Translations under genes and position numbers: made by a program
The notes under the pieces: generated by a model
The model's input: only the letters and a program-made list of their open reading frames with translations
Told to the model about the DNA's origin: nothing
The model's database searches: none
Source of the DNA: Minisyncoccota bacterium
Lineage (GTDB): Bacteria > Patescibacteriota > Patescibacteriia > Patescibacteriales > UBA12465
Direction: 5' to 3'
NCBI GenBank assembly: GCA_021734405.1
Contig: JAIPJA010000003.1
Location: forward strand, 1 to 58,454
Length of the DNA stretch: 58,454 nt
Part shown: positions 1 to 58,454 of the stretch, in pieces
Layout of the letters: each line of letters starts with the position of its first letter
Position numbering within the stretch: position 1 is the stretch's first letter

Positions 1-14
1 ACCTAGGCAAAGAT

Positions 15-227
15 ATGTTTGATAAGCGAATGTTTGGCAAAAAGAAATTCTTTTGTTCTCAAAAATTAAATAAACCAGTTGAGATGACTGGATATGAAGC
101 GTTTAACTTTTATGACCGACACATAAAAGGACTTGAGCCTATTTTTGCGAAAAGCTTTTTTAGTGAATATGCAGGTAATATTGATTACTCTGCTTATACT
201 CTTTCCGAGGATATTCCTGTGATTTGA
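15..227 (+). CDS. hypothetical protein (element cargo), possibly 5'-partial
   Basis: 70-aa ORF from the track. The frame stays open back to nt 3, so the gene may start upstream of the window. No recognisable motif. Confidence 0.3.
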   Translation: MFDKRMFGKKKFFCSQKLNKPVEMTGYEAFNFYDRHIKGLEPIFAKSFFSEYAGNIDYSAYTLSEDIPVI

Positions 228-245
228 ACATGAAAAATCAAGAAT

Positions 246-410
246 ATGATAGAAGAGAAATATATTCTGAAATTTCAAAGATTATATGAAGAAGAATTTA
301 ATGAAAAGATTACTTACGATGAAGCATTAAAACAATGCACTGCGATGTTCAATTTATGTAAAATTGTATATAGACCAATTACCAAAGAAGACCTTGAAAA
401 ATATGATTAA
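246..410 (+). CDS. small hypothetical protein, 54 aa (below the ORF-track cutoff)
   Basis: Hand translation gives ATG(246) MIEEKYILKFQRLYEEEFNEKITYDEALKQCTAMFNLCKIVYRPITKEDLEKYD TAA(408-410). No family recognised. Confidence 0.25.
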   Translation: MIEEKYILKFQRLYEEEFNEKITYDEALKQCTAMFNLCKIVYRPITKEDLEKYD

Positions 411-430
411 CATGGTAATATTTAATTGAT

Positions 431-760
431 ACTCAAACCAAATAAATACCATTTTAAGGCAGGAACATATTTGTCCCCAGAAAGGGGCGGTTCATGCCGA
501 CAAGTATTGCCTTAGGGTGGTATTGGTTTGGGTATCCATGACCGCCCCTTTTTGGTATAAAAAAAGCCATTAGGCTTGTAGGTAATTATTGAAGATGCGT
601 TGTGTACAAGGATTCTTGTTGAATCCCATCTTCTGCTTATTTCGCTCGTCGCTACTCTAAAGCTAATCCTACAATCTAATGGCTAACCAAATCTGTCATT
701 CCCTGTTCATTTGGTACCATTTTAACAAGGTAATTGCTGGCTTGGTCAACTTCCAGCACG
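431..760 (+). ncRNA. candidate structured non-coding RNA or regulatory region upstream of the recombinase (unclassified)
   Basis: No ORF of 60 aa or more on either strand, and locally GC-richer than its surroundings. Nested complementary segments: 566-582/668-683, 591-597/627-633 (GAAGATG/CATCTTC), 610-615/621-626 (GGATTC/GAATCC). Further pairs: 686-692/709-715, 735-740/753-758, 484-496/537-548 followed by T5, and 431-444/521-533. Confidence 0.35.
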
Positions 761-782
761 ATTACTTTAATCTTAATATTTT

Positions 783-2416
783 ATGAAAAATAAATCAACT
801 ACAACTAAATATTTTGCTTATGTCCGCAAATCAACCGAGGGTGAAGAACGACAGGCTTTATCTATTTCCAGTCAAATAGATAAAGTAAAAGAGTCTTTCG
901 CCAATCTTGATGTTGTGGAAGTGTTAGAAGAAAAACATTCGGCTTTTAAGCCGTATAATCGCCCTGTATTTGCCGATATGATTAAGCGGATACAAAACGG
1001 CGAGGCAAGTGGAATAATTGCATGGCACCCCGATAGGCTCTCTAGAAACGAGATTGACGCCTCGACTATTACTTATCTTGTGCGAACTGGAATTATAGAC
1101 GATCTCAAATTCGGCTCATATAATTTTGATAACTCGCCCGAGGGAATAATGATGTTGCAATTATCACTTTCCCAATCTCAATACTTTTCCTCTAAACTGG
1201 GAAAAGATGTTCGGCGTGGACTGGAAAAGAAATTTGAAATGGGTTGGCACCCGAATAAATGCCCGAATGGGTATATTAATATCACGAGAAAAAATCACGG
1301 ATATAGCACGATTAAAACCGATGAGAAGCGATTTAAAATAATGCGTAAAGCTTTTGATTTAATGCTAACAGGTAATTATTCTGTTCCCGAGATATTAGAC
1401 AAGTTAAATGACGAATGGGGCTTTAAGCCTAAAGAGGGTAAAAATCCGCTATCAAGAAGCTCTTTGTATAGAATGTTTACCAATTTGTTTTATACTGGAA
1501 TTATTGAATATAATGGCAAGCAAAAGCAAGGTAAACATAAGCCGATGATAACCTTAGAAGAATATGACCGAATACAATTTTTACTCGGCAGAAACGGCAA
1601 GCCAAGACAAAGAAAAAACGACTTTGCCTATACTGGCTTGATCCGCTGTGCTAATTGCGGTTGTATGATTAGTGCTGATATTAAAAGAAAAATAATCAAA
1701 ACTACTGGCAAAAAAAAGAATATACTTATTATTGTTGCACTCACAAAAAGAGAGAAATAAAATGTAAAGAAAAATCTGTTGAAATTAAAAGTCTTGAAGA
1801 ACAGATTGAGCAAGAGTTATCTAAATACCAATTTGAAAAAGAGTTTAAAGAATTATTGTTTAAAATCATAGATGAAGAAAACGAAAACAAGCCTAAAGAA
1901 AATGAAATAATCGCTGAAAATCTAAGAAACAAAATCAATACACTAAAAATTGAAAAAACCAATTTAACTAAATTGATATGCAAAGGGTTGATTAGTGATG
2001 AGGAATTTCAAAAACAAAGGAATGAATATGAAAAAGAAATCTCTATTATAAAACAAAGATTAAGCAAGCTAGAAAGCAACAAAAAGGACGAAAGACTGGA
2101 AAAAGTAAAATTTGCCATTCAAGCTAAAATCAACTTTGAAAAAGGCAATCAAAAAGACCGCCGAATGGTGCTAAATGAAATCGGCTCGAACCGAGAGATA
2201 AAAGACAAAAAACTAACAATTACGCCCTATAAATGGCTTATTCCTGTTCAAAAAGATATTAAGGGTATTGAGGCTGAATTTTACACGCTCGAACTGGACA
2301 AAACACCTTTAAATACAAAACAAAAAGAGGCTTATACCTCTCTTTGTCGCAATCTGCTCGGGGACAGGGATTCGAACCCCGATTACCTGGACCAAAACCA
2401 GGCGTCCTACCATTAG
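783..2416 (+). CDS. large serine recombinase (integrase); full length of about 544 aa needs a -1 frame change at A_AAA_AAG (1712-1718)
   Basis: N-terminal resolvase motifs YVRKST...Q and HPDRLSRN. The zinc ribbon RCANCGC...(shift)...EYTYYCCTHKKREIKC is restored only by joining ORF 783-1760 to the frame of ORF 1856-2416. That second frame is open from 1718, and a coiled-coil region follows. Confidence 0.8.
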
Positions 2417-2427
2417 ACGATCCCCGA
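2357..2427 (-). tRNA. tRNA-Gln (anticodon UUG)
   Basis: The reverse complement folds as a cloverleaf: TCGGGGA TC GTCT AATGGTA GGAC G CCTGG TTTTGGT CCAGG TAAT CGGGG TTCGAAT CCCTG TCCCCGA G. CCA is not encoded. Confidence 0.9.
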
Positions 2428-2457
2428 ATAACTATCTTATATTAAATTGTAAGTATA

Positions 2458-2487
2458 ATAAAAATAATAAGCTATTTTTCTTAGCTT
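2458..2487 (-). terminator. possible intrinsic terminator after ftsX
   Basis: Minus-strand hairpin AAGCTA-AGAAAAA-TAGCTT followed by ATTATTTTTATT. The stem is short and AT-rich. Confidence 0.35.
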
Positions 2488-2499
2488 GTCAAAAAAATT

Positions 2500-3411
2500 C
2501 TATATCTTAGCATAACGTCTTACTGCTACTAAGCTAGCTAAAACATTTACTAATATTACTAATAGTAATTCTAGACCAAAAATTTGCCAAAAATTACTAA
2601 AGAAATAACCAATAATATCAATATTATAACCAACAAAAAAGACTTCTAAATACGGTTGTAACAGAGATAGGAAAGGATAAAAAGCAGCCACAATTACTCC
2701 CATGCTAAATATACTGTATATTATAGCGGATACAATAAAAGGCATATAAATAAAACTGCCAGAAGCTCCCACTAACCTCATAATATTTATTTCCCTTCTG
2801 TGAGTATAAATAGCTACTCTAATAGAGTTATACACAACAATTAAACTGGTAACCACAAATACAATAATAATAACCATACCAACTTGATTAACTTTATCTG
2901 TGATATTGTTTATCTTTTCTAAAATAATACTATTATCAGTAAAGTCTCTGGACTCTATAATATTGCTTTGATAACCTCTTAAGATGTTTATAAGCTCGGG
3001 AGCTTGCTCACTGGAGCTAGGCATAATAACTAGAGTTGGAGATAGTGGATTCTTACCTAATTCTCTTAAAGCTTGAATAATTTCAGGATTTTTTTCATTC
3101 TTTTCTCTAAAAGACAATAAAGCTTCTTGCTTTGAAATATAATTTACATTCTTTACTTGCTCTAATTCTTCTAATTGAGATTTAAGGCTAAGTATCTGCT
3201 CTTCACTAGCAGTATTGGTTAAATACAAATTTATATCTATCTTCTCTTTAACTGCTTCTATAGCGTTTTGGCTAATAACTTGAACAGTGATTAAGCTGTT
3301 AATAGAAAACAAAGCTAAAATTAAAATAGTTACTGTCACAATTGACAGCCAAATATTTCTAAAAATATCTTGAAAACTAAGCTTTAAAATTCTAAATAAA
3401 AACAAAAACAT
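2500..3411 (-). CDS. ftsX: cell division permease FtsX
   Basis: 303 aa with an N-terminal TM, a large extracytoplasmic loop and three C-terminal TM helices. Lies immediately downstream of ftsE. Confidence 0.85.
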   Translation of the reverse strand: MFLFLFRILKLSFQDIFRNIWLSIVTVTILILALFSINSLITVQVISQNAIEAVKEKIDINLYLTNTASEEQILSLKSQLEELEQVKNVNYISKQEALLSFREKNEKNPEIIQALRELGKNPLSPTLVIMPSSSEQAPELINILRGYQSNIIESRDFTDNSIILEKINNITDKVNQVGMVIIIVFVVTSLIVVYNSIRVAIYTHRREINIMRLVGASGSFIYMPFIVSAIIYSIFSMGVIVAAFYPFLSLLQPYLEVFFVGYNIDIIGYFFSNFWQIFGLELLLVILVNVLASLVAVRRYAKI

Positions 3412-3419
3412 AATTTATA

Positions 3420-4103
3420 TTACCTTATAATATATTTACCTTGCTCTTGATCGCTAATAATTCTACCCTCATCCATAGTAATAACTCTTTTTCTAAGGCG
3501 ATTAACTATCTCCCTATTATGAGTTACCAACACAACTGTAGTACCAAAATTATTAATCTTTTGCAGTAGCTCTATAATCTCATTAGCATTAATAGAGTCT
3601 AAATTCCCTGTAGGCTCATCAGCTAACAGGATTTTTGGTTGATGAACTAAAGACCTGGCAATAGCGGCTCTTTGTTGCTCTCCTCCAGACACTTCATTGG
3701 GATATCTATGCCCTTTATCCTCCAGCCCTACAATACTTAACACACTAGGAACAATCTTTTTAATCTTAGCTGGGCTTTGACTACAGACTTGCAAAGCAAA
3801 GGCAATATTTTCTGATAAAGTTTTTTTAGGTAGTAATTTAAAATCTTGAAAAATAACCCCAATTTGTCGACGCAGGTAAGGAATCTGATTACGGCTAAGT
3901 TTAGTTATATCCCATTCTCCAACAATAACTTTACCTGAATCAACTCTTTCCTCTCCAGTTAAAATCTTTACCAAAGTGGTCTTACCAGTGCCAGACTGTC
4001 CGACAATAGAAACAAATTCACCAGGTCGAATATGAAGACTAACGTTATCTAAAACTGGAAATTTGGGATTATAGTATTTACTAATGTCAAAAATTTTTAT
4101 CAT
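3420..4103 (-). CDS. ftsE: cell division ABC ATPase FtsE
   Basis: Walker A GQSGTGKTT, ABC signature VSGGEQQR, Walker B ILLADEPT. I chose the start at MIKIFDISKYY, because the longer ORF start at 4148 would overlap the upstream gene. Confidence 0.9.
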   Translation of the reverse strand: MIKIFDISKYYNPKFPVLDNVSLHIRPGEFVSIVGQSGTGKTTLVKILTGEERVDSGKVIVGEWDITKLSRNQIPYLRRQIGVIFQDFKLLPKKTLSENIAFALQVCSQSPAKIKKIVPSVLSIVGLEDKGHRYPNEVSGGEQQRAAIARSLVHQPKILLADEPTGNLDSINANEIIELLQKINNFGTTVVLVTHNREIVNRLRKRVITMDEGRIISDQEQGKYIIR

Positions 4104-4104
4104 A

Positions 4105-5694
4105 TTAAAATTTGCTTTGAGCAAAATTAAACATATCTTTTGAGGCAAACAAGCTTTCTTCTTTACTAGTAGCCCCTAAAATCACAGCTATAAGGTTTTT
4201 ATCTCCATAGGGAATACTAACAAATAAACAATTTCCTGCTTCATGTAAATACCCAGTCTTAGAAGCGCTAAAAGGCATAATATCATATCTAAGCCAATAA
4301 TTAGTGCTGTAGAGATTATGTTTCTTATTGGTGTTAATAGTAGAAAAACTATAGCTTCTAGTGCCAGCAATTTCTTTTATAATCGGGTCTTCAAGAGCCT
4401 TCTTAGTTATTATAGCATAATCTAAAGCAGAACTCACGTTTTCAGTAGAAAGCCCTGTAGGCTCTTTAAAATGGGTGTCTTTAGCTTCTAAATCATCAGC
4501 TAAACTATTCATCTGCTTTATAAACTTATCTCTAGAAATTCCTGAATAGCGCACTAAAGTTTCCACAGCATTATTAGCTGAACTAACCAAAGTAGCATAA
4601 AGTAAATCTTTAATAGTCATAGTTTCTCCCTCAGAGACTCTTAACCGAGCTGATTCCCATTTACTACAGTACTGATAATTATATTCTTCATCTTGATATT
4701 TATATTCCACTACTTGTTCTAAGTTTCTATTATTGTTTAAAAACACTTTAACTGCTATTAACTTAGTTAAACTAGCAATGGGTAAAATAGTTTCTGCATC
4801 TTTCTCCCACAACACCTCTCCACTATCTTGATCTATTACTATAGCTGACTTAGCTTTTATCTCAGGAATAAGCAAGGCGCCATCTGAGGATAGACCTAAA
4901 ATTCTACCTGTATTATCTTTAGGCACATGTAGAGGCTCTAAACTAACTTCAATAAGCCCTGCACTTAAAGCACTAATTTTTTTAAAAGCCTCTTTATCTA
5001 AATCAATGGCTCTGTTAGGAAATATTGATCTATCAGGACCAAAATCATTTATCTCCACATCAACATATTTGTTATTAGCTAAATTATAAACCCTAACTTT
5101 AGAACCTTTAGGAAAATCTGGTGAAGCGGCAAACATCCCCCCTTTATAAGCGTACCAACTGGCTTCTCCTTGACCTAAAACTGAAGGATAGGAAAAAACT
5201 GCTAATCTAGCATAAGGCAAATGAATTAACGAACGTACAAAATTTTCTTCAGGGAAATCTTGAGTAGGTAAAGGTCGCCAACTACCATAATTTTTATCAA
5301 AGAAAAATACTTGCTTATAGTCAGAATTTTCTTTATCATAAGCTAATTGAATATAAAAGGGACGATCATGATCATAAGCTGATTTATTTAAAAACTCAAA
5401 TTGATAAACCGGGCTTAATTGTTCTAAACTAAAAGGAGCAAAGGATTCATCTATAATCTCAGTTTTTACCAAAGAAGCTTCTGATAATATATTGGGGGTT
5501 AAAGATAATTTTAATTTATTATCCAAACTAGATACTGTATAACCTCTATTTACAGTGTTTTGATCTAAATTAATTAAACTTTCTTGACTAGCCTGGGCCT
5601 TAAAAGTAAAAAATGTAAATCCTAAAAATAACAATGAAAAAACAAAAACAAATTTAATGCTTTTTTTAAATTGACCTTTGTCAGTGACTTTCAT
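4105..5694 (-). CDS. secreted D-alanyl-D-alanine carboxypeptidase (S11 PBP) fused to an RlpA-like double-psi beta-barrel domain
   Basis: Signal peptide. RlpA-like segment GEASWYAYKGGMFAASPDFPKGSKVRVYNLANNKYVDVEINDFGPD. PBP motifs SLTK (SxxK), SAN (SxN) and KTG. Confidence 0.8.
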   Translation of the reverse strand: MKVTDKGQFKKSIKFVFVFSLLFLGFTFFTFKAQASQESLINLDQNTVNRGYTVSSLDNKLKLSLTPNILSEASLVKTEIIDESFAPFSLEQLSPVYQFEFLNKSAYDHDRPFYIQLAYDKENSDYKQVFFFDKNYGSWRPLPTQDFPEENFVRSLIHLPYARLAVFSYPSVLGQGEASWYAYKGGMFAASPDFPKGSKVRVYNLANNKYVDVEINDFGPDRSIFPNRAIDLDKEAFKKISALSAGLIEVSLEPLHVPKDNTGRILGLSSDGALLIPEIKAKSAIVIDQDSGEVLWEKDAETILPIASLTKLIAVKVFLNNNRNLEQVVEYKYQDEEYNYQYCSKWESARLRVSEGETMTIKDLLYATLVSSANNAVETLVRYSGISRDKFIKQMNSLADDLEAKDTHFKEPTGLSTENVSSALDYAIITKKALEDPIIKEIAGTRSYSFSTINTNKKHNLYSTNYWLRYDIMPFSASKTGYLHEAGNCLFVSIPYGDKNLIAVILGATSKEESLFASKDMFNFAQSKF

Positions 5695-5745
5695 ATAATA
5701 ATTATAGTTAAATCTATATTTGAATTAATAAGAATAACGATTTTA

Positions 5746-5818
5746 GCTGATATAGCTCAATTGGCAGAGCAATTCCTTCGTAAGGAAGAGGTTGTCGGTT
5801 CGACTCCGGCTATCAGCT
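5746..5818 (+). tRNA. tRNA-Thr (anticodon CGU)
   Basis: Cloverleaf GCTGATA TA GCTC AATTGGCA GAGC A ATTCC TTCGTAA GGAAG AGGTT GTCGG TTCGACT CCGGC TATCAGC T. CCA is not encoded. Confidence 0.9.
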
Positions 5819-5890
5819 CAATTCAAGCTTTCTTTGACTAAAATTTGTATTAACAGGTTTTTAAGATAATAAGAATTTAGCTTATCCTTA

Positions 5891-6958
5891 TTATTTTTCC
5901 TGCTTATCACCCACTACATATACTGTCTGAGTTGGATAAGCCATTTCTATTTCTTCTGCTTCAAATTTCTCTTTAATACCTAAATTTAAACTTTGATTTA
6001 AATCCATATACTCATTATAATCAGCACTATCTACATAATAAACTAATTCAAAAATCAAAGCTGAATCGCCAAAACTTTTAAAATGAACTCTATCTAAATC
6101 TACTTTATCTAAAACATTGGTTAACTCCCTAATAATATGTGGAATATTTTTTAATTTCTCTAAAGATGTCCCATAAACTACGCCAAAATTTACCACTATC
6201 CTTCTCTTTTCCATTTTTTTGTAATTATGAATCTTTTTTGAAGTTAAATCAGAATTATTCATAATTATTTGTTCTCCTTGTAAAGATTTTATACGTGTAC
6301 TTTTAAAACCTACCTGCTCTACTGTGCCCATAGTTTGAGGGTCGATGATGATAAAATCTCCTACTTCAAAAGGTTTATCAAAATAAATAGCTAAAGAAGC
6401 AAATACATCTCCTAATATATTTTGGGCAGCTAAAGCTACAGCAATACCACCAATGCCTAAGCCCGCAATTAAAGAAGTTACGTCTACACCTAAATTTGAT
6501 AAAGCCAAAAGCAAGCCAAAAGACCACATTAATAGATTAATAACTGTTTTTAATAGTGGAAATAAGTGTTGTTTTTGACTGTCAGCGCTAGCTTGTTTGT
6601 TTATCCAATAACCTACAAGAATTTGTAAGATTACTGAACCCTGATAAAAAGCTAAAAATATAAATAAAGTGTTTACAATTTTAGGGATTAATGAACCTAA
6701 CTCTAATAGCTGACTAGAAAGCCATAAAGATAAAACTAAAATAAATACTCCTTTTATAGACTTAACAACGTCCACTATCTTATCATCAAAAGTGTTAACA
6801 CTTTTTTTGCTTAACTTTTCCAAACGATGCCAAAGACGATTCTTTATTATCTTAAAGATAATTAGCAAGGCGATAAAGAGACCTAAAGCCCAGGCGTAGT
6901 CAGCCATGGTGTTATAAAAGATCTCAGTCTGCCAGCTCAATGTATTAAAAAAATTCAT
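5891..6958 (-). CDS. small-conductance mechanosensitive channel (MscS family)
   Basis: 355 aa with N-terminal TM helices and the MscS beta-domain signature GDFIIIDPQTMGTVEQVGFKSTRIKSLQGEQIIMNNSDL. Confidence 0.85.
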   Translation of the reverse strand: MNFFNTLSWQTEIFYNTMADYAWALGLFIALLIIFKIIKNRLWHRLEKLSKKSVNTFDDKIVDVVKSIKGVFILVLSLWLSSQLLELGSLIPKIVNTLFIFLAFYQGSVILQILVGYWINKQASADSQKQHLFPLLKTVINLLMWSFGLLLALSNLGVDVTSLIAGLGIGGIAVALAAQNILGDVFASLAIYFDKPFEVGDFIIIDPQTMGTVEQVGFKSTRIKSLQGEQIIMNNSDLTSKKIHNYKKMEKRRIVVNFGVVYGTSLEKLKNIPHIIRELTNVLDKVDLDRVHFKSFGDSALIFELVYYVDSADYNEYMDLNQSLNLGIKEKFEAEEIEMAYPTQTVYVVGDKQEK

Positions 6959-6961
6959 AAC

Positions 6962-7366
6962 TTATTTTATAAAATATCTAAGCCAACGCCCTGGATTAGA
7001 TACCTCTTCATTATTATTTTCTTGATTTTTAACTTTAGGCCCAATTATACTATCTTCAGTTTTAATTACCACCACTTGCTCTCCTGGCTTCTTTAAACCT
7101 AAATTTGTTCTAGCTTTAGCCTCTAAAGATTCTTCTGAATTCAAATATTTTATCATTTCATCTAATTCTTTATTAGAACTTTCATATTTAGCAATCTCTG
7201 CTTTTATCTCATCAATTTCTATGTCAATAACTTTTTTTTGTTGCCAATTTCCATATAGCGGTATAGCAATTAAGACTAAAGCTACTATTCCTAAAAATAA
7301 CCAAAAAATTGAATTAGAAAAAATTCTTTGCAAAATATTAGGTTCATTTTTTCTATAACTTCTCAT
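6962..7366 (-). CDS. ftsB: septum formation initiator (FtsB/DivIC family)
   Basis: Single TM, a coiled coil, and the conserved tail EAKARTNLGLKKPGEQVVVI. Confidence 0.7.
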   Translation of the reverse strand: MRSYRKNEPNILQRIFSNSIFWLFLGIVALVLIAIPLYGNWQQKKVIDIEIDEIKAEIAKYESSNKELDEMIKYLNSEESLEAKARTNLGLKKPGEQVVVIKTEDSIIGPKVKNQENNNEEVSNPGRWLRYFIK

Positions 7367-7372
7367 AAAAAT

Positions 7373-10042
7373 TTAAGCCTTATTTTTTTTAACAATAAAA
7401 TGATACTTACTTATTTCAACTAAACTAATACTTAAAATACTTACCCCTATAATAACCAACCAATCTTTGGCTGGCAAGGCTACAGTTGAAAGTGCGTTTT
7501 GCAAAGGAGTAAAATAAATAGCAGCTAAAAGAAGAAGCAAACTAATAATAGTGGCAAAAATTAAATATCGATTAGAAAAAGGATTTATTTTCCATATCGG
7601 TTGAGTCAAAGATCTTAAACTAAAAACATACAACAAGGAGTCAAAACCGACAATAGCAAAAATAAAAGTTCTGATATAATTTATATCTAAATCTAATCTC
7701 AAAAAGTATAAAAAAATTCCAAAATAGAATAAATCCCTAATTAAACCAGCGGCAAAAATAATAGTTTTCATCTCTGCATTTATAATAGGTTCCTTTCTAG
7801 AAATTGGCTTTCTCTTCATAATTCCTTTTTCTTCTTTTTCAAAAGCTAAAGAAAAATTAGGCAAACCATCATTTACTATATTTACCCAGAGTATTTGTGC
7901 TGGTAAAATTGCTAAAGGAGCTCCTAACAAAATTGAGCCTACCACTAAAATCACTTCAGAAAAACTATCAGAAATAAGATAAGTTATAACCTTCCTAATG
8001 TTAGAAAAAATAACCCTACCCTGTTTAACCGCGGCTACAATAACTTTAAAATTATTATCTAAAAGTACTATATCTGCAGTTTCTTTAGCAATGTCTGTGC
8101 CCGATCCTAGACACACTCCAATATCAGCCGCCTTTAAAGCTGGGGAATCATTGATACCATCTCCAGTCATAGCCACAACTTCTCCTCGAGCCTGTAAGGC
8201 CTTAACTATTCTTAATTTATGATGCGGGCTAACTCTAGCAAAAACATTTACTCTGCTAACAACTTTTTCTAGCTTCTTGTCGTCTATAAGGTCTAGCTCT
8301 TCTCCGGTCATTATAGACTGAGCTGTAACTTTAAAACCAATTTCTTTAGCAATAGCCTTAGCTGTAAGTTTGTGATCACCAGTAATAATAATTGGTTTTA
8401 TACCAGCTTCTCTACAAATAGCAATAGTTTCCTTAGCTTCTTTTCTTAAAGGATCTTTTAAGGCCATAAAACCTACAAACACTAAATTTTTATCTAACTC
8501 ATCCCAATTAAGCTGTTTATAGTCTTGAACTCCTAGCTCAGAAGTCTTTATTTTCCTATAAGCTAGCCCAATTACTCTCAACCCTTGTTTGGTTAAATTT
8601 TCATAAAGACTACTTAGTTCCTTCCTCTTTGCTTCGGAAAGAATAACTGTTTTTCCTTGATGATGATAAAAACTACTTTTTTCTAAAACTCTCTCTGGAG
8701 CCCCTTTTTCAAATAACCTAAAACCTTTATGCCTTTGGTGCAAAGTTGCCATAAACTTTTTTTCACTAGAGAAAGGTAGTTCGGCTACTCTAGGATAAAT
8801 GTTTTCAAGCTCCTCTCTATTTAAACCTGATTGCATTGAAGCTGAAAGTAAAGCCGCCTCTGTAGGTAAGCCAATAACCCTCCACTCTTCTAGAGATGCT
8901 TCGGGGTTTTCAATTACAGCATTATTACATAAAAGCCCAATTTGCAAAGCAAATCTGATTTCCTGGTCTTTCTCTTCTAGTCTTTTAGAACTATCTACTT
9001 CTTTTTCTTTATCACTTATAATAATTTTTACCACCTGCATTTCTCCTTTTGTTAAAGTCCCCGTTTTATCAGTACAAATTACCGTAGTTGACCCTAAAGT
9101 TTCAGCGGCCACTAATCTTCTAGTTAAAGCTTGTTTTTTCAAAATCTGTTGCATGCCCAGAACTAAAATAACTGTTACAGCTACGACTAGACCCTCTGGT
9201 ATAGCTGAAACCGCCACAGCTACTGCGACTATAAACATTTCAAAAAAATCTCTACCCTGCCAAAGACCAATGCCAATTATAGCTAAACAAATAAATAAGA
9301 CTAAAATCCCTAATAATTTTGAAAGTTGAGATAAACGATTTTGTAAAGGAGTTTTTTCTTCTTTAGTAGATTTAACTAATGAAGAAATTTTACCTATTTC
9401 TGTATTAGAACCAATAGCTGTAACCACAGCTTTACCACTACCTGAAAGCACAATAGTACTAGCATAAGCCATGTTAAGTCTATCTGCTAAGGGGACGCCC
9501 ACCTCAACTGCTTTATTATTTTTAGACGCTGGAACCGACTCTCCGGTTAAATTAGCTTCATTAATTCTTAAATCCAAAGCTTCAATAATTCTAGCGTCAG
9601 CTGGAATACGACTGCCTGGTGCTAAAAGAATAATATCCCCAGGAACTAATTCTGAGCTCTCAACTTCTTTTTCGTGTCCATCTCTTATAACCAAAGCATT
9701 ATGATGAACCATTTTCTTTAAATGAGACAAAGCTTTATTAGCCTTATTTTCTTGAAAAAAACCAATTACAGTGTTAATAAAAACTGCACCAAAAATAACA
9801 TAAGCATCAACTTTTTCTCCTAAAGCCAAAGAAATAGAGCCAGCTATAAGAAGTATAAAAATTAAAGGGCTTTTAAATTGAGAAAAAAATATAGTTAAAG
9901 AGCCTAAAGGCTTTTCTTCCTCTAATTTATTAAACCCATATTTTTGTTGTCTTATTTTAATTTCAGAGTTTTTTAAGCCTTTAATAGATGTTTTAAGCTC
10001 TCTAAAAACCGAGGCTTCTTTTAAATGATGAAAGTTTGACAT
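7373..10042 (-). CDS. P-type cation-transporting ATPase (type II, Ca2+/Mg2+-like)
   Basis: 889 aa with TGES, phosphorylation motif DKTGTLT, TGDGINDSPALKAADIG and 10 predicted TM helices. Confidence 0.9.
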   Translation of the reverse strand: MSNFHHLKEASVFRELKTSIKGLKNSEIKIRQQKYGFNKLEEEKPLGSLTIFFSQFKSPLIFILLIAGSISLALGEKVDAYVIFGAVFINTVIGFFQENKANKALSHLKKMVHHNALVIRDGHEKEVESSELVPGDIILLAPGSRIPADARIIEALDLRINEANLTGESVPASKNNKAVEVGVPLADRLNMAYASTIVLSGSGKAVVTAIGSNTEIGKISSLVKSTKEEKTPLQNRLSQLSKLLGILVLFICLAIIGIGLWQGRDFFEMFIVAVAVAVSAIPEGLVVAVTVILVLGMQQILKKQALTRRLVAAETLGSTTVICTDKTGTLTKGEMQVVKIIISDKEKEVDSSKRLEEKDQEIRFALQIGLLCNNAVIENPEASLEEWRVIGLPTEAALLSASMQSGLNREELENIYPRVAELPFSSEKKFMATLHQRHKGFRLFEKGAPERVLEKSSFYHHQGKTVILSEAKRKELSSLYENLTKQGLRVIGLAYRKIKTSELGVQDYKQLNWDELDKNLVFVGFMALKDPLRKEAKETIAICREAGIKPIIITGDHKLTAKAIAKEIGFKVTAQSIMTGEELDLIDDKKLEKVVSRVNVFARVSPHHKLRIVKALQARGEVVAMTGDGINDSPALKAADIGVCLGSGTDIAKETADIVLLDNNFKVIVAAVKQGRVIFSNIRKVITYLISDSFSEVILVVGSILLGAPLAILPAQILWVNIVNDGLPNFSLAFEKEEKGIMKRKPISRKEPIINAEMKTIIFAAGLIRDLFYFGIFLYFLRLDLDINYIRTFIFAIVGFDSLLYVFSLRSLTQPIWKINPFSNRYLIFATIISLLLLLAAIYFTPLQNALSTVALPAKDWLVIIGVSILSISLVEISKYHFIVKKNKA

Positions 10043-10049
10043 AATAAAA

Positions 10050-10072
10050 AAATAAAGATATTATCTTTATTT
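10050..10072 (-). terminator. 23-nt perfect palindrome; possible terminator of the toxin-antitoxin operon or an operator over the ATPase 5' UTR
   Basis: AAATAAAGATA-T-TATCTTTATTT. On the minus strand it is followed by a U-rich run and lies 8 nt upstream of the ATPase start. The stem is very AT-rich. Confidence 0.3.
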
Positions 10073-10125
10073 ATTATAACATATTTAAATATTAACTCTA
10101 AACCTCTTTCTGTGGTCAGTAAAAC

Positions 10126-10431
10126 CTAGGCTAACTCATAAAGCTTAAACTTTAACCTTAAATTATATTGATAACAAATTCTTTCTAAGATATTAGTGCT
10201 AACAGCCACCTCTCCATTTTCTATTCTAGAAATCACTGCCTGGGTAGTATTTATTTTCTCTGCTAGCTGTTTTTGACTTAGCTTCTTTTTCTTTCTAAAA
10301 GCTATAATTTCTGCAGCAATTTGAAATCTTAACAAACTATCACAATAAAGCTCTTTAAACTTATCATCCTTTAACTTATTTTTTAGATCGTTATAAAAAT
10401 TATCTTTTTTATTGTTTTTTTTCTTGTTCAT
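10126..10431 (-). CDS. XRE-family HTH antitoxin (HigA-like)
   Basis: HTH segment LSQKQLAEKINTTQAVISRIENGE. Overlaps the upstream toxin ORF by 23 nt. Confidence 0.75.
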   Translation of the reverse strand: MNKKKNNKKDNFYNDLKNKLKDDKFKELYCDSLLRFQIAAEIIAFRKKKKLSQKQLAEKINTTQAVISRIENGEVAVSTNILERICYQYNLRLKFKLYELA

Positions 10432-10789
10432 ATTTTTTATAATTATTTATAAAACCACTATATCTATTTTCAGCGATTCCCAGCTCTTTAACTGGAGTTT
10501 TTTCTCCCTCTTTCTTTACAAATAAATGTAAAAGTGTCATTTTTTCATCTTTCCAAATAAAATATAATAATCTATATAACTGTGAGGAAAATTTGATTCT
10601 AATTTCTGAAAAATGATAACCTTTAATATTTTTAGTAAACACAGAATTAGTTTTGCCTTGATTTGTAGCTACATGAACAATAATAGCATACAGTCTGGTA
10701 ATAATATTATCATTATCTATATTTCTAATTTCTTCTCTAACTTGTGTGCTTAAATCTTTATTGTTGTAATAATATTCTATTTTTAACAT
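10409..10789 (-). CDS. RelE/HigB superfamily toxin (phage Gp49-like)
   Basis: 126 aa with ...EIRIKFSSQLYRLLYFIWKDEKMTLLHLFVKKEGEKTPVKELGIAENRY, typical of Gp49/HigB-like toxins. The toxin-first gene order also matches. Confidence 0.65.
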   Translation of the reverse strand: MLKIEYYYNNKDLSTQVREEIRNIDNDNIITRLYAIIVHVATNQGKTNSVFTKNIKGYHFSEIRIKFSSQLYRLLYFIWKDEKMTLLHLFVKKEGEKTPVKELGIAENRYSGFINNYKKYEQEKKQ

Positions 10790-10884
10790 AATTATATATC
10801 TTTAAAGATGTAATGTCAAATGCATAAAAAGGTCTAAATATAGTAAATAATCCTTAATGAAAAATAAATAAAAATTTTAACACT

Positions 10885-10906
10885 AAAAAAACTAGAAACA
10901 ATCTAG
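10885..10906 (-). terminator. possible intrinsic terminator after the GT2 gene
   Basis: Minus-strand CTAGA-TTGTT-TCTAG followed by T7. The stem is only 5 bp. Confidence 0.4.
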
Positions 10907-10948
10907 CCTTTAATGTTTTATTTAATATATTTTGAACTTATCGAGATA

Positions 10949-12547
10949 TCACCTCTTTTTAGGCGTTACCCAAAACCCCATATACTTCCCTAGCAAAAGA
11001 CGGGTTTGTGCTTCTAAGGCCGGAATGGCTCCAAAAAGAACAATTACCACCGGAATAAATATCCACTCTACTACCACCTGTAATTTCTTTATTTTCTTTA
11101 TTTTAAAAGGAGGTGATGGCAGAAGTAAGGTTGATATAATAGCTGATAAAATTAAACCAACCATAGCTAAGTTCATAAGCAAGGTAGTAATTTCTGGTAA
11201 ATTACCTGATAAAACTGTAGAAGTAAAACGCTCTCCACCTAACCATAAAGGCATCCAGCCAATTACTGCAATAATCAAAGCGTTAGTAGCCCAAGAATGA
11301 AAGCCGTAAAGTTGCACAAAAATATGAAAAAGCATGGTTTTTTTGTCCAAACTTTTCCAGTTTTTAAAAGTATTAAAAATTAAATAAGGAATATTTTCTG
11401 AACCCCAGGCCCAGCGCCTTTGTTGTTTGTATAAACTCTTAGCTGTCTTTAAAAAATTTTCATCCATAGTAGCATCCATAGAAACTGGAAAGTGCAAAGG
11501 CTCTACTCTATACCTACCCTTATAGTACAAAAGACAATGCCAAAATATCCTTGAATCCTCACTAACCATAGTAGTTGACCAGAAACCAATATCGTTTAAA
11601 GCTTTAAAAGACATAGAATGAGAAGAATAAGTGGCTAAACTTTCACTTCTAATTTGTTGCATCATTTGCCAAAAAGTATTAGAAGTAGCAGCTATTCTAG
11701 CAAAAAAAGGAGCTTGCCAAATATTGTTGTGATAAACAGGCACTGGCTGATAACTAGCATAATAGGGGTCAGGGGTGGTTAAAAACTTATAACTTAAACG
11801 AAAAAAATAACCTCTAGTAATAACTGTATCTATATCAAAAACACTAACAACCATTTTATCATAGTCCCAACCTTGAGGATCAATTATTTGTTTTTTAAAA
11901 TCTTTTATAGCCCAAGCCTGGTTAGCTCCCTTACCTTTAAGCTCACCTTCTATATTATCTGGGTGAACAGAAATAAAAAACTTCTTAAAAGCACCACCAA
12001 ATTCTTTAGCTACCTGACGAGCCCTTGCCAGTGCTTTCTCTCCAGCTCGTTCCTCTATAGCTAAAACTATAGCCATATTTTGACTAGGATAACTATCTTG
12101 ATATATGGCTGATACTGTAGTTTTTATAATCTCCAGACTTTCATTACAAGTAGGTAAAACTACCAAATGCGTTAAATCTGACCAAGAAACTCCTTCTTTA
12201 TATAAATACTGGGCTTTATCTTTATTCTTAACTAAATATTCCTCCCCTACAATCTTAGAATCTGCCTTTAATTCCCTGCTAAGTTTTTCCCAATCTTGAA
12301 GCTTGGTGTGTTTTAATTTTTTATAAGCAGCTATTAAGTGCAAAGCTAAATACAAAACTAAAAGCAACCAATAAATATCAAAGGCAATAATAAAATAAGC
12401 CACCCAAATTGGTTGGAAATAAGACAAAATAATTAAAATCAAAAGAGTTGACCAGCTTAAAAATCCAGGTAACATTTCTAGAAGTCGATAATAAAAACGG
12501 TTTTTACCCTGTAGTTCAGTAGCCTTACCTACTTTTAAATAATTCAT
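10949..12547 (-). CDS. membrane-embedded processive family-2 glycosyltransferase (cellulose/chitin-synthase-like)
   Basis: D,D,D,QxxRW pattern: LPTCNESLE, FDIDTV, SEDSRIFW, QQRRWAWG. TM helices flank the catalytic domain. I chose the start at MNYLKVGK to avoid overlapping the upstream gene. Confidence 0.8.
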   Translation of the reverse strand: MNYLKVGKATELQGKNRFYYRLLEMLPGFLSWSTLLILIILSYFQPIWVAYFIIAFDIYWLLLVLYLALHLIAAYKKLKHTKLQDWEKLSRELKADSKIVGEEYLVKNKDKAQYLYKEGVSWSDLTHLVVLPTCNESLEIIKTTVSAIYQDSYPSQNMAIVLAIEERAGEKALARARQVAKEFGGAFKKFFISVHPDNIEGELKGKGANQAWAIKDFKKQIIDPQGWDYDKMVVSVFDIDTVITRGYFFRLSYKFLTTPDPYYASYQPVPVYHNNIWQAPFFARIAATSNTFWQMMQQIRSESLATYSSHSMSFKALNDIGFWSTTMVSEDSRIFWHCLLYYKGRYRVEPLHFPVSMDATMDENFLKTAKSLYKQQRRWAWGSENIPYLIFNTFKNWKSLDKKTMLFHIFVQLYGFHSWATNALIIAVIGWMPLWLGGERFTSTVLSGNLPEITTLLMNLAMVGLILSAIISTLLLPSPPFKIKKIKKLQVVVEWIFIPVVIVLFGAIPALEAQTRLLLGKYMGFWVTPKKR

Positions 12548-12552
12548 AACAT

Positions 12553-13125
12553 TTAAAAAATTAAGCCTCTCCTCTTTAGCCCAAAAAAACAATTAGCTAA
12601 AGCTTTGACATCAGCTTCAGCGTCATGAGCCTCAGCAAAATCTTTCTGAAATAGATATTTATGTAACTCTGTTAAATTAGGCCACTTATAACCACGAGCT
12701 CCAGGTATTTGACAAACATTAACCGTTCCCTTCATAGTGCAAATTTTTCTGATTCTTTCAAAAATATTTTCCATTTTAGCACGTAAAAGCTCTGAGCCAA
12801 CAATATTTTCATCAAAACTAAAGTTATGAGCCACAGCAAATTCATTTTTATTTAAATGCTCTACAAACTCTGTTAAAACCGGCTCCAGTTCAACGCCTTC
12901 AGCTTCAGCTCTAGCTTGGGTAATTCTATGAATTTTAGCCACCTCATCAGAAATAATAAAACCATTGGGTTTTATAATATAATTAAAACTTGCCAGTAAA
13001 TTACCTTGAGCATCATAATTTTGCCAAGCTAATTGTACTAATCTAGGCCAATTATCTAAATCACTAACTGGGGCCTTAAAGCTTTTAGGCAGTCCTGTAG
13101 TTTCTGTATCAAAAAATAAATACAT
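12553..13125 (-). CDS. DnaQ-like DEDDh 3'-5' exonuclease
   Basis: Exo motifs FFDTETTG, AHNFSFD and HDAEADV. Confidence 0.8.
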   Translation of the reverse strand: MYLFFDTETTGLPKSFKAPVSDLDNWPRLVQLAWQNYDAQGNLLASFNYIIKPNGFIISDEVAKIHRITQARAEAEGVELEPVLTEFVEHLNKNEFAVAHNFSFDENIVGSELLRAKMENIFERIRKICTMKGTVNVCQIPGARGYKWPNLTELHKYLFQKDFAEAHDAEADVKALANCFFGLKRRGLIF

Positions 13126-13152
13126 AATAATTTTTCTTTTTAGGTAAATAAT

Positions 13153-14949
13153 TTAAGATAAATCTATTTCCTCGCCTTCAGTTAAAACCTGATCCCCTGA
13201 AGACTTATTAATCTTTTTATTTTCTAGTTCCTTATCACTTTCTAATTCCTCCTCACTTTCATAAGCTACAGTGGGCGTCGGAGGAGCAATTTTTTTCTCT
13301 CTGCCTCTAAAATCACTGACTTTAGCTTGACTTAACTTGTTTAAAGAAATAAAAGTATCCGGCTCTTTTGACTCCTCTTTAACTTCTTCTATTTTTTTAA
13401 CGTTAGCTAAATTAGGTTTAAATGATTTTTCTTCTAATTGTTTTAACTCTTTGGCTTTAATTATTTTTCTTTGTTCTTGATTATTTTTTTTATCTTCTCT
13501 AATTTTTTCTAAACAATCTTTACAATACACTGGTCTTACCCCATCTGGCTCAAAAGGAGTAAAAGTTTGTTTTGCGCAACGAGCACATTTAGAGGCAAAT
13601 TTTTTATCATTACTAGAGTTTTGTTCTGATTTGCTATTAGAATTGTTTTTTTTGTCAAAAGTACTATCAATACTTTCATGCCAATGCATAATTTTTTCTT
13701 CAACAACTTCTCTCTCATTAGCATAACGCTCTCTAGAATAATTTATTACCTTATCTACATTATTAGTTTTTTCTCCGCTTGTCAAAGGCGGTAAACCTCT
13801 GGCTGAAAAGGGCGTGGAAGCAATTCCGTCTATCATTAATTTTAAATACATTTCATACTTAGGCAAATTTACAATATCTTCTTCAATGAAAGTAGGAGTA
13901 AACTCTTTTACCAGCTCCTCAGCGTCAGTGGCTCCCACCCTAAAAACTACTAAAGTGCCCACATTACCAAAAACAGCAGCTTTGACAGTATCTCCTAATT
14001 GTTCAATATATTGATGAGCCATAATTAGATTAAGACGATACTTTCTAGCTTCAGATAAAATATTAGCAAAACTCTCAGTACTAAAGTTTTGAAACTCATC
14101 AATATATAAATAAAAATCTTGTCGCTTTTCTTCATCAATATCTACCCGACTCATAGCAGCTAATTGGATTTTAGTAATCATCATTGCTCCTAATAAAGCA
14201 CTATTATCTTCTCCTATTCTACCTTTACTTAAGTTCATAATTAAAATTTTACGATTATCCATAATATCTCTCAAATCAATAGAAGATCTAACCTGTCCTA
14301 CAATGTTTCTCATAAGTGAACTAGAAAGAAATTGCCCTACCTTATTTTGAATCGGAGAAACTGCTTCCGCGGCAAACTTATCAGCATAACCACTAAACTC
14401 TTTTTCCCAAAAAGCTTTTACTACTGGATCTTGAATTTTAGCTACCACACTTTTTCTATACTCTTTATCGGAAAGCATTCTAATTACTCCCAATAGAGTT
14501 GAGTTAGGATAATCTAAAGTTGCTAAAATTGCATTTCTTAAAATATATTCTAAACGAGGCCCCCAAGAATCAGCCCACAACTTTTTAAATACTCCTATAA
14601 GACCAGAAGCTACTAAATGTCGCAAATGAGGTTCAACCTGCTCTACCACATTAAAGGCTACTGGATAATTCATGTCAGAAGGGTTGAAATAAACAACATC
14701 TTGTATTCTATGGCTAGGAATATATTGTATAACTTTTTCTGCCAAATCACCATGCGGATCTACCACAGCCACACCTTGACCGGCTCTAATATCGGAGACA
14801 ATCATATTTTCTAAAACTGTAGATTTACCCATACCAGTTTTTCCAATAAAATACATATGCCGACGCCTATCGTCAGTTTTTATGCCAAACTCTCTATAAC
14901 TATTTCTAAAGTTAGTTTCAGCAAAAACTGTTATCTTGTTACTAATCAT
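13153..14949 (-). CDS. soluble TraD/VirD4-type (T4 coupling-protein-like) P-loop ATPase with a C-terminal CxxC-x17-CxxC zinc ribbon and a K/E-rich tail
   Basis: Walker A GKTGMGKST, Walker B YLYIDEFQNF, then ARKYRLNLIMAHQYIEQL. No TM helices. Zinc ribbon C455-x2-C458-x17-C476-x2-C479. Confidence 0.65.
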   Translation of the reverse strand: MISNKITVFAETNFRNSYREFGIKTDDRRRHMYFIGKTGMGKSTVLENMIVSDIRAGQGVAVVDPHGDLAEKVIQYIPSHRIQDVVYFNPSDMNYPVAFNVVEQVEPHLRHLVASGLIGVFKKLWADSWGPRLEYILRNAILATLDYPNSTLLGVIRMLSDKEYRKSVVAKIQDPVVKAFWEKEFSGYADKFAAEAVSPIQNKVGQFLSSSLMRNIVGQVRSSIDLRDIMDNRKILIMNLSKGRIGEDNSALLGAMMITKIQLAAMSRVDIDEEKRQDFYLYIDEFQNFSTESFANILSEARKYRLNLIMAHQYIEQLGDTVKAAVFGNVGTLVVFRVGATDAEELVKEFTPTFIEEDIVNLPKYEMYLKLMIDGIASTPFSARGLPPLTSGEKTNNVDKVINYSRERYANEREVVEEKIMHWHESIDSTFDKKNNSNSKSEQNSSNDKKFASKCARCAKQTFTPFEPDGVRPVYCKDCLEKIREDKKNNQEQRKIIKAKELKQLEEKSFKPNLANVKKIEEVKEESKEPDTFISLNKLSQAKVSDFRGREKKIAPPTPTVAYESEEELESDKELENKKINKSSGDQVLTEGEEIDLS

Positions 14950-14953
14950 AAAA

Positions 14954-15262
14954 TCAATTGTTTAAATTAAAACTACTTGTATTTACAACTGAAGGCAGTT
15001 TATCCATTAAGTCTTCTAGAAAAGGCGGTAAATATATAATTACCAAAACAATAGGCACAACAATAACTACCAGTTGAATAAAGCCAATAATTTTACGCCA
15101 AAAAACATAGCCTTTAATATAGGTGCTAATATCTAAAATTTCTTGACTAACAGCTAAATTTTTTTCCAATAAAGATTTTAGTTCAGCATTACTAGGTTGA
15201 GGTCCTAAGTTAATAGGGGTAGAGTTTTTTTCTTCTTCAGTCATATTTTTATTTATCTCCAA
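14954..15262 (-). CDS. small membrane protein, unknown function
   Basis: 102 aa with one long hydrophobic segment (IIGFIQLVVIVVPIVLVIIYLPPF). The start overlaps the nrdG stop by 10 nt, suggesting translational coupling. Confidence 0.5.
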   Translation of the reverse strand: MEINKNMTEEEKNSTPINLGPQPSNAELKSLLEKNLAVSQEILDISTYIKGYVFWRKIIGFIQLVVIVVPIVLVIIYLPPFLEDLMDKLPSVVNTSSFNLNN

Positions 15263-15975
15263 TTAGTATTTTTAATATATTTTTTAGCAATGTTTACCAA
15301 GCTTTCCATGTCTTTGTCACTATAGGCAGAAAACTTCTTGTAATTCATATTAACTAAATCACTTTCTGACTTAAACTGCTGTAAATACCACTTACTATTT
15401 TTAGGTAAATATTTAGCCATCTTTTCTATATCAGCTGGGCTTAGAAGTTGTGGCAAGACTGTAGTTCTAAATTCATGACCAATTTTACTCCCTGCTATCA
15501 TTTTAACACTTTTCGCAATTTTTCTAAAATCTAAATTAACATTTACCACTTTCTTATAGTCTTCTATAGGGGCCTTGAAATCCATGGCAATATAATCTAT
15601 AAGTTTTTTATCAAGTAAACGAGCCACTATTTCCGGTCTAGTGCCATTTGTATCTAGTTTTACTAAATACCCTAAATCTTTCACTTTAGCTATAAAGGTC
15701 TCTAAATCAGGTTGTAAGGTGGGCTCTCCACCAGTTATAACCAAGCCTTCTAACTTTCCCTGTCTATATTTTAAAAACTGAAAAAGCTCATTCTCAGAAA
15801 TTAAAGAATAAGCTTTCTCATTTTTATCTTTTTTGCCTGATCCCTTCTTAGGCCAGACAAGCATAGGGTTATAGCAATAATGACAACGGAAATTACAGGA
15901 AACTGTAAATATAATAGCAGCTAAATGATTAGGATAATCTATTAAAGTTAGTTTTTCTAAAGCAGCGATTTTCAT
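15253..15975 (-). CDS. nrdG: anaerobic ribonucleoside-triphosphate reductase activating protein (radical SAM)
   Basis: CNFRCHYC (CxxxCxxC) cluster and GGEPT motif. Located in the nrd operon. Confidence 0.9.
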   Translation of the reverse strand: MKIAALEKLTLIDYPNHLAAIIFTVSCNFRCHYCYNPMLVWPKKGSGKKDKNEKAYSLISENELFQFLKYRQGKLEGLVITGGEPTLQPDLETFIAKVKDLGYLVKLDTNGTRPEIVARLLDKKLIDYIAMDFKAPIEDYKKVVNVNLDFRKIAKSVKMIAGSKIGHEFRTTVLPQLLSPADIEKMAKYLPKNSKWYLQQFKSESDLVNMNYKKFSAYSDKDMESLVNIAKKYIKNTNWR

Positions 15976-16035
15976 ATAAGTGAAGATAGCTTAAGCAAAC
16001 TGAACAAACTTTAAACTAACTTCACTTTGCTCAAA

Positions 16036-16188
16036 CTACTGTTTAATTTTATAGGTTTTTCTATCTTTATATTCTGAAGCCTTACCTTTATTATAGTTCT
16101 TAGTTGGAGTTAACCAGCCAACTACCCGGCTATAGACAATACATTCTTGTCTATCAAGCTGTTTTGGACTCATATCTTTTATAGGCAT
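16036..16188 (-). CDS. stand-alone 50-aa glycyl-radical segment of class III RNR (detached NrdD C-terminus)
   Basis: Hand translation: MPIKDMSPKQLDRQECIVYSRVVGWLTPTKNYNKGKASEYKDRKTYKIKQ*. SRVVGW...NKGK..E..DR matches the NrdD C-terminal glycyl-radical signature, which is missing from the 690-aa NrdD ORF. Confidence 0.7.
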   Translation of the reverse strand: MPIKDMSPKQLDRQECIVYSRVVGWLTPTKNYNKGKASEYKDRKTYKIKQ

Positions 16189-16237
16189 AAGCTGATATAT
16201 AAAAGCTCAGTGGCCTTATATTAATTATTAATAAATC

Positions 16238-18310
16238 TTATTTTTTCTTATTTATATCTGCTTCCTCTTTTGCCCCTTCTAGATCTTCTTTTTCCACATA
16301 ACCTATTTCCTGATCACATTTAGGGCAATACTTGTGCTCCCCGGAAAGATAGCCATGCTTAGGACAAATAGAGAAAGTGGGGGTGATAGTAAAATATGGA
16401 AGCTTGTAGCTATAGATAATATTTTTAACTAACTTCTTAGTAGTCTCAGCGTCTTTAATTCTTTCTCCAATAAAGCCATGTAAAACTGTTCCACCAGTAT
16501 ATTTAGTTTGTAAGCTATCTTGCAAATCTAAAGCTGTATAAATATCATCAGTAAAATTAACTGGCAAATGAGTAGAGTTAGTATAATAAGGTTCAGCTCC
16601 ATCCTCGTAAGCTTCTTGATTGGCGCACAGGATGTCTTTGTAAAGCTCTTTATCTTTTTTAGCAAATCTGTAGGTAGCTCCTTCAGCTGGAGAAGCTTCA
16701 AGATTATATAAATTATTAGTCTGATTTTGATAATCCATTAAACGTTCTCTCATCATATCTAATATTTCCTCAGCCAAGGCTTTACCTTTTTCACTGGCAA
16801 TATTTTCGCCCATAAAATTTAACAGAGCTTCGTTCATTCCATTTATGCCAATAGTGCTAAAGTGGTTTTGCCAATAGGTTTTAAACCTTTGTTTTATGCC
16901 TTGTAAATAATGACTAGAGTAGGGGTAAAGTCCGCCATCGGAAAGTTTTTCAACTATATCTCTTTTTATCTCTAAGCTTTCTTTAGCCATATCCATTAAC
17001 TCTTTAAGTCTATCTTTAAAATCTTTTTTAGTCTTAGATAAATAACCAATACGAGCTAAGTTAATAGTAACCACACCTAAACTTCCAGTTAGAGGATTAG
17101 CACCAAAAAGCCCACCACCTCTTTTTCTCAGTTCTCTATTATCTAAACGCAACCTACAACACATACTTCTAGCATCATCTCTGTCCATGTCTGAATTTAC
17201 AAAGTTAGAGAAATAAGGGATGCCATACTTAGCAGTCATCTCCCACATAGGCTCTAGAGCCTCAGCTGTCCAATCAAAGCTTTTATCAATGTTATAGGTA
17301 GGGATAGGAAAGGAAAATACTCTACCAGTAGAGTCTCCTGCTAACATTACTTCAGCAAAAGCCTTATTAAACATGTCCATTTCTTTTTGAAAATCTTTAT
17401 ACTTCTCCTTTTGTGGTTCTCCACCAATAATAATGCTTTCTTCTCCTAACAATTTAGAAGGGGTAACATCTAAAGTTACATTGGTAAAAGGAGTTTGGAA
17501 GCCTACTCTAGTAGGTACATTTACATTAAACATGAATTCCTGTAAGCACTGTTTTACATCTTTGTAGCTTAATTTATCATAACGAATAAAAGGAGCTAGA
17601 TAAGTGTCAAAGTTAGCAAAAGCTTGAGCTCCAGCAGCTTCACCTTGCATGGTATAGAAAAAATTAACAATTTGTCCCAAAGCACTTCTAAAATGTTTAG
17701 GGGGTTTACTTTGTACTTTTTCATTTACACCGCCAAAACCTTTTATAAGCAGATCTTTTAAATCCCAACCACAACAATAAGGAGCTAAAAGCCCTAAATC
17801 ATGAATATGAAAATCACCATTTATATGAGCTTCTCTGATATTTTTAGGATAAAGCTTATTTAACCAATAACGAGCAGAGATAGCTGAAGCTAAATAATTA
17901 TTAAGCCCCTGAACGGAATAGCTCATGTTACTGTTCTCCTTAAGCCTCCAATCTAATCTACCTAAATAGTCTTCCATTAATTTTTCTCCAGTGGCAGACT
18001 TAATTTCTCTTAGTTGTCTATGTTGCTCTCTGTAAATTATAAAGGCTTTGGCAATATTTATTTTATTGCGTCTAATTAAGACTTCCTCAACAATATCCTG
18101 AGCCTCCTCTACAGCTGGAATGCTGTTTTTATGAAACTTAGAATTTATCTTTTTAACAACTTCATTAGCCAAATCTTTAGCTAAGCTTTTATCATCAACG
18201 CCAACTGCTTTAGCAGCGCTGTAGATAGCTTTATAAATCTTGTCCTTTTTAAATTCGACAATTTTGCCGGAGCGCTTGCGAATTTGAGAAATAGTTTCGG
18301 GCATAAGCAT
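16238..18310 (-). CDS. nrdD: anaerobic ribonucleoside-triphosphate reductase catalytic subunit, lacking the glycyl-radical tail
   Basis: N-terminal ATP-cone and conserved class III core (e.g. SMCCRLRLD). The C-terminal zinc ribbon CPKHGY...CPKC is followed only by an acidic/K-rich tail and TAA. Confidence 0.9.
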   Translation of the reverse strand: MLMPETISQIRKRSGKIVEFKKDKIYKAIYSAAKAVGVDDKSLAKDLANEVVKKINSKFHKNSIPAVEEAQDIVEEVLIRRNKINIAKAFIIYREQHRQLREIKSATGEKLMEDYLGRLDWRLKENSNMSYSVQGLNNYLASAISARYWLNKLYPKNIREAHINGDFHIHDLGLLAPYCCGWDLKDLLIKGFGGVNEKVQSKPPKHFRSALGQIVNFFYTMQGEAAGAQAFANFDTYLAPFIRYDKLSYKDVKQCLQEFMFNVNVPTRVGFQTPFTNVTLDVTPSKLLGEESIIIGGEPQKEKYKDFQKEMDMFNKAFAEVMLAGDSTGRVFSFPIPTYNIDKSFDWTAEALEPMWEMTAKYGIPYFSNFVNSDMDRDDARSMCCRLRLDNRELRKRGGGLFGANPLTGSLGVVTINLARIGYLSKTKKDFKDRLKELMDMAKESLEIKRDIVEKLSDGGLYPYSSHYLQGIKQRFKTYWQNHFSTIGINGMNEALLNFMGENIASEKGKALAEEILDMMRERLMDYQNQTNNLYNLEASPAEGATYRFAKKDKELYKDILCANQEAYEDGAEPYYTNSTHLPVNFTDDIYTALDLQDSLQTKYTGGTVLHGFIGERIKDAETTKKLVKNIIYSYKLPYFTITPTFSICPKHGYLSGEHKYCPKCDQEIGYVEKEDLEGAKEEADINKKK

Positions 18311-18317
18311 GGGGTAG

Positions 18318-18791
18318 TTAATTTTTTTTAATTATTTTCTTTTTTTTAATTAATTTGTTTAGCTCATTTCTAAATTGCTTAGCATCTTTAAAGGATTCAT
18401 AAACAGAAGCATAGCGGATATAAGCAACCTGATCTGTCCTTTTTAAATGCCTCATAATAATTTCTCCTATTTTCTCTGAGGCTATTTTATTTTTTCTTAT
18501 TTTTTGTACATCTCTCTCTATAGCATGAACCAGTCTTTGAAACTTTTCTTTATCTACCGGTCTTTTTTCCAAAGCTCTTTTTAAACCCTTAACTATTTTT
18601 TCCCGATTATATAATTCATGACGTCCATCTTTTTTCACAATCACTAAATCAAGTATTTCTATTTCTTCATAAGTAGAAAAACGAAAACCACATTTAAGAC
18701 ACTCTCGACGTCTCCTAATGCAAAGCCCATCTGACGCAGAGCGAGAATCTATAACTTTAGTGTCTTCAAAATAACAGATGGGGCATTTCAT
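18318..18791 (-). CDS. nrdR: transcriptional repressor NrdR
   Basis: MKCPICYFEDTKVIDSR... zinc ribbon (CxxC...CxxC) plus an ATP-cone. Confidence 0.9.
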   Translation of the reverse strand: MKCPICYFEDTKVIDSRSASDGLCIRRRRECLKCGFRFSTYEEIEILDLVIVKKDGRHELYNREKIVKGLKRALEKRPVDKEKFQRLVHAIERDVQKIRKNKIASEKIGEIIMRHLKRTDQVAYIRYASVYESFKDAKQFRNELNKLIKKKKIIKKN

Positions 18792-18805
18792 AAAAAAGTT
18801 TAATA

Positions 18806-18854
18806 ATGCTATATATAGTGGATTATATCAATTAATTACCACTATATCTTGTAA
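18806..18854 (-). promoter_or_regulatory. two NrdR boxes bracketing an extended -10 promoter of the nrdR-nrdD operon
   Basis: Box 1 is the reverse complement of 18806-18821 (CCACTATATATAGCAT); box 2 is 18839-18854 (CCACTATATCTTGTAA). Each matches about 12 of 16 positions of the published acaCwAtATaTwGtgt consensus, and their centres are about 33 bp apart. TGATATAAT lies on the minus strand at 18822-18830. Confidence 0.7.
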
Positions 18855-18874
18855 TTATATTTTTATATTAACAA

Positions 18875-18905
18875 ATAAAAAATCAGCGGTCAAGCCTACT
18901 GATTT
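18875..18905 (-). terminator. possible terminator after the histidine kinase gene
   Basis: Minus-strand AATCAG-12 nt-CTGATT followed by TTTTTATTT. Weak stem. Confidence 0.3.
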
Positions 18906-18965
18906 TTACTTAATTTTAGAGAAATTTTTAAAATTTATTTAAAAGATATTAAAGTAATCCACAGC

Positions 18966-21611
18966 TTAAATAAGTTTATTAATAGTTTTTAATAATTGCT
19001 CTGGTTTAGTTTCTTCTTTAAAAATAAACTCATCTGCCCCCAATTTTTCCGCTTTCTTTCTATCCTCCAAAGAGTTGAGATTAGTAAAGACTATTAGAGG
19101 TACGTCTTTAGTACTTTTAGAGCTTTTAAACAAACTAAGTAATTCCCAACCCTGTTCAGCTACTGGATTTATTTTTTCCCCCTTACTAGTTTTCGGTATA
19201 ATAATATCTAAAATAATAATATCTGGCTCATATTTAATAGCTTCTCTATAGGCATCTTGAGCAGAAAAACTATGAGCAAATTGATAATTATTTTTTTGAA
19301 AATACCTTTCGTACATTTTTACCAAGTTAATCTCATCTTCAACCATAAAAACTCTAGCTCCTTGACTTTTCTTGTTAACTAGTAACTGTTTATTAGCTTT
19401 TTCTGATTTTTTCTTGTTAGTAGTAGGGATTTTAGCAATATCAAGAGAAAAACTAAAAGTAGTTCCCTTGTTTTTAGCAGTATTTTCAATATTTAATTTA
19501 TTCTTATGAGCTCTTATAATCTTATTAGCAATATATAAACCTAAACCTGAACCATCAGGATTTAGAGAAACCGCCCCTTCTCCTCGAGAAAATTTTTCAA
19601 ACACATGCCTAGCTTCATCTTGAGTCATGCCAATGCCCGTGTCTTTTATTAACACTTTTAATTTATCCTTAGTTTTCTCAAAACTTATTTCCACCTCTCC
19701 TTTAGGAGTGTAGTTTATGGCATTATCTAAAAGGTTAGAAATAACATGAACTATATTTTTTTTATCACAATAAACTAAAGGCATTTTAAAATTAGGTTTT
19801 TTTAGACTTAACTTTAAAGCTTTATCTTTTAAGCCTTCAATTTCTTGTTTACTCTCCAATATATTTTTAATAATCATAAAAATATTATCTGGTTCTAAAT
19901 TGAGCTCCATATCCTCCCCCTCCCAGGCAAAAGCTTGCCAGAAATCATTAATAGTATTATCTATTCTATCTAAACCAGCCTTAGCATAAACTAAACCTTC
20001 TTTGGCAGAAAAAGTGCCATCATCTATCATGGCAAAAGAATTTTTAATAATAGATATGGGAGTGTTTAACTGATGATTAACTACTCTTAAAAAATCCTTC
20101 TTTAAACCTAAAAGCTCCTGCAGACGAACATTTTTTTCATTTATATCTCTTGTCTGGTCTTTTACTCTCTTTTTTAATGCTTTATTAAAGTCTTTTAAAG
20201 TTTCACTCTGCTCTTCTAGCTGACAATAAAGCAGGGATCTTTCAACCGCAATAGCTACTTGCCTGATTAAAGTTTTTAAAAGATTTAAATCGTTAGTGTT
20301 ATAGGTAAAATTCAAACTCTTTTTGTCTAAAGCAATAAAGCCAATAAAATCTTTTTTAATTATTAAAGGCAAAGCTAAGTGAATATTTTCTTCTTGAAGC
20401 TCTTTTAAAAGCCTATTCTTCTCACCTCTCAAGTTTTTTTCTCGACATAATAGCTCTAGTTCATCAGTAATTAAAATTTCTTGAGTCTTTTTTAAAAACC
20501 TGTAAATATGACTGGTTGGTTTAATATAAAACAAGCCTTTTATTTTTCCATCTCCTTGGCAAGCCCCTTGTTTTCTAGGGCTTAAAAACATTCTTACTTC
20601 TTTTGACTCTACAATATTAGCAATAGATTCTATAGTAATTTCCACAATTTCTTTAGTGTGGACATGGGTGGTTAAATCATAGATAAGTTTATCTATGTTT
20701 TTCTGGTATTTATATAAATCTACAAAAAAGTACCTATTAGCTAACTTAATAAACAAATAGTCATTAGCATGAAATAAATAAGCAAAAATTATAGCTAAAA
20801 AAGCCCCAACCACATAAGACTGCCAAACAAATATTTCCCCAAACAAAGATAGCAGTAATGATGAAACTCCAAAGTAGGCTAAATAAGAAAAGAGACCAGC
20901 TCCAATAAAGATAAAAATCTTTTTAAAAGCTATACGAAAATTTACAAATCTTTTTACTACCACCGTATAAATATTGCCACTAAAAATTATTACTGTTGAA
21001 AGTGCACCCACCCAATAATACTCCATAATGCCAAACTTAGGCAAAAGCAAATTAAATACACAAATAGCTACTAAAAGAATAATGTAGTTAAAAGAAGCAT
21101 AAAAAATCTTAGCCTTTTCTATATTAGTAGCAGAAAAATATTTTCTTAAAAAATAAAAAATTGATAAGACTATGAAAAGAAGGGTAAAAATCCAATAGAC
21201 ATCATAAAAATAACCATTATAAACCTGGCTAGGAGTAGAAGAAATAATAATATCAGGCACAAAAATGAAAGCAAAGACCACTATGCCTAAAGCTGCTGCC
21301 AGCCAGAGCCAGGCGATATCATGGGCCCTCTTTTTATCCACAAAAGGGAAAAAATAAGCAAATAAGAGAGAAGCTAAGGAGGCTACAAATAAACTCGCTG
21401 AGATAAACATGGATAAGGTGAACTGATCTAAATTATTATCCGATCTCAAAAAGATAACGAACAAAATCCACAAAGAAAAAAAGAAGCCTTGCAAGAACAA
21501 AAGCTTGGAAGAAAAAGATTTAAACCTAAAAATTAAAACTGCTAGAGACAAGCCTATAATTATAACTAGCCCCAAAGACAAAATTAGATTTATAACATCA
21601 AAAGTTATCAT
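18966..21611 (-). CDS. hybrid sensor histidine kinase (polytopic membrane N-terminus, GAF-like region, HisKA, HATPase, C-terminal receiver)
   Basis: About 290 aa of TM helices. H-box VNHQLNTPIS, N-box LLDNAINYT, G-boxes DTGIGM and GSGLGLYI. The receiver domain reads VFMVEDE...DIIILDIIIP. Confidence 0.85.
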   Translation of the reverse strand: MITFDVINLILSLGLVIIIGLSLAVLIFRFKSFSSKLLFLQGFFFSLWILFVIFLRSDNNLDQFTLSMFISASLFVASLASLLFAYFFPFVDKKRAHDIAWLWLAAALGIVVFAFIFVPDIIISSTPSQVYNGYFYDVYWIFTLLFIVLSIFYFLRKYFSATNIEKAKIFYASFNYIILLVAICVFNLLLPKFGIMEYYWVGALSTVIIFSGNIYTVVVKRFVNFRIAFKKIFIFIGAGLFSYLAYFGVSSLLLSLFGEIFVWQSYVVGAFLAIIFAYLFHANDYLFIKLANRYFFVDLYKYQKNIDKLIYDLTTHVHTKEIVEITIESIANIVESKEVRMFLSPRKQGACQGDGKIKGLFYIKPTSHIYRFLKKTQEILITDELELLCREKNLRGEKNRLLKELQEENIHLALPLIIKKDFIGFIALDKKSLNFTYNTNDLNLLKTLIRQVAIAVERSLLYCQLEEQSETLKDFNKALKKRVKDQTRDINEKNVRLQELLGLKKDFLRVVNHQLNTPISIIKNSFAMIDDGTFSAKEGLVYAKAGLDRIDNTINDFWQAFAWEGEDMELNLEPDNIFMIIKNILESKQEIEGLKDKALKLSLKKPNFKMPLVYCDKKNIVHVISNLLDNAINYTPKGEVEISFEKTKDKLKVLIKDTGIGMTQDEARHVFEKFSRGEGAVSLNPDGSGLGLYIANKIIRAHKNKLNIENTAKNKGTTFSFSLDIAKIPTTNKKKSEKANKQLLVNKKSQGARVFMVEDEINLVKMYERYFQKNNYQFAHSFSAQDAYREAIKYEPDIIILDIIIPKTSKGEKINPVAEQGWELLSLFKSSKSTKDVPLIVFTNLNSLEDRKKAEKLGADEFIFKEETKPEQLLKTINKLI

Positions 21612-21621
21612 AAATTATATA

Positions 21622-22008
21622 TTATTTAGCTAAAATTCTTTTAACCTTATCCACTACTTCGCTGGGGGTAAGTTCAATTTTAATAATGTAATCATCTGCT
21701 CCTAATTTTTTGGCTTTCTTTACTTCTTCAGTACCACTAAAATTACTAAGCATTATTACTAAAATATTTTCAGTAGTAGGACTACTTTTAATTTTTTGTA
21801 AAACTGCAAAACCATCTAAACTGCCAGGCAGTAAAATATCTAAAAGCACCAAGTCAGGTTTGTTTTTAGAAATAATATCTAAAGCTGGCTCAGCTGCCCC
21901 CACCTTATCAAGCTTGAAACCAGCTTGAGCAAATTTCTTTTCATAGATATTAGCAAGAAAAGGATCATCTTCTACTAAAAGTATCTTAACTGGTTCCTGA
22001 TTAGACAT
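21622..22008 (-). CDS. single-domain CheY-like response regulator
   Basis: MSNQEPVKILLVEDDPF...DLVLLDILLPG...K. No output domain. I chose the start at MSNQEP rather than the longer ORF start at 22065. Confidence 0.85.
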   Translation of the reverse strand: MSNQEPVKILLVEDDPFLANIYEKKFAQAGFKLDKVGAAEPALDIISKNKPDLVLLDILLPGSLDGFAVLQKIKSSPTTENILVIMLSNFSGTEEVKKAKKLGADDYIIKIELTPSEVVDKVKRILAK

Positions 22009-22167
22009 AAATTTAAATAAGCATAAATAAAAATAGATAACTCCTTGATAATTATATAATAACATTTTTTAGAGTTTTGGTAAAACAATTTTAAATTTAT
22101 TAAATTAATATTTTTATTCTTTTATTTTCATTTTAATTTTAATGAAAACAAAGACTAGTGCTAATTT

Positions 22168-22392
22168 TTAACCAGGTTTAACCTTGCGCTTGTCAAAAAT
22201 ATTTTTAAGCAATAATCTAGCCTTGTCTAAGACTTGAAATTCATCAATCATTAAGTCAACAAATTCTTTGGGGAAGTTATGGTATTGCTCTAAATATAAT
22301 TCTATAGTGACCAAACTATTTAATACGGATACATTATAAAAAATCATCCGCAAACAAATATGCTTGATAAAAATACAATAGAAAACTATCAA
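22168..22392 (-). CDS. doubtful small ORF (74 aa), unknown function
   Basis: Supported only by the ORF track. It lies downstream of the ftsZ terminator, has no motif, and its N-terminal third looks like AT-rich noise. Confidence 0.15.
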   Translation of the reverse strand: MIVFYCIFIKHICLRMIFYNVSVLNSLVTIELYLEQYHNFPKEFVDLMIDEFQVLDKARLLLKNIFDKRKVKPG

Positions 22393-22401
22393 CTATGGTA
22401 T

Positions 22402-22430
22402 AAAAAAATAGGGTTTTACACCCTATTTTT
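22402..22430 (-). terminator. intrinsic terminator after ftsZ (bidirectional shape)
   Basis: A7-TAGGGT-TTTAC-ACCCTA-T5. Confidence 0.65.
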
Positions 22431-22457
22431 CTATATTCTCAATTATTTTAGCTAATA

Positions 22458-23699
22458 TTACATCATCTTCTTCCGAATAAAAGCTGGTACGCTTAACTCA
22501 TCATCTTCATCATCATTTTTAGCAGTCTTATCTTCTTTTTTAGGCTCTATCTTAGGACGACTAATAGCGTTTCTATCGTCTTCTTCAACCTTTTTATCTT
22601 CTTCCTCCTCTTTGTCTTCTTCCGCCACGGACCAAGGATTTTTTATAAAACTATTTTTACTCTTTAACTCTTCCTCTGCTTGCTGACTAACAAATGAGTT
22701 TGGACTATAGGCTCTGTCAAAACTACTAGTTTTTTTACCAGTTTCCTGATTGTCAAACCCAGTCGCTACTACTGTAATTTTTATTTGATCTTTTAATTTT
22801 TCATCAATAACAGCACCAAAAATAATTTTAGCTTCCTCATCCGCTGCTGAAGTAATAACTTTAGCTGCGTCATTTACTTCATTCATACCTAAATTAGATC
22901 CACCAGTAATAGTAAAGACTATGCCTCTAGCCCCTTCAATCGACATGTCCAGCAGACTAGAGTTTATAGCTGCTTTAGCAGCCTCTACTGCCTTGTTTTC
23001 CCCGCTAGACTGACCAATACCCATTAAAGCTGAACCGGCATTAGACATAACTGCCTTAACATCAGCAAAGTCAGCGTTAATAACACCTGGAACAGTAATA
23101 ATTTCAGCAATTCCTTGCACTCCTTGACGCAAAACATCATCAGCTACGTTAAAAGCTTCTAAAAGAGAAGCTTTTTTCTCAATTACCTGTAAAAGCTTGT
23201 CATTAGAAATAGTAATAATAGTGTCAACTCTATCAGCTAACTCTGAAAAAGCTCTATCAGCAATGTTTTTTCTTTGTCCGCCCTCAAAAGAGAAAGGTTT
23301 AGTAACCACTCCTACAGTTAAGGCGCCTAAATCTCTAGCTATCTGAGCAACCACTGGAGCGGCTCCACTACCAGTTCCGCCACCTAAACCACAAGTTACA
23401 AATACCATATCACAACCTTTTAGCATTTCTCTAATTTCATTTTGTGATTCCTCAGCTGCTTGTTTGCCTAAGTCTGGATTCATGCCAGCGCCTAAACCTC
23501 TAGTAACAGCTTTGCCAATATGAAGCTTTTCTCCAGCTTTATTATAATGCAAAGCCTGAACATCAGTATTCATAGCCACAAATTCTACGCCCTGAATGCC
23601 TTTTTCAATCATTCTATTGATAGCAGCGCCTCCGCCTCCGCCAACGCCGACAACTTTAATTTTAGCAAAGGTTTCTACTGCTGGTTTTACTTCTGCCAT
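22458..23699 (-). CDS. ftsZ: cell division GTPase FtsZ
   Basis: [11 protein letters not shown] tubulin signature, a long acidic linker and the conserved C-terminal peptide [10 protein letters not shown]. Confidence 0.97.
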
Positions 23700-23726
23700 A
23701 AAAATATTATTAATTCTTTTTATATA

Positions 23727-24980
23727 TTAAGGGGCAATTTTCTTTATCCATGACCTTACTTTCCCCGCAATATCCCCTAAATTTTTAGTAATTTTTGAAG
23801 GTTTGTGTTGAGGCTCATAATGGCTAGCCCAAGCTATAAGGCCTAAAGCTGTAGAATACTTGCCCTCATTAACTTTGTCAATAACTGTTTCTAAATTCCT
23901 ATTAATCCCCAAACCCGCAGGTAATCTTAAATATTTTTTAGCTGCCTCAGTTAAATTTCTAAGCTCACTGCCTTCACCAGTTAAAAAAACTCCGGCTGGA
24001 AGCATTCCGGAACGTTCTATTTTTTTAAGTTCATTATCTATCATATTAAAAATTTCCTCTACTCTAGCATCAATTATTTCTGCTACATATTTTTTAGAAA
24101 CAGGCTCTAGAGTTTCATTAACCTCTTCTTCTTTGCTTAATTGTTCTAAATTTATCTCTTCCTTTTTATCAATAATTTCAGGCATAGCATCACCAAACTC
24201 TATTTTTATTCTCTCAGCTAAATTAATAGGACAACGAAGACCAATAGCAATATCTGAAGTAATATGCTCAGAGCCAACTGGTAAAATAGCGGCGTGTAAT
24301 AAATTACCCTCTTCGTATACAGATAACCCAGTAGTTGTCGCCCCTATATTTATAACTGCTACTCCTAGATCTTTTTGTTTTTTGCTAAGCAAAGCTTCCC
24401 CAGCTGCTAAAGGAGAAACTACTAAATCTTCAATATCTAACCCTGTTCTATATATAGCCTTGGTTAAATTTTTTAATTGACTAGAAAGACCTAAAATAAT
24501 TAAAGTTTCTACTTCTAGTCTAATACCACTCATTCCTATTGGGTCTTTTATATCCTCCTGATTATCTACAGCAAAACGAATTGGTATTACATGTAATATC
24601 TCATAATTAGCTGGCACAGCCACACTACCGGCAGCTTCAATAGCTCTGTCAATATCAGCTTCATTTATCTCGCCATCACTTTTACCTACCGCTACTACAC
24701 CTTTACTTCTTTCACAACGGATTTTGGGATCGTTTACACTTAGCCAAACATTATTTATTGGCACGCCCACTAGCCTTTCCGCCTTTTCAATACAAGCTGA
24801 AACTGAGGAGGTAGTATCTTCAATACTGCTGACTACCCCTTTATTAAACCCGCTGGTAGGAACGGAAACGGCGCCAATAACCTGTAGTCCCCCACCAAGC
24901 TCTCTATTAGAGCGCTGAGAAACCACTAAACGAATCTCACTGGAACCAATATCCAAGCCGGAAATAATTTCTTCTTTCAT
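23727..24980 (-). CDS. ftsA: cell division protein FtsA
   Basis: Actin-fold motifs GLDIGSSEIR and VINIGATTTG. Lies directly upstream of ftsZ. Confidence 0.93.
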   Translation of the reverse strand: MKEEIISGLDIGSSEIRLVVSQRSNRELGGGLQVIGAVSVPTSGFNKGVVSSIEDTTSSVSACIEKAERLVGVPINNVWLSVNDPKIRCERSKGVVAVGKSDGEINEADIDRAIEAAGSVAVPANYEILHVIPIRFAVDNQEDIKDPIGMSGIRLEVETLIILGLSSQLKNLTKAIYRTGLDIEDLVVSPLAAGEALLSKKQKDLGVAVINIGATTTGLSVYEEGNLLHAAILPVGSEHITSDIAIGLRCPINLAERIKIEFGDAMPEIIDKKEEINLEQLSKEEEVNETLEPVSKKYVAEIIDARVEEIFNMIDNELKKIERSGMLPAGVFLTGEGSELRNLTEAAKKYLRLPAGLGINRNLETVIDKVNEGKYSTALGLIAWASHYEPQHKPSKITKNLGDIAGKVRSWIKKIAP

Positions 24981-25080
24981 ATAAATTAAACTTAAGCCTA
25001 ATTAATAGACGCTTATTACTATTATACAAAAAAATAACAAATAAGACAAATAGTATTTAATAAAAAGTGATATAAAAATA

Positions 25081-25836
25081 TTAACTAAAAAGACTGAAAT
25101 ACCAATTAGTTAAAACTTCATGAAAAAGCAAGACTAAAACACTGGCCACAGCTAAAAAAACTCCTAAAGGTAAGCGACTTTGCCACCTCTTTTTACCTAA
25201 AAACATTAAAACTATAGCCACCACAGAGCCAAGCAAATAAGCTATTAAAATAACTAAAAGTAAATGACGTAAATTAACAAAAACTGCTCCTATAAGAAGA
25301 CCTAAATATATATCCCCCTCTCCTATACCCTTCTTCTTAGTAAGTAAATATTGAAACCAGAAAAAAGCAAAAGCTAGGGCTAAACTTAAAACTATTTGCC
25401 ACCAGAAAAAACCTAAAAATAAATTAAAAGCTACTGCTATAAATATAGCTGGAACCACTAAGAGCAAAGATACCAATTGCCAACGAAGATCAAAAACAAA
25501 CACTACTATCATAACTGCTATCACTAACCAATTTCTAGCCAAAGCAATACTTAAAGGTTCTAAATCAGGCAAAAAATAAAAGGCAGCTACAAAAAGCACA
25601 GCTGTTATTGCTTCTACAGCTGGATATTGCCAAGAAATTTTTTTAGCACAATGCCGACAGCTACCTCTTAAAAATATAAAACTGAAAATAGGTATATTGT
25701 CATACCAGGAAATCTGATGACGACAATGAGGGCAATAAGAGCGCCCCCATAAACTTTCTTCTTGAAATAAGCGCCAAATTAAGCAATTTAAAAAACTACC
25801 CACTATTAAACCAAAAATAATTACTAAAAGATACAT
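25081..25836 (-). CDS. pilD: type IV prepilin peptidase (A24 family)
   Basis: N-terminal CPHC...CRHC zinc motif, a polytopic membrane body and GIGEGD catalytic Asp motif. Confidence 0.85.
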   Translation of the reverse strand: MYLLVIIFGLIVGSFLNCLIWRLFQEESLWGRSYCPHCRHQISWYDNIPIFSFIFLRGSCRHCAKKISWQYPAVEAITAVLFVAAFYFLPDLEPLSIALARNWLVIAVMIVVFVFDLRWQLVSLLLVVPAIFIAVAFNLFLGFFWWQIVLSLALAFAFFWFQYLLTKKKGIGEGDIYLGLLIGAVFVNLRHLLLVILIAYLLGSVVAIVLMFLGKKRWQSRLPLGVFLAVASVLVLLFHEVLTNWYFSLFS

Positions 25837-25845
25837 AAAAATAAA

Positions 25846-26655
25846 TTATTTAAATAAAGTTATATAAAAAAAACGAAACAATCTAAGCAAATAAAGACTT
25901 AAAAGTCCATAATATTTTTTAAAATAATAATCTTGCGACTGATAATAATACTTTTTTCTTAGCTTATCTTTATTTTTAAGACTCAAGCCTCTCTGATGTA
26001 TTACAGACAAGCTAAGCGGGCAAACTGCTAATATATATCCTAATTTTCTTAATTTCTTAGCTAAATCAATATCCTCAAAATACATAAAAAAGTTTTTATC
26101 AAAACCTTCAACCGAAAAAAAAGCTGACTTTTTAATAATTAAAGCTGCTCCGCTAAGCCAATCCACTTCTGTTATTAATTTAGAATTCAAATCATTTTCA
26201 CTGATATTCTTTTTACCGCGTTGAAAAAAAATACTAAATAAATTAGGAAAATCTCCAAAAAACCTAGGCTCTAATTTTCCTTTTTCATCCTTTATTACTG
26301 GAGAAAGAGCAACTAAGTTTAAACTTTCCTTAACCTTAAATATCTCCTCTACCTTAGTTAAGATGTTTTCAGTTAAATAAGCATCGCTGTTTAAGAAAAA
26401 TAAATACTTACCTCTAGCCAGGGAAGCGCCTTGGTTACAAGCTTTAGAAAAACCAAGATTAGAAGAGTTAAAAACAAAATTAACTTGATTATAAAAATTA
26501 TGTTTTAGCATGTTTTGACTTCCATCTTGAGAGTTATTATCAATAACAATTACCTCTATTTGATCACTAGAGCAAAACTTTACAACTGAAAGCAAGCATC
26601 TTCTAAGCGCTTCTTTAGTGTTATAATTTACAATAATAAAAGAAAAGGTTGTCAT
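25846..26655 (-). CDS. family-2 glycosyltransferase
   Basis: FSFIIVNYNTKE...VIVIDNNSQDGS...LNSDA, typical of GT2/GT-A enzymes. Confidence 0.8.
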   Translation of the reverse strand: MTTFSFIIVNYNTKEALRRCLLSVVKFCSSDQIEVIVIDNNSQDGSQNMLKHNFYNQVNFVFNSSNLGFSKACNQGASLARGKYLFFLNSDAYLTENILTKVEEIFKVKESLNLVALSPVIKDEKGKLEPRFFGDFPNLFSIFFQRGKKNISENDLNSKLITEVDWLSGAALIIKKSAFFSVEGFDKNFFMYFEDIDLAKKLRKLGYILAVCPLSLSVIHQRGLSLKNKDKLRKKYYYQSQDYYFKKYYGLLSLYLLRLFRFFYITLFK

Positions 26656-26658
26656 AAA

Positions 26659-28902
26659 TTAATTAGAACTTAAAAGTTTTTTTAAACTTAAAGCTGGCTC
26701 ATATTCAGGATCTAAGACCAAAGCCCTCTCTAAACTTTGCTGGGCTAGATCTTTATCGCCTTGCAACTCGTATAAAGAGGCAAGCGCTGTAGGCCAAGCA
26801 GGGTCATCACTATAATTCTCTTGCCCTTCTAAATTATACTCTATAGCCATATCATAGTCGTCTAAAGCAAAATAACTATCAGCTATTTTTTTTAAAGTCT
26901 GAGGATGAGATTTTAATGTATAGGCTTGCTTAAAAAGCTCTATGGCCTGAAAATAATTACCTTGAAGAAACTCTGTTTCTCCTAAATCTCTATATATTAA
27001 ACTGTTATAGGTAATGAGTTGAGGCTTATGAGATATAGCCATCTTAGAATTAGATAAGTTTGGTAAACGATCTAAAGCTAATAAATAATAATCTTTAGCT
27101 AGATCATATTTAGCTATGTTTTTGTAAAATCTAGCTATTTCTAAATAAGGCTGATAATAATTAGGAGCGATATCTATAGTTTGGAAATAAAAATATTCAC
27201 TTTTGTCATAATCTTTTACTGCTTGATAAATATAAGCTTTAGCTAAATAGTTTCTATATCCCGGACCAAGCTTTGAAGCTATTTCTTTTAATTTAAGCTC
27301 TAATTCTCTAAACACTGGCAAACGATTTTCTATAAAAACATAAGAAATTTGCTGGGCAAAATCCCTGTGATATTTAGGCAAGTCTTTTAAATTAACAGCA
27401 TATTCATATAACAACATGGAGGCTGGATATTCATGTTTTTGAAGCTGACTTAAGCTACTTCTAAAATAATGATCAGCTGATAGTCGGTTTACCTGAAAAT
27501 AGAGACAAAAAATCAACAGAAAAAAAGCTAATAAAACCATTAAAGCTTTTATATATACATTTAAGCGAAAGAAAAAATTATCTTTAAGCACTTCTCTCCC
27601 CAAATCACTATCTTTTTTTTGAGCCCACCAGACGGCTATAAATCCTGCCAAACCCCAGAGATAAACTTGACTAGTTATGGTCTCAAAAGTAAATTGCAAA
27701 GCTACTAAAACTCCTAAAATCCCCCAGGCAAAAAAGGTGGCAGGAGAAAAATATTTTCTATCTTTATCCAAAAAATATACCTGCTGAAATAACTTATAAA
27801 CCCATAAAACAAAAAATATTAAACCTAAAGCTCCGCCAACAACCAAATAGTCTAAAAAAACATTGTGCGCTCTATCCATATAAATATTTAATTTCTCATA
27901 CAAAGCCCACTTTTTGTTCAAATCACTTCTAAAGAGATTGTCTTGGTGCTCTAAACCATGACCTAAAATAGGTTTATCTATAAATTTACTACCAGCAGCT
28001 TGAAAATGAAGCCAACGCACGGAAACAGCTGGACCAGAAAAGAAATTATTAAGTCTATCTTTAAGCATAGAGTTTGAGCTTAAAAAAGCTAAAAAGGCTA
28101 AAATTATTAGCCCCCCTAATAGAATTTTTTTAGGTTTAAAAATATTTTTCTTTTTAGCTAACCACCATAAAAAAGCTATAAAAATCAAAAGAAAGGCTAG
28201 CCAGGAGCCACGTGAAAAACTAAGCACTAAAGCTAATAAATTTAAAAGTAGAGCTAAGCCAATAAAAATTGAATTAACTTTAGATCGACTTTTAAAGATT
28301 AAATAAAAATAAGTTGGCCAAGATAACAATAAAAAAAGACCCAAGTAATTAGGTTGCCCTAAAGTAGAAAAAGCCCTATAACCTTCAGCACTTTCTTTCC
28401 AGCTCATAAAGTCAAAGCCAAAAAATTGAGAAACAGCATATATACTTACCAGCAAAGAGCTTAAAGCTATGGTTAAAAATATTTCTTTGGCTTTAATTAA
28501 ATTTTTATTTTGATAAATATTAAAGCTAATTAAAACTAACCATAAAAATAAAGCCAAATAAAAATCCAAGCCAGCCAATCTTTCGTAAGAACCTTGCCAA
28601 GAGTGGAAGAAGTTAACTGATAATAAACTGCTAAGAGATAAAGCTAACAAAAGTAAGCCTGGCCAAAGCCAAGTTTTTAAAAGCGAACGAGAAATTTTAA
28701 TATTTTTTAAAAAAAGTAAATGTAAAAAAGTAGAGAACACAAGAAGTCCAGTTAATGTAAAAAAAATAACTGACTTAGGTAAAATAAAATTGTTATACAA
28801 AAAATAAGCTGGATCAAAAACCAAAGGCACTAAGAAAAAAATTGCTAAAATACTAAATTTTAACAACAAAGAAACTAAGCGTAAAGGGTTAAAATTAAAC
28901 AT
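26659..28902 (-). CDS. O-antigen-ligase-like (Wzy_C) polytopic membrane protein with a C-terminal TPR domain
   Basis: At least 10 TM helices, SFSRGSWLAF and DRAHNVFLDYLVVGG motifs, and about 280 aa of TPR-like repeats at the C-terminus. Confidence 0.75.
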   Translation of the reverse strand: MFNFNPLRLVSLLLKFSILAIFFLVPLVFDPAYFLYNNFILPKSVIFFTLTGLLVFSTFLHLLFLKNIKISRSLLKTWLWPGLLLLALSLSSLLSVNFFHSWQGSYERLAGLDFYLALFLWLVLISFNIYQNKNLIKAKEIFLTIALSSLLVSIYAVSQFFGFDFMSWKESAEGYRAFSTLGQPNYLGLFLLLSWPTYFYLIFKSRSKVNSIFIGLALLLNLLALVLSFSRGSWLAFLLIFIAFLWWLAKKKNIFKPKKILLGGLIILAFLAFLSSNSMLKDRLNNFFSGPAVSVRWLHFQAAGSKFIDKPILGHGLEHQDNLFRSDLNKKWALYEKLNIYMDRAHNVFLDYLVVGGALGLIFFVLWVYKLFQQVYFLDKDRKYFSPATFFAWGILGVLVALQFTFETITSQVYLWGLAGFIAVWWAQKKDSDLGREVLKDNFFFRLNVYIKALMVLLAFFLLIFCLYFQVNRLSADHYFRSSLSQLQKHEYPASMLLYEYAVNLKDLPKYHRDFAQQISYVFIENRLPVFRELELKLKEIASKLGPGYRNYLAKAYIYQAVKDYDKSEYFYFQTIDIAPNYYQPYLEIARFYKNIAKYDLAKDYYLLALDRLPNLSNSKMAISHKPQLITYNSLIYRDLGETEFLQGNYFQAIELFKQAYTLKSHPQTLKKIADSYFALDDYDMAIEYNLEGQENYSDDPAWPTALASLYELQGDKDLAQQSLERALVLDPEYEPALSLKKLLSSN

Positions 28903-28942
28903 AAAATAAAGACTATGTTTTTATTATAACAGCTACTTACAT

Positions 28943-28966
28943 AAAAAAACAGCCCTTTCCGGACTG
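28943..28966 (-). terminator. intrinsic terminator after secF
   Basis: Minus-strand CAGUCC-GGAAA-GGGCUG followed by U7. Confidence 0.6.
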
Positions 28967-28991
28967 ATTTTTTTATGAAATGAAGTAAAAA

Positions 28992-29897
28992 CTATTTCTT
29001 TTTGCCCAGCTTCTCCCAAACCACTAACAAAGGACTAGCTAAGAAAATAGAGCTATAAGTTCCTATAAAAATACCGATAGCTAAAGCTAAAATAAACTCT
29101 TGAATATTAGCCCCTCCCCAAATTAAAATTGCTATCAAAACTAAAAGGGTGGTTAAAGAAGTATTTATAGACCTGGTAATAGTTTGATTAACACTCTTGT
29201 TAACGGTATTAGAAAAATTGTCATTACTTTGAGGCAAATTTTCTCTAATTCTATCAAAAACTATAATAGTATCATTAACACTATAACCTATAACAGTTAA
29301 AATCGCGGCCACAAAAGGAGTATTAATTTCTAAATTCATTAAATAACCTAAAAGAGCAAATACTCCCAAAGTAATTAGAACGTCATGAAACAAAGCAATA
29401 ATAGCAGTAATGCCATATTTCCAAGAAGATACTGGCTTAGAAACTTTTTTGAAAACTAGAGCAATATACAAAACTATAATAATTAAAACTAAAATAACAG
29501 CGTTTAAGGATTTGCTTTTTAACTCCTCTCCTATAGACGGACCAACTGAATCAAAACGTAGTTCCTCAACACTAGCTTCTAAATTATCACCCGCTAAAGT
29601 GCTTAAAGAGTTCATAATCTCTTTATGAATATTTTCATTATCATCTTTAAATTTTAATATATAGCTGTTATTTTCAGTTGGTTGCACGCTCAAACTAGAA
29701 AGGTTAAGACTTGAAACCTGCTCCTTAATTTCTAAAGTATTAGTTTCAAAGTTATTAAACTGTACTTCCAGCAAACTACCTCCGGTAAAATCAAGTCCAA
29801 AGTTAAGTCCCCATAAAGATAAAAACGCAATAGCCGTTGCCACTAATAACCCGGAAAAGCTAAGCCAAATTTTACGATTTGAAATAATTTTATACAT
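28992..29897 (-). CDS. secF: protein translocase subunit SecF
   Basis: 301 aa with 6 TM helices and conserved GYSVNDTIIVFDRIRE. Confidence 0.93.
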   Translation of the reverse strand: MYKIISNRKIWLSFSGLLVATAIAFLSLWGLNFGLDFTGGSLLEVQFNNFETNTLEIKEQVSSLNLSSLSVQPTENNSYILKFKDDNENIHKEIMNSLSTLAGDNLEASVEELRFDSVGPSIGEELKSKSLNAVILVLIIIVLYIALVFKKVSKPVSSWKYGITAIIALFHDVLITLGVFALLGYLMNLEINTPFVAAILTVIGYSVNDTIIVFDRIRENLPQSNDNFSNTVNKSVNQTITRSINTSLTTLLVLIAILIWGGANIQEFILALAIGIFIGTYSSIFLASPLLVVWEKLGKKK

Positions 29898-29901
29898 ATT
29901 C

Positions 29902-31548
29902 TTACTTATTAATTTTATTTCTAACCCCCATTAAACACAAAACCTTGCTGGCTTTTTTGCCACTAGCAAGAAGCATTAGGGTTCTAGTGATTACAATCGC
30001 ACTAAACATTGAAACGGAAATACCAATAAATAAAGTAGTGCCAAAACCTTGAACAGAGCCGGTAGCAAAAAACATTAAAACTAAACAAATAAATATAGTG
30101 GAGATATTACCATCTCTAATAGATGGCCAAGCTCTTCTAAAGCCTTCTTCAATAGACTGCTTTAAACTCTTTCCGCTTCTTAACTCTTCTTTGAATCTTT
30201 CGAAAATAAGCACATTAGCATCTACAGCCATACCAATTGAAAGGATAAAACCAGCTAGCCCTGATAAAGTTAAAGTAACTGGCTTTAGAGCGTACACAAA
30301 CAAGAAAATACCTATGGTAATAAGTAAAACTGACAGAATGCTATCAAAAACTTTAAGATCATGAAAGGTATAAATCATTAAACCAACAATAATAACCACC
30401 ATTAGCAGAGCTAAAATTATTGGCATGGCTTTAAAGATAGCTAAAACTGTAAGCCCGTAAACACTCAGTGATAAAACTGCCCACAGCCCTGGCAATCTAT
30501 AATATACAATTAAGAAAATAGCTACTAACAGTAACCCTAGAAGTCCGGCTTTTAAACTACTATTTATAGACTGAGCGCCTAAACTAGCGCCAACTGTTTT
30601 TTGACTAACTAATTCTATAGGCACAGGCAAAGCTCCAGCATTTAATCTTTGTACTAATAGCTTAGCCTCCTCCATAGTAAATCTACCGTTTATAACCGCT
30701 TGTCCGCCGGTAATCTTTTCATTAACTGTAGGCGCACTTATAACATACCCATCTAGGAAAATAGCCAAAGGTTTACCTACGTTTCTAGCTGTTATTTCAG
30801 CAAATAAATCAGAGCCCTCTGAATCAAACTCTAAAGACACCTGAGGACTATTATCATTAGGATCAAATTGTATAGTGGCTCTTTTCAAGTTTTTTCCACT
30901 TAATTTAGTATTAGTCCAATTTTCCTCAAAATCAGAACTACTTTCATCTAAGTCTATCACCGCTGTAGCAGTAGAAGTTCCATCTTCACTGTTTATGGTA
31001 ATTTCAGGAGCCTCCATCTCTGTACTGGTAGCCATTTCTTCTAAAACTGGATTTTCTCCATCATTAGTTATAGCTTTTATTTCTTTAAACTCTAACAAGG
31101 GAGTTTCTCCTATCATGGAAATAGCTTCATCTACATCTTTAATTCCAGCTAACTCCACTATTAAGCGATAATCTCCTCCAGAAGTGTGATTAACTTGAAT
31201 TACAGGCTCACTTACGCCAAAAACATTAACCCTTCTTTCTACCACGTCTCTTACACCATTTAAAGCTTCTAAACGATTACCTTCTTTTATAGAAGAAACA
31301 TCAGCTTGATAAACTAAATGGGTTCCTCCTTGCAAATCAAGTCCCAATCTAAAGGGCAACTCAGCCACTTTAGGCAAATTAATAGACTGATTAGTTTTTT
31401 CTGACAGCCAGGAGCTAGCTTGATTATAATAATTTCCACCAGCAATTAAAAAAGACATAGCTGCAAAAATTATTATTAAAATAAAAATCCATCTTATCCT
31501 TCCTAGAGCAGATGGTTTAAAAATTTTGCTCCAAATAGAATTACTCAT
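29902..31548 (-). CDS. secD: protein translocase subunit SecD
   Basis: 548 aa with LGLDLQGG, a large periplasmic-type loop and GMAVDANVLIFERFKEE. Confidence 0.93.
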   Translation of the reverse strand: MSNSIWSKIFKPSALGRIRWIFILIIIFAAMSFLIAGGNYYNQASSWLSEKTNQSINLPKVAELPFRLGLDLQGGTHLVYQADVSSIKEGNRLEALNGVRDVVERRVNVFGVSEPVIQVNHTSGGDYRLIVELAGIKDVDEAISMIGETPLLEFKEIKAITNDGENPVLEEMATSTEMEAPEITINSEDGTSTATAVIDLDESSSDFEENWTNTKLSGKNLKRATIQFDPNDNSPQVSLEFDSEGSDLFAEITARNVGKPLAIFLDGYVISAPTVNEKITGGQAVINGRFTMEEAKLLVQRLNAGALPVPIELVSQKTVGASLGAQSINSSLKAGLLGLLLVAIFLIVYYRLPGLWAVLSLSVYGLTVLAIFKAMPIILALLMVVIIVGLMIYTFHDLKVFDSILSVLLITIGIFLFVYALKPVTLTLSGLAGFILSIGMAVDANVLIFERFKEELRSGKSLKQSIEEGFRRAWPSIRDGNISTIFICLVLMFFATGSVQGFGTTLFIGISVSMFSAIVITRTLMLLASGKKASKVLCLMGVRNKINK

Positions 31549-31586
31549 ACTTCAAAATTAGACAAAATATTATTATTGTTCTTGTT

Positions 31587-31608
31587 ATCTTAAATCAATC
31601 TTAAATCA
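31587..31608. repeat. tandem direct repeat, 2 x 11 nt (ATCTTAAATCA)
   Basis: Exact duplication in the divergent secD/clpP intergenic region, 40-60 nt upstream of the secD start. Confidence 0.6.
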
Positions 31609-31674
31609 ATTAAGTATAAAAATCAAGAGCCAAAAGACTGCTTTAATTAAAAATTATCTAATAATAGCTTATAA

Positions 31675-31703
31675 TTGACAAAAAAGCTAATCACAATTAT
31701 AAT
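31675..31703 (+). promoter_or_regulatory. consensus sigma-70-type promoter of clpP
   Basis: TTGACA (31675-31680), a 17-nt spacer, then TATAAT (31698-31703). It lies 27 nt upstream of the clpP ATG. Confidence 0.7.
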
Positions 31704-31730
31704 AGCTATATTAATAATAAACAAAAAAAT

Positions 31731-32309
31731 ATGCCTTTAATACCAACAGTTATTGAAAAAGAGGGACATGTAGAAAGAGCTTATGATATTTACTCCCGCC
31801 TTCTAAAAGACAGAATTGTTTTCTTGGGCGAAGCCATAAATGACCATGTCGCTAATATTATTATCGCTCAGTTTCTTTTTTTAGACGCTGAGAATAAGGG
31901 GAAAGACATTAAATTCTATATTAACTCTCCTGGTGGCTCAGTTAGCTCTGGCTTAGCCATTTATGACACTATGCAATATATCAGCTCACCAGTAACCACT
32001 ATTTGTCTAGGCATGGCCGCTTCTATGGCCTCAACCTTGTTAGCTTCAGGGGAAAAAGGCAGAAGATTGGCTCTACCAAATAGCGAGGTCATGATTCATC
32101 AAGTAATGGGTGGCGCTGAAGGTCAGGCTAGTGATATTAAAATAAGGGCAGAACATATATTAAAAATTAGAGATAGAATGAATAAGTTGTTAGCTAAACA
32201 TACTGGGCAAAAATTAAACATTATAGAAAGAGATACAGACAGAGATTATTATATGAGCGCTTCTGAAGCTAAAGCTTATGGTATAATTGATAAAATAATT
32301 ACTAAATAA
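31731..32309 (+). CDS. clpP: ATP-dependent Clp protease proteolytic subunit
   Basis: [19 protein letters not shown], catalytic GMAASMAS Ser, and IHQ His. Confidence 0.97.
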
Positions 32310-32367
32310 AGACATTTATATTAAAGCTTAAATTACCAACCATTTTTGTCAATTAAACCCCGAATAT

Positions 32368-32398
32368 AAAAAAATACCGCTCACCAGCGGTATTTTTT
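32368..32398. terminator. bidirectional intrinsic terminator between clpP and the surface-protein block
   Basis: A-run, TACCGCT-CACC-AGCGGTA, then T6. Confidence 0.8.
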
Positions 32399-32459
32399 GT
32401 ATATAAACTTAAATTACAATTTAACTATATATAGAGATCTCTAAGACTTTTAATAAAAA

Positions 32460-33623
32460 TTATTCTAACCAAAAAGAATCAGCGCAATAGGAAAAAACAT
32501 TAGGATAAGCTGGTTGCATAGCTAAGCTCACGTAAGAAATAATATATATTCTTTGCTGTATGTTGTCAGTTAAATAGATATATAAGCCATCTGGAGAAAA
32601 TACTAATTCTCTACTTTCATCAGAGTAATATTGATTTACTGGTAGCTCCTCTAGCTCAAATTCTTTTTCATACCAAGCTTTTATATCCAGACCTTCTACA
32701 TTAGGTTCAACTGATATCTGAAAAAATCCTTCATTAGTTGGGTCAATAAACATAACTGAGCTCTTATCTTCTGTCTCCTGAACTTCAAAGGCTTCAGGGT
32801 ACAACATTGAATAATTATAAACTTCATTACTATAATCTGCTAAATTATAAGCATTTAAAACTTTAGCTACAGAATCTAAACTTCCCTCCCCTAGAGGATT
32901 ATAAAGGTTAGAAAACTCCACAAAATCACTATAGCTATCACCATCAGTATCTACATTTTCACTATCTGTATTTAAAATTGCTTCTTCTAAATCAGTCAGT
33001 CCATCACCATCTAAATCACTAACTACTATAATTGGAGTGCTGGTTGGAACTTCATCTACAGGCTCGGTGCTAGTAGGCGATTCTATATCATTGTCAGTGC
33101 TAGTGGCTAAATCACCAGGTTCAGGGGAAATATCTGTGCTAGTAGGAGCTTCAAGCTCTTCAAGAATAACTTCCTCTTCAACTTCTATTTCTTCTTCAGG
33201 TGTTACATCTTCCAGCTCTTTATTATCAGAAACAATTTCCTTATTATTTTGCTCTATTGGTTTATTTTCTCTAACTATATTTTGACTATCTTGATTACTA
33301 TTATCAGAGTTAAAAACGTAAGCATAAACAAAATAACCTAAAACTGCTAAGACTAAAACTCCCACGGAAATTATAATCAAGCCCACTTTTTTATGAGAGC
33401 CGCCACCAGAAGAAGTCTTAGAACCACCAGAGTCTAAGTCATTGGGGTGCACAGAACTATTAAACTGACCTGACCTAAAACCACTAGGCATACTATGAAT
33501 TTTAAAGCCAGACTCTATATTCTCTGATAATTTTTGCATTGACTTCTCTTTTTCCAAACTAGAAATCTGTCCAATTTTAACTTTCTCTAAATTATTATCA
33601 GTTTGTAAATCTTTTTCCTCCAT
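32460..33623 (-). CDS. TM-anchored protein with an acidic linker, TSP3-like Ca-binding repeats and a C-terminal globular domain
   Basis: TM helix VGLIIISVGVLVLAVLGYFVYAYVF. Repeats DLDGDGLTDLEE and DTDGDSYSDFVE fit DxDxDGxxDxxE. Confidence 0.8.
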   Translation of the reverse strand: MEEKDLQTDNNLEKVKIGQISSLEKEKSMQKLSENIESGFKIHSMPSGFRSGQFNSSVHPNDLDSGGSKTSSGGGSHKKVGLIIISVGVLVLAVLGYFVYAYVFNSDNSNQDSQNIVRENKPIEQNNKEIVSDNKELEDVTPEEEIEVEEEVILEELEAPTSTDISPEPGDLATSTDNDIESPTSTEPVDEVPTSTPIIVVSDLDGDGLTDLEEAILNTDSENVDTDGDSYSDFVEFSNLYNPLGEGSLDSVAKVLNAYNLADYSNEVYNYSMLYPEAFEVQETEDKSSVMFIDPTNEGFFQISVEPNVEGLDIKAWYEKEFELEELPVNQYYSDESRELVFSPDGLYIYLTDNIQQRIYIISYVSLAMQPAYPNVFSYCADSFWLE

Positions 33624-33636
33624 AAATTATTATTAA

Positions 33637-34389
33637 TTAAAGCAAACCATCCCCTAAAGGATTATAACCATTTTTTACTTCTTCACCATCTAAGTAGCTA
33701 TCGCCATCTGAATCATCATTTAAAGGATCAGTGTTATATATATTTACTTCATCACCATCATTTAACCCATCACCGTCAGTGTCAGGGTTATTAGGGTTGG
33801 TATTGTATAAGCCTAACTCCTGAGCAGTAGAAAGACCGTCACTATCAGGATCTTGATTAGCAAACTCTGGTTCCGGTTCTTCTATTGGCGCTTCCGGCTC
33901 TATTACTACTGGCTCTTCATCTTCTATCTCTGGAACTTCTGGCTCTTCTTCGACTATAACTTCTTCAGGCTCTTCCTCTTCTACTTCTATACTTGGCTCT
34001 ATGTCATTATTGTTATCTTCTTCTAAATCTGGATTTTTATTCTCTAAGTTATTGTTAGCAACTTGACCAGCAGGATTATTTTCTACAACTTCATCAGCTT
34101 TTAATAGATTGTTATACATATAATAAACACCAAAACCAAGCACGGCTACTATCACCACAATAATAACTCCCATTCTTAGCTTTTTAGCTCCAGAACTTAC
34201 AGGTTCCCTGTAAGGGCGATATTTATCAGTAGAAAAAGAATTTTCCTTACTTTTCATTCTCTCTAATTGTTCTTTAGGTATACTTGGAGGAATGGGTTGA
34301 CCACTATCTTCAAACTTATCAGTTTCTTGAAAGATATCCTCTGTATTATTACCTCCTTCTTGAGATTTTTTCTCTAAATCATCAAACAT
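33637..34389 (-). CDS. TM-anchored protein with an E/P-rich linker and C-terminal TSP3-like Ca-binding repeats
   Basis: TM helix MGVIIVVIVAVLGFGVYYMY. Repeats DPDSDGLSTAQE, DTDGDGLNDGDE and DSDGDSYLDGEE. Confidence 0.8.
   Translation of the reverse strand: MFDDLEKKSQEGGNNTEDIFQETDKFEDSGQPIPPSIPKEQLERMKSKENSFSTDKYRPYREPVSSGAKKLRMGVIIVVIVAVLGFGVYYMYNNLLKADEVVENNPAGQVANNNLENKNPDLEEDNNNDIEPSIEVEEEEPEEVIVEEEPEVPEIEDEEPVVIEPEAPIEEPEPEFANQDPDSDGLSTAQELGLYNTNPNNPDTDGDGLNDGDEVNIYNTDPLNDDSDGDSYLDGEEVKNGYNPLGDGLL
33767..33809. repeat. DNA-level repeat copy A (encodes YNTNPNNPDTDGDG)
   Basis: CCATCACCGTCAGTGTCAGGGTTATTAGGGTTGGTATTGTATA is roughly 85% identical to 34524-34566. Confidence 0.7.
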
Positions 34390-34474
34390 AAAATACTATT
34401 TAATAATTATTGCTTATTATATCATTTAATTTACAGCTTAACAAAAAACATCTAAAAAATTAAAATGAATTAAT

Positions 34475-35314
34475 TTAACTTAAAGGGTCATAACCATTTT
34501 CTACCTCTTCTCCGTCTAAATAGCCATCACCATCAGTGTCAGGATTGTTAGGATTAGTATTATATATTTCATTTTCTTCCTTGTCGGTCAAGCCATCGCC
34601 ATCGGAGTCTAAATTTTCATTATCATTTATAAATATACCTATAGCTGAATTGCATTCTTGTTGCATTTCACCAGAAATAGATGAACAATCTTTATTTTTA
34701 ACCGCTAAATCAAAAATAATACTAGAAACACATTGATCTTTTGCTTTTCCTGATAGCGCATCACAAACAACTATATCTTCATAATCATTTTCATCAACAA
34801 AATATCCTATACAACTAGCTAAATAATATTCACTTTTTATATTTTGACACTGAGACAGTTCACCTAAGCTAATAGCCTTAAGTCTTATAACCTTATCTTT
34901 ACATTCTGAAACCCTATCCCTGCCAACAACATTATCACAAATTTCTTCATTTTCTGTATCCCTAGCAATTCTCTCTAAGCATAAGTCGGCACTAAAACTA
35001 TCCTCCATTTGCTGACAATAACTAATATCTTGTGTATCTTTAGCCTGATCATATAAATTATTTATTTTTTCAATCTTAAGTTGCTTTTCACTTTTTTCTG
35101 GTTGCGTATTGTCTTTTTGTATATCTGTGCTAGAAGCTGTATTTTCTTGTTTTTCTGATTCTTTTGAAACATCTTCACCTGATATATCATTATTACTTAC
35201 AGAAGAATTGACATCTTTATTATTGGAAAAAATGTTTTTATTAAAAATAAAAAACAAAGTCAAAGCTACTATAATTAATACAATAGAAATTAAAATGATT
35301 CTTTTTTTGTTCAT
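34475..35314 (-). CDS. N-terminally anchored protein with a paired-Cys helical region and C-terminal TSP3-like repeats
   Basis: Signal anchor RIILISIVLIIVALTLFFIF. Repeats DSDGDGLTDKEE and DTDGDGYLDGEE. Confidence 0.8.
   Translation of the reverse strand: MNKKRIILISIVLIIVALTLFFIFNKNIFSNNKDVNSSVSNNDISGEDVSKESEKQENTASSTDIQKDNTQPEKSEKQLKIEKINNLYDQAKDTQDISYCQQMEDSFSADLCLERIARDTENEEICDNVVGRDRVSECKDKVIRLKAISLGELSQCQNIKSEYYLASCIGYFVDENDYEDIVVCDALSGKAKDQCVSSIIFDLAVKNKDCSSISGEMQQECNSAIGIFINDNENLDSDGDGLTDKEENEIYNTNPNNPDTDGDGYLDGEEVENGYDPLS
34524..34566. repeat. DNA-level repeat copy B (encodes YNTNPNNPDTDGDG)
   Basis: CCATCACCATCAGTGTCAGGATTGTTAGGATTAGTATTATATA matches 33767-33809. Confidence 0.7.
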
Positions 35315-35324
35315 ATATAAATTA

Positions 35325-38300
35325 TTATTCTGCTTGACAACTTTCTAAAATTTGCATTCTTAAATTAGAAAAATTTATAGTCCCATTACCATTAGTAAAA
35401 CTAGCTGTAAAAGGCACGTAACTTGGAGAGCATTGCGCGCTTTCCGGATCACAAGAAACATTATTTAAAAATATTTGTTGATTTAAATAGTTAGACTCAC
35501 CTTCTTCTAATAAAATAGGATCTAACAACTCTCCATTTATCTCTATTTCCAACTCATTATCTGACGGCTCCCTAGATATATCTTCAACTATATTATCATA
35601 AGCACTGGAAACCCCTGTAGTTGATAAAAATGTATAATTAGCGCCAACGCAACCGCTTGTAATATCGCAACCAGCACAATCATACGGAATATCATCATTA
35701 GACCAAAAACACATCCTCTGTAACAAATTATTTTTAGGGTCGTCAGAAAAATAAATAGAATATACAAAAGCTTCATCGTTTATGTAACTAGTGCTTGTGC
35801 GAATAGTATTTTTTACATAAGCCCAAGGATCATCCCCAGTAGGATTGCCATCACTTAATAATATATAAAATTTAAAGGGATCATCATTTTCAGCACTTAA
35901 CATCTCATGAGCAGCCATTAAAGCATTTTTAGTTTCAGTTGCACTTCCTATATCATCATAAAACGATATAATGTTTACTAAATTAGAATAATCGCCATTA
36001 TTATGCAAGTCTATTATATCATCAGAATTTACAACATCACCAAAATCAACCAGGCCCACCCTTATATTGTTACTTTCATCAGCTATTTGCTTTAAATCAT
36101 GCATTACACTACCAGGTAATGCTTCATTCACATCAACATCTGTAGTTCCTATTAAAGATTGTCTCACATCATCTATACGTTCATTCATACTTCCCGAAAC
36201 ATCAGTAATAAAAACAATAGAAGTAGGCTCTATCGTCAACTCAACCTCAGTTAAGATATCAATAAAAACTGAGTCTGGTTTAAAGCTAACTGCCTCAGGC
36301 ATAGAAATATAAGCGGTCTCCCCTGGCCCGCCTTGCCATGCTAAAGTAATATTTTCTTGATAATCTAATGAACCTTCTTGAGTAGTAAAATAAACAGGAG
36401 TGGTAGTTTCAGGATATTGAAAATCCCACTTACAAAAATTACAACAATTATTATTTACCCCAAAATCACATTCTTCCATGTAGTCATCTTGTAACAAAGA
36501 ATCTCCGCACATACCACCGGTATACGTACAAGTTCCTGCTTGTACAGGCTTAGAGGTAGAACTATTAGTAGTGCAAGCATAAGGCTTTTTTTCTTCATAA
36601 CTAACCTGGGGGTCACAACCTCCATCACAAGCAGTCTCAGCAAGTCCATCGCATTCCTCATAGCCATCACCAAAAGGTCCGCCAGCCAACTCTCCGTTAG
36701 GAAAATTAAAATAACCATCTCCGCAAAAAGAATTAGCCCTAAATTCAAAAGAACTCTCGCTAGAAACTCCTGAAGTATTTATAGCCTCAACAGTTATTTT
36801 AAACTTTGCATAATCATCCAAACTACTTACTTGATAATTTGGTGGCTCTCCAAAATGAGTATTATAATCTAAAAATCCAGACAAAAAACTGCTAGAAGAA
36901 TTGAAATTAAAATTAAGTGGTAAATTTTTTGGCGGATTTAACGTATAAGGCACATAGTTAGTTCCGCTTAAATATTCTGTACTAAAAGCTATATCAGCAA
37001 CTTCCTCAGGATCTTCTAAGGTTATAAAACACTCAAACTTTTCCTCTCCAGCCCTAATCTCATCAGGACAATTAAAATTAAAAATTGGGTTACCATTTAT
37101 AATATTTATTAAAAAAGTCTTGTTAGCAGAGTTACCTGATGCGTCTTCAACATTTAAAGTAAAAGATATAGTATCTGGCTCAGGATCACTTAAGGCAGCT
37201 TGTACGTCCGCACTATCCAACAAACCATTAATATTTAAACGATATTGGTTACTGGCCACATAAACCATTCCAACTGTTAGCCCATTCCCTATGTTTAGAT
37301 CGCCAACACTAGCATTACCAATGTTTGGAGTAAACCCTGTCGGATAATTGACAATTAAATTCCAATTATTTGTATTAGTTAAATTATTAAAATTATTATC
37401 AAATAAATAAACATTATAATCTAAGGGTGTAACTCCGTCATAATAATAATCAATATTTTGAGCTTGTATTTGTGGAGATTCATCTCCTATAGTAATAGTT
37501 AAGGTTTCTTCTAAATCATCAGTTGAAGGCAGATTATCAGCAACTGAAAAATTAAAAATATATTGTCCTACTGCACCAGCTTTAGGGTTTTGAATAAGTC
37601 TTTTATTGGGATTATTAGTAGGAACTAGTTTTAAAATTGGATCTGGGTCAGGATCTGTCCAGCCCTCATTAGTAAAATCAGTTTCCGTTAAATTAATATT
37701 CCAATTTGATAAAATCCTGCCATCTGGATTATTAATTTCTATAACGCCATTAAAGGGTAACTGGCTTTGTCCGTTTAAATTATATGACTTTATAGTTATT
37801 GGATCTTTAACAAAACTTAAACCATAACCAACCATGCCCTCGCAATTAGCATTACTAATAGATATACCTTCTGTGTCATCAAATTCAAACTTACTTGCTG
37901 TTTCTAAGGTTGCGCAAAGATTATATTCAGAACCATAATTTTCACTACGATAAGCGTAAACAAAACTGTTTAAAGGTAAGTTGATTTCATTACTTAAATC
38001 ATTATCATAAAATTTTAATTTTTCTTCGTCCCAACAAGTATCCAGATTATAATTATAGACTCCAGTTTCATCAATGCAGGGCCCAAAAATATTAATAGGA
38101 TCTATCATTTTAGAACTAAACCCTAAAGCAGAGCCTAAAACATTATTCCAGCTAGGCCAAGTAGAAAAAGTGGTATTTTGTATATAACTACCAGCCGATA
38201 AAACTGGATAAACTCCAAATTGATTTTTGTATCTTTCCAAATAAGCAGTAAAGTCTGTTAATCTACCTACCCTAATAACGTCTCTGGTAATTCTAGCTTT

Positions 38301-38903
38301 AACACTTGAACAGAAAAAGCCTTTAGTGCAATCTGAGTCTATTAAACAATTTTTAGTATTAGGTAAATTAGCATCACTCTCTTCTATTACACATTTATTA
38401 TTTTGAAACTCTAAACCAACAACTCCTTCGTTGCCACAAACAAAACCCGCGGGACAATCAGAATCCTCACGACAAACGAGAGTGGATAAGGAGCATTTAC
38501 CTGGGTCATTATTAATATTATAATTAAACTTCCAATGAGAAATTATTTGCCCTAAAACATCCATAGTAGAATTATTTGATTCTTGGTTATAGGAAATTAA
38601 ATAAATATTAGTGTAAATAATATCTTTACTAGGGTCAAGTTTGTCTAGTATGTTAGCTGCTGCCACATAAACTGTTCTTCCATCTCTTATAGCTTCATAT
38701 CCGTCCACAATTAAGCTCTGAGGTGAACCAGAAAAGCCCTGCATTCTATACCAAGTTTCAATGCCATAGTGATTGGGGTTAGGCAAAACCCTAATAGCAA
38801 TAGCATCGGAGACTAAACTGTCTTCAGCTGAAGAAAAATTAAAAGCAAAAAATATAAGCAAAAAACTTAAAAGCAAAATTAATTTATTAAAATTAGTTTT
38901 CAT
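35325..38903 (-). CDS. giant secreted multidomain protein (1192 aa): Cys knots, pilin-head-like motif, Ig/cadherin-like repeats, CGDG...ECD cysteine-rich repeats, vWA-MIDAS domain
   Basis: Signal peptide ending ...FNFSSA. ARITRDVIRVGRLTDFTAYLERYKNQFGVYP at aa 203-233. FCGDGYF...YEECDG and MCGDSLLQDDYMEECD. vWA motifs IVFITDVSGSM ... GSATET ... LLSDG. Confidence 0.85.
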   Translation of the reverse strand: MKTNFNKLILLLSFLLIFFAFNFSSAEDSLVSDAIAIRVLPNPNHYGIETWYRMQGFSGSPQSLIVDGYEAIRDGRTVYVAAANILDKLDPSKDIIYTNIYLISYNQESNNSTMDVLGQIISHWKFNYNINNDPGKCSLSTLVCREDSDCPAGFVCGNEGVVGLEFQNNKCVIEESDANLPNTKNCLIDSDCTKGFFCSSVKARITRDVIRVGRLTDFTAYLERYKNQFGVYPVLSAGSYIQNTTFSTWPSWNNVLGSALGFSSKMIDPINIFGPCIDETGVYNYNLDTCWDEEKLKFYDNDLSNEINLPLNSFVYAYRSENYGSEYNLCATLETASKFEFDDTEGISISNANCEGMVGYGLSFVKDPITIKSYNLNGQSQLPFNGVIEINNPDGRILSNWNINLTETDFTNEGWTDPDPDPILKLVPTNNPNKRLIQNPKAGAVGQYIFNFSVADNLPSTDDLEETLTITIGDESPQIQAQNIDYYYDGVTPLDYNVYLFDNNFNNLTNTNNWNLIVNYPTGFTPNIGNASVGDLNIGNGLTVGMVYVASNQYRLNINGLLDSADVQAALSDPEPDTISFTLNVEDASGNSANKTFLINIINGNPIFNFNCPDEIRAGEEKFECFITLEDPEEVADIAFSTEYLSGTNYVPYTLNPPKNLPLNFNFNSSSSFLSGFLDYNTHFGEPPNYQVSSLDDYAKFKITVEAINTSGVSSESSFEFRANSFCGDGYFNFPNGELAGGPFGDGYEECDGLAETACDGGCDPQVSYEEKKPYACTTNSSTSKPVQAGTCTYTGGMCGDSLLQDDYMEECDFGVNNNCCNFCKWDFQYPETTTPVYFTTQEGSLDYQENITLAWQGGPGETAYISMPEAVSFKPDSVFIDILTEVELTIEPTSIVFITDVSGSMNERIDDVRQSLIGTTDVDVNEALPGSVMHDLKQIADESNNIRVGLVDFGDVVNSDDIIDLHNNGDYSNLVNIISFYDDIGSATETKNALMAAHEMLSAENDDPFKFYILLSDGNPTGDDPWAYVKNTIRTSTSYINDEAFVYSIYFSDDPKNNLLQRMCFWSNDDIPYDCAGCDITSGCVGANYTFLSTTGVSSAYDNIVEDISREPSDNELEIEINGELLDPILLEEGESNYLNQQIFLNNVSCDPESAQCSPSYVPFTASFTNGNGTINFSNLRMQILESCQAE

Positions 38904-38958
38904 TTTTTTAAATTATAGATTTAATAATCTAAACATATTATATCATCTAAGCATTAAG

Positions 38959-39666
38959 TTATAAAGCTTGATCATTTATCTGACAAGCTCCATACTGACA
39001 ACTTTCATTACAATACTTTTTACCTAATAAATTACCTTCATTACAATATATAAAACTATCAACTTTAGCGTTTGGATCACACTTTTCATTACCGTTTACA
39101 AGACCATCTCCGCAAGACTCTATCGGCAAACAATCAATTTCCCAACCATAACAATCATTTAAACAAGATTTTACTCCTTTATAAGCTCCACTAAAACAAA
39201 GCTGATAGCCACCATCGCACACCTCTAATTCTGCTTGTTCCCATAAACCGTTACCACAAGTTCCTGCCAAATCAGGGTCTAAATTAATCACCAATTCTTC
39301 ACTATAATTACTTTCATTTCCATAAGCGTCAACAGCGCTTAAAACAAAATAATGTATATAACTATTAAAATTAGTGGTAGATAGAGCTAAGCTGGTAACT
39401 TTACCATTAGTTTTTATACTTTCCCCGTATACACCAGAATTAACTCCATGATAAAGAGTATAATAAGAGACGTCATCTATAACCTCATCCCACTTAAAAA
39501 TAATTTCATCTCCCATGGCAGCTAATACTGCCTGTAAAGATAAATTTTTAAATCCAGAATTAACTAAATTATCTCTATTTACGTTATTATGTTTAAATAA
39601 AAAAATACTTGCAGAAACTAAAAATATAATAGCTATAGTAAAAATAAATAAAAAACTTTTTTTCAT
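38959..39666 (-). CDS. secreted or anchored FN3-like domain plus CGxG...C(D) cysteine-rich repeat protein
   Basis: N-terminal hydrophobic anchor, an FN3-like beta segment (KWDEV...YYTLYHG...SAVDAYGNES), then CGNGLWEQAELEVCDGG and CGDGLVNGNEKCDPN. Confidence 0.8.
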   Translation of the reverse strand: MKKSFLFIFTIAIIFLVSASIFLFKHNNVNRDNLVNSGFKNLSLQAVLAAMGDEIIFKWDEVIDDVSYYTLYHGVNSGVYGESIKTNGKVTSLALSTTNFNSYIHYFVLSAVDAYGNESNYSEELVINLDPDLAGTCGNGLWEQAELEVCDGGYQLCFSGAYKGVKSCLNDCYGWEIDCLPIESCGDGLVNGNEKCDPNAKVDSFIYCNEGNLLGKKYCNESCQYGACQINDQAL

Positions 39667-39673
39667 ATATAGA

Positions 39674-42600
39674 CTAATAAATAATTACACCAAGAGGAGT
39701 AGCTGGAGCGGTAGCGTCACTAGGCTCGCCAATAAGTTGATTAGAAAGCTGGCTTTCTACATTATTTTCATTAACAGATGAAATTCTAAAATAATAAGGA
39801 TTATTATTTTGTAAATCATGCAAAACTCTTTGACAATGATAATTGCCGCCAATAGTTATACAAGCTACTGGGTTAGGCACAATATCAGGATCTAAAGGAT
39901 CGCTTGGATAAACTTCAAAATTAGAAAAATTACTATCTTGAGCTTTTCTATAATACACTTTATATCTATTAGCCATATTTACTGGGGATTGCCAATATAG
40001 TTTTAAACTACCACCAGTTTCTAAATCTTCTACTTGAGCAAATTGAACTTGTGATGGTTTTTCAGCTCTAAAAAAATAATAATCTTTCAAAACTCCAGGG
40101 ACACAAGTGTTGTTGCTAAAATCTCCAAGACAATCTGCTGGAGCTTCACAATAATTACCAGTAATACTACAAGTATTTGCTTGACAGGTGTTGCTAACTG
40201 GGCAAGCAGGAGGCCCACAATATTCTCCAGTTATACTACAAATATTACTCAAGCCTCTTATTCTTACGTCTTCCAAATCTTCAGATAAAGCTGGTAAGTC
40301 ATCAAAAGTTCCTGGCTCTCCAGCGTCACGACAATAATATAGTGTATAATTAAAATTTTTACAGAAATCAGGATCATTATTAAAATCACAATTAACATCA
40401 GCATCAGACCAAGGCATCCAAGCATGAGTTATTGGATTAGGTGAAGGCCAAGGGTTTTGGCAAGCAAAAACATACAACGGTACTGTGTGTGACATATCAT
40501 CAGATGGTATAACATTATTAATTTCATCAAAATCTATAGTAGCAGTAATTTTAGTGTTACCTTCTTGTAAATCAAGTGTCACCTTAACTAAACGACTGTT
40601 ATCAGGACAATTATTAGGCTGACTTATATTAGCAATATTTATATCCTCTACAGACCAATCCCAACTCCAGTCATAGACATTAGCGATAGGTTGTAACACT
40701 TGACCACTAATACTATAAGCATTTACATTGTAAGACTTATCTCTGTCATAAAAATTATCATAAGTATCTGAATTAAAATCATTATCATCCTCAAAAATGT
40801 TATCTTGAGTATTTTGGAATAAATAATCATCTGGCCTTACTCTAATATAATTAACTTCACATAAACCATCATTATTACCCTGTTCAGATAAAGTTTTAAA
40901 TGTCCAAATATATGAATTAACAAAAGTAGTGCTATTAAACATAATATCTCCACCTGGTATATAATCATTGGTAAGTGGATCCTCTAAATAACCTTCACCA
41001 TTTAAACCAATTCCTTCAACGCTTAAAACTCCGCTAGAACTATTTAAATCCTTGTCACCTTTAACTATTCCATAATACACAGCATTAGAAGCCAAAACAT
41101 TGTTGGGTATAAAAACTAAGACTGAATTTCCATTATCAATTTTTCTAGAAACACTTCCTGGCACCTGACAATAAATATAATTTTCAGGCTGAGGGATTGG
41201 ATGAGCTGAAAAAGCTGTGTCTGTTTTTCTTAAACCTAAAGAGCTTAAAGTTGAATTAAAAATTCTAGCAACAGGTCTAGTAATTTTTTGCCACCATTTT
41301 TCTTTATAATTATAATCCAAGTTAACTAAAAAAGTTCCTGAAGGACAAACCTTATTTTGGTCCAACTCTTGCAATAAGATAAAGTTATTAAAGAAACTAC
41401 TCGCCTTCATGTTTTGATTAAAGGGAACTTCTAATACAGCATTTCTACAAACATTTGACTCGCCATGACTTGGCTTAACTTGATCTTCCACAACTTGAGG
41501 TCTAGCATGACAACAAGTATCAAGGCCACAACCAATATTACTACTATCACCACACTCACTATCATTACTACAACCACAACAAAGACCTCTATTTTCAGTA
41601 GTGCAATTACCTTTGTTAGCTACACAATTCAAGTTATCTCCTATATTCTTACAAACATCATCTTCTGGGTCAGCTTTAGGATCGCAACAACAAACACCGC
41701 AATCACCACCAACCACAGCCTGAGCTAAATCGCCCCTATTATCTAAGCAATTGAAAGGGTTAGAGCAAAGACTAAGATCACAAGCGCCACTATAGTCATC
41801 TACACAAGCATTACCAAAACCACCTGGTGGTCCACTGCCTTCACAATTATCATTACAGTCTGTCCAAGTTTCATACTCTCCAGAAGTTAAAGGATTGGAA
41901 GGATTAGTGCAAGCTCCAGTTACATCATTACAATCATAGTAATCACAATAACCCAAATTAGGCTCTGAAGTAATTCTAGCGCCAGCTGAGCAACTAGCAT
42001 CATTCTCGTCCCAGCAACAACTCCCATCATCTATACACTCATTCTCATCGCCATAAGTTGAACACTGACCACAAGCTTCTTCACAAGTTTCAAAAGTTCT
42101 ATAATCACCAGTTTCCTCAGGTCCAGAGCATGATCCTGACGCGTCATCACAATCATAATAAGAACAATATCCATTTGAATCTACTCCACTTCCTCCTCTG
42201 CAAATATCTTCTGCTTTATCCCAACAACAAGTAGTTTCATGTTCTGTACAACTATCTTCAGATAATTTAGCACAATCTAAACAAGCGCCATTCGGATAAG
42301 GAGGATTAGTAATATCACAATATTTTCCAGAAGTATTTAAACAATTACAGGCAGCGTCTCTTACATTAGGATCATTAGAAATATTACAACCTGAACAAAC
42401 ACCAAAACCTTCATCATCAGTAGCGTCATCATCAGAGCCACAAGTGCCAGTGCAATCTAAGGTATCACAACAGTCTTGACCTTGTAGTTCTACACGACAA
42501 CAACAATCACAAGAAGCATTATCTTCATATATACACTTATCCTCTGCGCCGTTATTAGTACAACTAGAACCAGAAGGACAAAGTTTATCTGATAAACAAA

Positions 42601-45178
42601 TACCTTGTCCGCCTCCATCATCAAAACAATTAAAATTTACACTGCATAGCTCACAAGTGCTGTTCTCATCTACACAAATTCCATTACCTTTATTAGTCCA
42701 ACCATCAGGACAAGAAGTATTAACTTGCATTTGCCAGTGACCATTATTATTACAAACCCTGTCTGCATAAAAAGTCTGCACAGGGTTAGGAGCTTCTCCT
42801 AAAGTATAGGCTACATTTGTTTGTGGCAAATCACAGACTCCTCCATTTTGTTGACACTTATCTTTATCAACTAAATATGTGCAATTTTCTCCACAACCTA
42901 AAACATCAGAACAATCAAGATTACAATCTCCTACAATCTGCTGTTCTCCGCCTTCATAAGGAGAACATTGCCCTGGAGCATTAGGACAGAAAGTTGATTC
43001 CTGGCAAGCGCCTAAAGCTCTGGCCATACCTAAACAACTGTCATAAGTATTAATGTTTTCCCAAACAGTATTAAAATTCCATTGAAAAACTGAACTAGGA
43101 ATATCAGAAAAACAATTTTCATACATATCATTAGCTGGTCCCTCCTCTACGCAACGCCCACTTTCTGAAGAACTAGAAGGACAACAAACATCAGCTCCGC
43201 AATCAGCATTTTTTTCACATTCTCCTACCTCAAAATTTAAACTATTGCCAGTCTCGTTATTAGTTAAATTTTCTACTTTTACTGGACCACTAACTACCTC
43301 TGGATCAGTGTCAGGGACAATAGTACTTAATTTTTGAGCATCAATCTCAGTTTCTATTTCTGCTTGATTAGAATTAGTAGTATTGCCAGAAGCTGTAAAA
43401 ATAATTTCTGCATTCTCCCCAGTAGTGCCAAAATACTCACCCCACAGAGACACTGAACTATTGTGAGGGCCTAATTTAGGACTAATTTTACATAAACTTG
43501 GTTTTAAATTTAGATCATTATCAACCTCAAACTGTTGTGAGCTTTGAATTTCCCAGGAACCAATTTCCATGTTTATATATTCAAAGCCATCTACAACATT
43601 ATTTGGCACTTTAACTATCACCATATTATCACTCCAAACTGAATCAGCGCATACATCAGGAAAATCATAGCTAGCTTCAATATCGCCAAAATAAACACTA
43701 CTAGATCCTTGGCTATTACCAAAACCTGAACCATAAATAGTAACATACTGACCAACCGGACCCTCAGTATCAAAAAAACTAGAAATATATGGACCTAAGT
43801 CTTCTTCTGTTTCTTTGACAAAATCTAAAAAATTACTTTTTACATCTATGCCGGCAAAAACTTTAGTAGCAAAAGAACTAGTTTCCCCATTAGAAATATT
43901 AGGGAGATCGGTGCTACCGACCTTACCGTCGGGATCTATAAATACATTATTAAAACCTGAAACATTGGTATTATAATTACCAAAATAAGCTCTAGCGTTA
44001 TTTAAATTTAAACCAGAATAATTTATAGTCGCTAAAGCTTGAGCACTGTCAGGAGTTAAACTACAAAGACCTGGTCTAGTAATAGTGTTTTTAACAAAAT
44101 CTTCTATAACAGGACCCAAGGTATTATTAGTGTTATCGCTTTTACCGTCTTCATTTGTGACTGTAATTACTCCTGAATTAGCAAATTCAGGTACAGCTAC
44201 TATTATAAGGTTATTGTTAGAAACTCCAGCACAGTCTGCGTTTAAACTAGCCGGATCAACACCGTCAACTCCTCCATTAAACGTTACAGTAGAACTGGAA
44301 AAGTTGTGTCCATGAATACTAATTAAATTAGAGGTGGCTCCATTAGGAGTAATATCATCGCAAACACCACTCTCACAATCAATGCCTGTTTTACAAGGCG
44401 TATTTTCATCATCTTTACAAAAGCCCCCAAAAGGACTAATAGCGGTTATAACCGGTGAACCCTGGCAAGTACAATCAGCGTCAGCATCACAAGTTAAATA
44501 CTCTCCACACATATTATCACTAGCATCACAAACATCTGGTGTACTTAAATCACCATCACAAGGATCGCCAATGTTGCCGGTCTGCTCACAAAAACAATCG
44601 GTATTACAGAAATAGTTAGGAGCACAATATGTATCATCTTGGTCACAGACAGGAGTTAAAGAGTTGCCATCACAACTAGTAACTGGAGTGGTGCAATTTG
44701 AAGGATTAGTAATATCCCAAGTACAGTCATCCTGGCAGGTTTTTTCACCACCACAACCAAAGGTCTGTGTAGTTCCTTCGATACAGCAAGTAGTGGTCGT
44801 AGTTCCTACCCCCGTAGCATTTAAAAGTTGATTTATAACAAAAGTGGCTATTCCCCAAGAAGCTAAAATAATAGCTAAACCAATAACGGCGTTTATAAGT
44901 ATCCTTTTAGCTTTTCTAACATTTTCCTCATCACCATCAGCAGTCATCCATCTAAAACCAGCATAAATAATTAAAACGACTGCTAAAAGCCCTAGAATTG
45001 ACATTAAAATGTTAATAACTCTAGCAGCTACTTCTCTTGGATCATCATCACCTAAAGCAATATTATTACTAACATAATTAGTACCCACATCTAAAGCTAA
45101 AACACTGTTAGTGGCAAAGCCTAAGATTAAAACTGAAAAAAGTATTATAAGGAAAATAGTAAATCTTTTTTTAAACAC
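39674..45178 (-). CDS. giant surface protein (1834 aa): VirB2/TrbC-like two-TM pilin module fused to IPT/TIG repeats, a hyper-Cys-rich core, an Ig-like region and a C-terminal FN3
   Basis: Signal peptide ending ...NSVLA, two TM helices flanking WMTADGDEENVRKAKR, and about 120 Cys by my count. IPT-like segments at aa 240-650 and FN3 at aa 1705-1820. Confidence 0.9.
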   Translation of the reverse strand: MFKKRFTIFLIILFSVLILGFATNSVLALDVGTNYVSNNIALGDDDPREVAARVINILMSILGLLAVVLIIYAGFRWMTADGDEENVRKAKRILINAVIGLAIILASWGIATFVINQLLNATGVGTTTTTCCIEGTTQTFGCGGEKTCQDDCTWDITNPSNCTTPVTSCDGNSLTPVCDQDDTYCAPNYFCNTDCFCEQTGNIGDPCDGDLSTPDVCDASDNMCGEYLTCDADADCTCQGSPVITAISPFGGFCKDDENTPCKTGIDCESGVCDDITPNGATSNLISIHGHNFSSSTVTFNGGVDGVDPASLNADCAGVSNNNLIIVAVPEFANSGVITVTNEDGKSDNTNNTLGPVIEDFVKNTITRPGLCSLTPDSAQALATINYSGLNLNNARAYFGNYNTNVSGFNNVFIDPDGKVGSTDLPNISNGETSSFATKVFAGIDVKSNFLDFVKETEEDLGPYISSFFDTEGPVGQYVTIYGSGFGNSQGSSSVYFGDIEASYDFPDVCADSVWSDNMVIVKVPNNVVDGFEYINMEIGSWEIQSSQQFEVDNDLNLKPSLCKISPKLGPHNSSVSLWGEYFGTTGENAEIIFTASGNTTNSNQAEIETEIDAQKLSTIVPDTDPEVVSGPVKVENLTNNETGNSLNFEVGECEKNADCGADVCCPSSSSESGRCVEEGPANDMYENCFSDIPSSVFQWNFNTVWENINTYDSCLGMARALGACQESTFCPNAPGQCSPYEGGEQQIVGDCNLDCSDVLGCGENCTYLVDKDKCQQNGGVCDLPQTNVAYTLGEAPNPVQTFYADRVCNNNGHWQMQVNTSCPDGWTNKGNGICVDENSTCELCSVNFNCFDDGGGQGICLSDKLCPSGSSCTNNGAEDKCIYEDNASCDCCCRVELQGQDCCDTLDCTGTCGSDDDATDDEGFGVCSGCNISNDPNVRDAACNCLNTSGKYCDITNPPYPNGACLDCAKLSEDSCTEHETTCCWDKAEDICRGGSGVDSNGYCSYYDCDDASGSCSGPEETGDYRTFETCEEACGQCSTYGDENECIDDGSCCWDENDASCSAGARITSEPNLGYCDYYDCNDVTGACTNPSNPLTSGEYETWTDCNDNCEGSGPPGGFGNACVDDYSGACDLSLCSNPFNCLDNRGDLAQAVVGGDCGVCCCDPKADPEDDVCKNIGDNLNCVANKGNCTTENRGLCCGCSNDSECGDSSNIGCGLDTCCHARPQVVEDQVKPSHGESNVCRNAVLEVPFNQNMKASSFFNNFILLQELDQNKVCPSGTFLVNLDYNYKEKWWQKITRPVARIFNSTLSSLGLRKTDTAFSAHPIPQPENYIYCQVPGSVSRKIDNGNSVLVFIPNNVLASNAVYYGIVKGDKDLNSSSGVLSVEGIGLNGEGYLEDPLTNDYIPGGDIMFNSTTFVNSYIWTFKTLSEQGNNDGLCEVNYIRVRPDDYLFQNTQDNIFEDDNDFNSDTYDNFYDRDKSYNVNAYSISGQVLQPIANVYDWSWDWSVEDINIANISQPNNCPDNSRLVKVTLDLQEGNTKITATIDFDEINNVIPSDDMSHTVPLYVFACQNPWPSPNPITHAWMPWSDADVNCDFNNDPDFCKNFNYTLYYCRDAGEPGTFDDLPALSEDLEDVRIRGLSNICSITGEYCGPPACPVSNTCQANTCSITGNYCEAPADCLGDFSNNTCVPGVLKDYYFFRAEKPSQVQFAQVEDLETGGSLKLYWQSPVNMANRYKVYYRKAQDSNFSNFEVYPSDPLDPDIVPNPVACITIGGNYHCQRVLHDLQNNNPYYFRISSVNENNVESQLSNQLIGEPSDATAPATPLGVIIY
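41840..42259 (-). repeat. tandem duplication of a 65-75-aa CCWD cysteine module inside the 1834-aa protein
   Basis: Copy 1 is aa 974-1038: C..H/ETTCCWDKAEDIC...GYCSYYDCDDASGSC...ETCEEAC. Copy 2 is aa 1039-1113: C...GSCCWDENDASC...GYCDYYDCNDVTGAC...TDCNDNC. Confidence 0.75.
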
Positions 45179-45227
45179 AAGCGTATGGTTAAATATTTTA
45201 AATTTTTATTTTTATCTTACTAAACAA

Positions 45228-47873
45228 TTAATTACAAGTAGCACTATTGGTAGGAACATTATTACAACAAGTAGGAAGACCACTAGTAGCTTCACAGCCT
45301 AGACTAGCGCTAGGTTTGTAACAATTTTGATAAATATTTTTAACTCCAGAACCGGCTTCAGCTGTATGAGCCATAGAATCAGCAAATAAAGAATGGTTGA
45401 TATATACATGCGTCTGGTCAACTCCATCTAAAGGTGTGTCAGTATCTATATCCTCAGCATTTATCCAATAACCTAAAGGATAAGGAGCTGAACCCCAAAG
45501 ATTAACTCTTCTGTGAGTAAAGCTATCATTACCTGACTGTATAATTGTGCTACCTGTTTTTAAAGTACTTTTCATCATTAAACTATCAAATTCTATCTTA
45601 ACTGGAGAAGCTAAATTAACATTATCGCCATTTACATCAGGCTCAATTAAATTAATTATTGGTGGTTCTAAAGCAATATAGTCACTGATATAAAAAGACC
45701 AAGTAAAGCTATCACCTTTACTAACATCTTCTGGGGTATTTTCTGAGTAATAACTAACAGGACCCTCAGCCTTGTTATTTCTGTTACCATCAAAAGAATT
45801 AAAAGCTAAATCAACTATGCCAGAACTAACATCAATGGGTGCAGCTGGATAATTTTCTAAAGCATCATTTTGACAAACACTAACAGCCGGACTACAAGTT
45901 AAATAAGGATCTAAACCTGAACAATCATCATCAATAGCACAAGAATTTAAAATCGCCGCTGTAATTTTTACCTTTAAGTTAGACTTGGCAGGCAGACAAT
46001 AAATAGTTTCTCCACAGCCATTAACTCCACAAATATTATCAGAGACAAATTCTAAAGTAGAAAATTGATTAGAAAGCACAAATTTACCAGCTAATTCATT
46101 GCCAACACATTCTCCCCCGTCGCTACAATTATAGGAAAGACACTCTTTATCTTCTGTACAAGCTTCTTCATCCACCTTATCACCTTCAGCACTAATAATT
46201 TTAACTGTATTAGCTACATCTTCAGCCCTGCCTGATACCATGGCTGGGTTTATAGGTTCATTAAAATTAACTTGTATAACTGAATTTCTAGGCTGATCTT
46301 TTGCATCATTTTTAATATAATTAATTTGGCTATTAGCTCCGCCTGTCATTGGGGTTAAAGAAATAGCACTACTGTTAGAAGTATTTAAAATAATATTATT
46401 TCCACCCGAACCAACTGAAGAAGCAGTTAATTCAACTGTATTGCCGTCAAGGGTAGCTATTATATTAGGGTTATTATTTAAAGCTTCTAAAATATTATCA
46501 GCTTGCTCATCATTGTCAGCGCCTTTTTCAATTTTAGTTGCCCCAGAACTATTAGCAAAAGAGTAAACAATATCTCCAACTCTCAAGGTGTCAGCAAAAA
46601 TTTCAAGATTTACAATCACTTCCCATAAATTACCGACCTCTGGATTAGCATCAAAAGTTAAAGAAAAATAATTAGGAAAATTAACAGTATTACCATTTAT
46701 ATTAGCAATGGTAATTAAAGTAGTAGTCCCCACGCCTTCAAATAACTGGGCTTTAGTGGGATTAAGTACAAAAACGGAAAATTCTTCAAGTTGCTGATGA
46801 TAATTAGGACTAATTGTAGCAGAATCAATATCTACATCACCAACTACAGTGGTAGTGCTAGCCATATTCATACTAGCAGGCACATATACCTTTAATTGGC
46901 TAAAGTCATTAACAGTAATTAAACCCTCAGCTGCCACAGCTGTAGAAGAAGCAACTTCATCTCTTAAATTATCAGCTCCAGGGAAAACTCCTCCTACCTC
47001 TACTTGAGGAGGCATTAAATCTAAAATAGTACCAACTTGAAAATCCCATTGTAAATAATCTGTACTACAAGTAGTAAATACCCCCTTGCCATCGCTTAAC
47101 TTATTAATATCATTAGTTAAATAAACCGTATACCAAATTTTTTCTGAACTAGAGCCTAATAAATTATCAGGTTTAAGAACAAAATCCATACCTGGACCAT
47201 CTAATGGATTAGCATCAATAATTTTTACATTTTCTAAACTTTGGTCAGGCTCACTGGACTTATATATCTTAATATTATCTGTATTAATATAATCTCCCTG
47301 ATTGCAATAAGTTGCGTCAGCATTACTATCAAGACACATATCCTCTAACATAACCGGCTCCTTAAAACTAACTAATATTGAAGTATTTCTAGGTACATCT
47401 TTTTGTCCAGGAGCGGGGTAAACAGATTCAACTGAACAAGCCCCTAAAGCTCCCAAGCCTAAATTAACATTATTGTTATTGTTGTTATTATTACTATTGC
47501 CAGCGCCAGTAGCGTCTAAAAGGCTGTTTAATATAAAGGTGGTTATACCAAAAGAAGCTAAAATTATTAAAAGCCCTATGACTCCATTAGTTAAAGTCTT
47601 TTTAGCTTTAGAAACTTTTTCTTCACTGCCACCACTGGTCATCCAAAGAAAACCAGCATAGAGAATGATAACTACTGCTATTAAGCCTAAAAGTCCCAAA
47701 GCTATTTGAATAATTCTGGCCACTACTACTCTAGGATCATTATTGCCTAATTCTAAATTATCATTTAACTGATTTAAACCAACATCTACAGCTAAGGTTG
47801 GATTAGGTAAAATAAAAAAAGCCAGGCCAAGAAAAACAAGAGATATTATAAAAATAAATAGTTTCTTTCTCAT
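45228..47873 (-). CDS. large surface protein (881 aa): paralogous VirB2/TrbC-like two-TM pilin module, poly-Asn linker, SbsA/Big_5-like Ig domains, Cys-rich C-terminal third
   Basis: The N-terminal 125 aa are about 60% identical to those of the 1834-aa protein. Ig-domain starts VYPAPGQKDVPRNTSILVSFKEPV and QPRNSVIQVNFNEPINP. Confidence 0.9.
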   Translation of the reverse strand: MRKKLFIFIISLVFLGLAFFILPNPTLAVDVGLNQLNDNLELGNNDPRVVVARIIQIALGLLGLIAVVIILYAGFLWMTSGGSEEKVSKAKKTLTNGVIGLLIILASFGITTFILNSLLDATGAGNSNNNNNNNNVNLGLGALGACSVESVYPAPGQKDVPRNTSILVSFKEPVMLEDMCLDSNADATYCNQGDYINTDNIKIYKSSEPDQSLENVKIIDANPLDGPGMDFVLKPDNLLGSSSEKIWYTVYLTNDINKLSDGKGVFTTCSTDYLQWDFQVGTILDLMPPQVEVGGVFPGADNLRDEVASSTAVAAEGLITVNDFSQLKVYVPASMNMASTTTVVGDVDIDSATISPNYHQQLEEFSVFVLNPTKAQLFEGVGTTTLITIANINGNTVNFPNYFSLTFDANPEVGNLWEVIVNLEIFADTLRVGDIVYSFANSSGATKIEKGADNDEQADNILEALNNNPNIIATLDGNTVELTASSVGSGGNNIILNTSNSSAISLTPMTGGANSQINYIKNDAKDQPRNSVIQVNFNEPINPAMVSGRAEDVANTVKIISAEGDKVDEEACTEDKECLSYNCSDGGECVGNELAGKFVLSNQFSTLEFVSDNICGVNGCGETIYCLPAKSNLKVKITAAILNSCAIDDDCSGLDPYLTCSPAVSVCQNDALENYPAAPIDVSSGIVDLAFNSFDGNRNNKAEGPVSYYSENTPEDVSKGDSFTWSFYISDYIALEPPIINLIEPDVNGDNVNLASPVKIEFDSLMMKSTLKTGSTIIQSGNDSFTHRRVNLWGSAPYPLGYWINAEDIDTDTPLDGVDQTHVYINHSLFADSMAHTAEAGSGVKNIYQNCYKPSASLGCEATSGLPTCCNNVPTNSATCN

Positions 47874-47924
47874 CTGGGTTTAAAAAATTTAATTTATTCT
47901 TGCTTTTACTAAGCTTGTCCATCT

Positions 47925-47953
47925 TTGACTTAAGGCTTTTTTTAAGCTAAAAT
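47925..47953 (+). promoter_or_regulatory. possible sigma-70-type promoter for rsh
   Basis: TTGACT, a 17-nt spacer, then TAAAAT, about 100 nt upstream of the ATG at 48055. AT-rich context makes chance matches likely. Confidence 0.3.
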
Positions 47954-48054
47954 AAACTAAATAAGCTTTATTTTATAAAAATATAATTATATAATTAATT
48001 ATAGCATAAAAAGAAGCTAAGCCAAATACTTTATTGGTATTTAATAAAGCTAAT

Positions 48055-49605
48055 ATGACTATTGAAAGAGTTATAAAAAAATTTAAAGAATTTCATCCTG
48101 AAGCCAACACTAACCTGCTTCTTAAAGCTTATAATTTTGCTAATAAAGCTCATCAAAAACAAAATCGCAAAAGCGGAGAACCTTACATTCAACATCCTCT
48201 ACATACTGCTTACCTGTTAGTACAAATTAAAGCTGATCTTCATACGGTAGCAGCTGGAATTTTACATGATGTGCCAGAAGATACCAACCGGACTTTAAAA
48301 GAAGTAAAGCAACAATTTGGTGAAGATATATATAATTTAGTAAAAGGCGTTACCAAATTAGGCACTTTAAAATATCTGGGTGAAGAACGTTATCGAGAAA
48401 ATTTAAGAAAAATGTTTCTAGCTATGGCTAAAGATATTCGTGTCATATTTATAAAATTCTGTGATCGCCTGCACAATCTTAGAACTTTAGAAGCTTTACC
48501 TAGGAATAAACAACAAAGAATCGCCCGCGAAACCCTGGAGATATATGCCCCTATAGCAGGTCTTTTAGGAATTTGGCGTTTAAAATGGCAACTGGAAGAT
48601 ATTTGTTTTAAATATTTAAAACCAGAAGAATATAGTCAGCTAGAACATAAGTATGAAATAGAGAAAAAAGCTGAACGCAATCAATACTTTCAAAAAGTTA
48701 AAAATATATTGAGTCCCAAGCTACAAGCTAATAATATTAAAGATTTTGAAATTGAAGTTAGATTTAAACACCTCTACAGCATTTACTTAAAAATGCAAAG
48801 AAAAGAAAGACAATTTGATGAAATTTATGATGTATTTGCGCTAAGAATAATTGTATCTACTGTAGATGAGTGCTACAAAGCTCTGGGAGTAATCCATACT
48901 CTTTGGAAGCCAAAGCCTAAAAGATTTAAAGACTACATTGCCCTGCCTAAACCTAATGGCTATCGCAGTCTCCACACTACAGTTTTTGGACCTGAAGGAA
49001 AAAATGTAGAGTTTCAAATAAGAACTAGGGAAATGCATGATGAATCTATTTATGGAATAGCTGCTCACTGGTACTACAAGCATAAACATCCTGATGAAAA
49101 ACATAACCAACCCAGCTGGATAAAAAGCATTTTAGATATACAAAAAAACATGACTAATACCCAAGACTTTATTAAAGAGATAAAGCTTGACGTGTTTAGA
49201 AATAGAATTTTTGTTTTTTCACCTAAAGGTGATGTCTTTGAATTACCAGAAAAATCCACCCCTATAGACTTCGCCTATAGTGTCCATACTGATATAGGCA
49301 ATAAAGCCACTCAATCCCTTATTAATGACAAAATCTCTGGCTTAGATGTTGAACTCCAAAATGGTGATATAGTTGAAATTATTACTGACAAAAACAGAAA
49401 ACATCCTAACAGAGATTGGCTTAAATTTATTAAAACTAAAAAGGCTAAAGAAAATATTAAACAATATGCCAAAAAGTCTACCTTGCACAGCCTAACCAAC
49501 CTGATAAAAGGTCATGGCCGAAGCGAAAGTGAAGAAGAAAAAAAAGAAAAAAGATTACAGAAAAAGAAAAAACAACACCACAAAAGCCAAAAAAATAAGT
49601 ACTAA
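48055..49605 (+). CDS. RelA/SpoT homologue: (p)ppGpp hydrolase (HD), synthetase and TGS domains, with a Lys-rich tail and no ACT/RRM domain
   Basis: HD motif HPLHTAYLL...ILHDVPEDT. Synthetase motif YRSLHTTV...FQIRTREMH. TGS domain IFVFSPKGDVFELPEKSTPIDFAY. I chose the start at ATG 48055; the track's 48034 start is TTG. Confidence 0.88.
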   Translation: MTIERVIKKFKEFHPEANTNLLLKAYNFANKAHQKQNRKSGEPYIQHPLHTAYLLVQIKADLHTVAAGILHDVPEDTNRTLKEVKQQFGEDIYNLVKGVTKLGTLKYLGEERYRENLRKMFLAMAKDIRVIFIKFCDRLHNLRTLEALPRNKQQRIARETLEIYAPIAGLLGIWRLKWQLEDICFKYLKPEEYSQLEHKYEIEKKAERNQYFQKVKNILSPKLQANNIKDFEIEVRFKHLYSIYLKMQRKERQFDEIYDVFALRIIVSTVDECYKALGVIHTLWKPKPKRFKDYIALPKPNGYRSLHTTVFGPEGKNVEFQIRTREMHDESIYGIAAHWYYKHKHPDEKHNQPSWIKSILDIQKNMTNTQDFIKEIKLDVFRNRIFVFSPKGDVFELPEKSTPIDFAYSVHTDIGNKATQSLINDKISGLDVELQNGDIVEIITDKNRKHPNRDWLKFIKTKKAKENIKQYAKKSTLHSLTNLIKGHGRSESEEEKKEKRLQKKKKQHHKSQKNKY

Positions 49606-49630
49606 AATTTATTCTCCTCTTTTAAATAAC

Positions 49631-49663
49631 AAAAACCACTCTATTTACTTAAGAGTGGTTTTT
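49631..49663. terminator. bidirectional intrinsic terminator between the convergent rsh and rpsU genes
   Basis: A5-CCACTCT-ATTTACTTA-AGAGTGG-T5. Confidence 0.7.
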
Positions 49664-49680
49664 GAAAATAAGCAAAAAAA

Positions 49681-49908
49681 TTATTTATTATCATCATCAA
49701 GCTTGCCAATTTTGCGTAAATACTCAGTTTTCTTTTTTAACTTTAAACTAGTAAGCGCATATTTTTTCTGCTCTCGCTTACTTTTTCTATCTTGATAATG
49801 TTGTTTGTTTCTGGCTTCTTCCAATCTTTTACTATTTCTAAGACCTTTTTTAAAACGTCTTAAAAAACTTTCAAAGTTTTCACCAGTTTTCCTTTTAAAA
49901 TCTGCCAT
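49681..49908 (-). CDS. rpsU: 30S ribosomal protein S21
   Basis: 75 aa, basic, with ENFESFLRRFKKGLRNSKRLEEARNKQHY. Confidence 0.8.
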   Translation of the reverse strand: MADFKRKTGENFESFLRRFKKGLRNSKRLEEARNKQHYQDRKSKREQKKYALTSLKLKKKTEYLRKIGKLDDDNK

Positions 49909-49960
49909 GATAACACCTTCCTTTCTATAATAGTTAATTTATTATTTTACTTATCTTAAA

Positions 49961-51307
49961 CTAGTTTAATTTTTTTTGCAAATCTTTAATGAGTTTTTTT
50001 TGCGGAACTATTTCCTGTACCCCCGAATCCATATCTCTAAGCAAAATAGTGTCATCGCTTAATTCTTTTTTTCCTAAAATTAAACAAACTCTGGCTTGTA
50101 ATTGTTTAGCTTCTTCTAACTGTTTTTTAAGGCTGTTGGCGGCAAAAGAGTTTCTAATATTAAAACCTTCCCTTCTTAAGTCTTCAAAAATCTGCATTGA
50201 TTTTAATTTAGCCTGTTCGCTTAACTGAGCTAGGAAAATTAAGTTTTCTGGCTGAGGGAAAAGTATTAAACCCTTATCTTTTAATTTATAAAGAATTCTT
50301 TCCATACCTAAAGCCATGCCTACAGCAGGAACATCTTGACCTCCAATTTTTTCTATTAACTTATCATATCTTCCCCCTCCACCTAAAGCGTACTTATATT
50401 GCACCTGTCCATTGTCAGCTATAGGCCAAAACTCAAAGACAGCATCGTTATAATAATTTAAGCCCCTTACTAATCGAGGATTAAAATTATATTTTACTTC
50501 TAACTCATCTAGATACTCTACTAATTTACTAAAATGATCTCTGCTTTCTTCATCTAAAAAGTCTACAATTTGCGGAGCTCCCTCAGCTAGACCCATACAT
50601 TCTTTTTCAGTACAATCTAAAAGAGCTAAAGGATCTTTAGCTAAAAGTTTTTTACATTCATTACACAGCTTAGCCCTATTACCTCTTTCTTTGTAATAAG
50701 CGTTTAATCTAGTTTTATACTCCTTCTGACACTCACTTTTTCCAAGACTATTTATCTGCACCTCAATGTCTAAGCCCCACTCCTTACAAAGAGAAAACAT
50801 AGTATAAATTAGCAAGGCTTCGGCTACTGCTTTATTTTCTCCTAAAATTTCCGCATTAATTTGAGTAAATTGTCGATAACGACTGCTTTGTAATTTTTCT
50901 TGTCTAAAAACTGGACCTACAGAGAAAAGTCTGGTTGGCTGAGGCATTGAATTTATTAAATCATGTTCAAAAAAAGCTCTAATAATACCTTGAGTCAGCT
51001 CTGATCTTAAAGCTAGTTTTTCACCTTTATCACTAGTAATCTCATAAAGCTCTTTGCTGGCATCGCGACGAAAATTATTTTTAAACATTTCCGCTTTTTC
51101 TAAAATTGGCGTTTCCATTTCTGTAAAACCATAACGCTTAAAAAAATCAATTAAACTCATTTTTACTGCTTCCAAATTAGAAAAATCATCACCTAACAAG
51201 TCTTTAGTTCCTAGAGCGCGACTAACATCTTTTAAGGCTCGACTTCTTAAGCCCACATCCTTTTTTGATAGTTGTGGTTCATTATTTTTTTTCATTGTTT
51301 TTGGCAT
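49961..51307 (-). CDS. hisS: histidine--tRNA ligase
   Basis: Class II motifs FRQEKLQSSRYRQFTQ and GGGGRYD, plus a C-terminal anticodon-binding domain. Confidence 0.93.
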   Translation of the reverse strand: MPKTMKKNNEPQLSKKDVGLRSRALKDVSRALGTKDLLGDDFSNLEAVKMSLIDFFKRYGFTEMETPILEKAEMFKNNFRRDASKELYEITSDKGEKLALRSELTQGIIRAFFEHDLINSMPQPTRLFSVGPVFRQEKLQSSRYRQFTQINAEILGENKAVAEALLIYTMFSLCKEWGLDIEVQINSLGKSECQKEYKTRLNAYYKERGNRAKLCNECKKLLAKDPLALLDCTEKECMGLAEGAPQIVDFLDEESRDHFSKLVEYLDELEVKYNFNPRLVRGLNYYNDAVFEFWPIADNGQVQYKYALGGGGRYDKLIEKIGGQDVPAVGMALGMERILYKLKDKGLILFPQPENLIFLAQLSEQAKLKSMQIFEDLRREGFNIRNSFAANSLKKQLEEAKQLQARVCLILGKKELSDDTILLRDMDSGVQEIVPQKKLIKDLQKKLN

Positions 51308-51324
51308 AATATATAGCGTTATAA

Positions 51325-51885
51325 TTAATACTTAGGTAATTCATTAAATACCTGCATTCTATCTAGTGGCCAACCTCTAAGCCAAACTCTACCAATAATG
51401 AAACTCTTGTTGACTGCTCCAAAAGTTCGAGAATCTTTAGAGGCTGTTCGGTTATCTCCTAAAACATAATATTCATCTTCAGATAAAACAAGCGTATCTT
51501 CTCGTAAACTATAGGTGTTGCTCTCTTCACTAAGATATGGCTCTTGCAACAAAAACCCTTTAGGGTTTTCGCTGTTTATGATATAAACTCTACCTCCTTT
51601 TATTTCCACGGTTTCTCCAGGAAGCCCTATAACTCTTTTTATAAAATATTCTTGAGGATTATTAGGATAGCGAAAAACAATCACCTCTCCTCTTTTAGGT
51701 TCTTCAAAACGATAGGAGATCTCATCAATAATTAAATATTCAAAATCATGAAAGTTAGGCTCCATAGAAGCACCTTTCACATAAAAAGGTTGAATTAAAA
51801 AATACCTTATAGGAATAATAATAGCTAAAGATATAACTACTATTTTTAAGGTTTCAAATATAAATTTTAAAGCATTTTTCCACAT
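51325..51885 (-). CDS. lepB: signal peptidase I
   Basis: GASMEPN (catalytic Ser), KRVIGLPGE (Lys) and GDNRTASKDSR. Confidence 0.92.
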   Translation of the reverse strand: MWKNALKFIFETLKIVVISLAIIIPIRYFLIQPFYVKGASMEPNFHDFEYLIIDEISYRFEEPKRGEVIVFRYPNNPQEYFIKRVIGLPGETVEIKGGRVYIINSENPKGFLLQEPYLSEESNTYSLREDTLVLSEDEYYVLGDNRTASKDSRTFGAVNKSFIIGRVWLRGWPLDRMQVFNELPKY

Positions 51886-51971
51886 AATAAAATAATTGCT
51901 TAATTTAAAAGCTTTGATGAGATTATAGCATTTTAAAAAGTAAAAATCAAGTTAAACTTTTTCTAAAAAAA

Positions 51972-53054
51972 TTAGAATATAAACATCGCATCACCATAGC
52001 TATAAAAACGGTATTTTTCTTTTATAGCCTCTCCATAAGCTACTAAAATTTTATCTTTTCCTGCTAAAGCACTAACCAACATTATTAAACTAGACTCGGG
52101 TAAATGAAAGTTAGTGATCATAGAGTCAACAATTTTAAACTTATAACCTGGATAAATAAAAATATCAGTAAAACCTCTATAACCATCAATTAAATCCTTA
52201 TCTTTTAAATTAAAAACGGTTTCTAAAGCTCTAGTTGAGGTAGTGCCAACTGCTACTATTTTTTGCTTATTCCTTTTACATTCTTTTAAATCCTCAATAT
52301 CCTTTTTTCTTATTTCAACAAACTCGCTGTGTAGTTTTTTTTCTTTAAGTTGCTTCTCAGTTAAAGGTGCAAAAGTGCCTAAACCAACATGTAAGGTGAT
52401 ATATATAATTTTTACACCTTTCTTTTTTAATTTTTTAAATAAATTATCAGTAAAATGCAATCCGGCTGTAGGAGCGGCCACTGAACCCAACTTACTGTCT
52501 TTGGCATAAACAGTCTGATATCTTTTTTTATCTAAAGTCTTTAATGTCTGTTCTTGTTTACTGTCTTCTATATTTCTTTTTATATAAGGAGGTAGTGGCA
52601 CTAGTCCTAGCTTATTAATTTTATCCATTAATTTCTGCCCTTGCAGGTTAAATTCTACTAAACGATTCTTATCATTTTTCTCAACTTCTTTAACTACGGC
52701 TTTTAAATCTTCAGCAAAAACAATTTCTTGTCCAACTTTAATATTTTTACCTTTAAACAAACATTGCCAAAGATTAGTCTTCTTTTTATCTTTTAAATTT
52801 AATAGAAAAACTTCTACTTGCCCGCCGCTGGGATGTTTTTTGCCTATAAGCCTAGCTGGGAAAACTTTACTGTTATTTAAAACCAAAACGTCTCCTTTAT
52901 TTAAATATTTATCTAGGTTATAGAAAAAATCATGCTTTATTTCTCCGTTATTTTTGTTTAAAAGCAAAAGCCGCGAACTATCTCGCGGATTAACAGGTTT
53001 TTGAGCAATTAGCTCGCTTGGTAAATTAAAATAATAATCAGACTTTTCTATCAT
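51972..53054 (-). CDS. queA: S-adenosylmethionine:tRNA ribosyltransferase-isomerase
   Basis: [14 protein letters not shown]...[10 protein letters not shown]...SYGDAMFI. Overlaps ruvB by 4 nt. Confidence 0.93.
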
Positions 53055-54076
53055 AATTTCATGGAATTTTGTCCTAAAAAAGAAACATTTAAATGCTTAT
53101 AACCAGCTTCCGTTATAATCCTGCCTCTAGCTGATCTTTCTAAAAATCCTAATTGCATTAAATAGGGTTCATACATATCTTCTATGGTAGCCATTTCTTC
53201 TCCAGTAGCAGCTGCTAAAGTGTTTAAGCCCACTGGACCGCCTTGAAATTTCTCTATAATCACTTCCATTATCTTTCTATCAATAGCATCCAGACCTAAC
53301 TCATCTACTTCCAACAGAGCAAAAGATCTTTTACAAACATCAGTATCTATATGTCCCTCTGCTTCTACTTGAGAATAATCCCTAACTCTTTTTAAAAGTC
53401 TATTAGCTATTCTTGGAGTCCTACGGGCTCGTGAAGCAATAGCCTTACAGGAATTATTATCAATTTCAATACCTAAAAGCCCAGCACTTCTTAAAATAAT
53501 CTTTTCAATATCGCTGGTTTCATAATAATTTAAATGATGAACTAAACCAAAACGATCTCTTAAAGGAGAAGACAGTGAGCTAGCCTTGGTAGTAGCCCCT
53601 ATGATAGTAAACTTAGGTAAATCAAGTCGCAGAGTCCTAGCGGAAGGACCTTTACCCATAATAATATCTAAAGCATAATCTTCCATAGCTGGATAAAGAA
53701 TTTCTTCTACAGTTTTATGTAAGCGATGAATTTCATCAATAAAGAGAATATCATTTTCAGAAATATTAGTTAAAATAGCAGCTAAATCACCACTTTTTTC
53801 AATGGCTGGTCCGGAAGTAACTCTTAAGTTAGCTCCACTTTCTTTAGCAATAACATGGGCTAAGGTGGTTTTGCCTAGCCCTGGAGGTCCATATAAAAGT
53901 ACATGTTCTATGGGTTCATTTCTATGCTTAGCCGCTTTAATGGTTATTTTTAAATTATCCTTAACCTTATCTTGTCCAACATATTCAGCAAAATTTTGCG
54001 GACGCAAAGCCGTATCCCAAATCTTATCATTGGAATTTTCTTCAGAGCTTATTATTCTGGAAGCTTCTTCATTCAT
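53051..54076 (-). CDS. ruvB: Holliday junction branch migration ATPase RuvB
   Basis: [12 protein letters not shown], Walker [10 protein letters not shown], and FIDEIHRL. Confidence 0.97.
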
Positions 54077-54273
54077 AGCTTATATATATTAAATGTCTAA
54101 AGCCTTTGTGTCAATTATGCTATTAGAAAAACTAATATTATAGAATCTTTTGCTTTTACTATATCTTATTATTTAATTTTATTCAAAAAAATAACTAATT
54201 TTTTATTAAGAAATATTTTGCAAAAACTTTTCGCAAAGATTTTACCTTGGGCGAGACTTTTGTTATAGCTACC

Positions 54274-54501
54274 CTACTTTAAATTTTTATTACCCTTCTT
54301 AAATAACCAAATAATAGAACCTCCTAAAAGTAACCATAAACCAATAAATAACAAGTCTTTAAATAACAACCAATAATCCAATTCTCCGCTTTTTATATCT
54401 ATAACATCACTTTTTATGATAATAAAAACAAAAAAGGATAAGACTAGAAAAGAAAAAATAGATATTCCCAAAACAATACCGTGTAATACTTTTTTATTCA
54501 T
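54274..54501 (-). CDS. small two-TM membrane protein, unknown function
   Basis: 75 aa with two hydrophobic helices. Confidence 0.45.
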   Translation of the reverse strand: MNKKVLHGIVLGISIFSFLVLSFFVFIIIKSDVIDIKSGELDYWLLFKDLLFIGLWLLLGGSIIWLFKKGNKNLK

Positions 54502-54620
54502 AATTAATAACTTAATATTTCTTTATATATTTAATTTACAACCATGAAAATGAAATAACAAAGATTATATAAAAACACAACTATTAATCACTAATTTTAA
54601 CTATATAAAATCAACTTTAT

Positions 54621-55154
54621 CTACTTTATAATCTCCACGTTCTCTGGCAACTTATTTGTTATTATCCCCAAATCTGATTCAGAATAATTGTTTCCAGAAA
54701 TATTAAAAGTTTTTAAATTCTGCAAATTTCCTAATTCATAAGGCAAACCTGTCAACTGATTATTGGATAAGTTCAATACTTCTAAATAGTTTAACTGACC
54801 AACTTCTGCTGGAACTCCGGTCATTTGATTATTGCTAGCATCTAATATTTTTAAATTTTTAAGATGCCTGACTTCAGCCTGAATTGCGCCTGTTAATTCA
54901 TTATTTGACACATACAACTCTTCCAGATTTGTTAAGCCAAAAACGTATTCTGGAATTTTTTTTAAACCTTGATTGCTCAAATCCAATCTATACTCTTTTT
55001 TCTGATTGCCAGTCTTAGGTACATTATCAGTGGTTACTTTATTAGACAAACTTTTATTTTCCTCAACTCTATTTGTCTGCAAAATTTCCTGAGACAACGA
55101 ACAGCCACTAAGCAATAAAGTGGTTGTTATAATTATAAATAAAAACTTTTTCAT
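54621..55154 (-). CDS. leucine-rich-repeat lipoprotein
   Basis: Lipobox LLLSGC, followed by about five 23-aa LRRs of the form LxxLxxLxLSNNQLTGxPxExGxL. Confidence 0.8.
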   Translation of the reverse strand: MKKFLFIIITTTLLLSGCSLSQEILQTNRVEENKSLSNKVTTDNVPKTGNQKKEYRLDLSNQGLKKIPEYVFGLTNLEELYVSNNELTGAIQAEVRHLKNLKILDASNNQMTGVPAEVGQLNYLEVLNLSNNQLTGLPYELGNLQNLKTFNISGNNYSESDLGIITNKLPENVEIIK

Positions 55155-55188
55155 AAATTTAAGGTTAATTTATTAAGATTAATAACGC

Positions 55189-58146
55189 CTAAACCTTCCT
55201 AAACTCACAAATACCATTAAAATCACAAAAACCACAAGTCCTAACATCAGGCTTAGGTATAAAATTCATAGAAACAATTTCTTTTATCTCCTCTAAAAGC
55301 TCACTTTCTAATTTTTCTAAATCTTTCTCTTTAGCCACAAAAGAAACCTTTTTTCCTTCTTTGTCTAAAAAATAATAACTTAACTTAGAAACTTTCAGTC
55401 CTAAAGTATTCTCTAAAGCTAACTGATAAATCATTAACTGTCTTTTATTCTTTTTATCTAGCTTATCTTTTACTTTACCAGTTTTGTAGTCTATAACCTC
55501 CACTGTACCATCAGCTAATTTATCTACTCTATCTATAGTTCCTTTAATTGGGTATTGCCCTAACTTATAGACAAAACTTTTTTCCAACATGATTGGGGTA
55601 GGTATTCCCTCCTCTTCTATATTCTTTAAAAAATTCTTTAAAGACTCTTGGCCTTTCTGGTAATATTCAGCTTTTTCCTGCTTATCCCTATAGCCCCCTT
55701 CTTGCCAATTTTTTTGATATAAATCCATTAGTCTCTTTTCATTAAGTACTTCTTTACTATTATTCGACTTTGCATCCTTAGCAAATAAATTAGCTTGTTT
55801 AAAATCATTATCTAATACCGGATAAAGGAATTCATATAGAGTATTGTGCATAGAACGACCAAAAGAAAGACTAGCCTTTTCTGGTACAGGTACTTTTAAT
55901 ATAAAGGCAAAACGATATTGCCAAGGACAGTTACTATATGATTCTAACTGAGAAAAAGAAAACTTCTCTGGCAGTTTATACTTCCCTATTTTTATCTCTT
56001 CTTTAACTTTTTCTTCTGCTAAATCTTTTTCTAACTCAGATAAAGCCTTACTACTAGCACTAAATTTTTGTTTTTTTGATAAACCTAATTCTTCCACAAA
56101 GGGTGAAACTTTTTTCTCAGTTTTGCCACCATAATTTTTAGCACTGGTTAAATACAATTCTTCTTTGGCTCTAGTTACAGCTACATAAAAGAGTCTTCTT
56201 TCTTCTTCTAAATGAAAATCCTTGTCAGAGTCAATTTTTTCTTTCACTAAAGGTTCAGGCATAGAAATTTTATCAGTTCTATTTATAGTAGGAAAACGTT
56301 TATCTACTAAATTGGAAACAAACACATATTTAAATTCCAAACCTTTAGCAGCGTGTATGGTCATAATTTTTACCACCTCACTATCATCATATTCTAAGCT
56401 TAATTTACCACTTTCTCCAGCTTCAATTTCTAAATTTAATAAATCCACAAAGTCTTTTACGGTTAAATTCTCATTAACATTTTCCATTTCTTTGATTTTC
56501 CTGTAAAACTGATTTAAATGAGAAAACTTATCTTTGTCTCTATCTTTGTCTAATTTATCAGCAATAGAAAAATCTTTAACATAACTTAAAAATACTTGGC
56601 TAGGTAATTTATCTTTAGCCATTTTAGAATGCTTATCTATTAAACTTAAAAGTTTTTTCACTTTTTTAACTGACTCAGCTTTAATGTTTTTAACTGCCTC
56701 AATTTTTTCTAAAGCCTCAAATAAAGACCAAGTCTTATTTCTAGCCACCTTATTTAAACTAACTATGTCATTATATGGCAGGGAAAAATAATCAAAATTT
56801 AATACTCGATATAGCGCTGAAGATTTATGGTAATTGTCTAAAAGCTTAAAATAACTAATAGCATCTAAAATTAAAGGTTTGTAGTATAGACCCTTTAAAG
56901 AAACAAACATATTAGGTATGCCTTGACGGTTTAGTTCTTTAACAAATTTATCAGCGGCATCGTTAGCTCTAACTAAAATAGCGAAGTCAAACCATAAAGA
57001 GTCAGGATTTTTTGTCTTTATTGCTTGAATCTTTTCTCTTACAAAAGACAGCTCAGAATCTTCATCTTCTAAATGCCAATGTTCTACTTGACCAGAAAAA
57101 CCAGTTTGAGATTTTAATTTTTTATCAATATTAATTTTCTCTTCTAGCCTGTTGGGGTTATTATTTGTAATTAAACTATAGGCTCTGTCTAAAATTTCTT
57201 GTCCAGAACGATAATTTGAGGTTAAAACTATTTCTTTAGCCTTAGGGTAATCATCTTTAAACTTCATAATATTAAAAATTGAAGAACCTCTAAAGCGGTA
57301 AATACTTTGGTCATCATCACCAACCACAATTAAATTAGAGTCTTTAGCAGATAACAATTTAATTAACTCATACTGAGCCCAATTCGTATCTTGAAACTCA
57401 TCAACCATCACTTGTTTAAACTTGTTTTGGTAATATTTTAAAATTTTAGGACGAGACTGCAAAAGCTTTAAGGTGTAGATAATTAAATCACCAAAATCTA
57501 AGTAAGAATTTTCTAAAAGTAATTGATTGTATAGATGATAAGCGTTGGCTAATTCTTTAACCTTAATAATTTCTTGCTCTTTTTCTACGTCTTCAAAACC
57601 AGCTAACAATTGATCACTGTTTTTCTCTAAATCTTCACTATACTTTAAATAATCTTGACTCCAAATTACTTCGTCTTTTAAGCGAGAGAAGTGTTTTATA
57701 AGTTCAGAAATAAATTTAGTAGGATTTCCTAATGGTTTGTAATAGTCTAACTTAAACTTATCTAAGTTATTATAGATTAAAATCCATTGCTGAGTTTGAT
57801 CAAGTAACTGAAAATCTCCAGGTAAGCCAATCTCTAAACCATGATCCTTTAAAATTCTTTCGCAAAAACTATGAAAAGTATTAATCCATAAATCGAAATA
57901 ACCATAAGGAAGAATTTCTAAAGCCCGCTGTTCCATTTCTTGGGCAGCTTTTTCCGTAAAGGTAGTTAAAAGAATTTCATCAGGAGAATACTTTTTCTCC
58001 ATGACTAAATACAAAAGACGGTTTATAAGCACAGTAGTTTTACCAGTTCCAGCGCCAGCTACCACTAATAAGGGACCGCTAGCATGTTTAACCGCTTGTA
58101 GTTGCTCTTTATTTAAATGGGAAAATTTATTAGTTTTATTTTCCAT
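55189..58146 (-). CDS. UvrD/PcrA-type SF1 helicase fused to a C-terminal PD-(D/E)XK nuclease with a Cas4/AddB-like Cys cluster
   Basis: Walker A GAGTGKTT, motif II VDEFQDTN, and IHAAKGLEF. Nuclease motifs IDRVD...VIDYKTGK. Cysteines in SNCPWQY and CGFCDFNGIC. Confidence 0.88.
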   Translation of the reverse strand: MENKTNKFSHLNKEQLQAVKHASGPLLVVAGAGTGKTTVLINRLLYLVMEKKYSPDEILLTTFTEKAAQEMEQRALEILPYGYFDLWINTFHSFCERILKDHGLEIGLPGDFQLLDQTQQWILIYNNLDKFKLDYYKPLGNPTKFISELIKHFSRLKDEVIWSQDYLKYSEDLEKNSDQLLAGFEDVEKEQEIIKVKELANAYHLYNQLLLENSYLDFGDLIIYTLKLLQSRPKILKYYQNKFKQVMVDEFQDTNWAQYELIKLLSAKDSNLIVVGDDDQSIYRFRGSSIFNIMKFKDDYPKAKEIVLTSNYRSGQEILDRAYSLITNNNPNRLEEKINIDKKLKSQTGFSGQVEHWHLEDEDSELSFVREKIQAIKTKNPDSLWFDFAILVRANDAADKFVKELNRQGIPNMFVSLKGLYYKPLILDAISYFKLLDNYHKSSALYRVLNFDYFSLPYNDIVSLNKVARNKTWSLFEALEKIEAVKNIKAESVKKVKKLLSLIDKHSKMAKDKLPSQVFLSYVKDFSIADKLDKDRDKDKFSHLNQFYRKIKEMENVNENLTVKDFVDLLNLEIEAGESGKLSLEYDDSEVVKIMTIHAAKGLEFKYVFVSNLVDKRFPTINRTDKISMPEPLVKEKIDSDKDFHLEEERRLFYVAVTRAKEELYLTSAKNYGGKTEKKVSPFVEELGLSKKQKFSASSKALSELEKDLAEEKVKEEIKIGKYKLPEKFSFSQLESYSNCPWQYRFAFILKVPVPEKASLSFGRSMHNTLYEFLYPVLDNDFKQANLFAKDAKSNNSKEVLNEKRLMDLYQKNWQEGGYRDKQEKAEYYQKGQESLKNFLKNIEEEGIPTPIMLEKSFVYKLGQYPIKGTIDRVDKLADGTVEVIDYKTGKVKDKLDKKNKRQLMIYQLALENTLGLKVSKLSYYFLDKEGKKVSFVAKEKDLEKLESELLEEIKEIVSMNFIPKPDVRTCGFCDFNGICEFRKV

Positions 58147-58454
58147 GAATTTGTATTAATTGAATTTTTATATAAAAATTTTAAAATAATAACTCTTTAT
58201 TTAACTATATCCTATTATTTTGTTTTATTCAAAAATTTTCATAACTTTTTACAATCTTACACTATAATATATTATATTTTTTTAAATATAAACTTAAGAA
58301 ACTTCTGATAAAATCTCCCGTGTCAAATGATCCAAAAATGTAACCATAACTTACTTCGTTAAACGATTTGAAAATGTAACTTTAGCGAGTGGTTTTAAGT
58401 TCATGGTTTTGTTAATTGTTATTTGATTTATTTGGTTTAGTTTTTTAAGTTTTT

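Follow-up and report, generated by a model that had tools for sequence, protein, structure and literature searches.

A split nrdD gene in Patescibacteria and a probable two-subunit class III ribonucleotide reductase with a separately encoded glycyl-radical peptide

Organization of the nrd locus

The window analyzed here, a 58,454-nucleotide stretch of DNA from a Minisyncoccota bacterium, carries on its minus strand an operon with the gene order nrdR, nrdD-large, nrdD-small and nrdG. The first gene of the cluster, nrdR (18318..18791), encodes a 157-aa transcriptional repressor of ribonucleotide reductase (RNR) genes (TIGR00244 NrdR, 176 bits; Pfam Zn_ribbon_NrdR and ATP-cone domains) and is followed by nrdD-large (16238..18310), which encodes a class III RNR catalytic subunit of 690 aa, or of 688 aa if translation starts at the alternative ATG at 18302-18304. 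Downstream of an AT-rich, unconserved intergenic spacer (16174..16237) lies nrdD-small (16036..16173, stop codon TAG at 16036-16038), the gene for a predicted 45-aa glycyl-radical subunit, MSPKQLDRQECIVYSRVVGWLTPTKNYNKGKASEYKDRKTYKIKQ; nrdG (15253..15975), starting 60 nt further downstream, encodes a 240-aa radical-SAM activase (TIGR02495 NrdG2, 200 bits against a cut-off of 131; Pfam Radical_SAM). No terminator or promoter was detected between the two nrdD ORFs beyond what is expected by chance, no terminator separates the genes of the operon, and an Rfam search of positions 15900-16500 at a permissive threshold matched no RNA family in the spacer, the sole match in this interval being a sub-threshold chance hit to CRISPR-DR47 inside the small ORF. 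Within the 58-kb window, neither a second NrdD nor any further Gly motif occurs. The source contig has 13.5x coverage across the region with zero variants, and the sequencing runs in which the locus was found are all of DNA.

The large subunit matches the Pfam NRDD family (PF13597) over positions 1-532 of 562 (615 bits, E = 1.4e-184), NF006126 over model positions 3-655 of 684 (1039 bits, cut-off 548) and TIGR02487 (524 bits, cut-off 326). Its residues 9-98 (18017..18286) form an ATP-cone, the allosteric activity site (PF03477, E = 5.8e-17). The finger-loop cysteines C384 and C385 (17156..17161), embedded in the sequence SMCCRLRL, are presumed from homology to receive the radical; a 'SCCR motif' of the same kind is present in the finger loop of Thermotoga maritima NrdD (PMC4493059). 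Both cysteines are invariant in alignments A3, A4 and A5, the first two of which include hand-joined pairs from other genomes; the MAFFT alignments A1 and A2 put the small ORFs in the wrong place or pulled the Gly loop of fused homologues onto the 'EIGY' tail of nrdD-large. The conserved fold elements of this subunit end with a zinc ribbon, C649-x2-H652 ... C662-x2-C665 (16316..16366), which aligns with the Zn site region of the solved NrdDs. Its residues C649, C662 and C665 are invariant in split and fused homologues, whereas H652 is invariant only inside the clade of the window, some fused relatives having Cys or Asp instead; the first ligand pair is Cys/His rather than Cys/Cys, and its metal-binding role is predicted. 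Beyond the zinc ribbon extends a C-terminal tail, DQEIGYVEKEDLEGAKEEADINKKK (16241..16315), which opens with a conserved D-x-E-x-G-[YFW] motif, found in 65 of 79 loci, and past this motif is variable and probably disordered.

As the preliminary description had it, the large ORF ends just past the zinc ribbon, with ...CPKHGYLSGEHKYCPKCDQEIGYVEKEDLEGAKEEADINKKK followed by TAA at 16238-16240, and is devoid of the glycyl-radical motif RVxG[YW]. Its other observations on the junction also agree with our analysis: 49 nt past the large ORF, in the +1 frame, an ATG (16186-16188) opens a separate 50-aa ORF (16036-16188) encoding MPIKDMSPKQLDRQECIVYSRVVGWLTPTKNYNKGKASEYKDRKTYKIKQ, which carries the NrdD Gly signature, and the frame of this ORF is closed upstream by a stop codon of its own at 16207-16209. 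The small ORF matches Pfam NRDD, well beyond chance, over positions 531-562 of 562 (29.2 bits against a gathering score of 26.2, E = 5e-7), that is, beginning where the match of the large ORF stops, and covers positions 649-683 of NF006126. The NrdD-family Gly motif, RVxG[YFW] ... N.GK..E..R, is thus found not on the barrel chain but only on the separate small ORF, and the full class III NrdD signature is reached only by both products combined.

The part of the preliminary description that did not hold is the length of the small product. In 67 of 79 related loci, the distance from an ATG to the RV codon downstream of it is exactly 45 nt, and the counterpart of this conserved start in the window is the second ATG, at 16171-16173 (MSPKQ...), separated from the large ORF by 64 rather than 49 nt. 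Furthermore, a related strain (run X3) has a 1-nt insertion at 16179 that places the first ATG out of frame. Because of the conserved ATG and this disabling insertion, the small product of the window most likely has 45 aa (16036-16173) instead of 50. A Shine-Dalgarno sequence is recognizable for just 10 of 79 small ORFs, which speaks against the two-subunit reading proposed below.

Purifying selection acts on the small ORF (dN/dS ~0.22 for 199 unsaturated pairs; mean pN 0.22, mean pS 0.82), and residues R16, V17, V18, G19, N28, G30, K31, E34 and R38 are invariant among the small ORFs. All 26 scanned small ORFs match PF13597 NRDD only, with no match to the PFL-type Gly_radical family at E <= 1. 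Although phmmer comparison of the single 45-aa sequence with the PDB gave no match, a profile built from the small ORFs aligned RVVG-W with RIVG-Y (residues 618-622) of T. maritima NrdD, placing Gly19 opposite Gly621, the radical site of that enzyme (PMC4493059). Gly19, encoded by the GGC codon at 16117..16119, is therefore the predicted radical site of the small subunit. A conserved Cys of the small subunit (in QEC) was considered as a fourth zinc ligand, but such a role is not supported as a general feature, given that Thr, Ala or Leu is frequent at or close to this position in fused relatives. The small ORF matched 71 public clusters, all consisting of stand-alone proteins of 42-69 aa; public gene callers do predict this ORF, which is often annotated by NCBI and JGI as a 'hypothetical protein'.

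Conservation and spread of the split

The two-piece nrdD is present in this bacterium and in at least 144 related loci. Comparison with sister genomes, which the preliminary description had named as the test of its proposal, found the same split in 78 of 80 species-level relatives within Patescibacteria (65-89% identity), so that the proposal stands. The relative frames 0, 1 and 2 of the two ORFs are represented by 34, 22 and 23 loci, respectively (n = 79), and, across the same 79 loci, the gap between the ORFs ranges from 4 to 201 nt, with non-homologous spacers. Among the 34 same-frame loci, a single in-frame stop codon lies between the ORFs in 7, and 2-9 stops in 27. Given the split in 78 of the 80 sister genomes and the presence of all three frames, a single sequencing error is not the cause, in line with the earlier argument from the window.

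When representatives were defined as clusters at 50% identity, 53 of the 120 informative ones stop just past the zinc ribbon, without a Gly motif, and each of the four zinc-ribbon-ending representatives that were checked individually possesses its own separate small NRDD ORF. In the clade of the window, the two genes are neighbors with the same orientation; in other lineages, the pieces are separated by nrdG, or by nrdG and another gene, and the small ORF follows nrdG in loci L082 and L086, two of the four just mentioned, and in the viral contigs L089 and L090. In a second lineage, which takes in Moraniibacteriota, Absconditabacteria, Gracilibacteria, Saccharibacteria and a Woesearchaeote, 62 of 82 loci are split; a few Alphaproteobacteria loci of this survey might be misclassified by code 25 scoring and are left out of the evidence. 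The split is thus a widespread trait that is not peculiar to the source genome, conserved in its two-gene architecture and occurring in several gene orders.

The split and fused forms of NrdD are interleaved in a neighbor-joining tree, a rough one built from p-distances of intein-stripped fragments and used here for interleaving, not for counting origins. NrdD is fused in Oceanotoga phage UFV02 and Clostridium phage phiCTP1, the cultured phages in which it is nearest to that of a split lineage. The split probably arose more than once. A gene for a DUF7487 endonuclease-like protein is located at the split junction of L082 and is missing in the 99%-identical contig L089, and NrdD homologs of the same subfamily bear up to three or more inteins. 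The stretch that links the zinc ribbon to the Gly loop is a region of mobile-element activity in the NrdD family, and a break in this exposed linker is the likely origin of the two genes.

Proposed two-subunit enzyme and alternative explanations

We consider it very likely, judging from sequence comparison, that the locus encodes a naturally split, obligate two-subunit class III (anaerobic) RNR in which the radical is carried in trans. The 690-aa subunit would contribute the catalytic alpha/beta barrel, including the finger-loop cysteines, together with the ATP-cone and the zinc ribbon, and the separately translated 45-aa peptide would contribute the glycyl-radical hairpin with Gly19 and a short C-terminal helix, elements that a canonical NrdD has at its own C-terminus. 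Because nrdG separates the two pieces in some lineages, the small product must act in trans, which supports the suggestion of the preliminary description that the radical loop is supplied in this manner. Assembly of the two subunits, activation and activity would be expected to proceed in three steps. First, the peptide would dock non-covalently in the barrel, in the position that, by homology, belongs to the covalent Gly loop. Second, NrdG would take the hydrogen of Gly19, either on the free peptide or on a peptide flipped out of the barrel. Third, the radical would be handed to Cys384/385, leading to nucleotide reduction. In favor of the two-subunit reading, the PFL activase can install a glycyl radical on a 7-residue peptide (PMC13450708), and the Gly domain of NrdD is highly mobile (PMC11226230).

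A structural model of the read-through joined chain is consistent with this scheme. The AlphaFold model, for which the input alignment (A5) consisted of the joined chain of the window and fused homologs, has a pLDDT of 87.3 and a pTM of 0.81, and its best PDB matches are all NrdDs (8P23, 9D3X, 4U3E and 1H7A; target-normalized TM <=0.76). The junction residues 671-694 are predicted to be disordered (pLDDT <50), whereas the peptide core (701-735) is modeled as a hairpin with block-mean pLDDT values of 80-93, with G709 of the joined chain, the equivalent of Gly19, at the hairpin tip between two strands (block mean pLDDT 87). As the chain was covalently joined and the peptide was aligned from fused homologs, the docking in this model is homology-driven and is not independent evidence; a single-sequence fold of the joined chain had a pLDDT of 38 and was unusable.

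Among the alternatives, it is unlikely that the large protein is no longer a glycyl-radical RNR, having become, for example, a regulatory or nucleotide-binding protein, with the small ORF left as a relic or in an unrelated role. Unexpected active-site arrangements do occur in the family, as in T. maritima NrdD (PMC4493059), but the large subunit has an invariant finger-loop cysteine pair, zinc ribbon and set of barrel motifs, the small ORF keeps the signature residues of the Gly loop without exception, the activase gene nrdG and the repressor gene nrdR are retained nearby, and both ORFs are intact in hundreds of genomes.

We regard as very improbable the production of a single polypeptide by recoding, be it programmed frameshifting, stop-codon readthrough or ribosomal bypassing of the kind known for T4 gene 60, even though the ORFs of the window's clade are adjacent and co-oriented and the gap of 49-64 nt in the window is close to the 50-nt bypass of gene 60. 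The nearly uniform distribution of relative frames, the range of gap lengths with no conserved sequence in the gaps and the 2-9 in-frame stops in 27 of the 34 same-frame loci all speak against a recoding signal. Furthermore, conservation begins at the conserved ATG, the sequence upstream of it being unconserved, and the junction of the window has no matched take-off and landing codons (the large ORF ends with AAA AAA TAA and the small one starts with ATG AGT CCA). Where nrdG, with or without one more gene, lies between the pieces, frameshifting, bypassing and splicing are all excluded for the respective loci.

There is similarly little chance that the pieces are joined later, by removal of a small mRNA intron or through ligation by a split intein. 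Group I introns are well known from nrdD (T4 I-TevII, Lactococcus phage 949) (PMC3653736), and inteins abound in the same NrdD subfamily, but an intron of group I or II would need a longer and less variable spacer, which moreover has no Rfam match, and the two tails (~25 aa on the large subunit, past its D-x-E-x-G-Y motif, and ~10 residues before the core of the small one) are unconserved, far too short for intein halves and free of matches to intein Pfam families. The gene orders with an intervening nrdG also favor stand-alone products.

The idea that the split is an artefact of assembly or sequencing, or a strain-specific pseudogene, of a truly continuous nrdD has virtually no chance of being correct and is already refuted by the comparative data: indel errors typically show up as a stop codon with a frame change near a gene's end, and the nrdD of Aeromonas phage phiAS4 is fragmented (PMC3653736), but here the split recurs in independent assemblies from many studies, in every frame and with unrelated spacers, the start codon of the small ORF is conserved, this ORF is under purifying selection, and the source contig is clean.

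Why the two-subunit form of the enzyme is retained is a separate question. The split may have been kept because, after cleavage by O2 at the radical glycine, a peptide of 45 residues is all that has to be renewed, and not the 690-residue enzyme, a purely speculative rationale; the data are fitted just as well by a neutral history of genes in pieces. It is possible, although we rather doubt it, that the split is adaptive and that the 45-aa product is a 'radical cartridge' that is charged by NrdG in the free state, plugged into the barrel and replaced after O2 cleavage, and that has evolved repeatedly. If so, the synthesis of DNA precursors would have a repair system of the GrcA type built into it, one that evolved repeatedly in genome-reduced Patescibacteria, DPANN archaea and large viral contigs, at oxic-anoxic boundaries, and a living example of the movement of an RNR radical to a separate subunit, to be compared with class I. 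Cysteine pairs at the C-termini of many large or small subunits may, on this reading, add a redox tail of the class I/II type.

Comparison with known systems

In textbook RNRs of class III, the glycyl radical resides on the catalytic chain itself. According to a June 2026 review, spare-part proteins exist for no glycyl radical enzymes other than the formate lyases, and a natural, widespread and obligate two-chain NrdD would alter this formate-lyase-only picture of detachable Gly-radical proteins. Targeted full-text literature searches returned no report of a split NrdD with a stand-alone Gly loop, in keeping with the earlier remark that no equivalent had been described for NrdD. A radical element in the form of a 45-residue peptide could be synthesized, isotope-labeled and mutated alone, which would make several long-standing questions testable, namely, the access of the activase to a barrel-buried glycine, the activation of the Gly domain on versus off the enzyme, and the handling of O2 damage. 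Genome surveys that expect a C-terminal Gly domain could misread these large subunits as truncated, and the dNTP-making capacity of Patescibacteria and DPANN could consequently be misjudged in metabolic reconstructions.

The closest analog is GrcA/YfiD, the detachable Gly domain for PFL (PMC13450708), and the analogy drawn in the preliminary description is upheld with one refinement, namely, that the small protein appears to be an obligate subunit, not a backup. Like nrdD-small, GrcA/YfiD is a small stand-alone homolog of the C-terminal Gly-radical domain of its partner (PMC13450708; PMC8683613). It is charged by the radical-SAM activase of PFL and gives the radical loop in trans to a large subunit without an intact loop (PMC13450708), and by analogy the same would apply to nrdD-small. 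The difference is that the PFL gene encodes a complete Gly domain, with GrcA acting only after O2 cleaves that domain, whereas nrdD-large never encodes the loop (in the window and 78 of 80 relatives), and the peptide is for this reason taken to be an obligate subunit. Moreover, GrcA belongs to the PFL-type Gly_radical family and nrdD-small to NRDD, and the zinc ribbon remains on nrdD-large. GrcA is also larger, at ~127 aa versus 45 aa for nrdD-small.

The class I RNRs, with their alpha and beta subunits, resemble the arrangement described here in that a stable radical is held on a polypeptide apart from the catalytic barrel, and in the Escherichia coli class Ia enzyme, part of the separate radical subunit folds over the active site (PMC11226230). 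However, class I relies on a metallocofactor in a ferritin-like beta subunit and on long-range transfer, and NrdB and the 45-aa peptide are non-homologous, so that the likeness is organizational only.

Split RNR genes are known from other classes. The class II enzyme NrdJa/NrdJb of Pseudomonas aeruginosa is one such case. As in the nrdD pair, the catalytic chain of NrdJa/NrdJb (found also in Thermus phage phiYS40 and Synechococcus phage P60) is encoded by two consecutive ORFs, the second of which supplies the functional module of the C-terminus (PMC9669993; PMC3653736). The differences are that this enzyme is B12-dependent and that NrdJb is a sizeable domain with zinc-finger, IscU-like and Cys-pair modules that serve re-reduction and carry no radical.

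A 'split nrdD' has itself already been catalogued in phages, in the form of introns, inteins and fragmentation (PMC3653736). In these cases, which include the I-TevII intron of T4, the intein of Clostridium phage c-st, the gene of Lactococcus phage 949 and the fragments in phiAS4, the coding region is interrupted too (PMC3653736), but splicing, of RNA or of protein, restores continuity, or the fragmentation is confined to one genome and unexplained, and there is no conserved stand-alone Gly-loop gene.

Finally, NrdA-a/NrdA-b of Aeromonas phage Aeh1 is a functional RNR large subunit encoded as two genes split by a mobile homing endonuclease gene (PMC3653736). This split concerns class I, involves a single phage lineage as reported there and lies away from the radical-bearing element; its parallel among the loci analyzed here is the DUF7487 gene at the L082 junction. 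With the two-gene nrdD, a third RNR class joins the enzymes encoded by 'genes in pieces', in a family full of inteins and homing endonucleases.

The nrdD locus of the window

Four co-directional genes lie on the minus strand at 15253-18791, where no terminator-like sites were found between them: nrdR (18318-18791), canonical by profile search; the large-subunit gene, nrdD-large (16238-18310), whose 690-aa product matches the NrdD profile; a small ORF (16036-16188, probable start at 16171-16173) matching the C-terminal part of the NRDD profile; and nrdG (15253-15975), which encodes an NrdG2-type activase (200 bits). As the preliminary description stated, the large ORF ends at a TAA just past the zinc ribbon (...CPKHGYLSGEHKYCPKCDQEIGYVEKEDLEGAKEEADINKKK) and its 690 residues lack the RVxG[YW] motif, and the small ORF, which encodes MPIKDMSPKQLDRQECIVYSRVVGWLTPTKNYNKGKASEYKDRKTYKIKQ, begins 49 nt past this stop in the +1 frame and is closed upstream by its own in-frame stop (16207-16209). 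The Pfam NRDD profile (562 positions) is cleanly partitioned between the two, with positions 1-532 on the large ORF (E = 1.4e-184) and 531-562 on the small one (E = 5e-7, exceeding the gathering score), and so is NCBIfam NF006126 (684 positions; 3-655 versus 649-683). A sub-threshold CRISPR-DR47 Rfam match within the small ORF (16057-16094, minus strand) scores 23.8 bits where the gathering score is 39 (E = 0.054) and is judged to be chance.

The window also encodes SecDF, a P-type ATPase, an AddA-like helicase-nuclease and, on the minus strand, a TrwB/VirD4-like coupling protein (598 aa, 13153-14949) and an 883-aa protein combining a T4SS-pilin domain with Ig-like repeats (45231-47879). This gene content and the GC content of 32% are consistent with a Patescibacteria chromosome.

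Conservation of the split and alternative explanations

A one-genome-per-species scan with the large ORF yielded 574 confirmed relatives, of which the best 80 (65-89% identity), from Falkowbacteria and other Patescibacteria MAGs with complete chromosomes among them, were analysed. In 78 of these 80, the NrdD ORF stops soon after the zinc ribbon, with the Gly-radical motif located 52-249 nt past the stop. Across 79 loci, the window included, the two ORFs stand in relative frame 0 in 34 cases, 1 in 22 and 2 in 23, the stop-to-start gap varies from 4 to 201 nt (median 74 nt), and no conservation of the spacer sequence was found; the 34 same-frame loci contain a single in-frame stop between the ORFs in 7 cases and 2-9 stops in the other 27. 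At synonymous positions the small ORF has diverged to saturation (mean pS 0.82), yet the peptide is conserved, with dN/dS of about 0.22 (199 unsaturated pairs). When 5.8 billion proteins were searched with the small ORF, 71 clusters were recovered, all stand-alone and 42-69 aa long, most of them without a source name and the few named ones annotated as 'hypothetical protein' or 'anaerobic ribonucleoside-triphosphate reductase'. The split is a trait of the whole clade and no artefact; its occurrence in 78 of the 80 best relatives, in all three frames, bears out the earlier argument against a sequencing error. The locus is clearly of Patescibacteria type, yet the titles of some MAG records with it (L001, L002, L009 and others) disagree: many read 'uncultured Gammaproteobacteria bacterium' (binchicken co-assemblies), one Planctomycetota and one Nanoarchaeia; these discordant titles are probably generic labels or the result of mis-binning.

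The ORF at 16036-16188, initially described as encoding 50 aa, does exist, but its product is most likely 45 aa long because conservation points to the second ATG (16171-16173) as the start and because a related strain disrupts the first. Conservation starts at this Met (MSP.QT.RQEC.VYSRVVGW...), with none upstream, and an ATG is found exactly 45 nt before the RV codon in 67 of the 79 loci and 48 nt before it in 8 (window included). In the related strain, which comes from a different metagenome (run X3, oil-production facility), a single inserted nucleotide at window position 16179, within the A-run separating the two candidate ATGs, shifts the first of them out of frame; five substitutions lie close by, yet the 45-aa conserved frame is intact.

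A further search with the large ORF covered 1.84 billion representatives of clusters at 50% identity. Among the top 150, 67 are fused proteins that contain the Gly motif (e.g., ...CPKCTIKQPCEVYSRIVGYLRP...), 53 lack the motif and end 0-45 residues past the zinc ribbon, and 30 are fragments. A rough NJ tree intersperses split with fused forms, and in it the window's clade has a fused sister clade (57-59% identity) as its neighbour. All four Gly-less representatives of other clades that were checked are accompanied by a separate small ORF with an NRDD hit (49-61 aa, signature complete). It lies immediately downstream of the large gene in L084 and L085 (90 nt in the latter); the gene order is large, nrdG, small in L086 and in two viral contigs (L089 and L090, 135 and 237 kb), and large, DUF7487, nrdG, small in L082. 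A genome scan with one other-clade large subunit recovered 62 split, 10 fused and 10 undetermined loci from Moraniibacteriota, 'Peribacteria'-labelled MAGs, Absconditabacteria/SR1, Gracilibacteria (code 25), Saccharibacteria, one Woesearchaeote chromosome and a few proteobacterial-labelled contigs.

Wherever nrdG intervenes between the large and small genes, frameshift, bypass, readthrough and cis-splicing cannot rejoin them, and in these lineages the Gly loop must, judging from gene order, come in trans. Trans supply, as first proposed, is by far the simplest reading for the window too, and the proposal is supported and can be extended beyond it. That the split recurs across several clades and gene orders suggests that the arrangement is at least well tolerated. 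That the large protein is non-catalytic is unlikely, given its invariant active-site motifs and the retention of nrdG and nrdR. Splicing of the pieces as RNA or protein, translational recoding that would join the ORFs, and an artefact or pseudogene all conflict with the statistics on frame, gap and start codon and with the gene orders in which nrdG intervenes; Rfam and intein signals are absent as well. Collectively, the sequence comparisons support a widespread, conserved two-subunit form of class III ribonucleotide reductase (RNR).

Inteins, DUF7487 and terminal motifs

Many of the top 150 representatives contain one to several inteins. The intein-rich homologs (among P0072-P0221, proteins related to the large ORF) are 850-1880 aa long with 2-4 matched stretches, and their breakpoints recur near query residues ~172, 222, 271, 333 and 385, the last adjoining the finger-loop CC; nrdD-large of the window is free of inteins. 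The DUF7487 gene of L082 (353 aa, L082:4616-5677), located between nrdD-large and nrdG, encodes a protein with repeats of 'KYGV.N' and, at its C-terminus, a nuclease-like 'DFYIP..IEYNG.WTH' motif. The viral contig L089, although 99% identical, lacks this gene (6109-6116), so that a probable homing endonuclease is polymorphic in its presence at the split junction. Because the subfamily is intein-rich and DUF7487 sits at the exact junction in L082 and is missing in L089, the split might have originated neutrally ('genes in pieces'), through a mobile element breaking an exposed linker. It might also, and compatibly, reflect adaptive economy, oxygen damage costing the split enzyme only the 45-residue peptide. 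Oxygen cleaves glycyl-radical enzymes at the radical glycine (T4 NrdD, pyruvate formate-lyase [PFL]).

Terminal Cys pairs (…ERCSTC, …NPTCC, …EDSCC, …GGGCGSCGCDK, …FVACGC), which recall the redox-shuttle tails of class I and II RNRs, occur on many large or small subunits of loci L001-L080 and L091-L170, and are common on the small subunits of Absconditabacteria and Gracilibacteria. At least 2 Cys are present in the last 10 residues of 15 large and 11 small subunits (either one in 23 of 79 loci); both window proteins lack such a pair. Immediately C-terminal to the zinc ribbon, 65 of 79 loci carry a conserved D-x-E-x-G-[YFW] motif (D666-Y671 in the window, 16298-16315, minus strand); MAFFT aligns fused Gly loops to it owing to its resemblance to their VxG[YW], and it could be a Gly-loop vestige or a docking element. 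Long-tailed large subunits (L028, L030, L046, L059, L061, L065-L067, L069-L071, L074, L075, L077) carry a second conserved motif, ER(D/N/S)(L/I)I.(A/S)(M/I)(A/S), optionally followed by G(F/L), at the extreme C-terminus; the motif is not present in the window's large subunit. The first zinc-ligand pair of the window is Cys-x2-His (CPKH; 16355-16366, minus strand), in contrast to Cys-x2-Cys in T4-type NrdD; H652 is invariant among 17 paired sequences of the window's clade and replaced by Cys or Asp in some fused relatives.

Structural model, proposed mechanism and known systems

The two window products were folded as a single chain with their natural tails as the linker. The model reached a pLDDT of 38 without an alignment, and a mean pLDDT of 87.3 and pTM of 0.81 with an alignment of the joined chain and 27 fused homologs (register checked). 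Residues 671-694 (large-subunit tail and small-subunit N-terminus) are probably disordered, since their pLDDT is mostly below 50. The small-subunit core (701-735; block-mean pLDDT 80-93) is predicted to form a beta-hairpin (702-707/710-713) followed by a helix (719-727), with G709, that is, Gly19 of the peptide, between the two strands. The solved structures that match best are NrdDs throughout (P. copri, S. thermophilus, T. maritima and T4), and the small-ORF profile aligns to T. maritima NrdD 616-645 with Gly19 opposite the radical site, Gly621 (PMC4493059). The docking of the peptide in the model is homology-driven because the chain was joined and the peptide alignment was taken from fused homologs. 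By sequence correspondence, the break falls within the classical glycyl radical domain, with the zinc ribbon on the large chain and the Gly hairpin and C-terminal helix making up the small one.

Both genes are under selection, the activase is always alongside, and every signature residue is kept, including R16, V17, V18, G19, N28, G30, K31, E34 and R38 of the small subunit and the finger-loop CC of the large one, which are invariant in the alignments. The small peptide would dock non-covalently in the barrel, NrdG would generate the Gly19 radical on it, and the radical would pass from Gly19 to Cys384/385 for catalysis. This scheme is plausible because the PFL activase accepts a 7-residue peptide as substrate and GrcA/YfiD is a detachable Gly domain for PFL (PMC13450708), and because the Gly domain of NrdD is highly mobile and thought to exit the barrel for activation (PMC11226230; PMC4493059).

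In line with the preliminary description, which knew of no NrdD equivalent, the full-text literature searched, in which subscription journals are thinly covered so that a prior mention is possible, yielded no description of a stand-alone NrdD Gly-loop protein. In phages, 'split nrdD' genes are either interrupted by an intron or intein or fragmented for unexplained reasons (PMC3653736). Split RNRs are known in class II (NrdJa/NrdJb; PMC9669993) and in class I (NrdA-a/b of phage Aeh1; PMC3653736). The closest functional analog of the small subunit is GrcA/YfiD, as originally suggested, although the small ORF falls outside that family, and GrcA/YfiD serves as a backup whereas the small subunit here is obligate.

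Follow-up and report, generated by a model that had tools for sequence, protein, structure and literature searches.

A block of seven tightly packed minus-strand genes of about 15 kb (g1 to g7, positions 32460-47873), found in the 58,454-nucleotide stretch of DNA analysed here (the window), encodes exported or membrane-anchored proteins only, as judged by hydropathy and signal sequences, and more than 40 ultra-small bacteria of the Falkowbacteria type share this gene order. The host is itself a Patescibacterium of this type, and its relatives are Falkowbacteria; its genome is small, as the first-pass annotation of the window had assumed. The block is a vertically inherited gene cluster. It appears to be undescribed so far, since no paper on this seven-gene arrangement was found in the literature, and we infer its function from the gene products. 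Judging from their sequences, these would form a multi-protein, membrane-anchored cell-surface assembly for attachment, a reading that we hold with middling confidence; a fibre or adhesion role, proposed already in the first-pass annotation, is plausible.

The arrangement of the genes, summarized in Table 1, is operon-like, with gaps of 7-85 nt (49, 7, 55, 10, 85, and 13 nt in the order g1 to g7) and a strong terminator only at the block end; none strong was found between the seven genes. The open reading frames, their lengths, and the gaps agree exactly with the first-pass annotation, and its strong bidirectional terminator was confirmed as well. The hairpin, composed of an A-run, an 8-bp GC-rich stem, a CACC loop, and a T-run, has a folding energy of -18.1 kcal/mol (z = -4.8), a stability that none of 200 shuffled sequences reached. 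A simple terminator scan did not call it, probably owing to pairing between the A and T runs, which lengthens the stem. The promoter match upstream of g1 is weak evidence, since it is a consensus match only and shuffled sequences would lead one to expect 77 such sites in the region, where 96 occur. A shared direction is by itself unremarkable as well, because the minus strand carries 32 of the window's 38 open reading frames that reach 150 aa. The block stands out from chance through its conservation in relatives.

Table 1. Features of the seven-gene block and their positions in the window
Feature	Position	Strand	Remarks
g1	45228..47873	-	881 aa
g2	39674..45178	-	1834 aa, GTG start
g3	38959..39666	-	235 aa
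g4	35325..38903	-	1192 aa
g5	34475..35314	-	279 aa
g6	33637..34389	-	250 aa
g7	32460..33623	-	387 aa
g1 VirB2/TrbC-type pilin hairpin, aa 47-122	47508..47735	-	T4SS_pilin PF18895, 35.8 bits
g2 VirB2/TrbC-type pilin hairpin, aa 47-119	44822..45040	-	PF18895, 53.1 bits
g4 conserved N-terminal domain, aa 28-355	37839..38822	-	two knottin-like Cys inserts
g4 vWA domain, aa 896-1064	35712..36218	-	VWA, 29.4 bits (cut-off 23.8)
Sigma-70-like promoter match TTGGCT-16-TGnTATAAT	47998..48025	-	125 nt upstream of g1, in the divergent relA/g1 intergenic region
Bidirectional intrinsic terminator	32368..32398	.	between the convergent stops of g7 and clpP

Synteny in relatives, which the first-pass annotation had put forward as a test of its proposal, was found. 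The relA gene directly adjoins g1 in 76 of 85 related loci. Among the 47 loci whose sequence continues for 13 kb or more downstream of g1, all contain g2 and 39 contain a member of the gene-4 family, recognized by its N-domain. All four loci that reach far enough also carry g6-like and g7-like genes and end at clpP-secDF. The matching order lies on contigs of 63-809 kb, and dozens of species-level genomes retain the succession g1-g2-(g4)-TSP3 protein-g7 at protein identities of about 30-40%. The position of the block, beside secDF and the division genes ftsA/ftsZ, is fixed. Broad conservation concerns only g1, g2, one TSP3 membrane protein, and one g7-like protein; g3 and g5 occur in close relatives only. 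The g4 gene is absent from 8 loci and g2 from 7; g1 retains its conserved C-terminus in lineages without g4 or g2, and in several lineages a lone g1 stands beside recA.

Two of the broadly conserved products, g1 and g2, are paralogues whose likeness is limited to the first ~125 aa, consisting of a Sec signal peptide and two further hydrophobic helices that form a VirB2-type hairpin. The match to PF18895 exceeds the cut-off of 26.6 bits in both proteins. Weaker matches of the g2 hairpin were obtained for TrbC (PF04956, E = 0.0019) and for the NCBIfam pilin-like conjugal transfer protein (35.6 bits, cut-off 40). In the AlphaFold2 model of g1 (pLDDT 84.8), the hairpin helices span aa 47-78 and 84-122. 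The hairpin is the best-conserved stretch of g1 (65% identity at aa 51-100 in 61 homologues) and the most conserved part of g2 (54%), and its retention of pilin-family signature residues suggests that it is more than a passive anchor. The pilin-like membrane modules reported in the first-pass annotation are present as hairpins of the VirB2/TrbC class and not as type IV or sortase pilins. Behind them follow ectodomains of ~760 residues in g1, an all-beta Ig-like chain with a Big_5 domain (Pfam) and a conserved Cys-rich C-terminus, and of ~1,700 residues in g2, with Cys-rich, IPT/TIG, long Cys-rich, Big_5-like, beta, and FN3-like domains. Of the claimed IPT/Ig/FN3 stalk domains, Big_5 in g1 and IPT/TIG in g2 were thus recovered by Pfam and FN3 in g2 stayed below the cut-off. 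Foldseek matched g1 only with generic multi-Ig proteins, among them S-layer SbsC and FMG1B, at low TM-scores. Both proteins are conserved end to end without a hypervariable tip, at a median identity of 41% for the full-length g1 orthologues (83 loci) and 39% for those of g2.

A different pattern is seen in g4, which carries a cleavable signal peptide, lacks an anchor, and is predicted to be secreted. Its conserved N-domain is followed by four domains of Ig/cadherin type, and a Cys-rich linker then leads to a vWA-MIDAS head and a beta-sandwich (AlphaFold2 model pLDDT 78). The N-domain gave no match in Pfam or the PDB. Its family comprises 1,345 cluster representatives at E <= 0.001 (1,195 at E <= 1e-10), in which the domain nearly always occupies aa ~30-340, in proteins 320-2,100 aa long; the best 150 matches are mostly 44-55% identical. 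Identity is 59-67% at aa 51-150, homology stops near aa 830, and the C-terminal third varies by lineage. Among the loci examined, the gene-4 family was never seen outside this context. Foldseek related g4 to cadherins, RTX-adhesin repeats, and the Nitrosopumilus S-layer, and its vWA part to ITIH1 and TEM8 (TM-score 0.70 for TEM8). The vWA-MIDAS domain claimed earlier is real, with an intact DxSxS...T...D motif (D901-x-S-x-S, T~990, D1019). However, it is not a core part of the block: a vWA head occurs in only 3 of the 47 loci, the MIDAS is degenerate in the two closest relatives of g4 (P0002, 52% identical, and P0003), and the many alternative heads of the family include, besides VWA, FISUMP, CarboxypepD_reg, Beta_helix, and Dickkopf.

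The remaining proteins are smaller. In g3, an N-terminal anchor precedes an FN3-like domain and CGDG...ECD Cys-rich repeats; its full-length orthologues occur in 6 loci only, and it is a lineage-specific accessory gene. Residues ~50-130 of g3 resemble the extra C-terminal FN3 of longer g2 orthologues from other lineages, and no match to the C-terminus of the window's own g2 was obtained (E = 0.19). In locus L003, two FISUMP proteins stand in place of g3. The g5 protein, whose full-length orthologues are limited to close relatives, is a single-pass membrane protein in which the N-terminal anchor is followed by a helical region containing cysteines and by two Ca-binding TSP3 repeats (TSP3_bac 49.7 bits; DxDxDG at aa 236 and 259). 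The earlier claim that every product starts with a signal peptide or anchor holds for g1 to g5. It does not hold for g6 and g7, single-pass proteins in which one TM (aa 66-96 and 76-106, respectively) comes after a short, conserved, hydrophilic N-terminal tail that is probably cytoplasmic, and then an acidic linker. The tail of g6, orthologues of which occur in 26 loci, contains the motif MFxDL...DIFxETD, and its TSP3 repeats match TSP3_bac. The TSP3_bac match of g7 is sub-threshold; the TSP3-like repeats are followed by a ~140-aa C-terminal domain matching no recognised fold, and all g7 homologues are annotated as hypothetical. The proposed Ca-binding DxDxDG repeats were found as five exact motifs distributed over g5, g6, and g7, and the "hundreds of cysteines" proved a generous figure for 198 residues, 123 of them in g2. 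The proteins are strongly acidic and Asn-rich. In agreement with the first-pass annotation, Pfam and NCBIfam profile scans found no enzymatic family in any of the seven. No well-characterised family was found that explains the products one by one, nor any sequence relative in the PDB.

It is proposed that the g1 and g2 hairpins sit in the membrane with both termini outside and anchor the two proteins, possibly joined as hetero-oligomers, while their ectodomains would span the cell wall as stalks. The N-domain of g4 may dock on this invariant scaffold, which is a purely inferred step, and would then display a lineage-specific ligand-binding head. The TSP3 proteins could stabilise or cross-link the assembly via Ca2+, the probably cytoplasmic tails of g6 and g7 might link it to the cell interior, and the whole would contact a host cell or surface. 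A scaffold with a variable head is suggested because conservation extends along the whole of g1 and g2 and covers the g4 N-domain, whereas the g4 heads swap. Attachment is suggested because the modules are of adhesin type: an intact vWA-MIDAS, cadherin/RTX-adhesin-like Ig repeats, and TSP3 repeats. However, g1 and g2 evolve like structural proteins (~40% identity throughout) and host-specific adhesins would be expected to be more variable. The degenerate MIDAS of P0002 and P0003 also counts against attachment, and the retention of the g1 C-terminus where g4 or g2 is absent counts against docking of g4.

It is possible, though on the unlikely side, that the block belongs to a type IV secretion-coupled organelle. 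Here g1 and g2 would be true VirB2-class subunits, taken from the membrane by the Patescibacterial VirB4/PrgI machinery and placed in or on an extracellular conduit as a decorated short pilus, tip, or sheath; the pilin and adhesin otherwise missing from Gram-positive-type systems would come from them, and the remaining block genes would form the host-contact end of the machine. The PF18895 matches, followed by weaker ones to TrbC and conjugal-pilin models, agree with this, as does the confinement of g1-g2 likeness to signal peptide and hairpin; a passive anchor is not expected to top conservation in both proteins. In one relative (locus L080), prgI comes directly after a full-length g1 orthologue, and virB4 and radA lie further along, preceded by genes of 228 and 210 aa, respectively. 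An open reading frame matching a hairpin profile derived from g1 was found in only 4 of 80 virB4 loci of the clade, no VirB2 gene was seen in L131, the single core virB4 locus scanned with Pfam, and a VirD4-like ATPase is encoded in the window. Surveys of Patescibacterial type IV secretion systems report VirB2-like pilins and no adhesins, and in Southlakia such a system is essential for epibiotic growth (PMC12102498, PMC10633639). However, g1 occurs in none of the 80 virB4 loci and virB4 in one of 85 g1 loci, which could be a one-off rearrangement or assembly join. The closest type IV secretion-type gene in the window lies 17 kb from the block, fusions of 760-1,700 C-terminal residues fit poorly in a homopolymeric VirB2 pilus, and in several lineages g1 is found by itself beside recA.

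Full-length conservation, the fixed place near secDF and ftsA/ftsZ, and the acidic, Asn-rich composition would also suit a housekeeping envelope scaffold or S-layer-like coat, in which g1 and g2 build an outer layer with Ca2+-binding partners and serve cell integrity, not host binding. Luef and co-workers reportedly showed S-layers on ultra-small groundwater bacteria by cryo-EM in 2015. Big_5 is an S-layer-type Ig domain, and the best Foldseek matches of g1 include S-layer SbsC (E = 1e-6) and the Nitrosopumilus S-layer, the latter matched by g4 as well. Because the TM-scores are only ~0.1, this resemblance is of a generic multi-Ig kind. Anchoring domains of S-layer type, SLH included, were not found, head swapping in the gene-4 family is typical for binding proteins, and seven different proteins with many cysteines are unusual for S-layers; we consider this explanation unlikely. 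The view that seven unrelated surface proteins are chance neighbours in a region with many secretion and envelope genes can point to the general co-directionality, the narrow distribution of g3 and g5, and the loci missing g4 or g2. It is highly improbable, given the order retained across species-level genomes at such low identity and the restriction of the gene-4 family to this context among the loci examined.

The attachment assembly we favour can be compared with several known systems. S-layer proteins (SbsC, 4uic; Nitrosopumilus, 8c8m) share Ig-like chains, acidic composition, and Big_5, but the block has a hairpin anchor, many cysteines, and no S-layer anchoring module. The kinship with PilY1/PilC and Gram-positive tip pilins suggested in the first-pass annotation is one of analogy only and not of family membership, because the hairpins are of VirB2/TrbC class and neither class III signal peptides nor LPXTG motifs were found in the products. 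Sortase-assembled pili (RrgA, EbpA, GBS104) have in common with the block a monoderm envelope, Ig-like stalk domains, and a vWA-MIDAS adhesin; the block differs by its TM anchoring and lacks a pilin motif, and no sortase was detected in the window. Modular type IV pilins such as Streptococcus sanguinis PilB, a pilin with vWA (PMC8179133), and PilY1/PilC follow the same principle of a filament or membrane module bearing adhesive modules, with vWA-MIDAS as the binding head. However, theirs is another pilin class, the block has no prepilin motif, its vWA is carried by the separate secreted g4 without a pilin module, and PilY1/PilC models gave no match in Pfam scans of its products. The combination of vWA, TSP3, and myxobacterial-type Cys-rich repeats is shared with Myxococcus xanthus CglB (vWA), CglD (TSP3, Ca2+), and the cohesion protein MtsD (PMC9946355), although those are motor-coupled outer-membrane lipoproteins of a diderm, the block has no motor genes, and its NCBIfam matches to CglD, MtsD, Myxo_Cys_RPT, and myxo_disulf_rpt are sub-threshold (14-27 bits against cut-offs of 400-800). 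The large, signal-peptide-bearing, clustered extracellular proteins with ~7% Cys of symbiotic Peregrinibacteria/CPR, for which an attachment role was proposed (PMC4736985), are alike in a generic way, by description; a VirB2 hairpin, a conserved docking domain, and fixed synteny are not reported for them. The known VirB2/TrbC pilins are small proteins encoded in arrays beside virB4, whereas the g1 and g2 hairpins are fused to large ectodomains and lie at the relA-clpP locus, away from virB4. These pilins, including the Patescibacteria arrays of Southlakia and TM7x (PMC10633639, PMC12102498), come from the same phylum and share with g1 and g2 the signal peptide, the two-helix hydrophobic hairpin with its short charged loop, and a PF18895 match above the cut-off.

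The block at 32460-47873 is a conserved, operon-like cluster of genes for exported or anchored, non-enzymatic proteins with an adhesin-type modular build. The ORF scan returned the seven minus-strand ORFs of the first-pass annotation with identical coordinates and lengths (genes 1 to 7, hereafter g1-g7), separated by gaps of 49, 7, 55, 10, 85, and 13 nt. The terminator claimed for the end of the block was recovered as a hairpin (A-run / ATACCGCT / CACC / AGCGGTAT / T-run) of -18.1 kcal/mol (z = -4.8), and 0/200 shuffles fold as well. Within the block, the terminator scan of the coding strand gave only one weak site, inside g1, and fewer sites in total than the shuffles. The divergent relA/g1 spacer contains a promoter-like match, TTGGCT-16-TG-TATAAT, of a kind frequent in 32% GC sequence. 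The co-directionality of the block is unremarkable, because 32 of the 38 window ORFs of at least 150 aa share the minus strand. All seven products are exported or anchored, as had been claimed; that every one of them also starts with a signal peptide or TM anchor does not hold for g6 and g7, in which the TM segment lies at aa 66-96 and 76-106, respectively. In line with the reported lack of enzymatic motifs, no enzymatic family was found in g1-g7 with Pfam and NCBIfam, nor at E <= 1 in nine sub-segments (taken from the g4 N-domain, linker, and C-terminus, the g7 C-domain, g3, and the C-halves of g2 and g1), for which Pfam returned Big_5 only. The seven proteins contain 198 cysteines, 123 of them in g2.

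Coordinates of the block, of the regions of g4, and of other features in the window and in two related loci
Feature	Position	Strand	Remark
g1	45228-47873	-	881 aa
g2	39674-45178	-	1834 aa
g3	38959-39666	-	235 aa
g4	35325-38903	-	1192 aa
g5	34475-35314	-	279 aa
g6	33637-34389	-	250 aa
g7	32460-33623	-	387 aa
Terminator hairpin	32368-32398		between convergent g7 and clpP stop codons; folding vs 200 shuffles
g4 N-terminal domain	aa 33-350		well predicted in model
g4 Ig/cadherin-like domains, four	aa 357-724		model
g4 Cys-rich linker, disordered	aa 727-829		model
g4 vWA domain	aa 896-1064		PF00092, 29.4 bits (cut-off 23.8)
g4 terminal beta-sandwich	after vWA		model
Serine recombinase (Resolvase and Recombinase domains)	783-1760	+	one of few strand switches, near window start
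VirD4/TrwB-like ATPase (PF10412, TraG-D_C), treble-clef zinc finger	13153-14949	-	17 kb from block
NrdG activase, anaerobic ribonucleotide reductase NrdD, NrdR	15253-18791	-	
Prepilin peptidase, GT2 glycosyltransferase, 747-aa Wzy_C (O-antigen-ligase-like) protein with TPR	25081-28902	-	downstream of secDF
177-aa leucine-rich-repeat protein	54621-55154	-	adjoins AddA/UvrD-type helicase-nuclease
Related locus L080: full-length g1 orthologue, then prgI (VirB3-like), 228-aa gene, virB4, 210-aa gene, radA	10001-17724 of L080		
Related locus L151: 315-aa hairpin ORF two genes upstream of DsbA-like thioredoxin/oxidoreductase	12524-16705 of L151		

The window is an ordinary Patescibacterium chromosome, with ftsZ, ftsA, a prepilin peptidase, a GT2 glycosyltransferase, a Wzy_C-TPR protein, secF, secD, and clpP on the lower-coordinate side of the block and relA/spoT, hisS, lepB, queA, and ruvB on the other. 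A mobile element or phage origin was rejected, since the flanks (relA, hisS, lepB, clpP, secDF, ftsAZ) are core genes and the block occupies the same chromosomal position in relatives. In a scan with the g1 alignment, at least 218 species-representative genomes were found to encode a g1 relative; the informative titles among them name Candidatus Falkowbacteria or the Parcubacteria or Patescibacteria group. Many MAG records with the block (L008, L011, L015, and others) are titled "uncultured Gammaproteobacteria bacterium," which looks like systematic mislabelling. The same gene order was observed on contigs of 63-809 kb whose g4 homologues share just 33-38% identity: divergent relA, a pilin-Big_5 protein of ~890 aa, a pilin-TIG protein of ~1,900 aa, in some cases a small variable gene, a g4-family protein, small TM/TSP3 proteins, a protein of ~335-380 aa, convergent clpP, secD secF, and Wzy_C-TPR. 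Among the 85 loci holding g1, relA adjoins it in 76/85. Where 13 kb or more of sequence is available beyond g1 in the downstream direction, g2 is present in 47/47 loci, the g4 N-domain in 39/47, and the vWA part of g4 in 3/47; g6-like and g7-like genes and clpP are found in 4/4 loci reaching 16.5 kb. Full-length orthologues of g3 and g5 occur in six close relatives only. The variants include eight loci with g2 but no g4 and seven with g1 but no g2, and in those of the latter that were checked (L081, L028, and L047) recA directly follows g1. Order and members recur across the g1 loci, so that the genes form a conserved unit and not the non-syntenic set for which the first-pass annotation had allowed. 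Its core consists of g1, g2, a TSP3 protein, and a g7-like protein, to which a frequent g4 and lineage-specific g3 and g5 are added. In the neighborhood of the block, Wzy_C-TPR follows secDF in five related loci (L003-L007), three of which (L003-L005) also have the prepilin peptidase; in the window, these genes and the glycosyltransferase may form a module for the O-glycosylation of pilins or of surface proteins. Farther away, the serine recombinase may be what is left of a mobile element, or the edge of one, and the NrdG/NrdD/NrdR genes are consistent with an anaerobic lifestyle.

The g1 and g2 proteins share their N-terminal architecture. The segments picked out by hydropathy (aa 1-31, 47-83, and 92-121) correspond to a signal peptide followed by a two-helix hairpin, and the similarity between g1 and g2 is confined to their first ~125 residues. 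PF18895 (T4SS_pilin) matches g1 with 35.8 bits and g2 with 53.1 bits, above the cut-off of 26.6; PF04956 (TrbC) is matched at just E ~0.002, and in g2 the weaker second matches are to TrbC and to an NCBIfam model of conjugal "pilin-like" proteins. On these profile matches, the hairpin is assigned to the VirB2/TrbC class, and no ORF of the window other than g1 and g2 carries it. In g1, cleavage is expected after TLA, and hydropathy and Pfam place Big_5 Ig-like domains behind the two hydrophobic helices; in g2, the hairpin is followed by Cys-rich modules, IPT/TIG, a Big_5-like segment, and an FN3-like end. In the AlphaFold2 model of g1 (62-sequence alignment; mean pLDDT 84.8), two helices (aa 47-78 and 84-122) are followed by a poly-Asn linker, which is disordered, and by Ig-like domains that form an all-beta chain. 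Foldseek against the PDB matched this model to generic multi-Ig proteins alone, with TM-scores of ~0.1 (Chlamydomonas FMG1B, SbsC, alpha-2-macroglobulin MG domains, Nitrosopumilus S-layer, cadherins), and one domain was matched by a CopC-like fold. When the PDB was searched by sequence and by profile with g1, g2, and g4, no relative was found, and what came up were chance fragments of knottin, PKD, or TIG type. Both hairpin proteins are conserved over their full length (median identities of 41% for g1 and 39% for g2), with a peak at the hairpin (aa 51-100; 65% and 54%, respectively), and the Cys-rich C-terminus of g1 is likewise well conserved.

The g4 protein has a cleavable signal peptide and, by hydropathy, no further hydrophobic segment, and its model (pLDDT 78) is divided into five regions. 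The claimed vWA-MIDAS domain is borne out by the profile match, by a fold match to TEM8, and by an intact DxSxS...T...D motif (DVSGS at aa 901, T near 990, D at 1019). The motif is kept in the window's g4 and in 11/13 vWA-bearing orthologues; it is degenerate in the two closest relatives of g4, P0002 (52% identity) and P0003. Foldseek of the whole model returned cadherins, RTX-adhesin repeats, and complement/MG proteins, with ITIH1 and TEM8 (TM-score 0.70) for the vWA part; against viral structures the matches were generic Ig and vWA ones, and the N-domain fold was unmatched. Conservation is distributed unevenly: identity is 59-67% in the N-domain and 20-30% in the Ig repeats, and homology stops near aa 830. 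A search with aa 28-355 against 1.84 billion cluster representatives gave 1,345 proteins, 1,195 of them at E <= 1e-10, and the best 150 have identities of mostly 44-55%. The domain is nearly always located at residues ~30-340 of proteins that range from 320 to 2,100 aa. According to precomputed Pfam annotation, the C-terminal modules of the g4 relatives include VWA, Fib_succ_major (FISUMP), CarboxypepD_reg, Beta_helix, Dickkopf_N, PKD, and Listeria-Bacteroides repeats; because so many alternatives are carried, the vWA-MIDAS head of the window is one rare option. A conserved N-domain combined with varied C-terminal modules is the signature of a putative docking or assembly domain with exchangeable binding heads. 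Within this domain, aa 200-250 (a helix, then a G-x-YP motif) may resemble the head domains of type IV pilins.

The smaller proteins are less uniform. In g3, an N-terminal anchor is followed by an FN3-like domain and CGDG...ECD Cys-rich repeats. Its FN3-like domain matches the extra C-terminal FN3 of longer g2 orthologues (1,937-2,005 aa; near 9566-9985 in L005-L007), and the lineages with those orthologues have no separate g3. The gene may have arisen from the end of a g2, by splitting off or by duplication; its origin as a duplicate of the C-terminus of the window's own g2 was not supported (E = 0.19). In the locus L003, two FISUMP proteins occupy the place of g3. The g5, g6, and g7 products each span the membrane once and have acidic linkers as well as repeats of the TSP3 (DxDxDG) type. 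The Ca-binding repeats noted earlier were thus found again: PF18884 (TSP3) matches g5 with 49.7 and g6 with 35.6 bits (cut-off 25), and g7 scores 16.9 bits yet has DLDGDG. The hydrophilic N-terminal tails ahead of the TM segment, with conserved MFxDL...DIFxETD in g6 and I-H-x-M-P-x-x-F-R in g7, are probably cytoplasmic, and their motifs suggest contact with an intracellular partner. Every match in the g7 homologue search was a hypothetical protein.

The relation of the hairpin to type IV secretion has to be considered at the level of whole loci. Published work describes VirB2-like pilins from Patescibacteria, usually in small-gene arrays near virB4, and in Southlakia they are essential; Patescibacterial secretion systems yielded no PrgB-type adhesin, and the secretion locus of class ABY1 is located near comF, recG, and radA (PMC12102498, PMC10633639, PMC12857230). 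Neither giant hairpin fusions nor the relA-clpP block are mentioned in these three papers. In g1 and g2, the pilin module takes up just the first ~125 aa of 881- and 1834-aa proteins, which are not small pilins. The sole type IV secretion-type gene of the window is that of the VirD4/TrwB-like ATPase, with no virB4 near it or elsewhere in the 58 kb. Among the g1 loci, virB4 is present in 1/85 (L080), in which the prgI-virB4 run comes immediately after g1 and stands where g2-g7 would be. The generality of this arrangement was tested on 80 metagenomic loci around close relatives of the L080 VirB4. The cassette prgI-228-virB4-210-(radA) is conserved among them and g1 occurs in 0/80, so g1 as a routine virB4 neighbor, at which L080 had hinted, was rejected, and the physical linkage of g1 to virB4 is exceptional. 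Any ORF matching the g1-derived hairpin profile was found in 4/80 of these loci (L151, L166, L149, and L156), with lengths of 149 (cut by the contig end), 314, 315, and 465 aa. The DsbA-like gene near the hairpin ORF of L151 hints at disulfide formation for Cys-rich ectodomains.

We give about even chances to a model in which the block encodes a surface assembly for attachment. The hairpin would adopt an N-out/C-out topology with the charged loop inside, the ectodomains of g1 and g2 would cross the wall as stalks, g4 would dock onto invariant partners, and Ca2+ would cross-link the assembly, the function of which would be attachment. The main rival, which we regard as doubtful, proposes that g1 and g2 are working type IV secretion subunits and that the block is the host-contact end of this machinery. 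In favor of this proposal, most secretion core loci of the clade show no hairpin gene of the g1 type, and conservation in both g1 and g2 is highest at the hairpin; against it, linkage to virB4 is the exception on either side (1/85 g1 loci, 0/80 virB4 loci). It is also proposed, and seems to us unlikely, that the block is a housekeeping envelope scaffold or an S-layer-like coat, a view that fits how evenly the proteins are conserved and where in the core genome the block is located, but not the head swapping in the g4 family. A chance cluster of genes is very improbable, given the recurrent order of the block.

A more speculative reading, of low probability, is that the VirB2-type hairpin has acquired another role in Falkowbacteria/ABY1 Patescibacteria and now serves to assemble a new kind of host-contact organelle. 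Here, the essential type IV secretion machinery would handle the giant Ig/Cys-rich adhesins g1 and g2, and these would bear polymorphic receptor-binding proteins of the g4 family, which have one docking domain in common and whose heads would be swapped much as in phage receptor-binding proteins. If this is true, then the block would provide the adhesin and pilus part that the secretion system of Patescibacteria otherwise lacks, and a link of this kind would change the view of how monoderm secretion systems of such type contact their targets.

Little is known about host recognition and attachment of ultra-small Patescibacteria beyond Saccharibacteria, where host attachment has been linked to type IV pili and to a type IV secretion system whose VirB2-like pilins are small. 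For Falkowbacteria and relatives, a large uncultivated lineage of which no cultivated representative was met in the literature searched, the block is a concrete and conserved candidate apparatus. The features of wider interest are the fusions of VirB2-class hairpins to giant ectodomains, an unannotated conserved domain of ~300 residues with ~1,345 clusters, and head swapping. The latter could mark host or ligand specificity and would then allow partner prediction from metagenomes. In the literature searched, no description was found of such hairpin fusions, of the g4 N-terminal domain family, or of the fixed relA-clpP gene block.

The first-pass annotation compared the block with PilY1/PilC and with Gram-positive tip pilins, and neither comparison could be upheld beyond an analogy. 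Among the window ORFs of 40 aa or more, none was found to have a prepilin motif (class III signal peptide, G/FTLIE), and Pfam gave no match to the C-terminal beta-propeller of PilY1/PilC; a type IV pilus was therefore rejected despite the prepilin peptidase gene 7 kb from the block, and the hairpin is not a type IV pilin because the prepilin motif is absent across the window. It is not a sortase pilin either, because LPXTG is absent: no LPXTG-like motif lies near any C-terminus and no sortase is among the scanned window proteins, so a sortase pilus was likewise rejected. As regards S-layer proteins, g1 contains Big_5 and Foldseek matches it to SbsC at E = 1e-6 with a TM-score of 0.10-0.13; no SLH domain was found. 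The likeness to Myxococcus CglD and MtsD (NF033765, NF047639) is confined to the TSP3 repeats, with 14-27 bits vs cut-offs of 400 and 800. The first-pass annotation did not recognize the arrangement from any described system, and the literature searched gave no account of it; every domain type is individually known. Modular pilins are already known as a general notion (PMC8179133), and so are Cys-rich surface proteins of the CPR (PMC4736985) and CPR pilin families (10.1101/335083).

Follow-up and report, generated by a model that had tools for sequence, protein, structure and literature searches.

Patescibacteria are monoderms that were once thought to lack conjugative pili, and the VirB2-like pilins that they encode came as a recent surprise. 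The genes for these pilins form arrays of 2–11 members, placed in tandem or one gene apart, with a mean identity of 25% and a maximum of 54% (PMC12102498). The arrays lie near virB4 in 1,135 of 1,948 assemblies (PMC12102498), and the pilins are often found near virB4 or the replication origin (PMC10633639, PMC12102498); together with the T4SS, the arrays are essential for epibiotic growth (PMC10633639, PMC12857230). They belong to the T4SS_pilin family (PF18895), whose typical form is a stand-alone protein of ∼110–150 amino acids. Other described systems that bear comparison are the VirB2/TrbC/TraA conjugative pilins (PF04956; 8cue/8fai; PMC5018250), whose short tail is left free, cyclised or trimmed; the small, ICE-encoded pilin-like proteins of the Mycoplasma Mbov_0395 family (NF045849); and the Gram-positive adhesins (LPXTG/sortase proteins and PrgB of pCF10), which have long Ig-like stalks.

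The two genes that we describe here, A and B, carry a pilin module at the head of proteins that fall far outside the typical size of the T4SS_pilin family. They lie 49 nt apart in a 58,454-nt stretch of DNA (the window; contig JAIPJA010000003.1) from what is probably a Falkowbacteria-like Patescibacterium. The features of the locus are collected in Table 1.

Table 1. Features of the A–B cassette and of its surroundings in the window
Feature	Coordinates	Strand	Description and basis
Gene A	45228..47873	-	ATG start, 881 aa; ORF and translation
A, predicted Sec signal peptide, aa 1-28	47790..47873	-	cleavage predicted between ...PTLA and VD
A, VirB2-type helical hairpin, aa 46-122	47508..47738	-	PF18895, 40.8 bits
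A, low-complexity flexible linker (GAGNSN8VNLGL...), aa 123-145	47439..47507	-	pLDDT <50 at aa 121-135
A, extracellular domain, aa 146-881	45231..47438	-	predicted chain of Big_5/Ig-like beta-sandwich domains
Promoter-like site TTGGCT-16-TG-TATAAT	47998..48025	-	consensus scan, 10/12; pattern match only
Gene B	39674..45178	-	GTG start, 1834 aa
B, VirB2-type helical hairpin, aa 46-122	44813..45043	-	PF18895, 58.2 bits; TrbC, 25.8 bits
Gene C	38959..39666	-	235 aa, N-terminally anchored; fn3-like region and Cys-rich repeat
Gene D	35325..38903	-	1192 aa, secreted, Cys-rich; He_PIG and VWA (MIDAS); Pfam VWA
Genes E, F, G	32460..35314	-	279, 250 and 387 aa; TSP3_bac calcium-binding-repeat proteins and one unknown
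Soluble VirD4/TrwB-like T4CP ATPase	13153..14949	-	PF10412, 44 bits (cutoff 20.5)

An earlier note on this DNA had proposed that the N-terminal modules of the two proteins are paralogous. Indeed, the first 130 residues of A and B are 54% identical, with 73% positives (BLASTP E 2e-42). Beyond the module no significant similarity between A and B was found (best E 0.18), and paralogy of the two ectodomains was rejected on this value. A search of all six frames with an HMM built from both modules found only these two copies in the window.

The two modules share a common layout, in which a signal peptide (residues 1–28) is followed by an acidic N-tail, two hydrophobic helices around a charged loop (WMT..G.EE.V.KAK) and a linker. 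The same order of signal peptide, hydrophilic stretch, TM1, charged loop and TM2 had been read from the sequence earlier, and it is borne out by hydropathy analysis, which finds three hydrophobic segments in each protein, and by the helices of the AF2 models, which span residues 47–78 and 84–122 in A and 47–79 and 84–122 in B. The hairpin of A runs from a DPR motif through helix 1 and the WMTSGGSEEKVSKAKK loop to helix 2. Its signal peptide is hydrophobic from residue 1 on, and Ala28 at the -1 position is nearly invariant in an alignment of 53 sequences of the A family. The mature N-tail has a net charge of about -3 to -4; four Lys or Arg residues lie in the loop. Both low-complexity linkers, GNSN8 in A and T5 in B, lie where they had been placed before, and a linker of 15–21 residues rich in Gly, Asn, Ser, Thr or Pro is present in 53 of 53 members of the A family. 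Cysteines are absent from the modules, but number 20 in A and 123 in B in the parts that are predicted to be outside the cell.

On the evidence of profile comparisons, the modules of A and B are members of the T4SS_pilin family and are homologous to VirB2. As the earlier note had expected, the isolated modules match PF18895 with scores above its gathering cutoff of 26.6 bits, and the profile is matched by 38 of 38 aligned relatives. Reversed sequences gave nothing above 18 bits against Pfam, a control that led us to reject spurious matches due to transmembrane composition. The suggested relationship to VirB2/TrbC also held: the TrbC profile (PF04956) scores 25.8 bits with B and 22.9 bits with A (E 1e-5 to 1e-4), just under its gathering score of 27.9, and is found at E ≤1e-3 in 10 of the 38 relatives. 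Alignment of the module profile to a profile of six plasmid VirB2/TrbC pilins with hhalign gave a probability of 91.1% (E 1e-6, 58 columns); the latter profile is thin, with all six sequences from Alphaproteobacteria, because the set of plasmid VirB2 proteins within reach of BLAST is narrow. The best PDB sequence match of the module is the T-pilus VirB2 8cue, which is not significant (E 0.94), and a Foldseek search of the PDB with the hairpin model found nothing below E 1.8, a bare two-helix model with a signal peptide being a poor query, so that this outcome does not count against homology. Both proteins score 33–36 bits with NF045849, under its 40-bit cutoff.

A and B resemble each of the described systems in some aspects and differ from each in others. 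Like the Patescibacteria pilin arrays, they have the same family of hairpin behind a signal peptide, occur in the same phylum and are adjacent, with an identity between modules that equals the maximum reported for arrays; unlike the arrays, the modules head very large proteins, and relA and hisS lie beside them rather than virB4. With VirB2/TrbC/TraA they share the homologous hairpin with its DP...G...WM motif and, by prediction, the removal of a signal peptide, the placement of both termini on the outer side and a basic loop between the helices. However, the loop of A and B is about seven residues longer, the genes lie outside a virB operon, and the hairpin continues into a giant C-terminal ectodomain instead of a short tail. 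They have a VirB2-like hairpin of monoderm type in common with the Mbov_0395 family, but are chromosomal, fused and off mobile elements. Finally, like the Gram-positive adhesins, they have long Ig-like stalks and a VWA protein in the gene cluster, and a role in cell–cell contact is likely; unlike those adhesins, A and B are anchored N-terminally by the pilin hairpin. Neither protein has a C-terminal LPXTG sorting signal (A ends in ...SATCN and B in ...GVIIY); an LPXTG-like sortase motif is absent from A, and B has only an internal LPQTN.

The earlier note had also described the modules as fused to large ectodomains, and these proved to be chains of Ig-like domains, as judged from Pfam, AF2 and Foldseek. 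The Pfam matches of A are T4SS_pilin and Big_5, the latter being the SbsA-type Ig domain, while the ectodomain of B contains TIG, Big_5 and fn3 domains. In the AF2 model of A (pLDDT 85) a disordered linker separates the hairpin from a confident, all-beta ectodomain, and alignment of the A family reveals invariant Cys, Gly, His and Asn residues in the C-terminal part of this ectodomain. The full A model matched only generic multi-Ig proteins in Foldseek, and no sequence relatives of either ectodomain were found in the PDB; therefore, no enzymatic or ligand-specific function can be assigned to the ectodomains.

The earlier note had implied that the fusion is rare, but it is common in the databases. 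An exhaustive search yielded 35,287 representatives of module-bearing proteins. Of the 83 single-module representatives that came closest, 58 are longer than 500 amino acids; small proteins are therefore typical of the T4SS_pilin family, but do not define it. The A family alone has >150 full-length cluster representatives. The module heads widely differing ectodomains in proteins of 170 to 4410 amino acids, and other proteins contain 2–17 covalently linked hairpins with regular, Cys-containing spacers. The closest stand-alone pilins (113–150 amino acids) are 50–62% identical to the fused modules, which is as close as the free pilins are to one another; the fused hairpins retain every residue that is invariant in the family, and the fusion junction matches the C-terminus of the stand-alone proteins. 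Instead of small pilins, a substantial part of the closest relatives are N-terminal modules of giant Ig-rich surface proteins, which would recast the pilin family as a general device for surface assembly or anchoring. Genomic censuses in which PF18895 matches are counted as ‘pilins’ pool stand-alone pilins, giant fusions and poly-hairpin proteins. We found no description of pilin–ectodomain fusions in the part of the Patescibacteria T4SS literature that was covered; they are unmentioned in PMC10633639 and PMC12102498, whose Table S3 has no length column.

The pair itself is conserved across dozens of species. A followed by B was found in about 73 of the loci examined, always beside relA, hisS and lepB and with TSP3 genes after the pair, and the carriers are mostly Candidatus Falkowbacteria of class ABY1. 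The 63 complete orthologues of B from other genomes (1518–2639 amino acids) lie directly downstream of A. In seven loci A is present with no adjacent B, and the pairing cannot therefore be obligatory.

Conservation peaks at the hairpin in both proteins, with a mean pairwise identity of 0.585 in the A family, compared to 0.37–0.48 elsewhere, and of 0.59 in the B family, compared to 0.38–0.47. In addition, the hairpins of A and B from the same genome are more similar (0.67) than the hairpins of orthologues from different genomes (0.54–0.57), an excess that was observed in 88% of comparisons. Because it is present at polar columns as well, GC-driven swaps among Ile, Val, Leu and Ala were rejected as its sole cause. 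A search for signs that the two hairpins had recently undergone gene conversion found no long stretches of identical DNA in the 16 pairs in register, based on a crude DNA registration; the longest was 25 nt, and 13 nt in the window. Older gene conversion, and not physical contact, could underlie the similarity within genomes.

Passive anchors usually conserve hydrophobicity, not sequence. The conservation pattern therefore bears on a reading that we find improbable, in which the hairpin is a two-TM tether derived from a pilin gene, with no role in assembly and no link to a T4SS, and in which the ectodomains work on their own, either as adhesins or in a coat resembling an S-layer. A tether of this kind would suit the housekeeping chromosomal context of the cassette, far from T4SS genes, the range of very different ectodomains headed by one module type, and the near-universal, length-conserved occurrence of the A family in one lineage, as expected of an envelope structural protein. 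It would not account for a hairpin that is conserved above every ectodomain region in both families, in which the polar loop and Gly/Ala positions common to free pilins are invariant, and which co-varies between A and B within genomes.

We consider it reasonably probable that A and B are tethered to the surface by the VirB2-homologous hairpin, which would be a module for specific assembly, and that they serve in host contact or in the envelope. Both proteins would be exported by Sec, and signal peptidase is predicted to cut after Ala28; the hairpin, as the membrane-proximal element, would then insert N-out/C-out, with the basic ...G.EE.V.KAK... loop on the cytoplasmic face. From helix 2, at the point where stand-alone pilins end, the flexible Gly/Asn/Ser/Thr linker would emerge and hold a rod outside the cell that is rich in disulfides and built of Ig-like domains (Big_5, TIG and fn3). 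We infer that A and B pair or oligomerise through this sequence-specific hairpin, and they might also join free VirB2-like pilins of the same genome. Together with the putatively co-transcribed VWA and TSP3 proteins (C–G), they would form an adhesive or structural assembly at the host contact or in the envelope, and the pair may reveal how ultra-small epibionts build their host-contact surface.

The A and B hairpins might instead be incorporated into a T4SS pilus. According to this alternative, which we regard as unlikely, the VirB4-type T4SS of the genome would draw the hairpins out of the membrane and assemble them, among a majority of free pilins, into a VirB2-like pilus, with A and B at the tip, in place of the missing VirB5/PrgB adhesins, or sparse along the shaft; their ectodomains would then reach out from the filament to the host cell. 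The 50–62% identity to free pilins, the retention of the family-invariant residues and the strong constraint on the hairpin in both families are all consistent with pilus-borne proteins. The termini of the F pilus pilin are outside and the loop is lumenal (PMC5018250), so C-terminal fusion is geometrically allowed, and since the ectodomain is already outside the cell, loading would require no extra translocation. In Patescibacteria no adhesin of the PrgB type was detected, and the pilin arrays of S. epibionticum proved to be essential (PMC12102498, PMC10633639); the pilus grows from its base under a VirB5 tip pentamer (PMC12857230). Four A-family genomes are listed as VirB4-positive, with VirB4 elsewhere in the genome, and three of these have an adjacent B. 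However, the Table S3 VirB2 entries of two A-family genomes are all ‘No’ for VirB4 proximity (PMC12102498), and neither in the window nor in any other locus examined does the cassette adjoin virB3, virB4 or virB6, its neighbors being housekeeping genes; VirB3, VirB4, VirB6 and VirB8 were all absent within 10 kb of it in the four loci inspected at that distance (L001, L003, L005 and L006). A T4SS pilus is so far unobserved in any Patescibacterium, and an 87-Å pilus leaves about 660–720 Å² of surface per subunit, which makes full occupancy by ectodomains of 750–1700 amino acids implausible. The existence of proteins with 2–17 linked hairpins also suggests membrane-resident roles of the module. 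In its boldest form, which we hold to be doubtful, the idea is that the VirB2-type hairpin is a portable ‘pilus-loading’ module by which Patescibacteria mount giant adhesin ectodomains on a T4SS-derived filament; a heteromeric complex of A and B, at the tip or as decoration, would stand in for VirB5/PrgB and extend the reach of the cell towards its host. If this were true, A and B would be the first conjugative-type (VirB2) pilin–adhesin chimera, and would tie the essential but enigmatic T4SS and pilin arrays of Patescibacteria directly to host attachment.

The linker lies exactly at the position of the C-terminus of stand-alone pilins, is disordered and is of low complexity, as might be expected if cleavage there released a free pilin, for use in a pilus or T4SS, and a soluble or separately attached ectodomain, and the C-terminal trimming of RP4 TrbC offers an analogue. 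Poly-hairpin proteins, with their regular Cys-containing spacers, likewise resemble polyproteins. We nevertheless judge such processing to be very improbable: the linkers share only their Gly/Asn/Ser/Thr composition, vary in length and sequence and contain no conserved cleavage motif, the cassette has no dedicated protease gene, and, at a genome size of about 1 Mb, a precursor of 1,800 amino acids would be an expensive source of a pilin of 120.

The earlier note had reported that the window holds no T4SS core genes. This stands for VirB4, VirB6 and VirB8–10, and VirB3 is absent as well, but the window does encode a T4SS-related protein, the VirD4/TrwB-like ATPase, about 30 kb from the A–B pair. 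This T4CP-like protein has a CxxC-x17-CxxC zinc ribbon (TIGR04272) and a Walker A motif at residue 36, and has no TM segment; it is a possible but unproven partner of A and B.

Downstream of the pair, gene C begins 7 nt after B, and its match to the Cys-rich repeat is weak; its counterpart in locus L003 has 229 amino acids. A protein of 4410 amino acids, P0239, starts with the same pilin module, followed by a B-like TIG region, and an internal part of it is homologous to the N-terminal region of D (E 6e-24). P0239 thus joins B-like and D-like regions in one polypeptide, which links A and B to the downstream genes. Genes E, F and G are co-directional with short gaps between them, and TSP3_bac genes also follow the A–B pair in L001, L005 and L006. 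An operon is predicted for the cassette from the short gaps and from the pattern-level match to a promoter, which is placed in the AT-rich 160 nt that separate A from the divergently oriented relA/spoT gene.

Genes A and B (coordinates in the table below) are adjacent ORFs separated by 49 nt, and the proteins that they encode begin with a common module. Residues 1–130 of the two proteins are 54% identical (BLASTP E 2e-42), while the 756 and 1709 residues that follow the module have no significant similarity to each other (best E 0.18). In both proteins, a hydrophobic signal peptide that ends in ...LA at residue 28 (Ala28 is nearly invariant among 53 homologues) is followed by an acidic tail, a DPR motif, a hydrophobic helix, a charged loop (WMT..G.EE.V.KAK) and a second hydrophobic helix, after which comes a low-complexity linker, GNSN8 in A and T5 in B. 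The ORFs, the sequence identity and the order of motifs thus bear out, at the coordinates given there, the earlier note, which had described the two N termini as paralogues with this layout. No third copy of the module was found in the window when an HMM of both modules was compared with all frames.

Genes A to G and other features of the window
Feature	Position	Strand	Description
A	45228-47873	minus	ORF, ATG start, 881 aa
B	39674-45178	minus	ORF, GTG start, 1834 aa
C	within 32460-39666	minus	fn3-like, Cys-rich
D	within 32460-39666	minus	1192 aa, Cys-rich, He_PIG, VWA
E, F	within 32460-39666	minus	TSP3 calcium-binding repeats
G	within 32460-39666	minus	
VirD4/TrwB-like T4SS coupling-protein ATPase	13153-14949	minus	PF10412, 44 bits
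Type IV prepilin peptidase (A24), adjoining ftsA/ftsZ; Wzy_C (O-antigen-ligase-like) with TPR; GT2 glycosyltransferase	25081-25836 and 26659-28902	minus	
Serine recombinase	783-1760	plus	Resolvase and Recombinase domains
Toxin-antitoxin genes	10126-10789	minus	Gp49/HigB-like toxin gene overlapping HTH (HigA-like) antitoxin gene

The proposal that the module is of the T4SS_pilin type is upheld by profile searches, but the proposed kinship with TrbC/VirB2 pilins stands as homology and not as formal family membership. Against Pfam T4SS_pilin (PF18895, gathering score 26.6), the isolated modules of B and A score 58.2 and 40.8 bits, respectively, which by profile score places them in that family; against TrbC/VirB2 (PF04956) they score 25.8 and 22.9 bits, slightly below the cutoff of 27.9. 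Both matches vanish when the sequences are reversed, a control that preserves composition and hydrophobic periodicity and in which the background tops out at ∼18 bits. All 38 of 38 aligned relatives match PF18895, and 10 of the 38 match TrbC at E ≤1e-3. Homology to VirB2 is supported by a profile–profile comparison of the module with six pilins annotated as VirB2/TrbC, from Ti plasmids and other plasmids of the MPF_T type (91% probability, E 1e-6, 58 columns spanning both helices); the loop of the module is ∼7 residues longer than that of these pilins. The best PDB sequence match of the module profile is Agrobacterium tumefaciens VirB2 (T-pilus, 8cue/8fai), a match that is not significant (E 0.94) and in which a DP...G...WM motif is aligned. 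The module also matches the NCBIfam Mycoplasma ICE pilin-like family, below the threshold of that family. AlphaFold2 models the module as a helix-loop-helix hairpin (residues 47–79 and 84–122, pLDDT about 80–90 in the hairpin), and Foldseek found no significant match to this bare hairpin in the PDB, a result that we regard as uninformative for a two-helix hairpin.

The earlier note knew of no characterised protein in which a pilin-like module heads a giant ectodomain, and the rarity that this implied is contradicted by an exhaustive HMMER search with the module. A word-indexed search yielded only stand-alone pilins (113–150 aa, ≤62% identity); the HMMER search, which covered 1.84 billion representatives, matched 35,287 proteins with E ≤1e-3, of which 6,849 have E ≤1e-10. 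Among the best 150 of these 35,287 matches, 83 have a single module, nearly always N-terminal, and of these 83, 58 are longer than 500 aa and 24 longer than 2,000 aa, the longest being 4,410 aa. The fusion architecture is therefore common, not singular. Homologues of A number more than 150 cluster representatives, and among the 120 listed, nearly all are 850–1000 aa long, align over nearly their full length at 36–66% identity and carry both PF18895 and Big_5; in the source records they are called ‘pilin’ or ‘Ig-like domain-containing protein’ and come from Parcubacteria, Patescibacteria or Falkowbacteria.

The other 67 of the best 150 matches carry 2–17 tandem modules in one polypeptide. These poly-hairpin proteins, with units of ∼100–120 aa, are among the database proteins P0178–P0323 (for example, P0178, 1147 aa, and P0185, 245 aa), and may represent pilin oligomers joined by covalent links, or polyproteins. 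One of them, P0181 (1775 aa), has 17 hairpins with short spacers between them, and a Cys in most of the spacers.

VirB2-like pilins have been described in Patescibacteria as small proteins, found in 1,948 assemblies and in arrays of 2–11 genes (PMC12102498; protein length is not a column of the published census table). Pilins and pilin arrays are essential in S. epibionticum (PMC10633639), and PF18895 is reported to be the Pfam domain that dominates structure clusters specific to freshwater. In the literature on Patescibacteria pilins and T4SSs, of which our coverage was incomplete, we found no description of the module at the head of giant surface proteins, of the A-B gene pair or of poly-hairpin proteins. 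Public databases contain such proteins in abundance, with automatically assigned names; they are uncharacterised yet widespread, and pose a clear mechanistic question.

VirB2-type pilins lie in the membrane with both termini outside and the loop inside. The same N-out, loop-in, C-out topology fits the hairpins of A and B as predicted, based on the distribution of Cys (none in the modules, 20 in the A ectodomain and 123 in the B ectodomain, many invariant), the acidity of the mature N-tail and the K/R residues of the loop. The ectodomain is joined at the position at which stand-alone pilins end, through a G/N/S/T/P-rich linker found in every family member (15–21 residues in A, shorter in B); a sortase signal is absent from both A and B. 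In the AlphaFold2 model of full-length A (pLDDT 85.2), the hairpin is followed by a disordered linker (aa 121–135) and a confident all-beta ectodomain, to which Foldseek matched only chains with Ig-like domains (for example, Chlamydomonas FMG1B, Escherichia coli alpha-2-macroglobulin, CEA, cadherins and CopC/Big_5-like domains). No sequence relatives of either ectodomain were found in the PDB. We consider it very improbable that A and B are precursors that are cleaved.

In both families, conservation is highest in the hairpin. Mean pairwise identity in the A family is 0.585 in the hairpin, compared to 0.24 in the signal peptide, 0.32 in the linker and 0.37–0.48 in the ectodomain; in the B family, it is 0.59 in the hairpin and 0.38–0.47 elsewhere. 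A passive two-TM tether is expected to conserve hydrophobicity, not sequence, and a purely passive anchor appears to us quite unlikely. The hairpins of A and B from the same genome are also more alike (mean identity 0.67) than hairpins from different genomes (0.57 for A-A, 0.54 for B-B and 0.54 for A-B); in 88% of comparisons, a hairpin is nearer to the paralogue of its own genome than to the orthologue. In a neighbor-joining tree, A and B hairpins are not reciprocally monophyletic, and there are 16 same-genome sister pairs. Composition as the sole cause of this likeness is ruled out, since the same-genome excess persists at polar columns (0.64 versus 0.49). We saw no long identical DNA tracts between A and B hairpins. 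The pattern indicates homogenisation or co-evolution, and the simplest mechanistic reading would be that the two hairpins touch each other or have a common genome-specific partner. In the model that we find best supported, and consider somewhat probable, A and B would be exported by Sec with cleavage of the signal peptide, so that the mature protein would start at residue 29, the hairpin would be inserted N-out/C-out, and Ig-like rods would be displayed on the flexible linker, with the hairpin serving as a specific assembly module that joins A and B in oligomers, possibly with free pilins too.

To compare gene order, we took 4 loci from exact protein matches and 80 from GTDB species representatives. 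In ∼73 of the examined loci, the gene directly after A (about 850–1000 aa) is of the B type and starts with the same module (63 complete B orthologues, 1518–2639 aa); in seven (L019, L045, L046, L054, L056, L061 and L072), A has no adjacent B and a ∼350-aa ORF is found instead. In the four loci with called genes, as in the window, signal peptidase I, HisRS and a divergent RelA/SpoT gene (and S21 in some) lie 5′ of A and TSP3-repeat proteins lie on the 3′ side, and VirB4, VirB3 and VirB6 are absent within 10 kb of the A-B pair. Record titles and NCBI taxonomy assign the A family to Candidatus Falkowbacteria (Parcubacteria group), GTDB class ABY1. Among the loci with the A-B pair are two on complete ABY1/Falkowbacteria chromosomes, CP066698.1 and OW818634.1 (L028 and L049). 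Many GTDB loci (L007, L010, L012 and others) are labelled ‘uncultured Gammaproteobacteria bacterium’ on contigs that are clearly of Patescibacteria type, and L079 bears the title ‘Candidatus Nanoarchaeia archaeon’; the source records probably give the wrong taxon in these cases. The gene of P0010, the closest among the stand-alone pilins, is one of six in a tandem PF18895 array (L087 and L088, 9579–12177), a few kb from dnaN/dnaA/rpmH/rnpA/yidC, in agreement with the position of published origin-proximal pilin arrays.

Four A-bearing genomes (GW2011_GWF2_43_32, RIFOXYA2_FULL_47_19, CG1_02_41_21 and GWC2_42_12) are given as VirB4-positive by Quinonero-Coronel et al. 2025 (Table S1, PMC12102498). 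B adjoins A in three of the four; in the other, CG1_02_41_21, the end of the contig lies shortly beyond A. In two of these genomes, Table S3 (PMC12102498) gives VirB4 with TrsD, T4CPs and VirB2-like genes far from virB4. A T4SS might extract the hairpins into a VirB2-type pilus with the ectodomains as tip or shaft adhesins, as the geometry permits: both termini of F pilus subunits are outside, with the loop facing the lumen (PMC5018250), and pili grow from the base beneath a tip complex (PMC12857230). Such adhesins would fill the reported lack of PrgB-type adhesins in Patescibacteria. However, the A-B pair was never linked to virB4 in the loci examined, no such T4SS pilus has been observed so far, and an 87-Å pilus gives only about 660–720 Å2 per subunit, so that only sparse or tip incorporation would be feasible; we regard this possibility, the leading alternative to the assembly-module model, as unlikely. 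The significance of the fusion is tempered, as the architecture is common and its most exciting reading, pilus-borne adhesins, is hypothetical.

Seven genes, A to G, run in the same direction from 47873 to 32460 with gaps of 7–85 nt and make up a block of surface-protein genes; the five that lie 3′ of B (C–G) encode further surface or secreted proteins. Pattern-level scans placed a promoter-like site 5′ of A and found no convincing terminator between the genes. In another organism, P0239 (4,410 aa) begins with the same module and contains regions similar to the TIG region of B and the N-terminal part of D (E 3.7e-22 and 6e-24), a Rosetta-stone link that hints that B and D may act together. Under the assembly-module model, A and B would combine with the VWA and TSP3 proteins into a structure for host contact or of the envelope, and their role may be adhesive or structural.

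Elsewhere in the window, the VirD4/TrwB-like ATPase has a Walker A motif at aa 36, a CxxC-x17-CxxC zinc ribbon (aa 451–484) and no TM segment, and appears to be soluble. Such T4CP homologues have been reported as near-universal in Patescibacteria, usually distant from virB4. The A24 peptidase, Wzy_C and GT2 genes belong to a different system, of type IV pili or of glycosylation, and the serine recombinase and toxin-antitoxin genes are possible mobile-element remnants.
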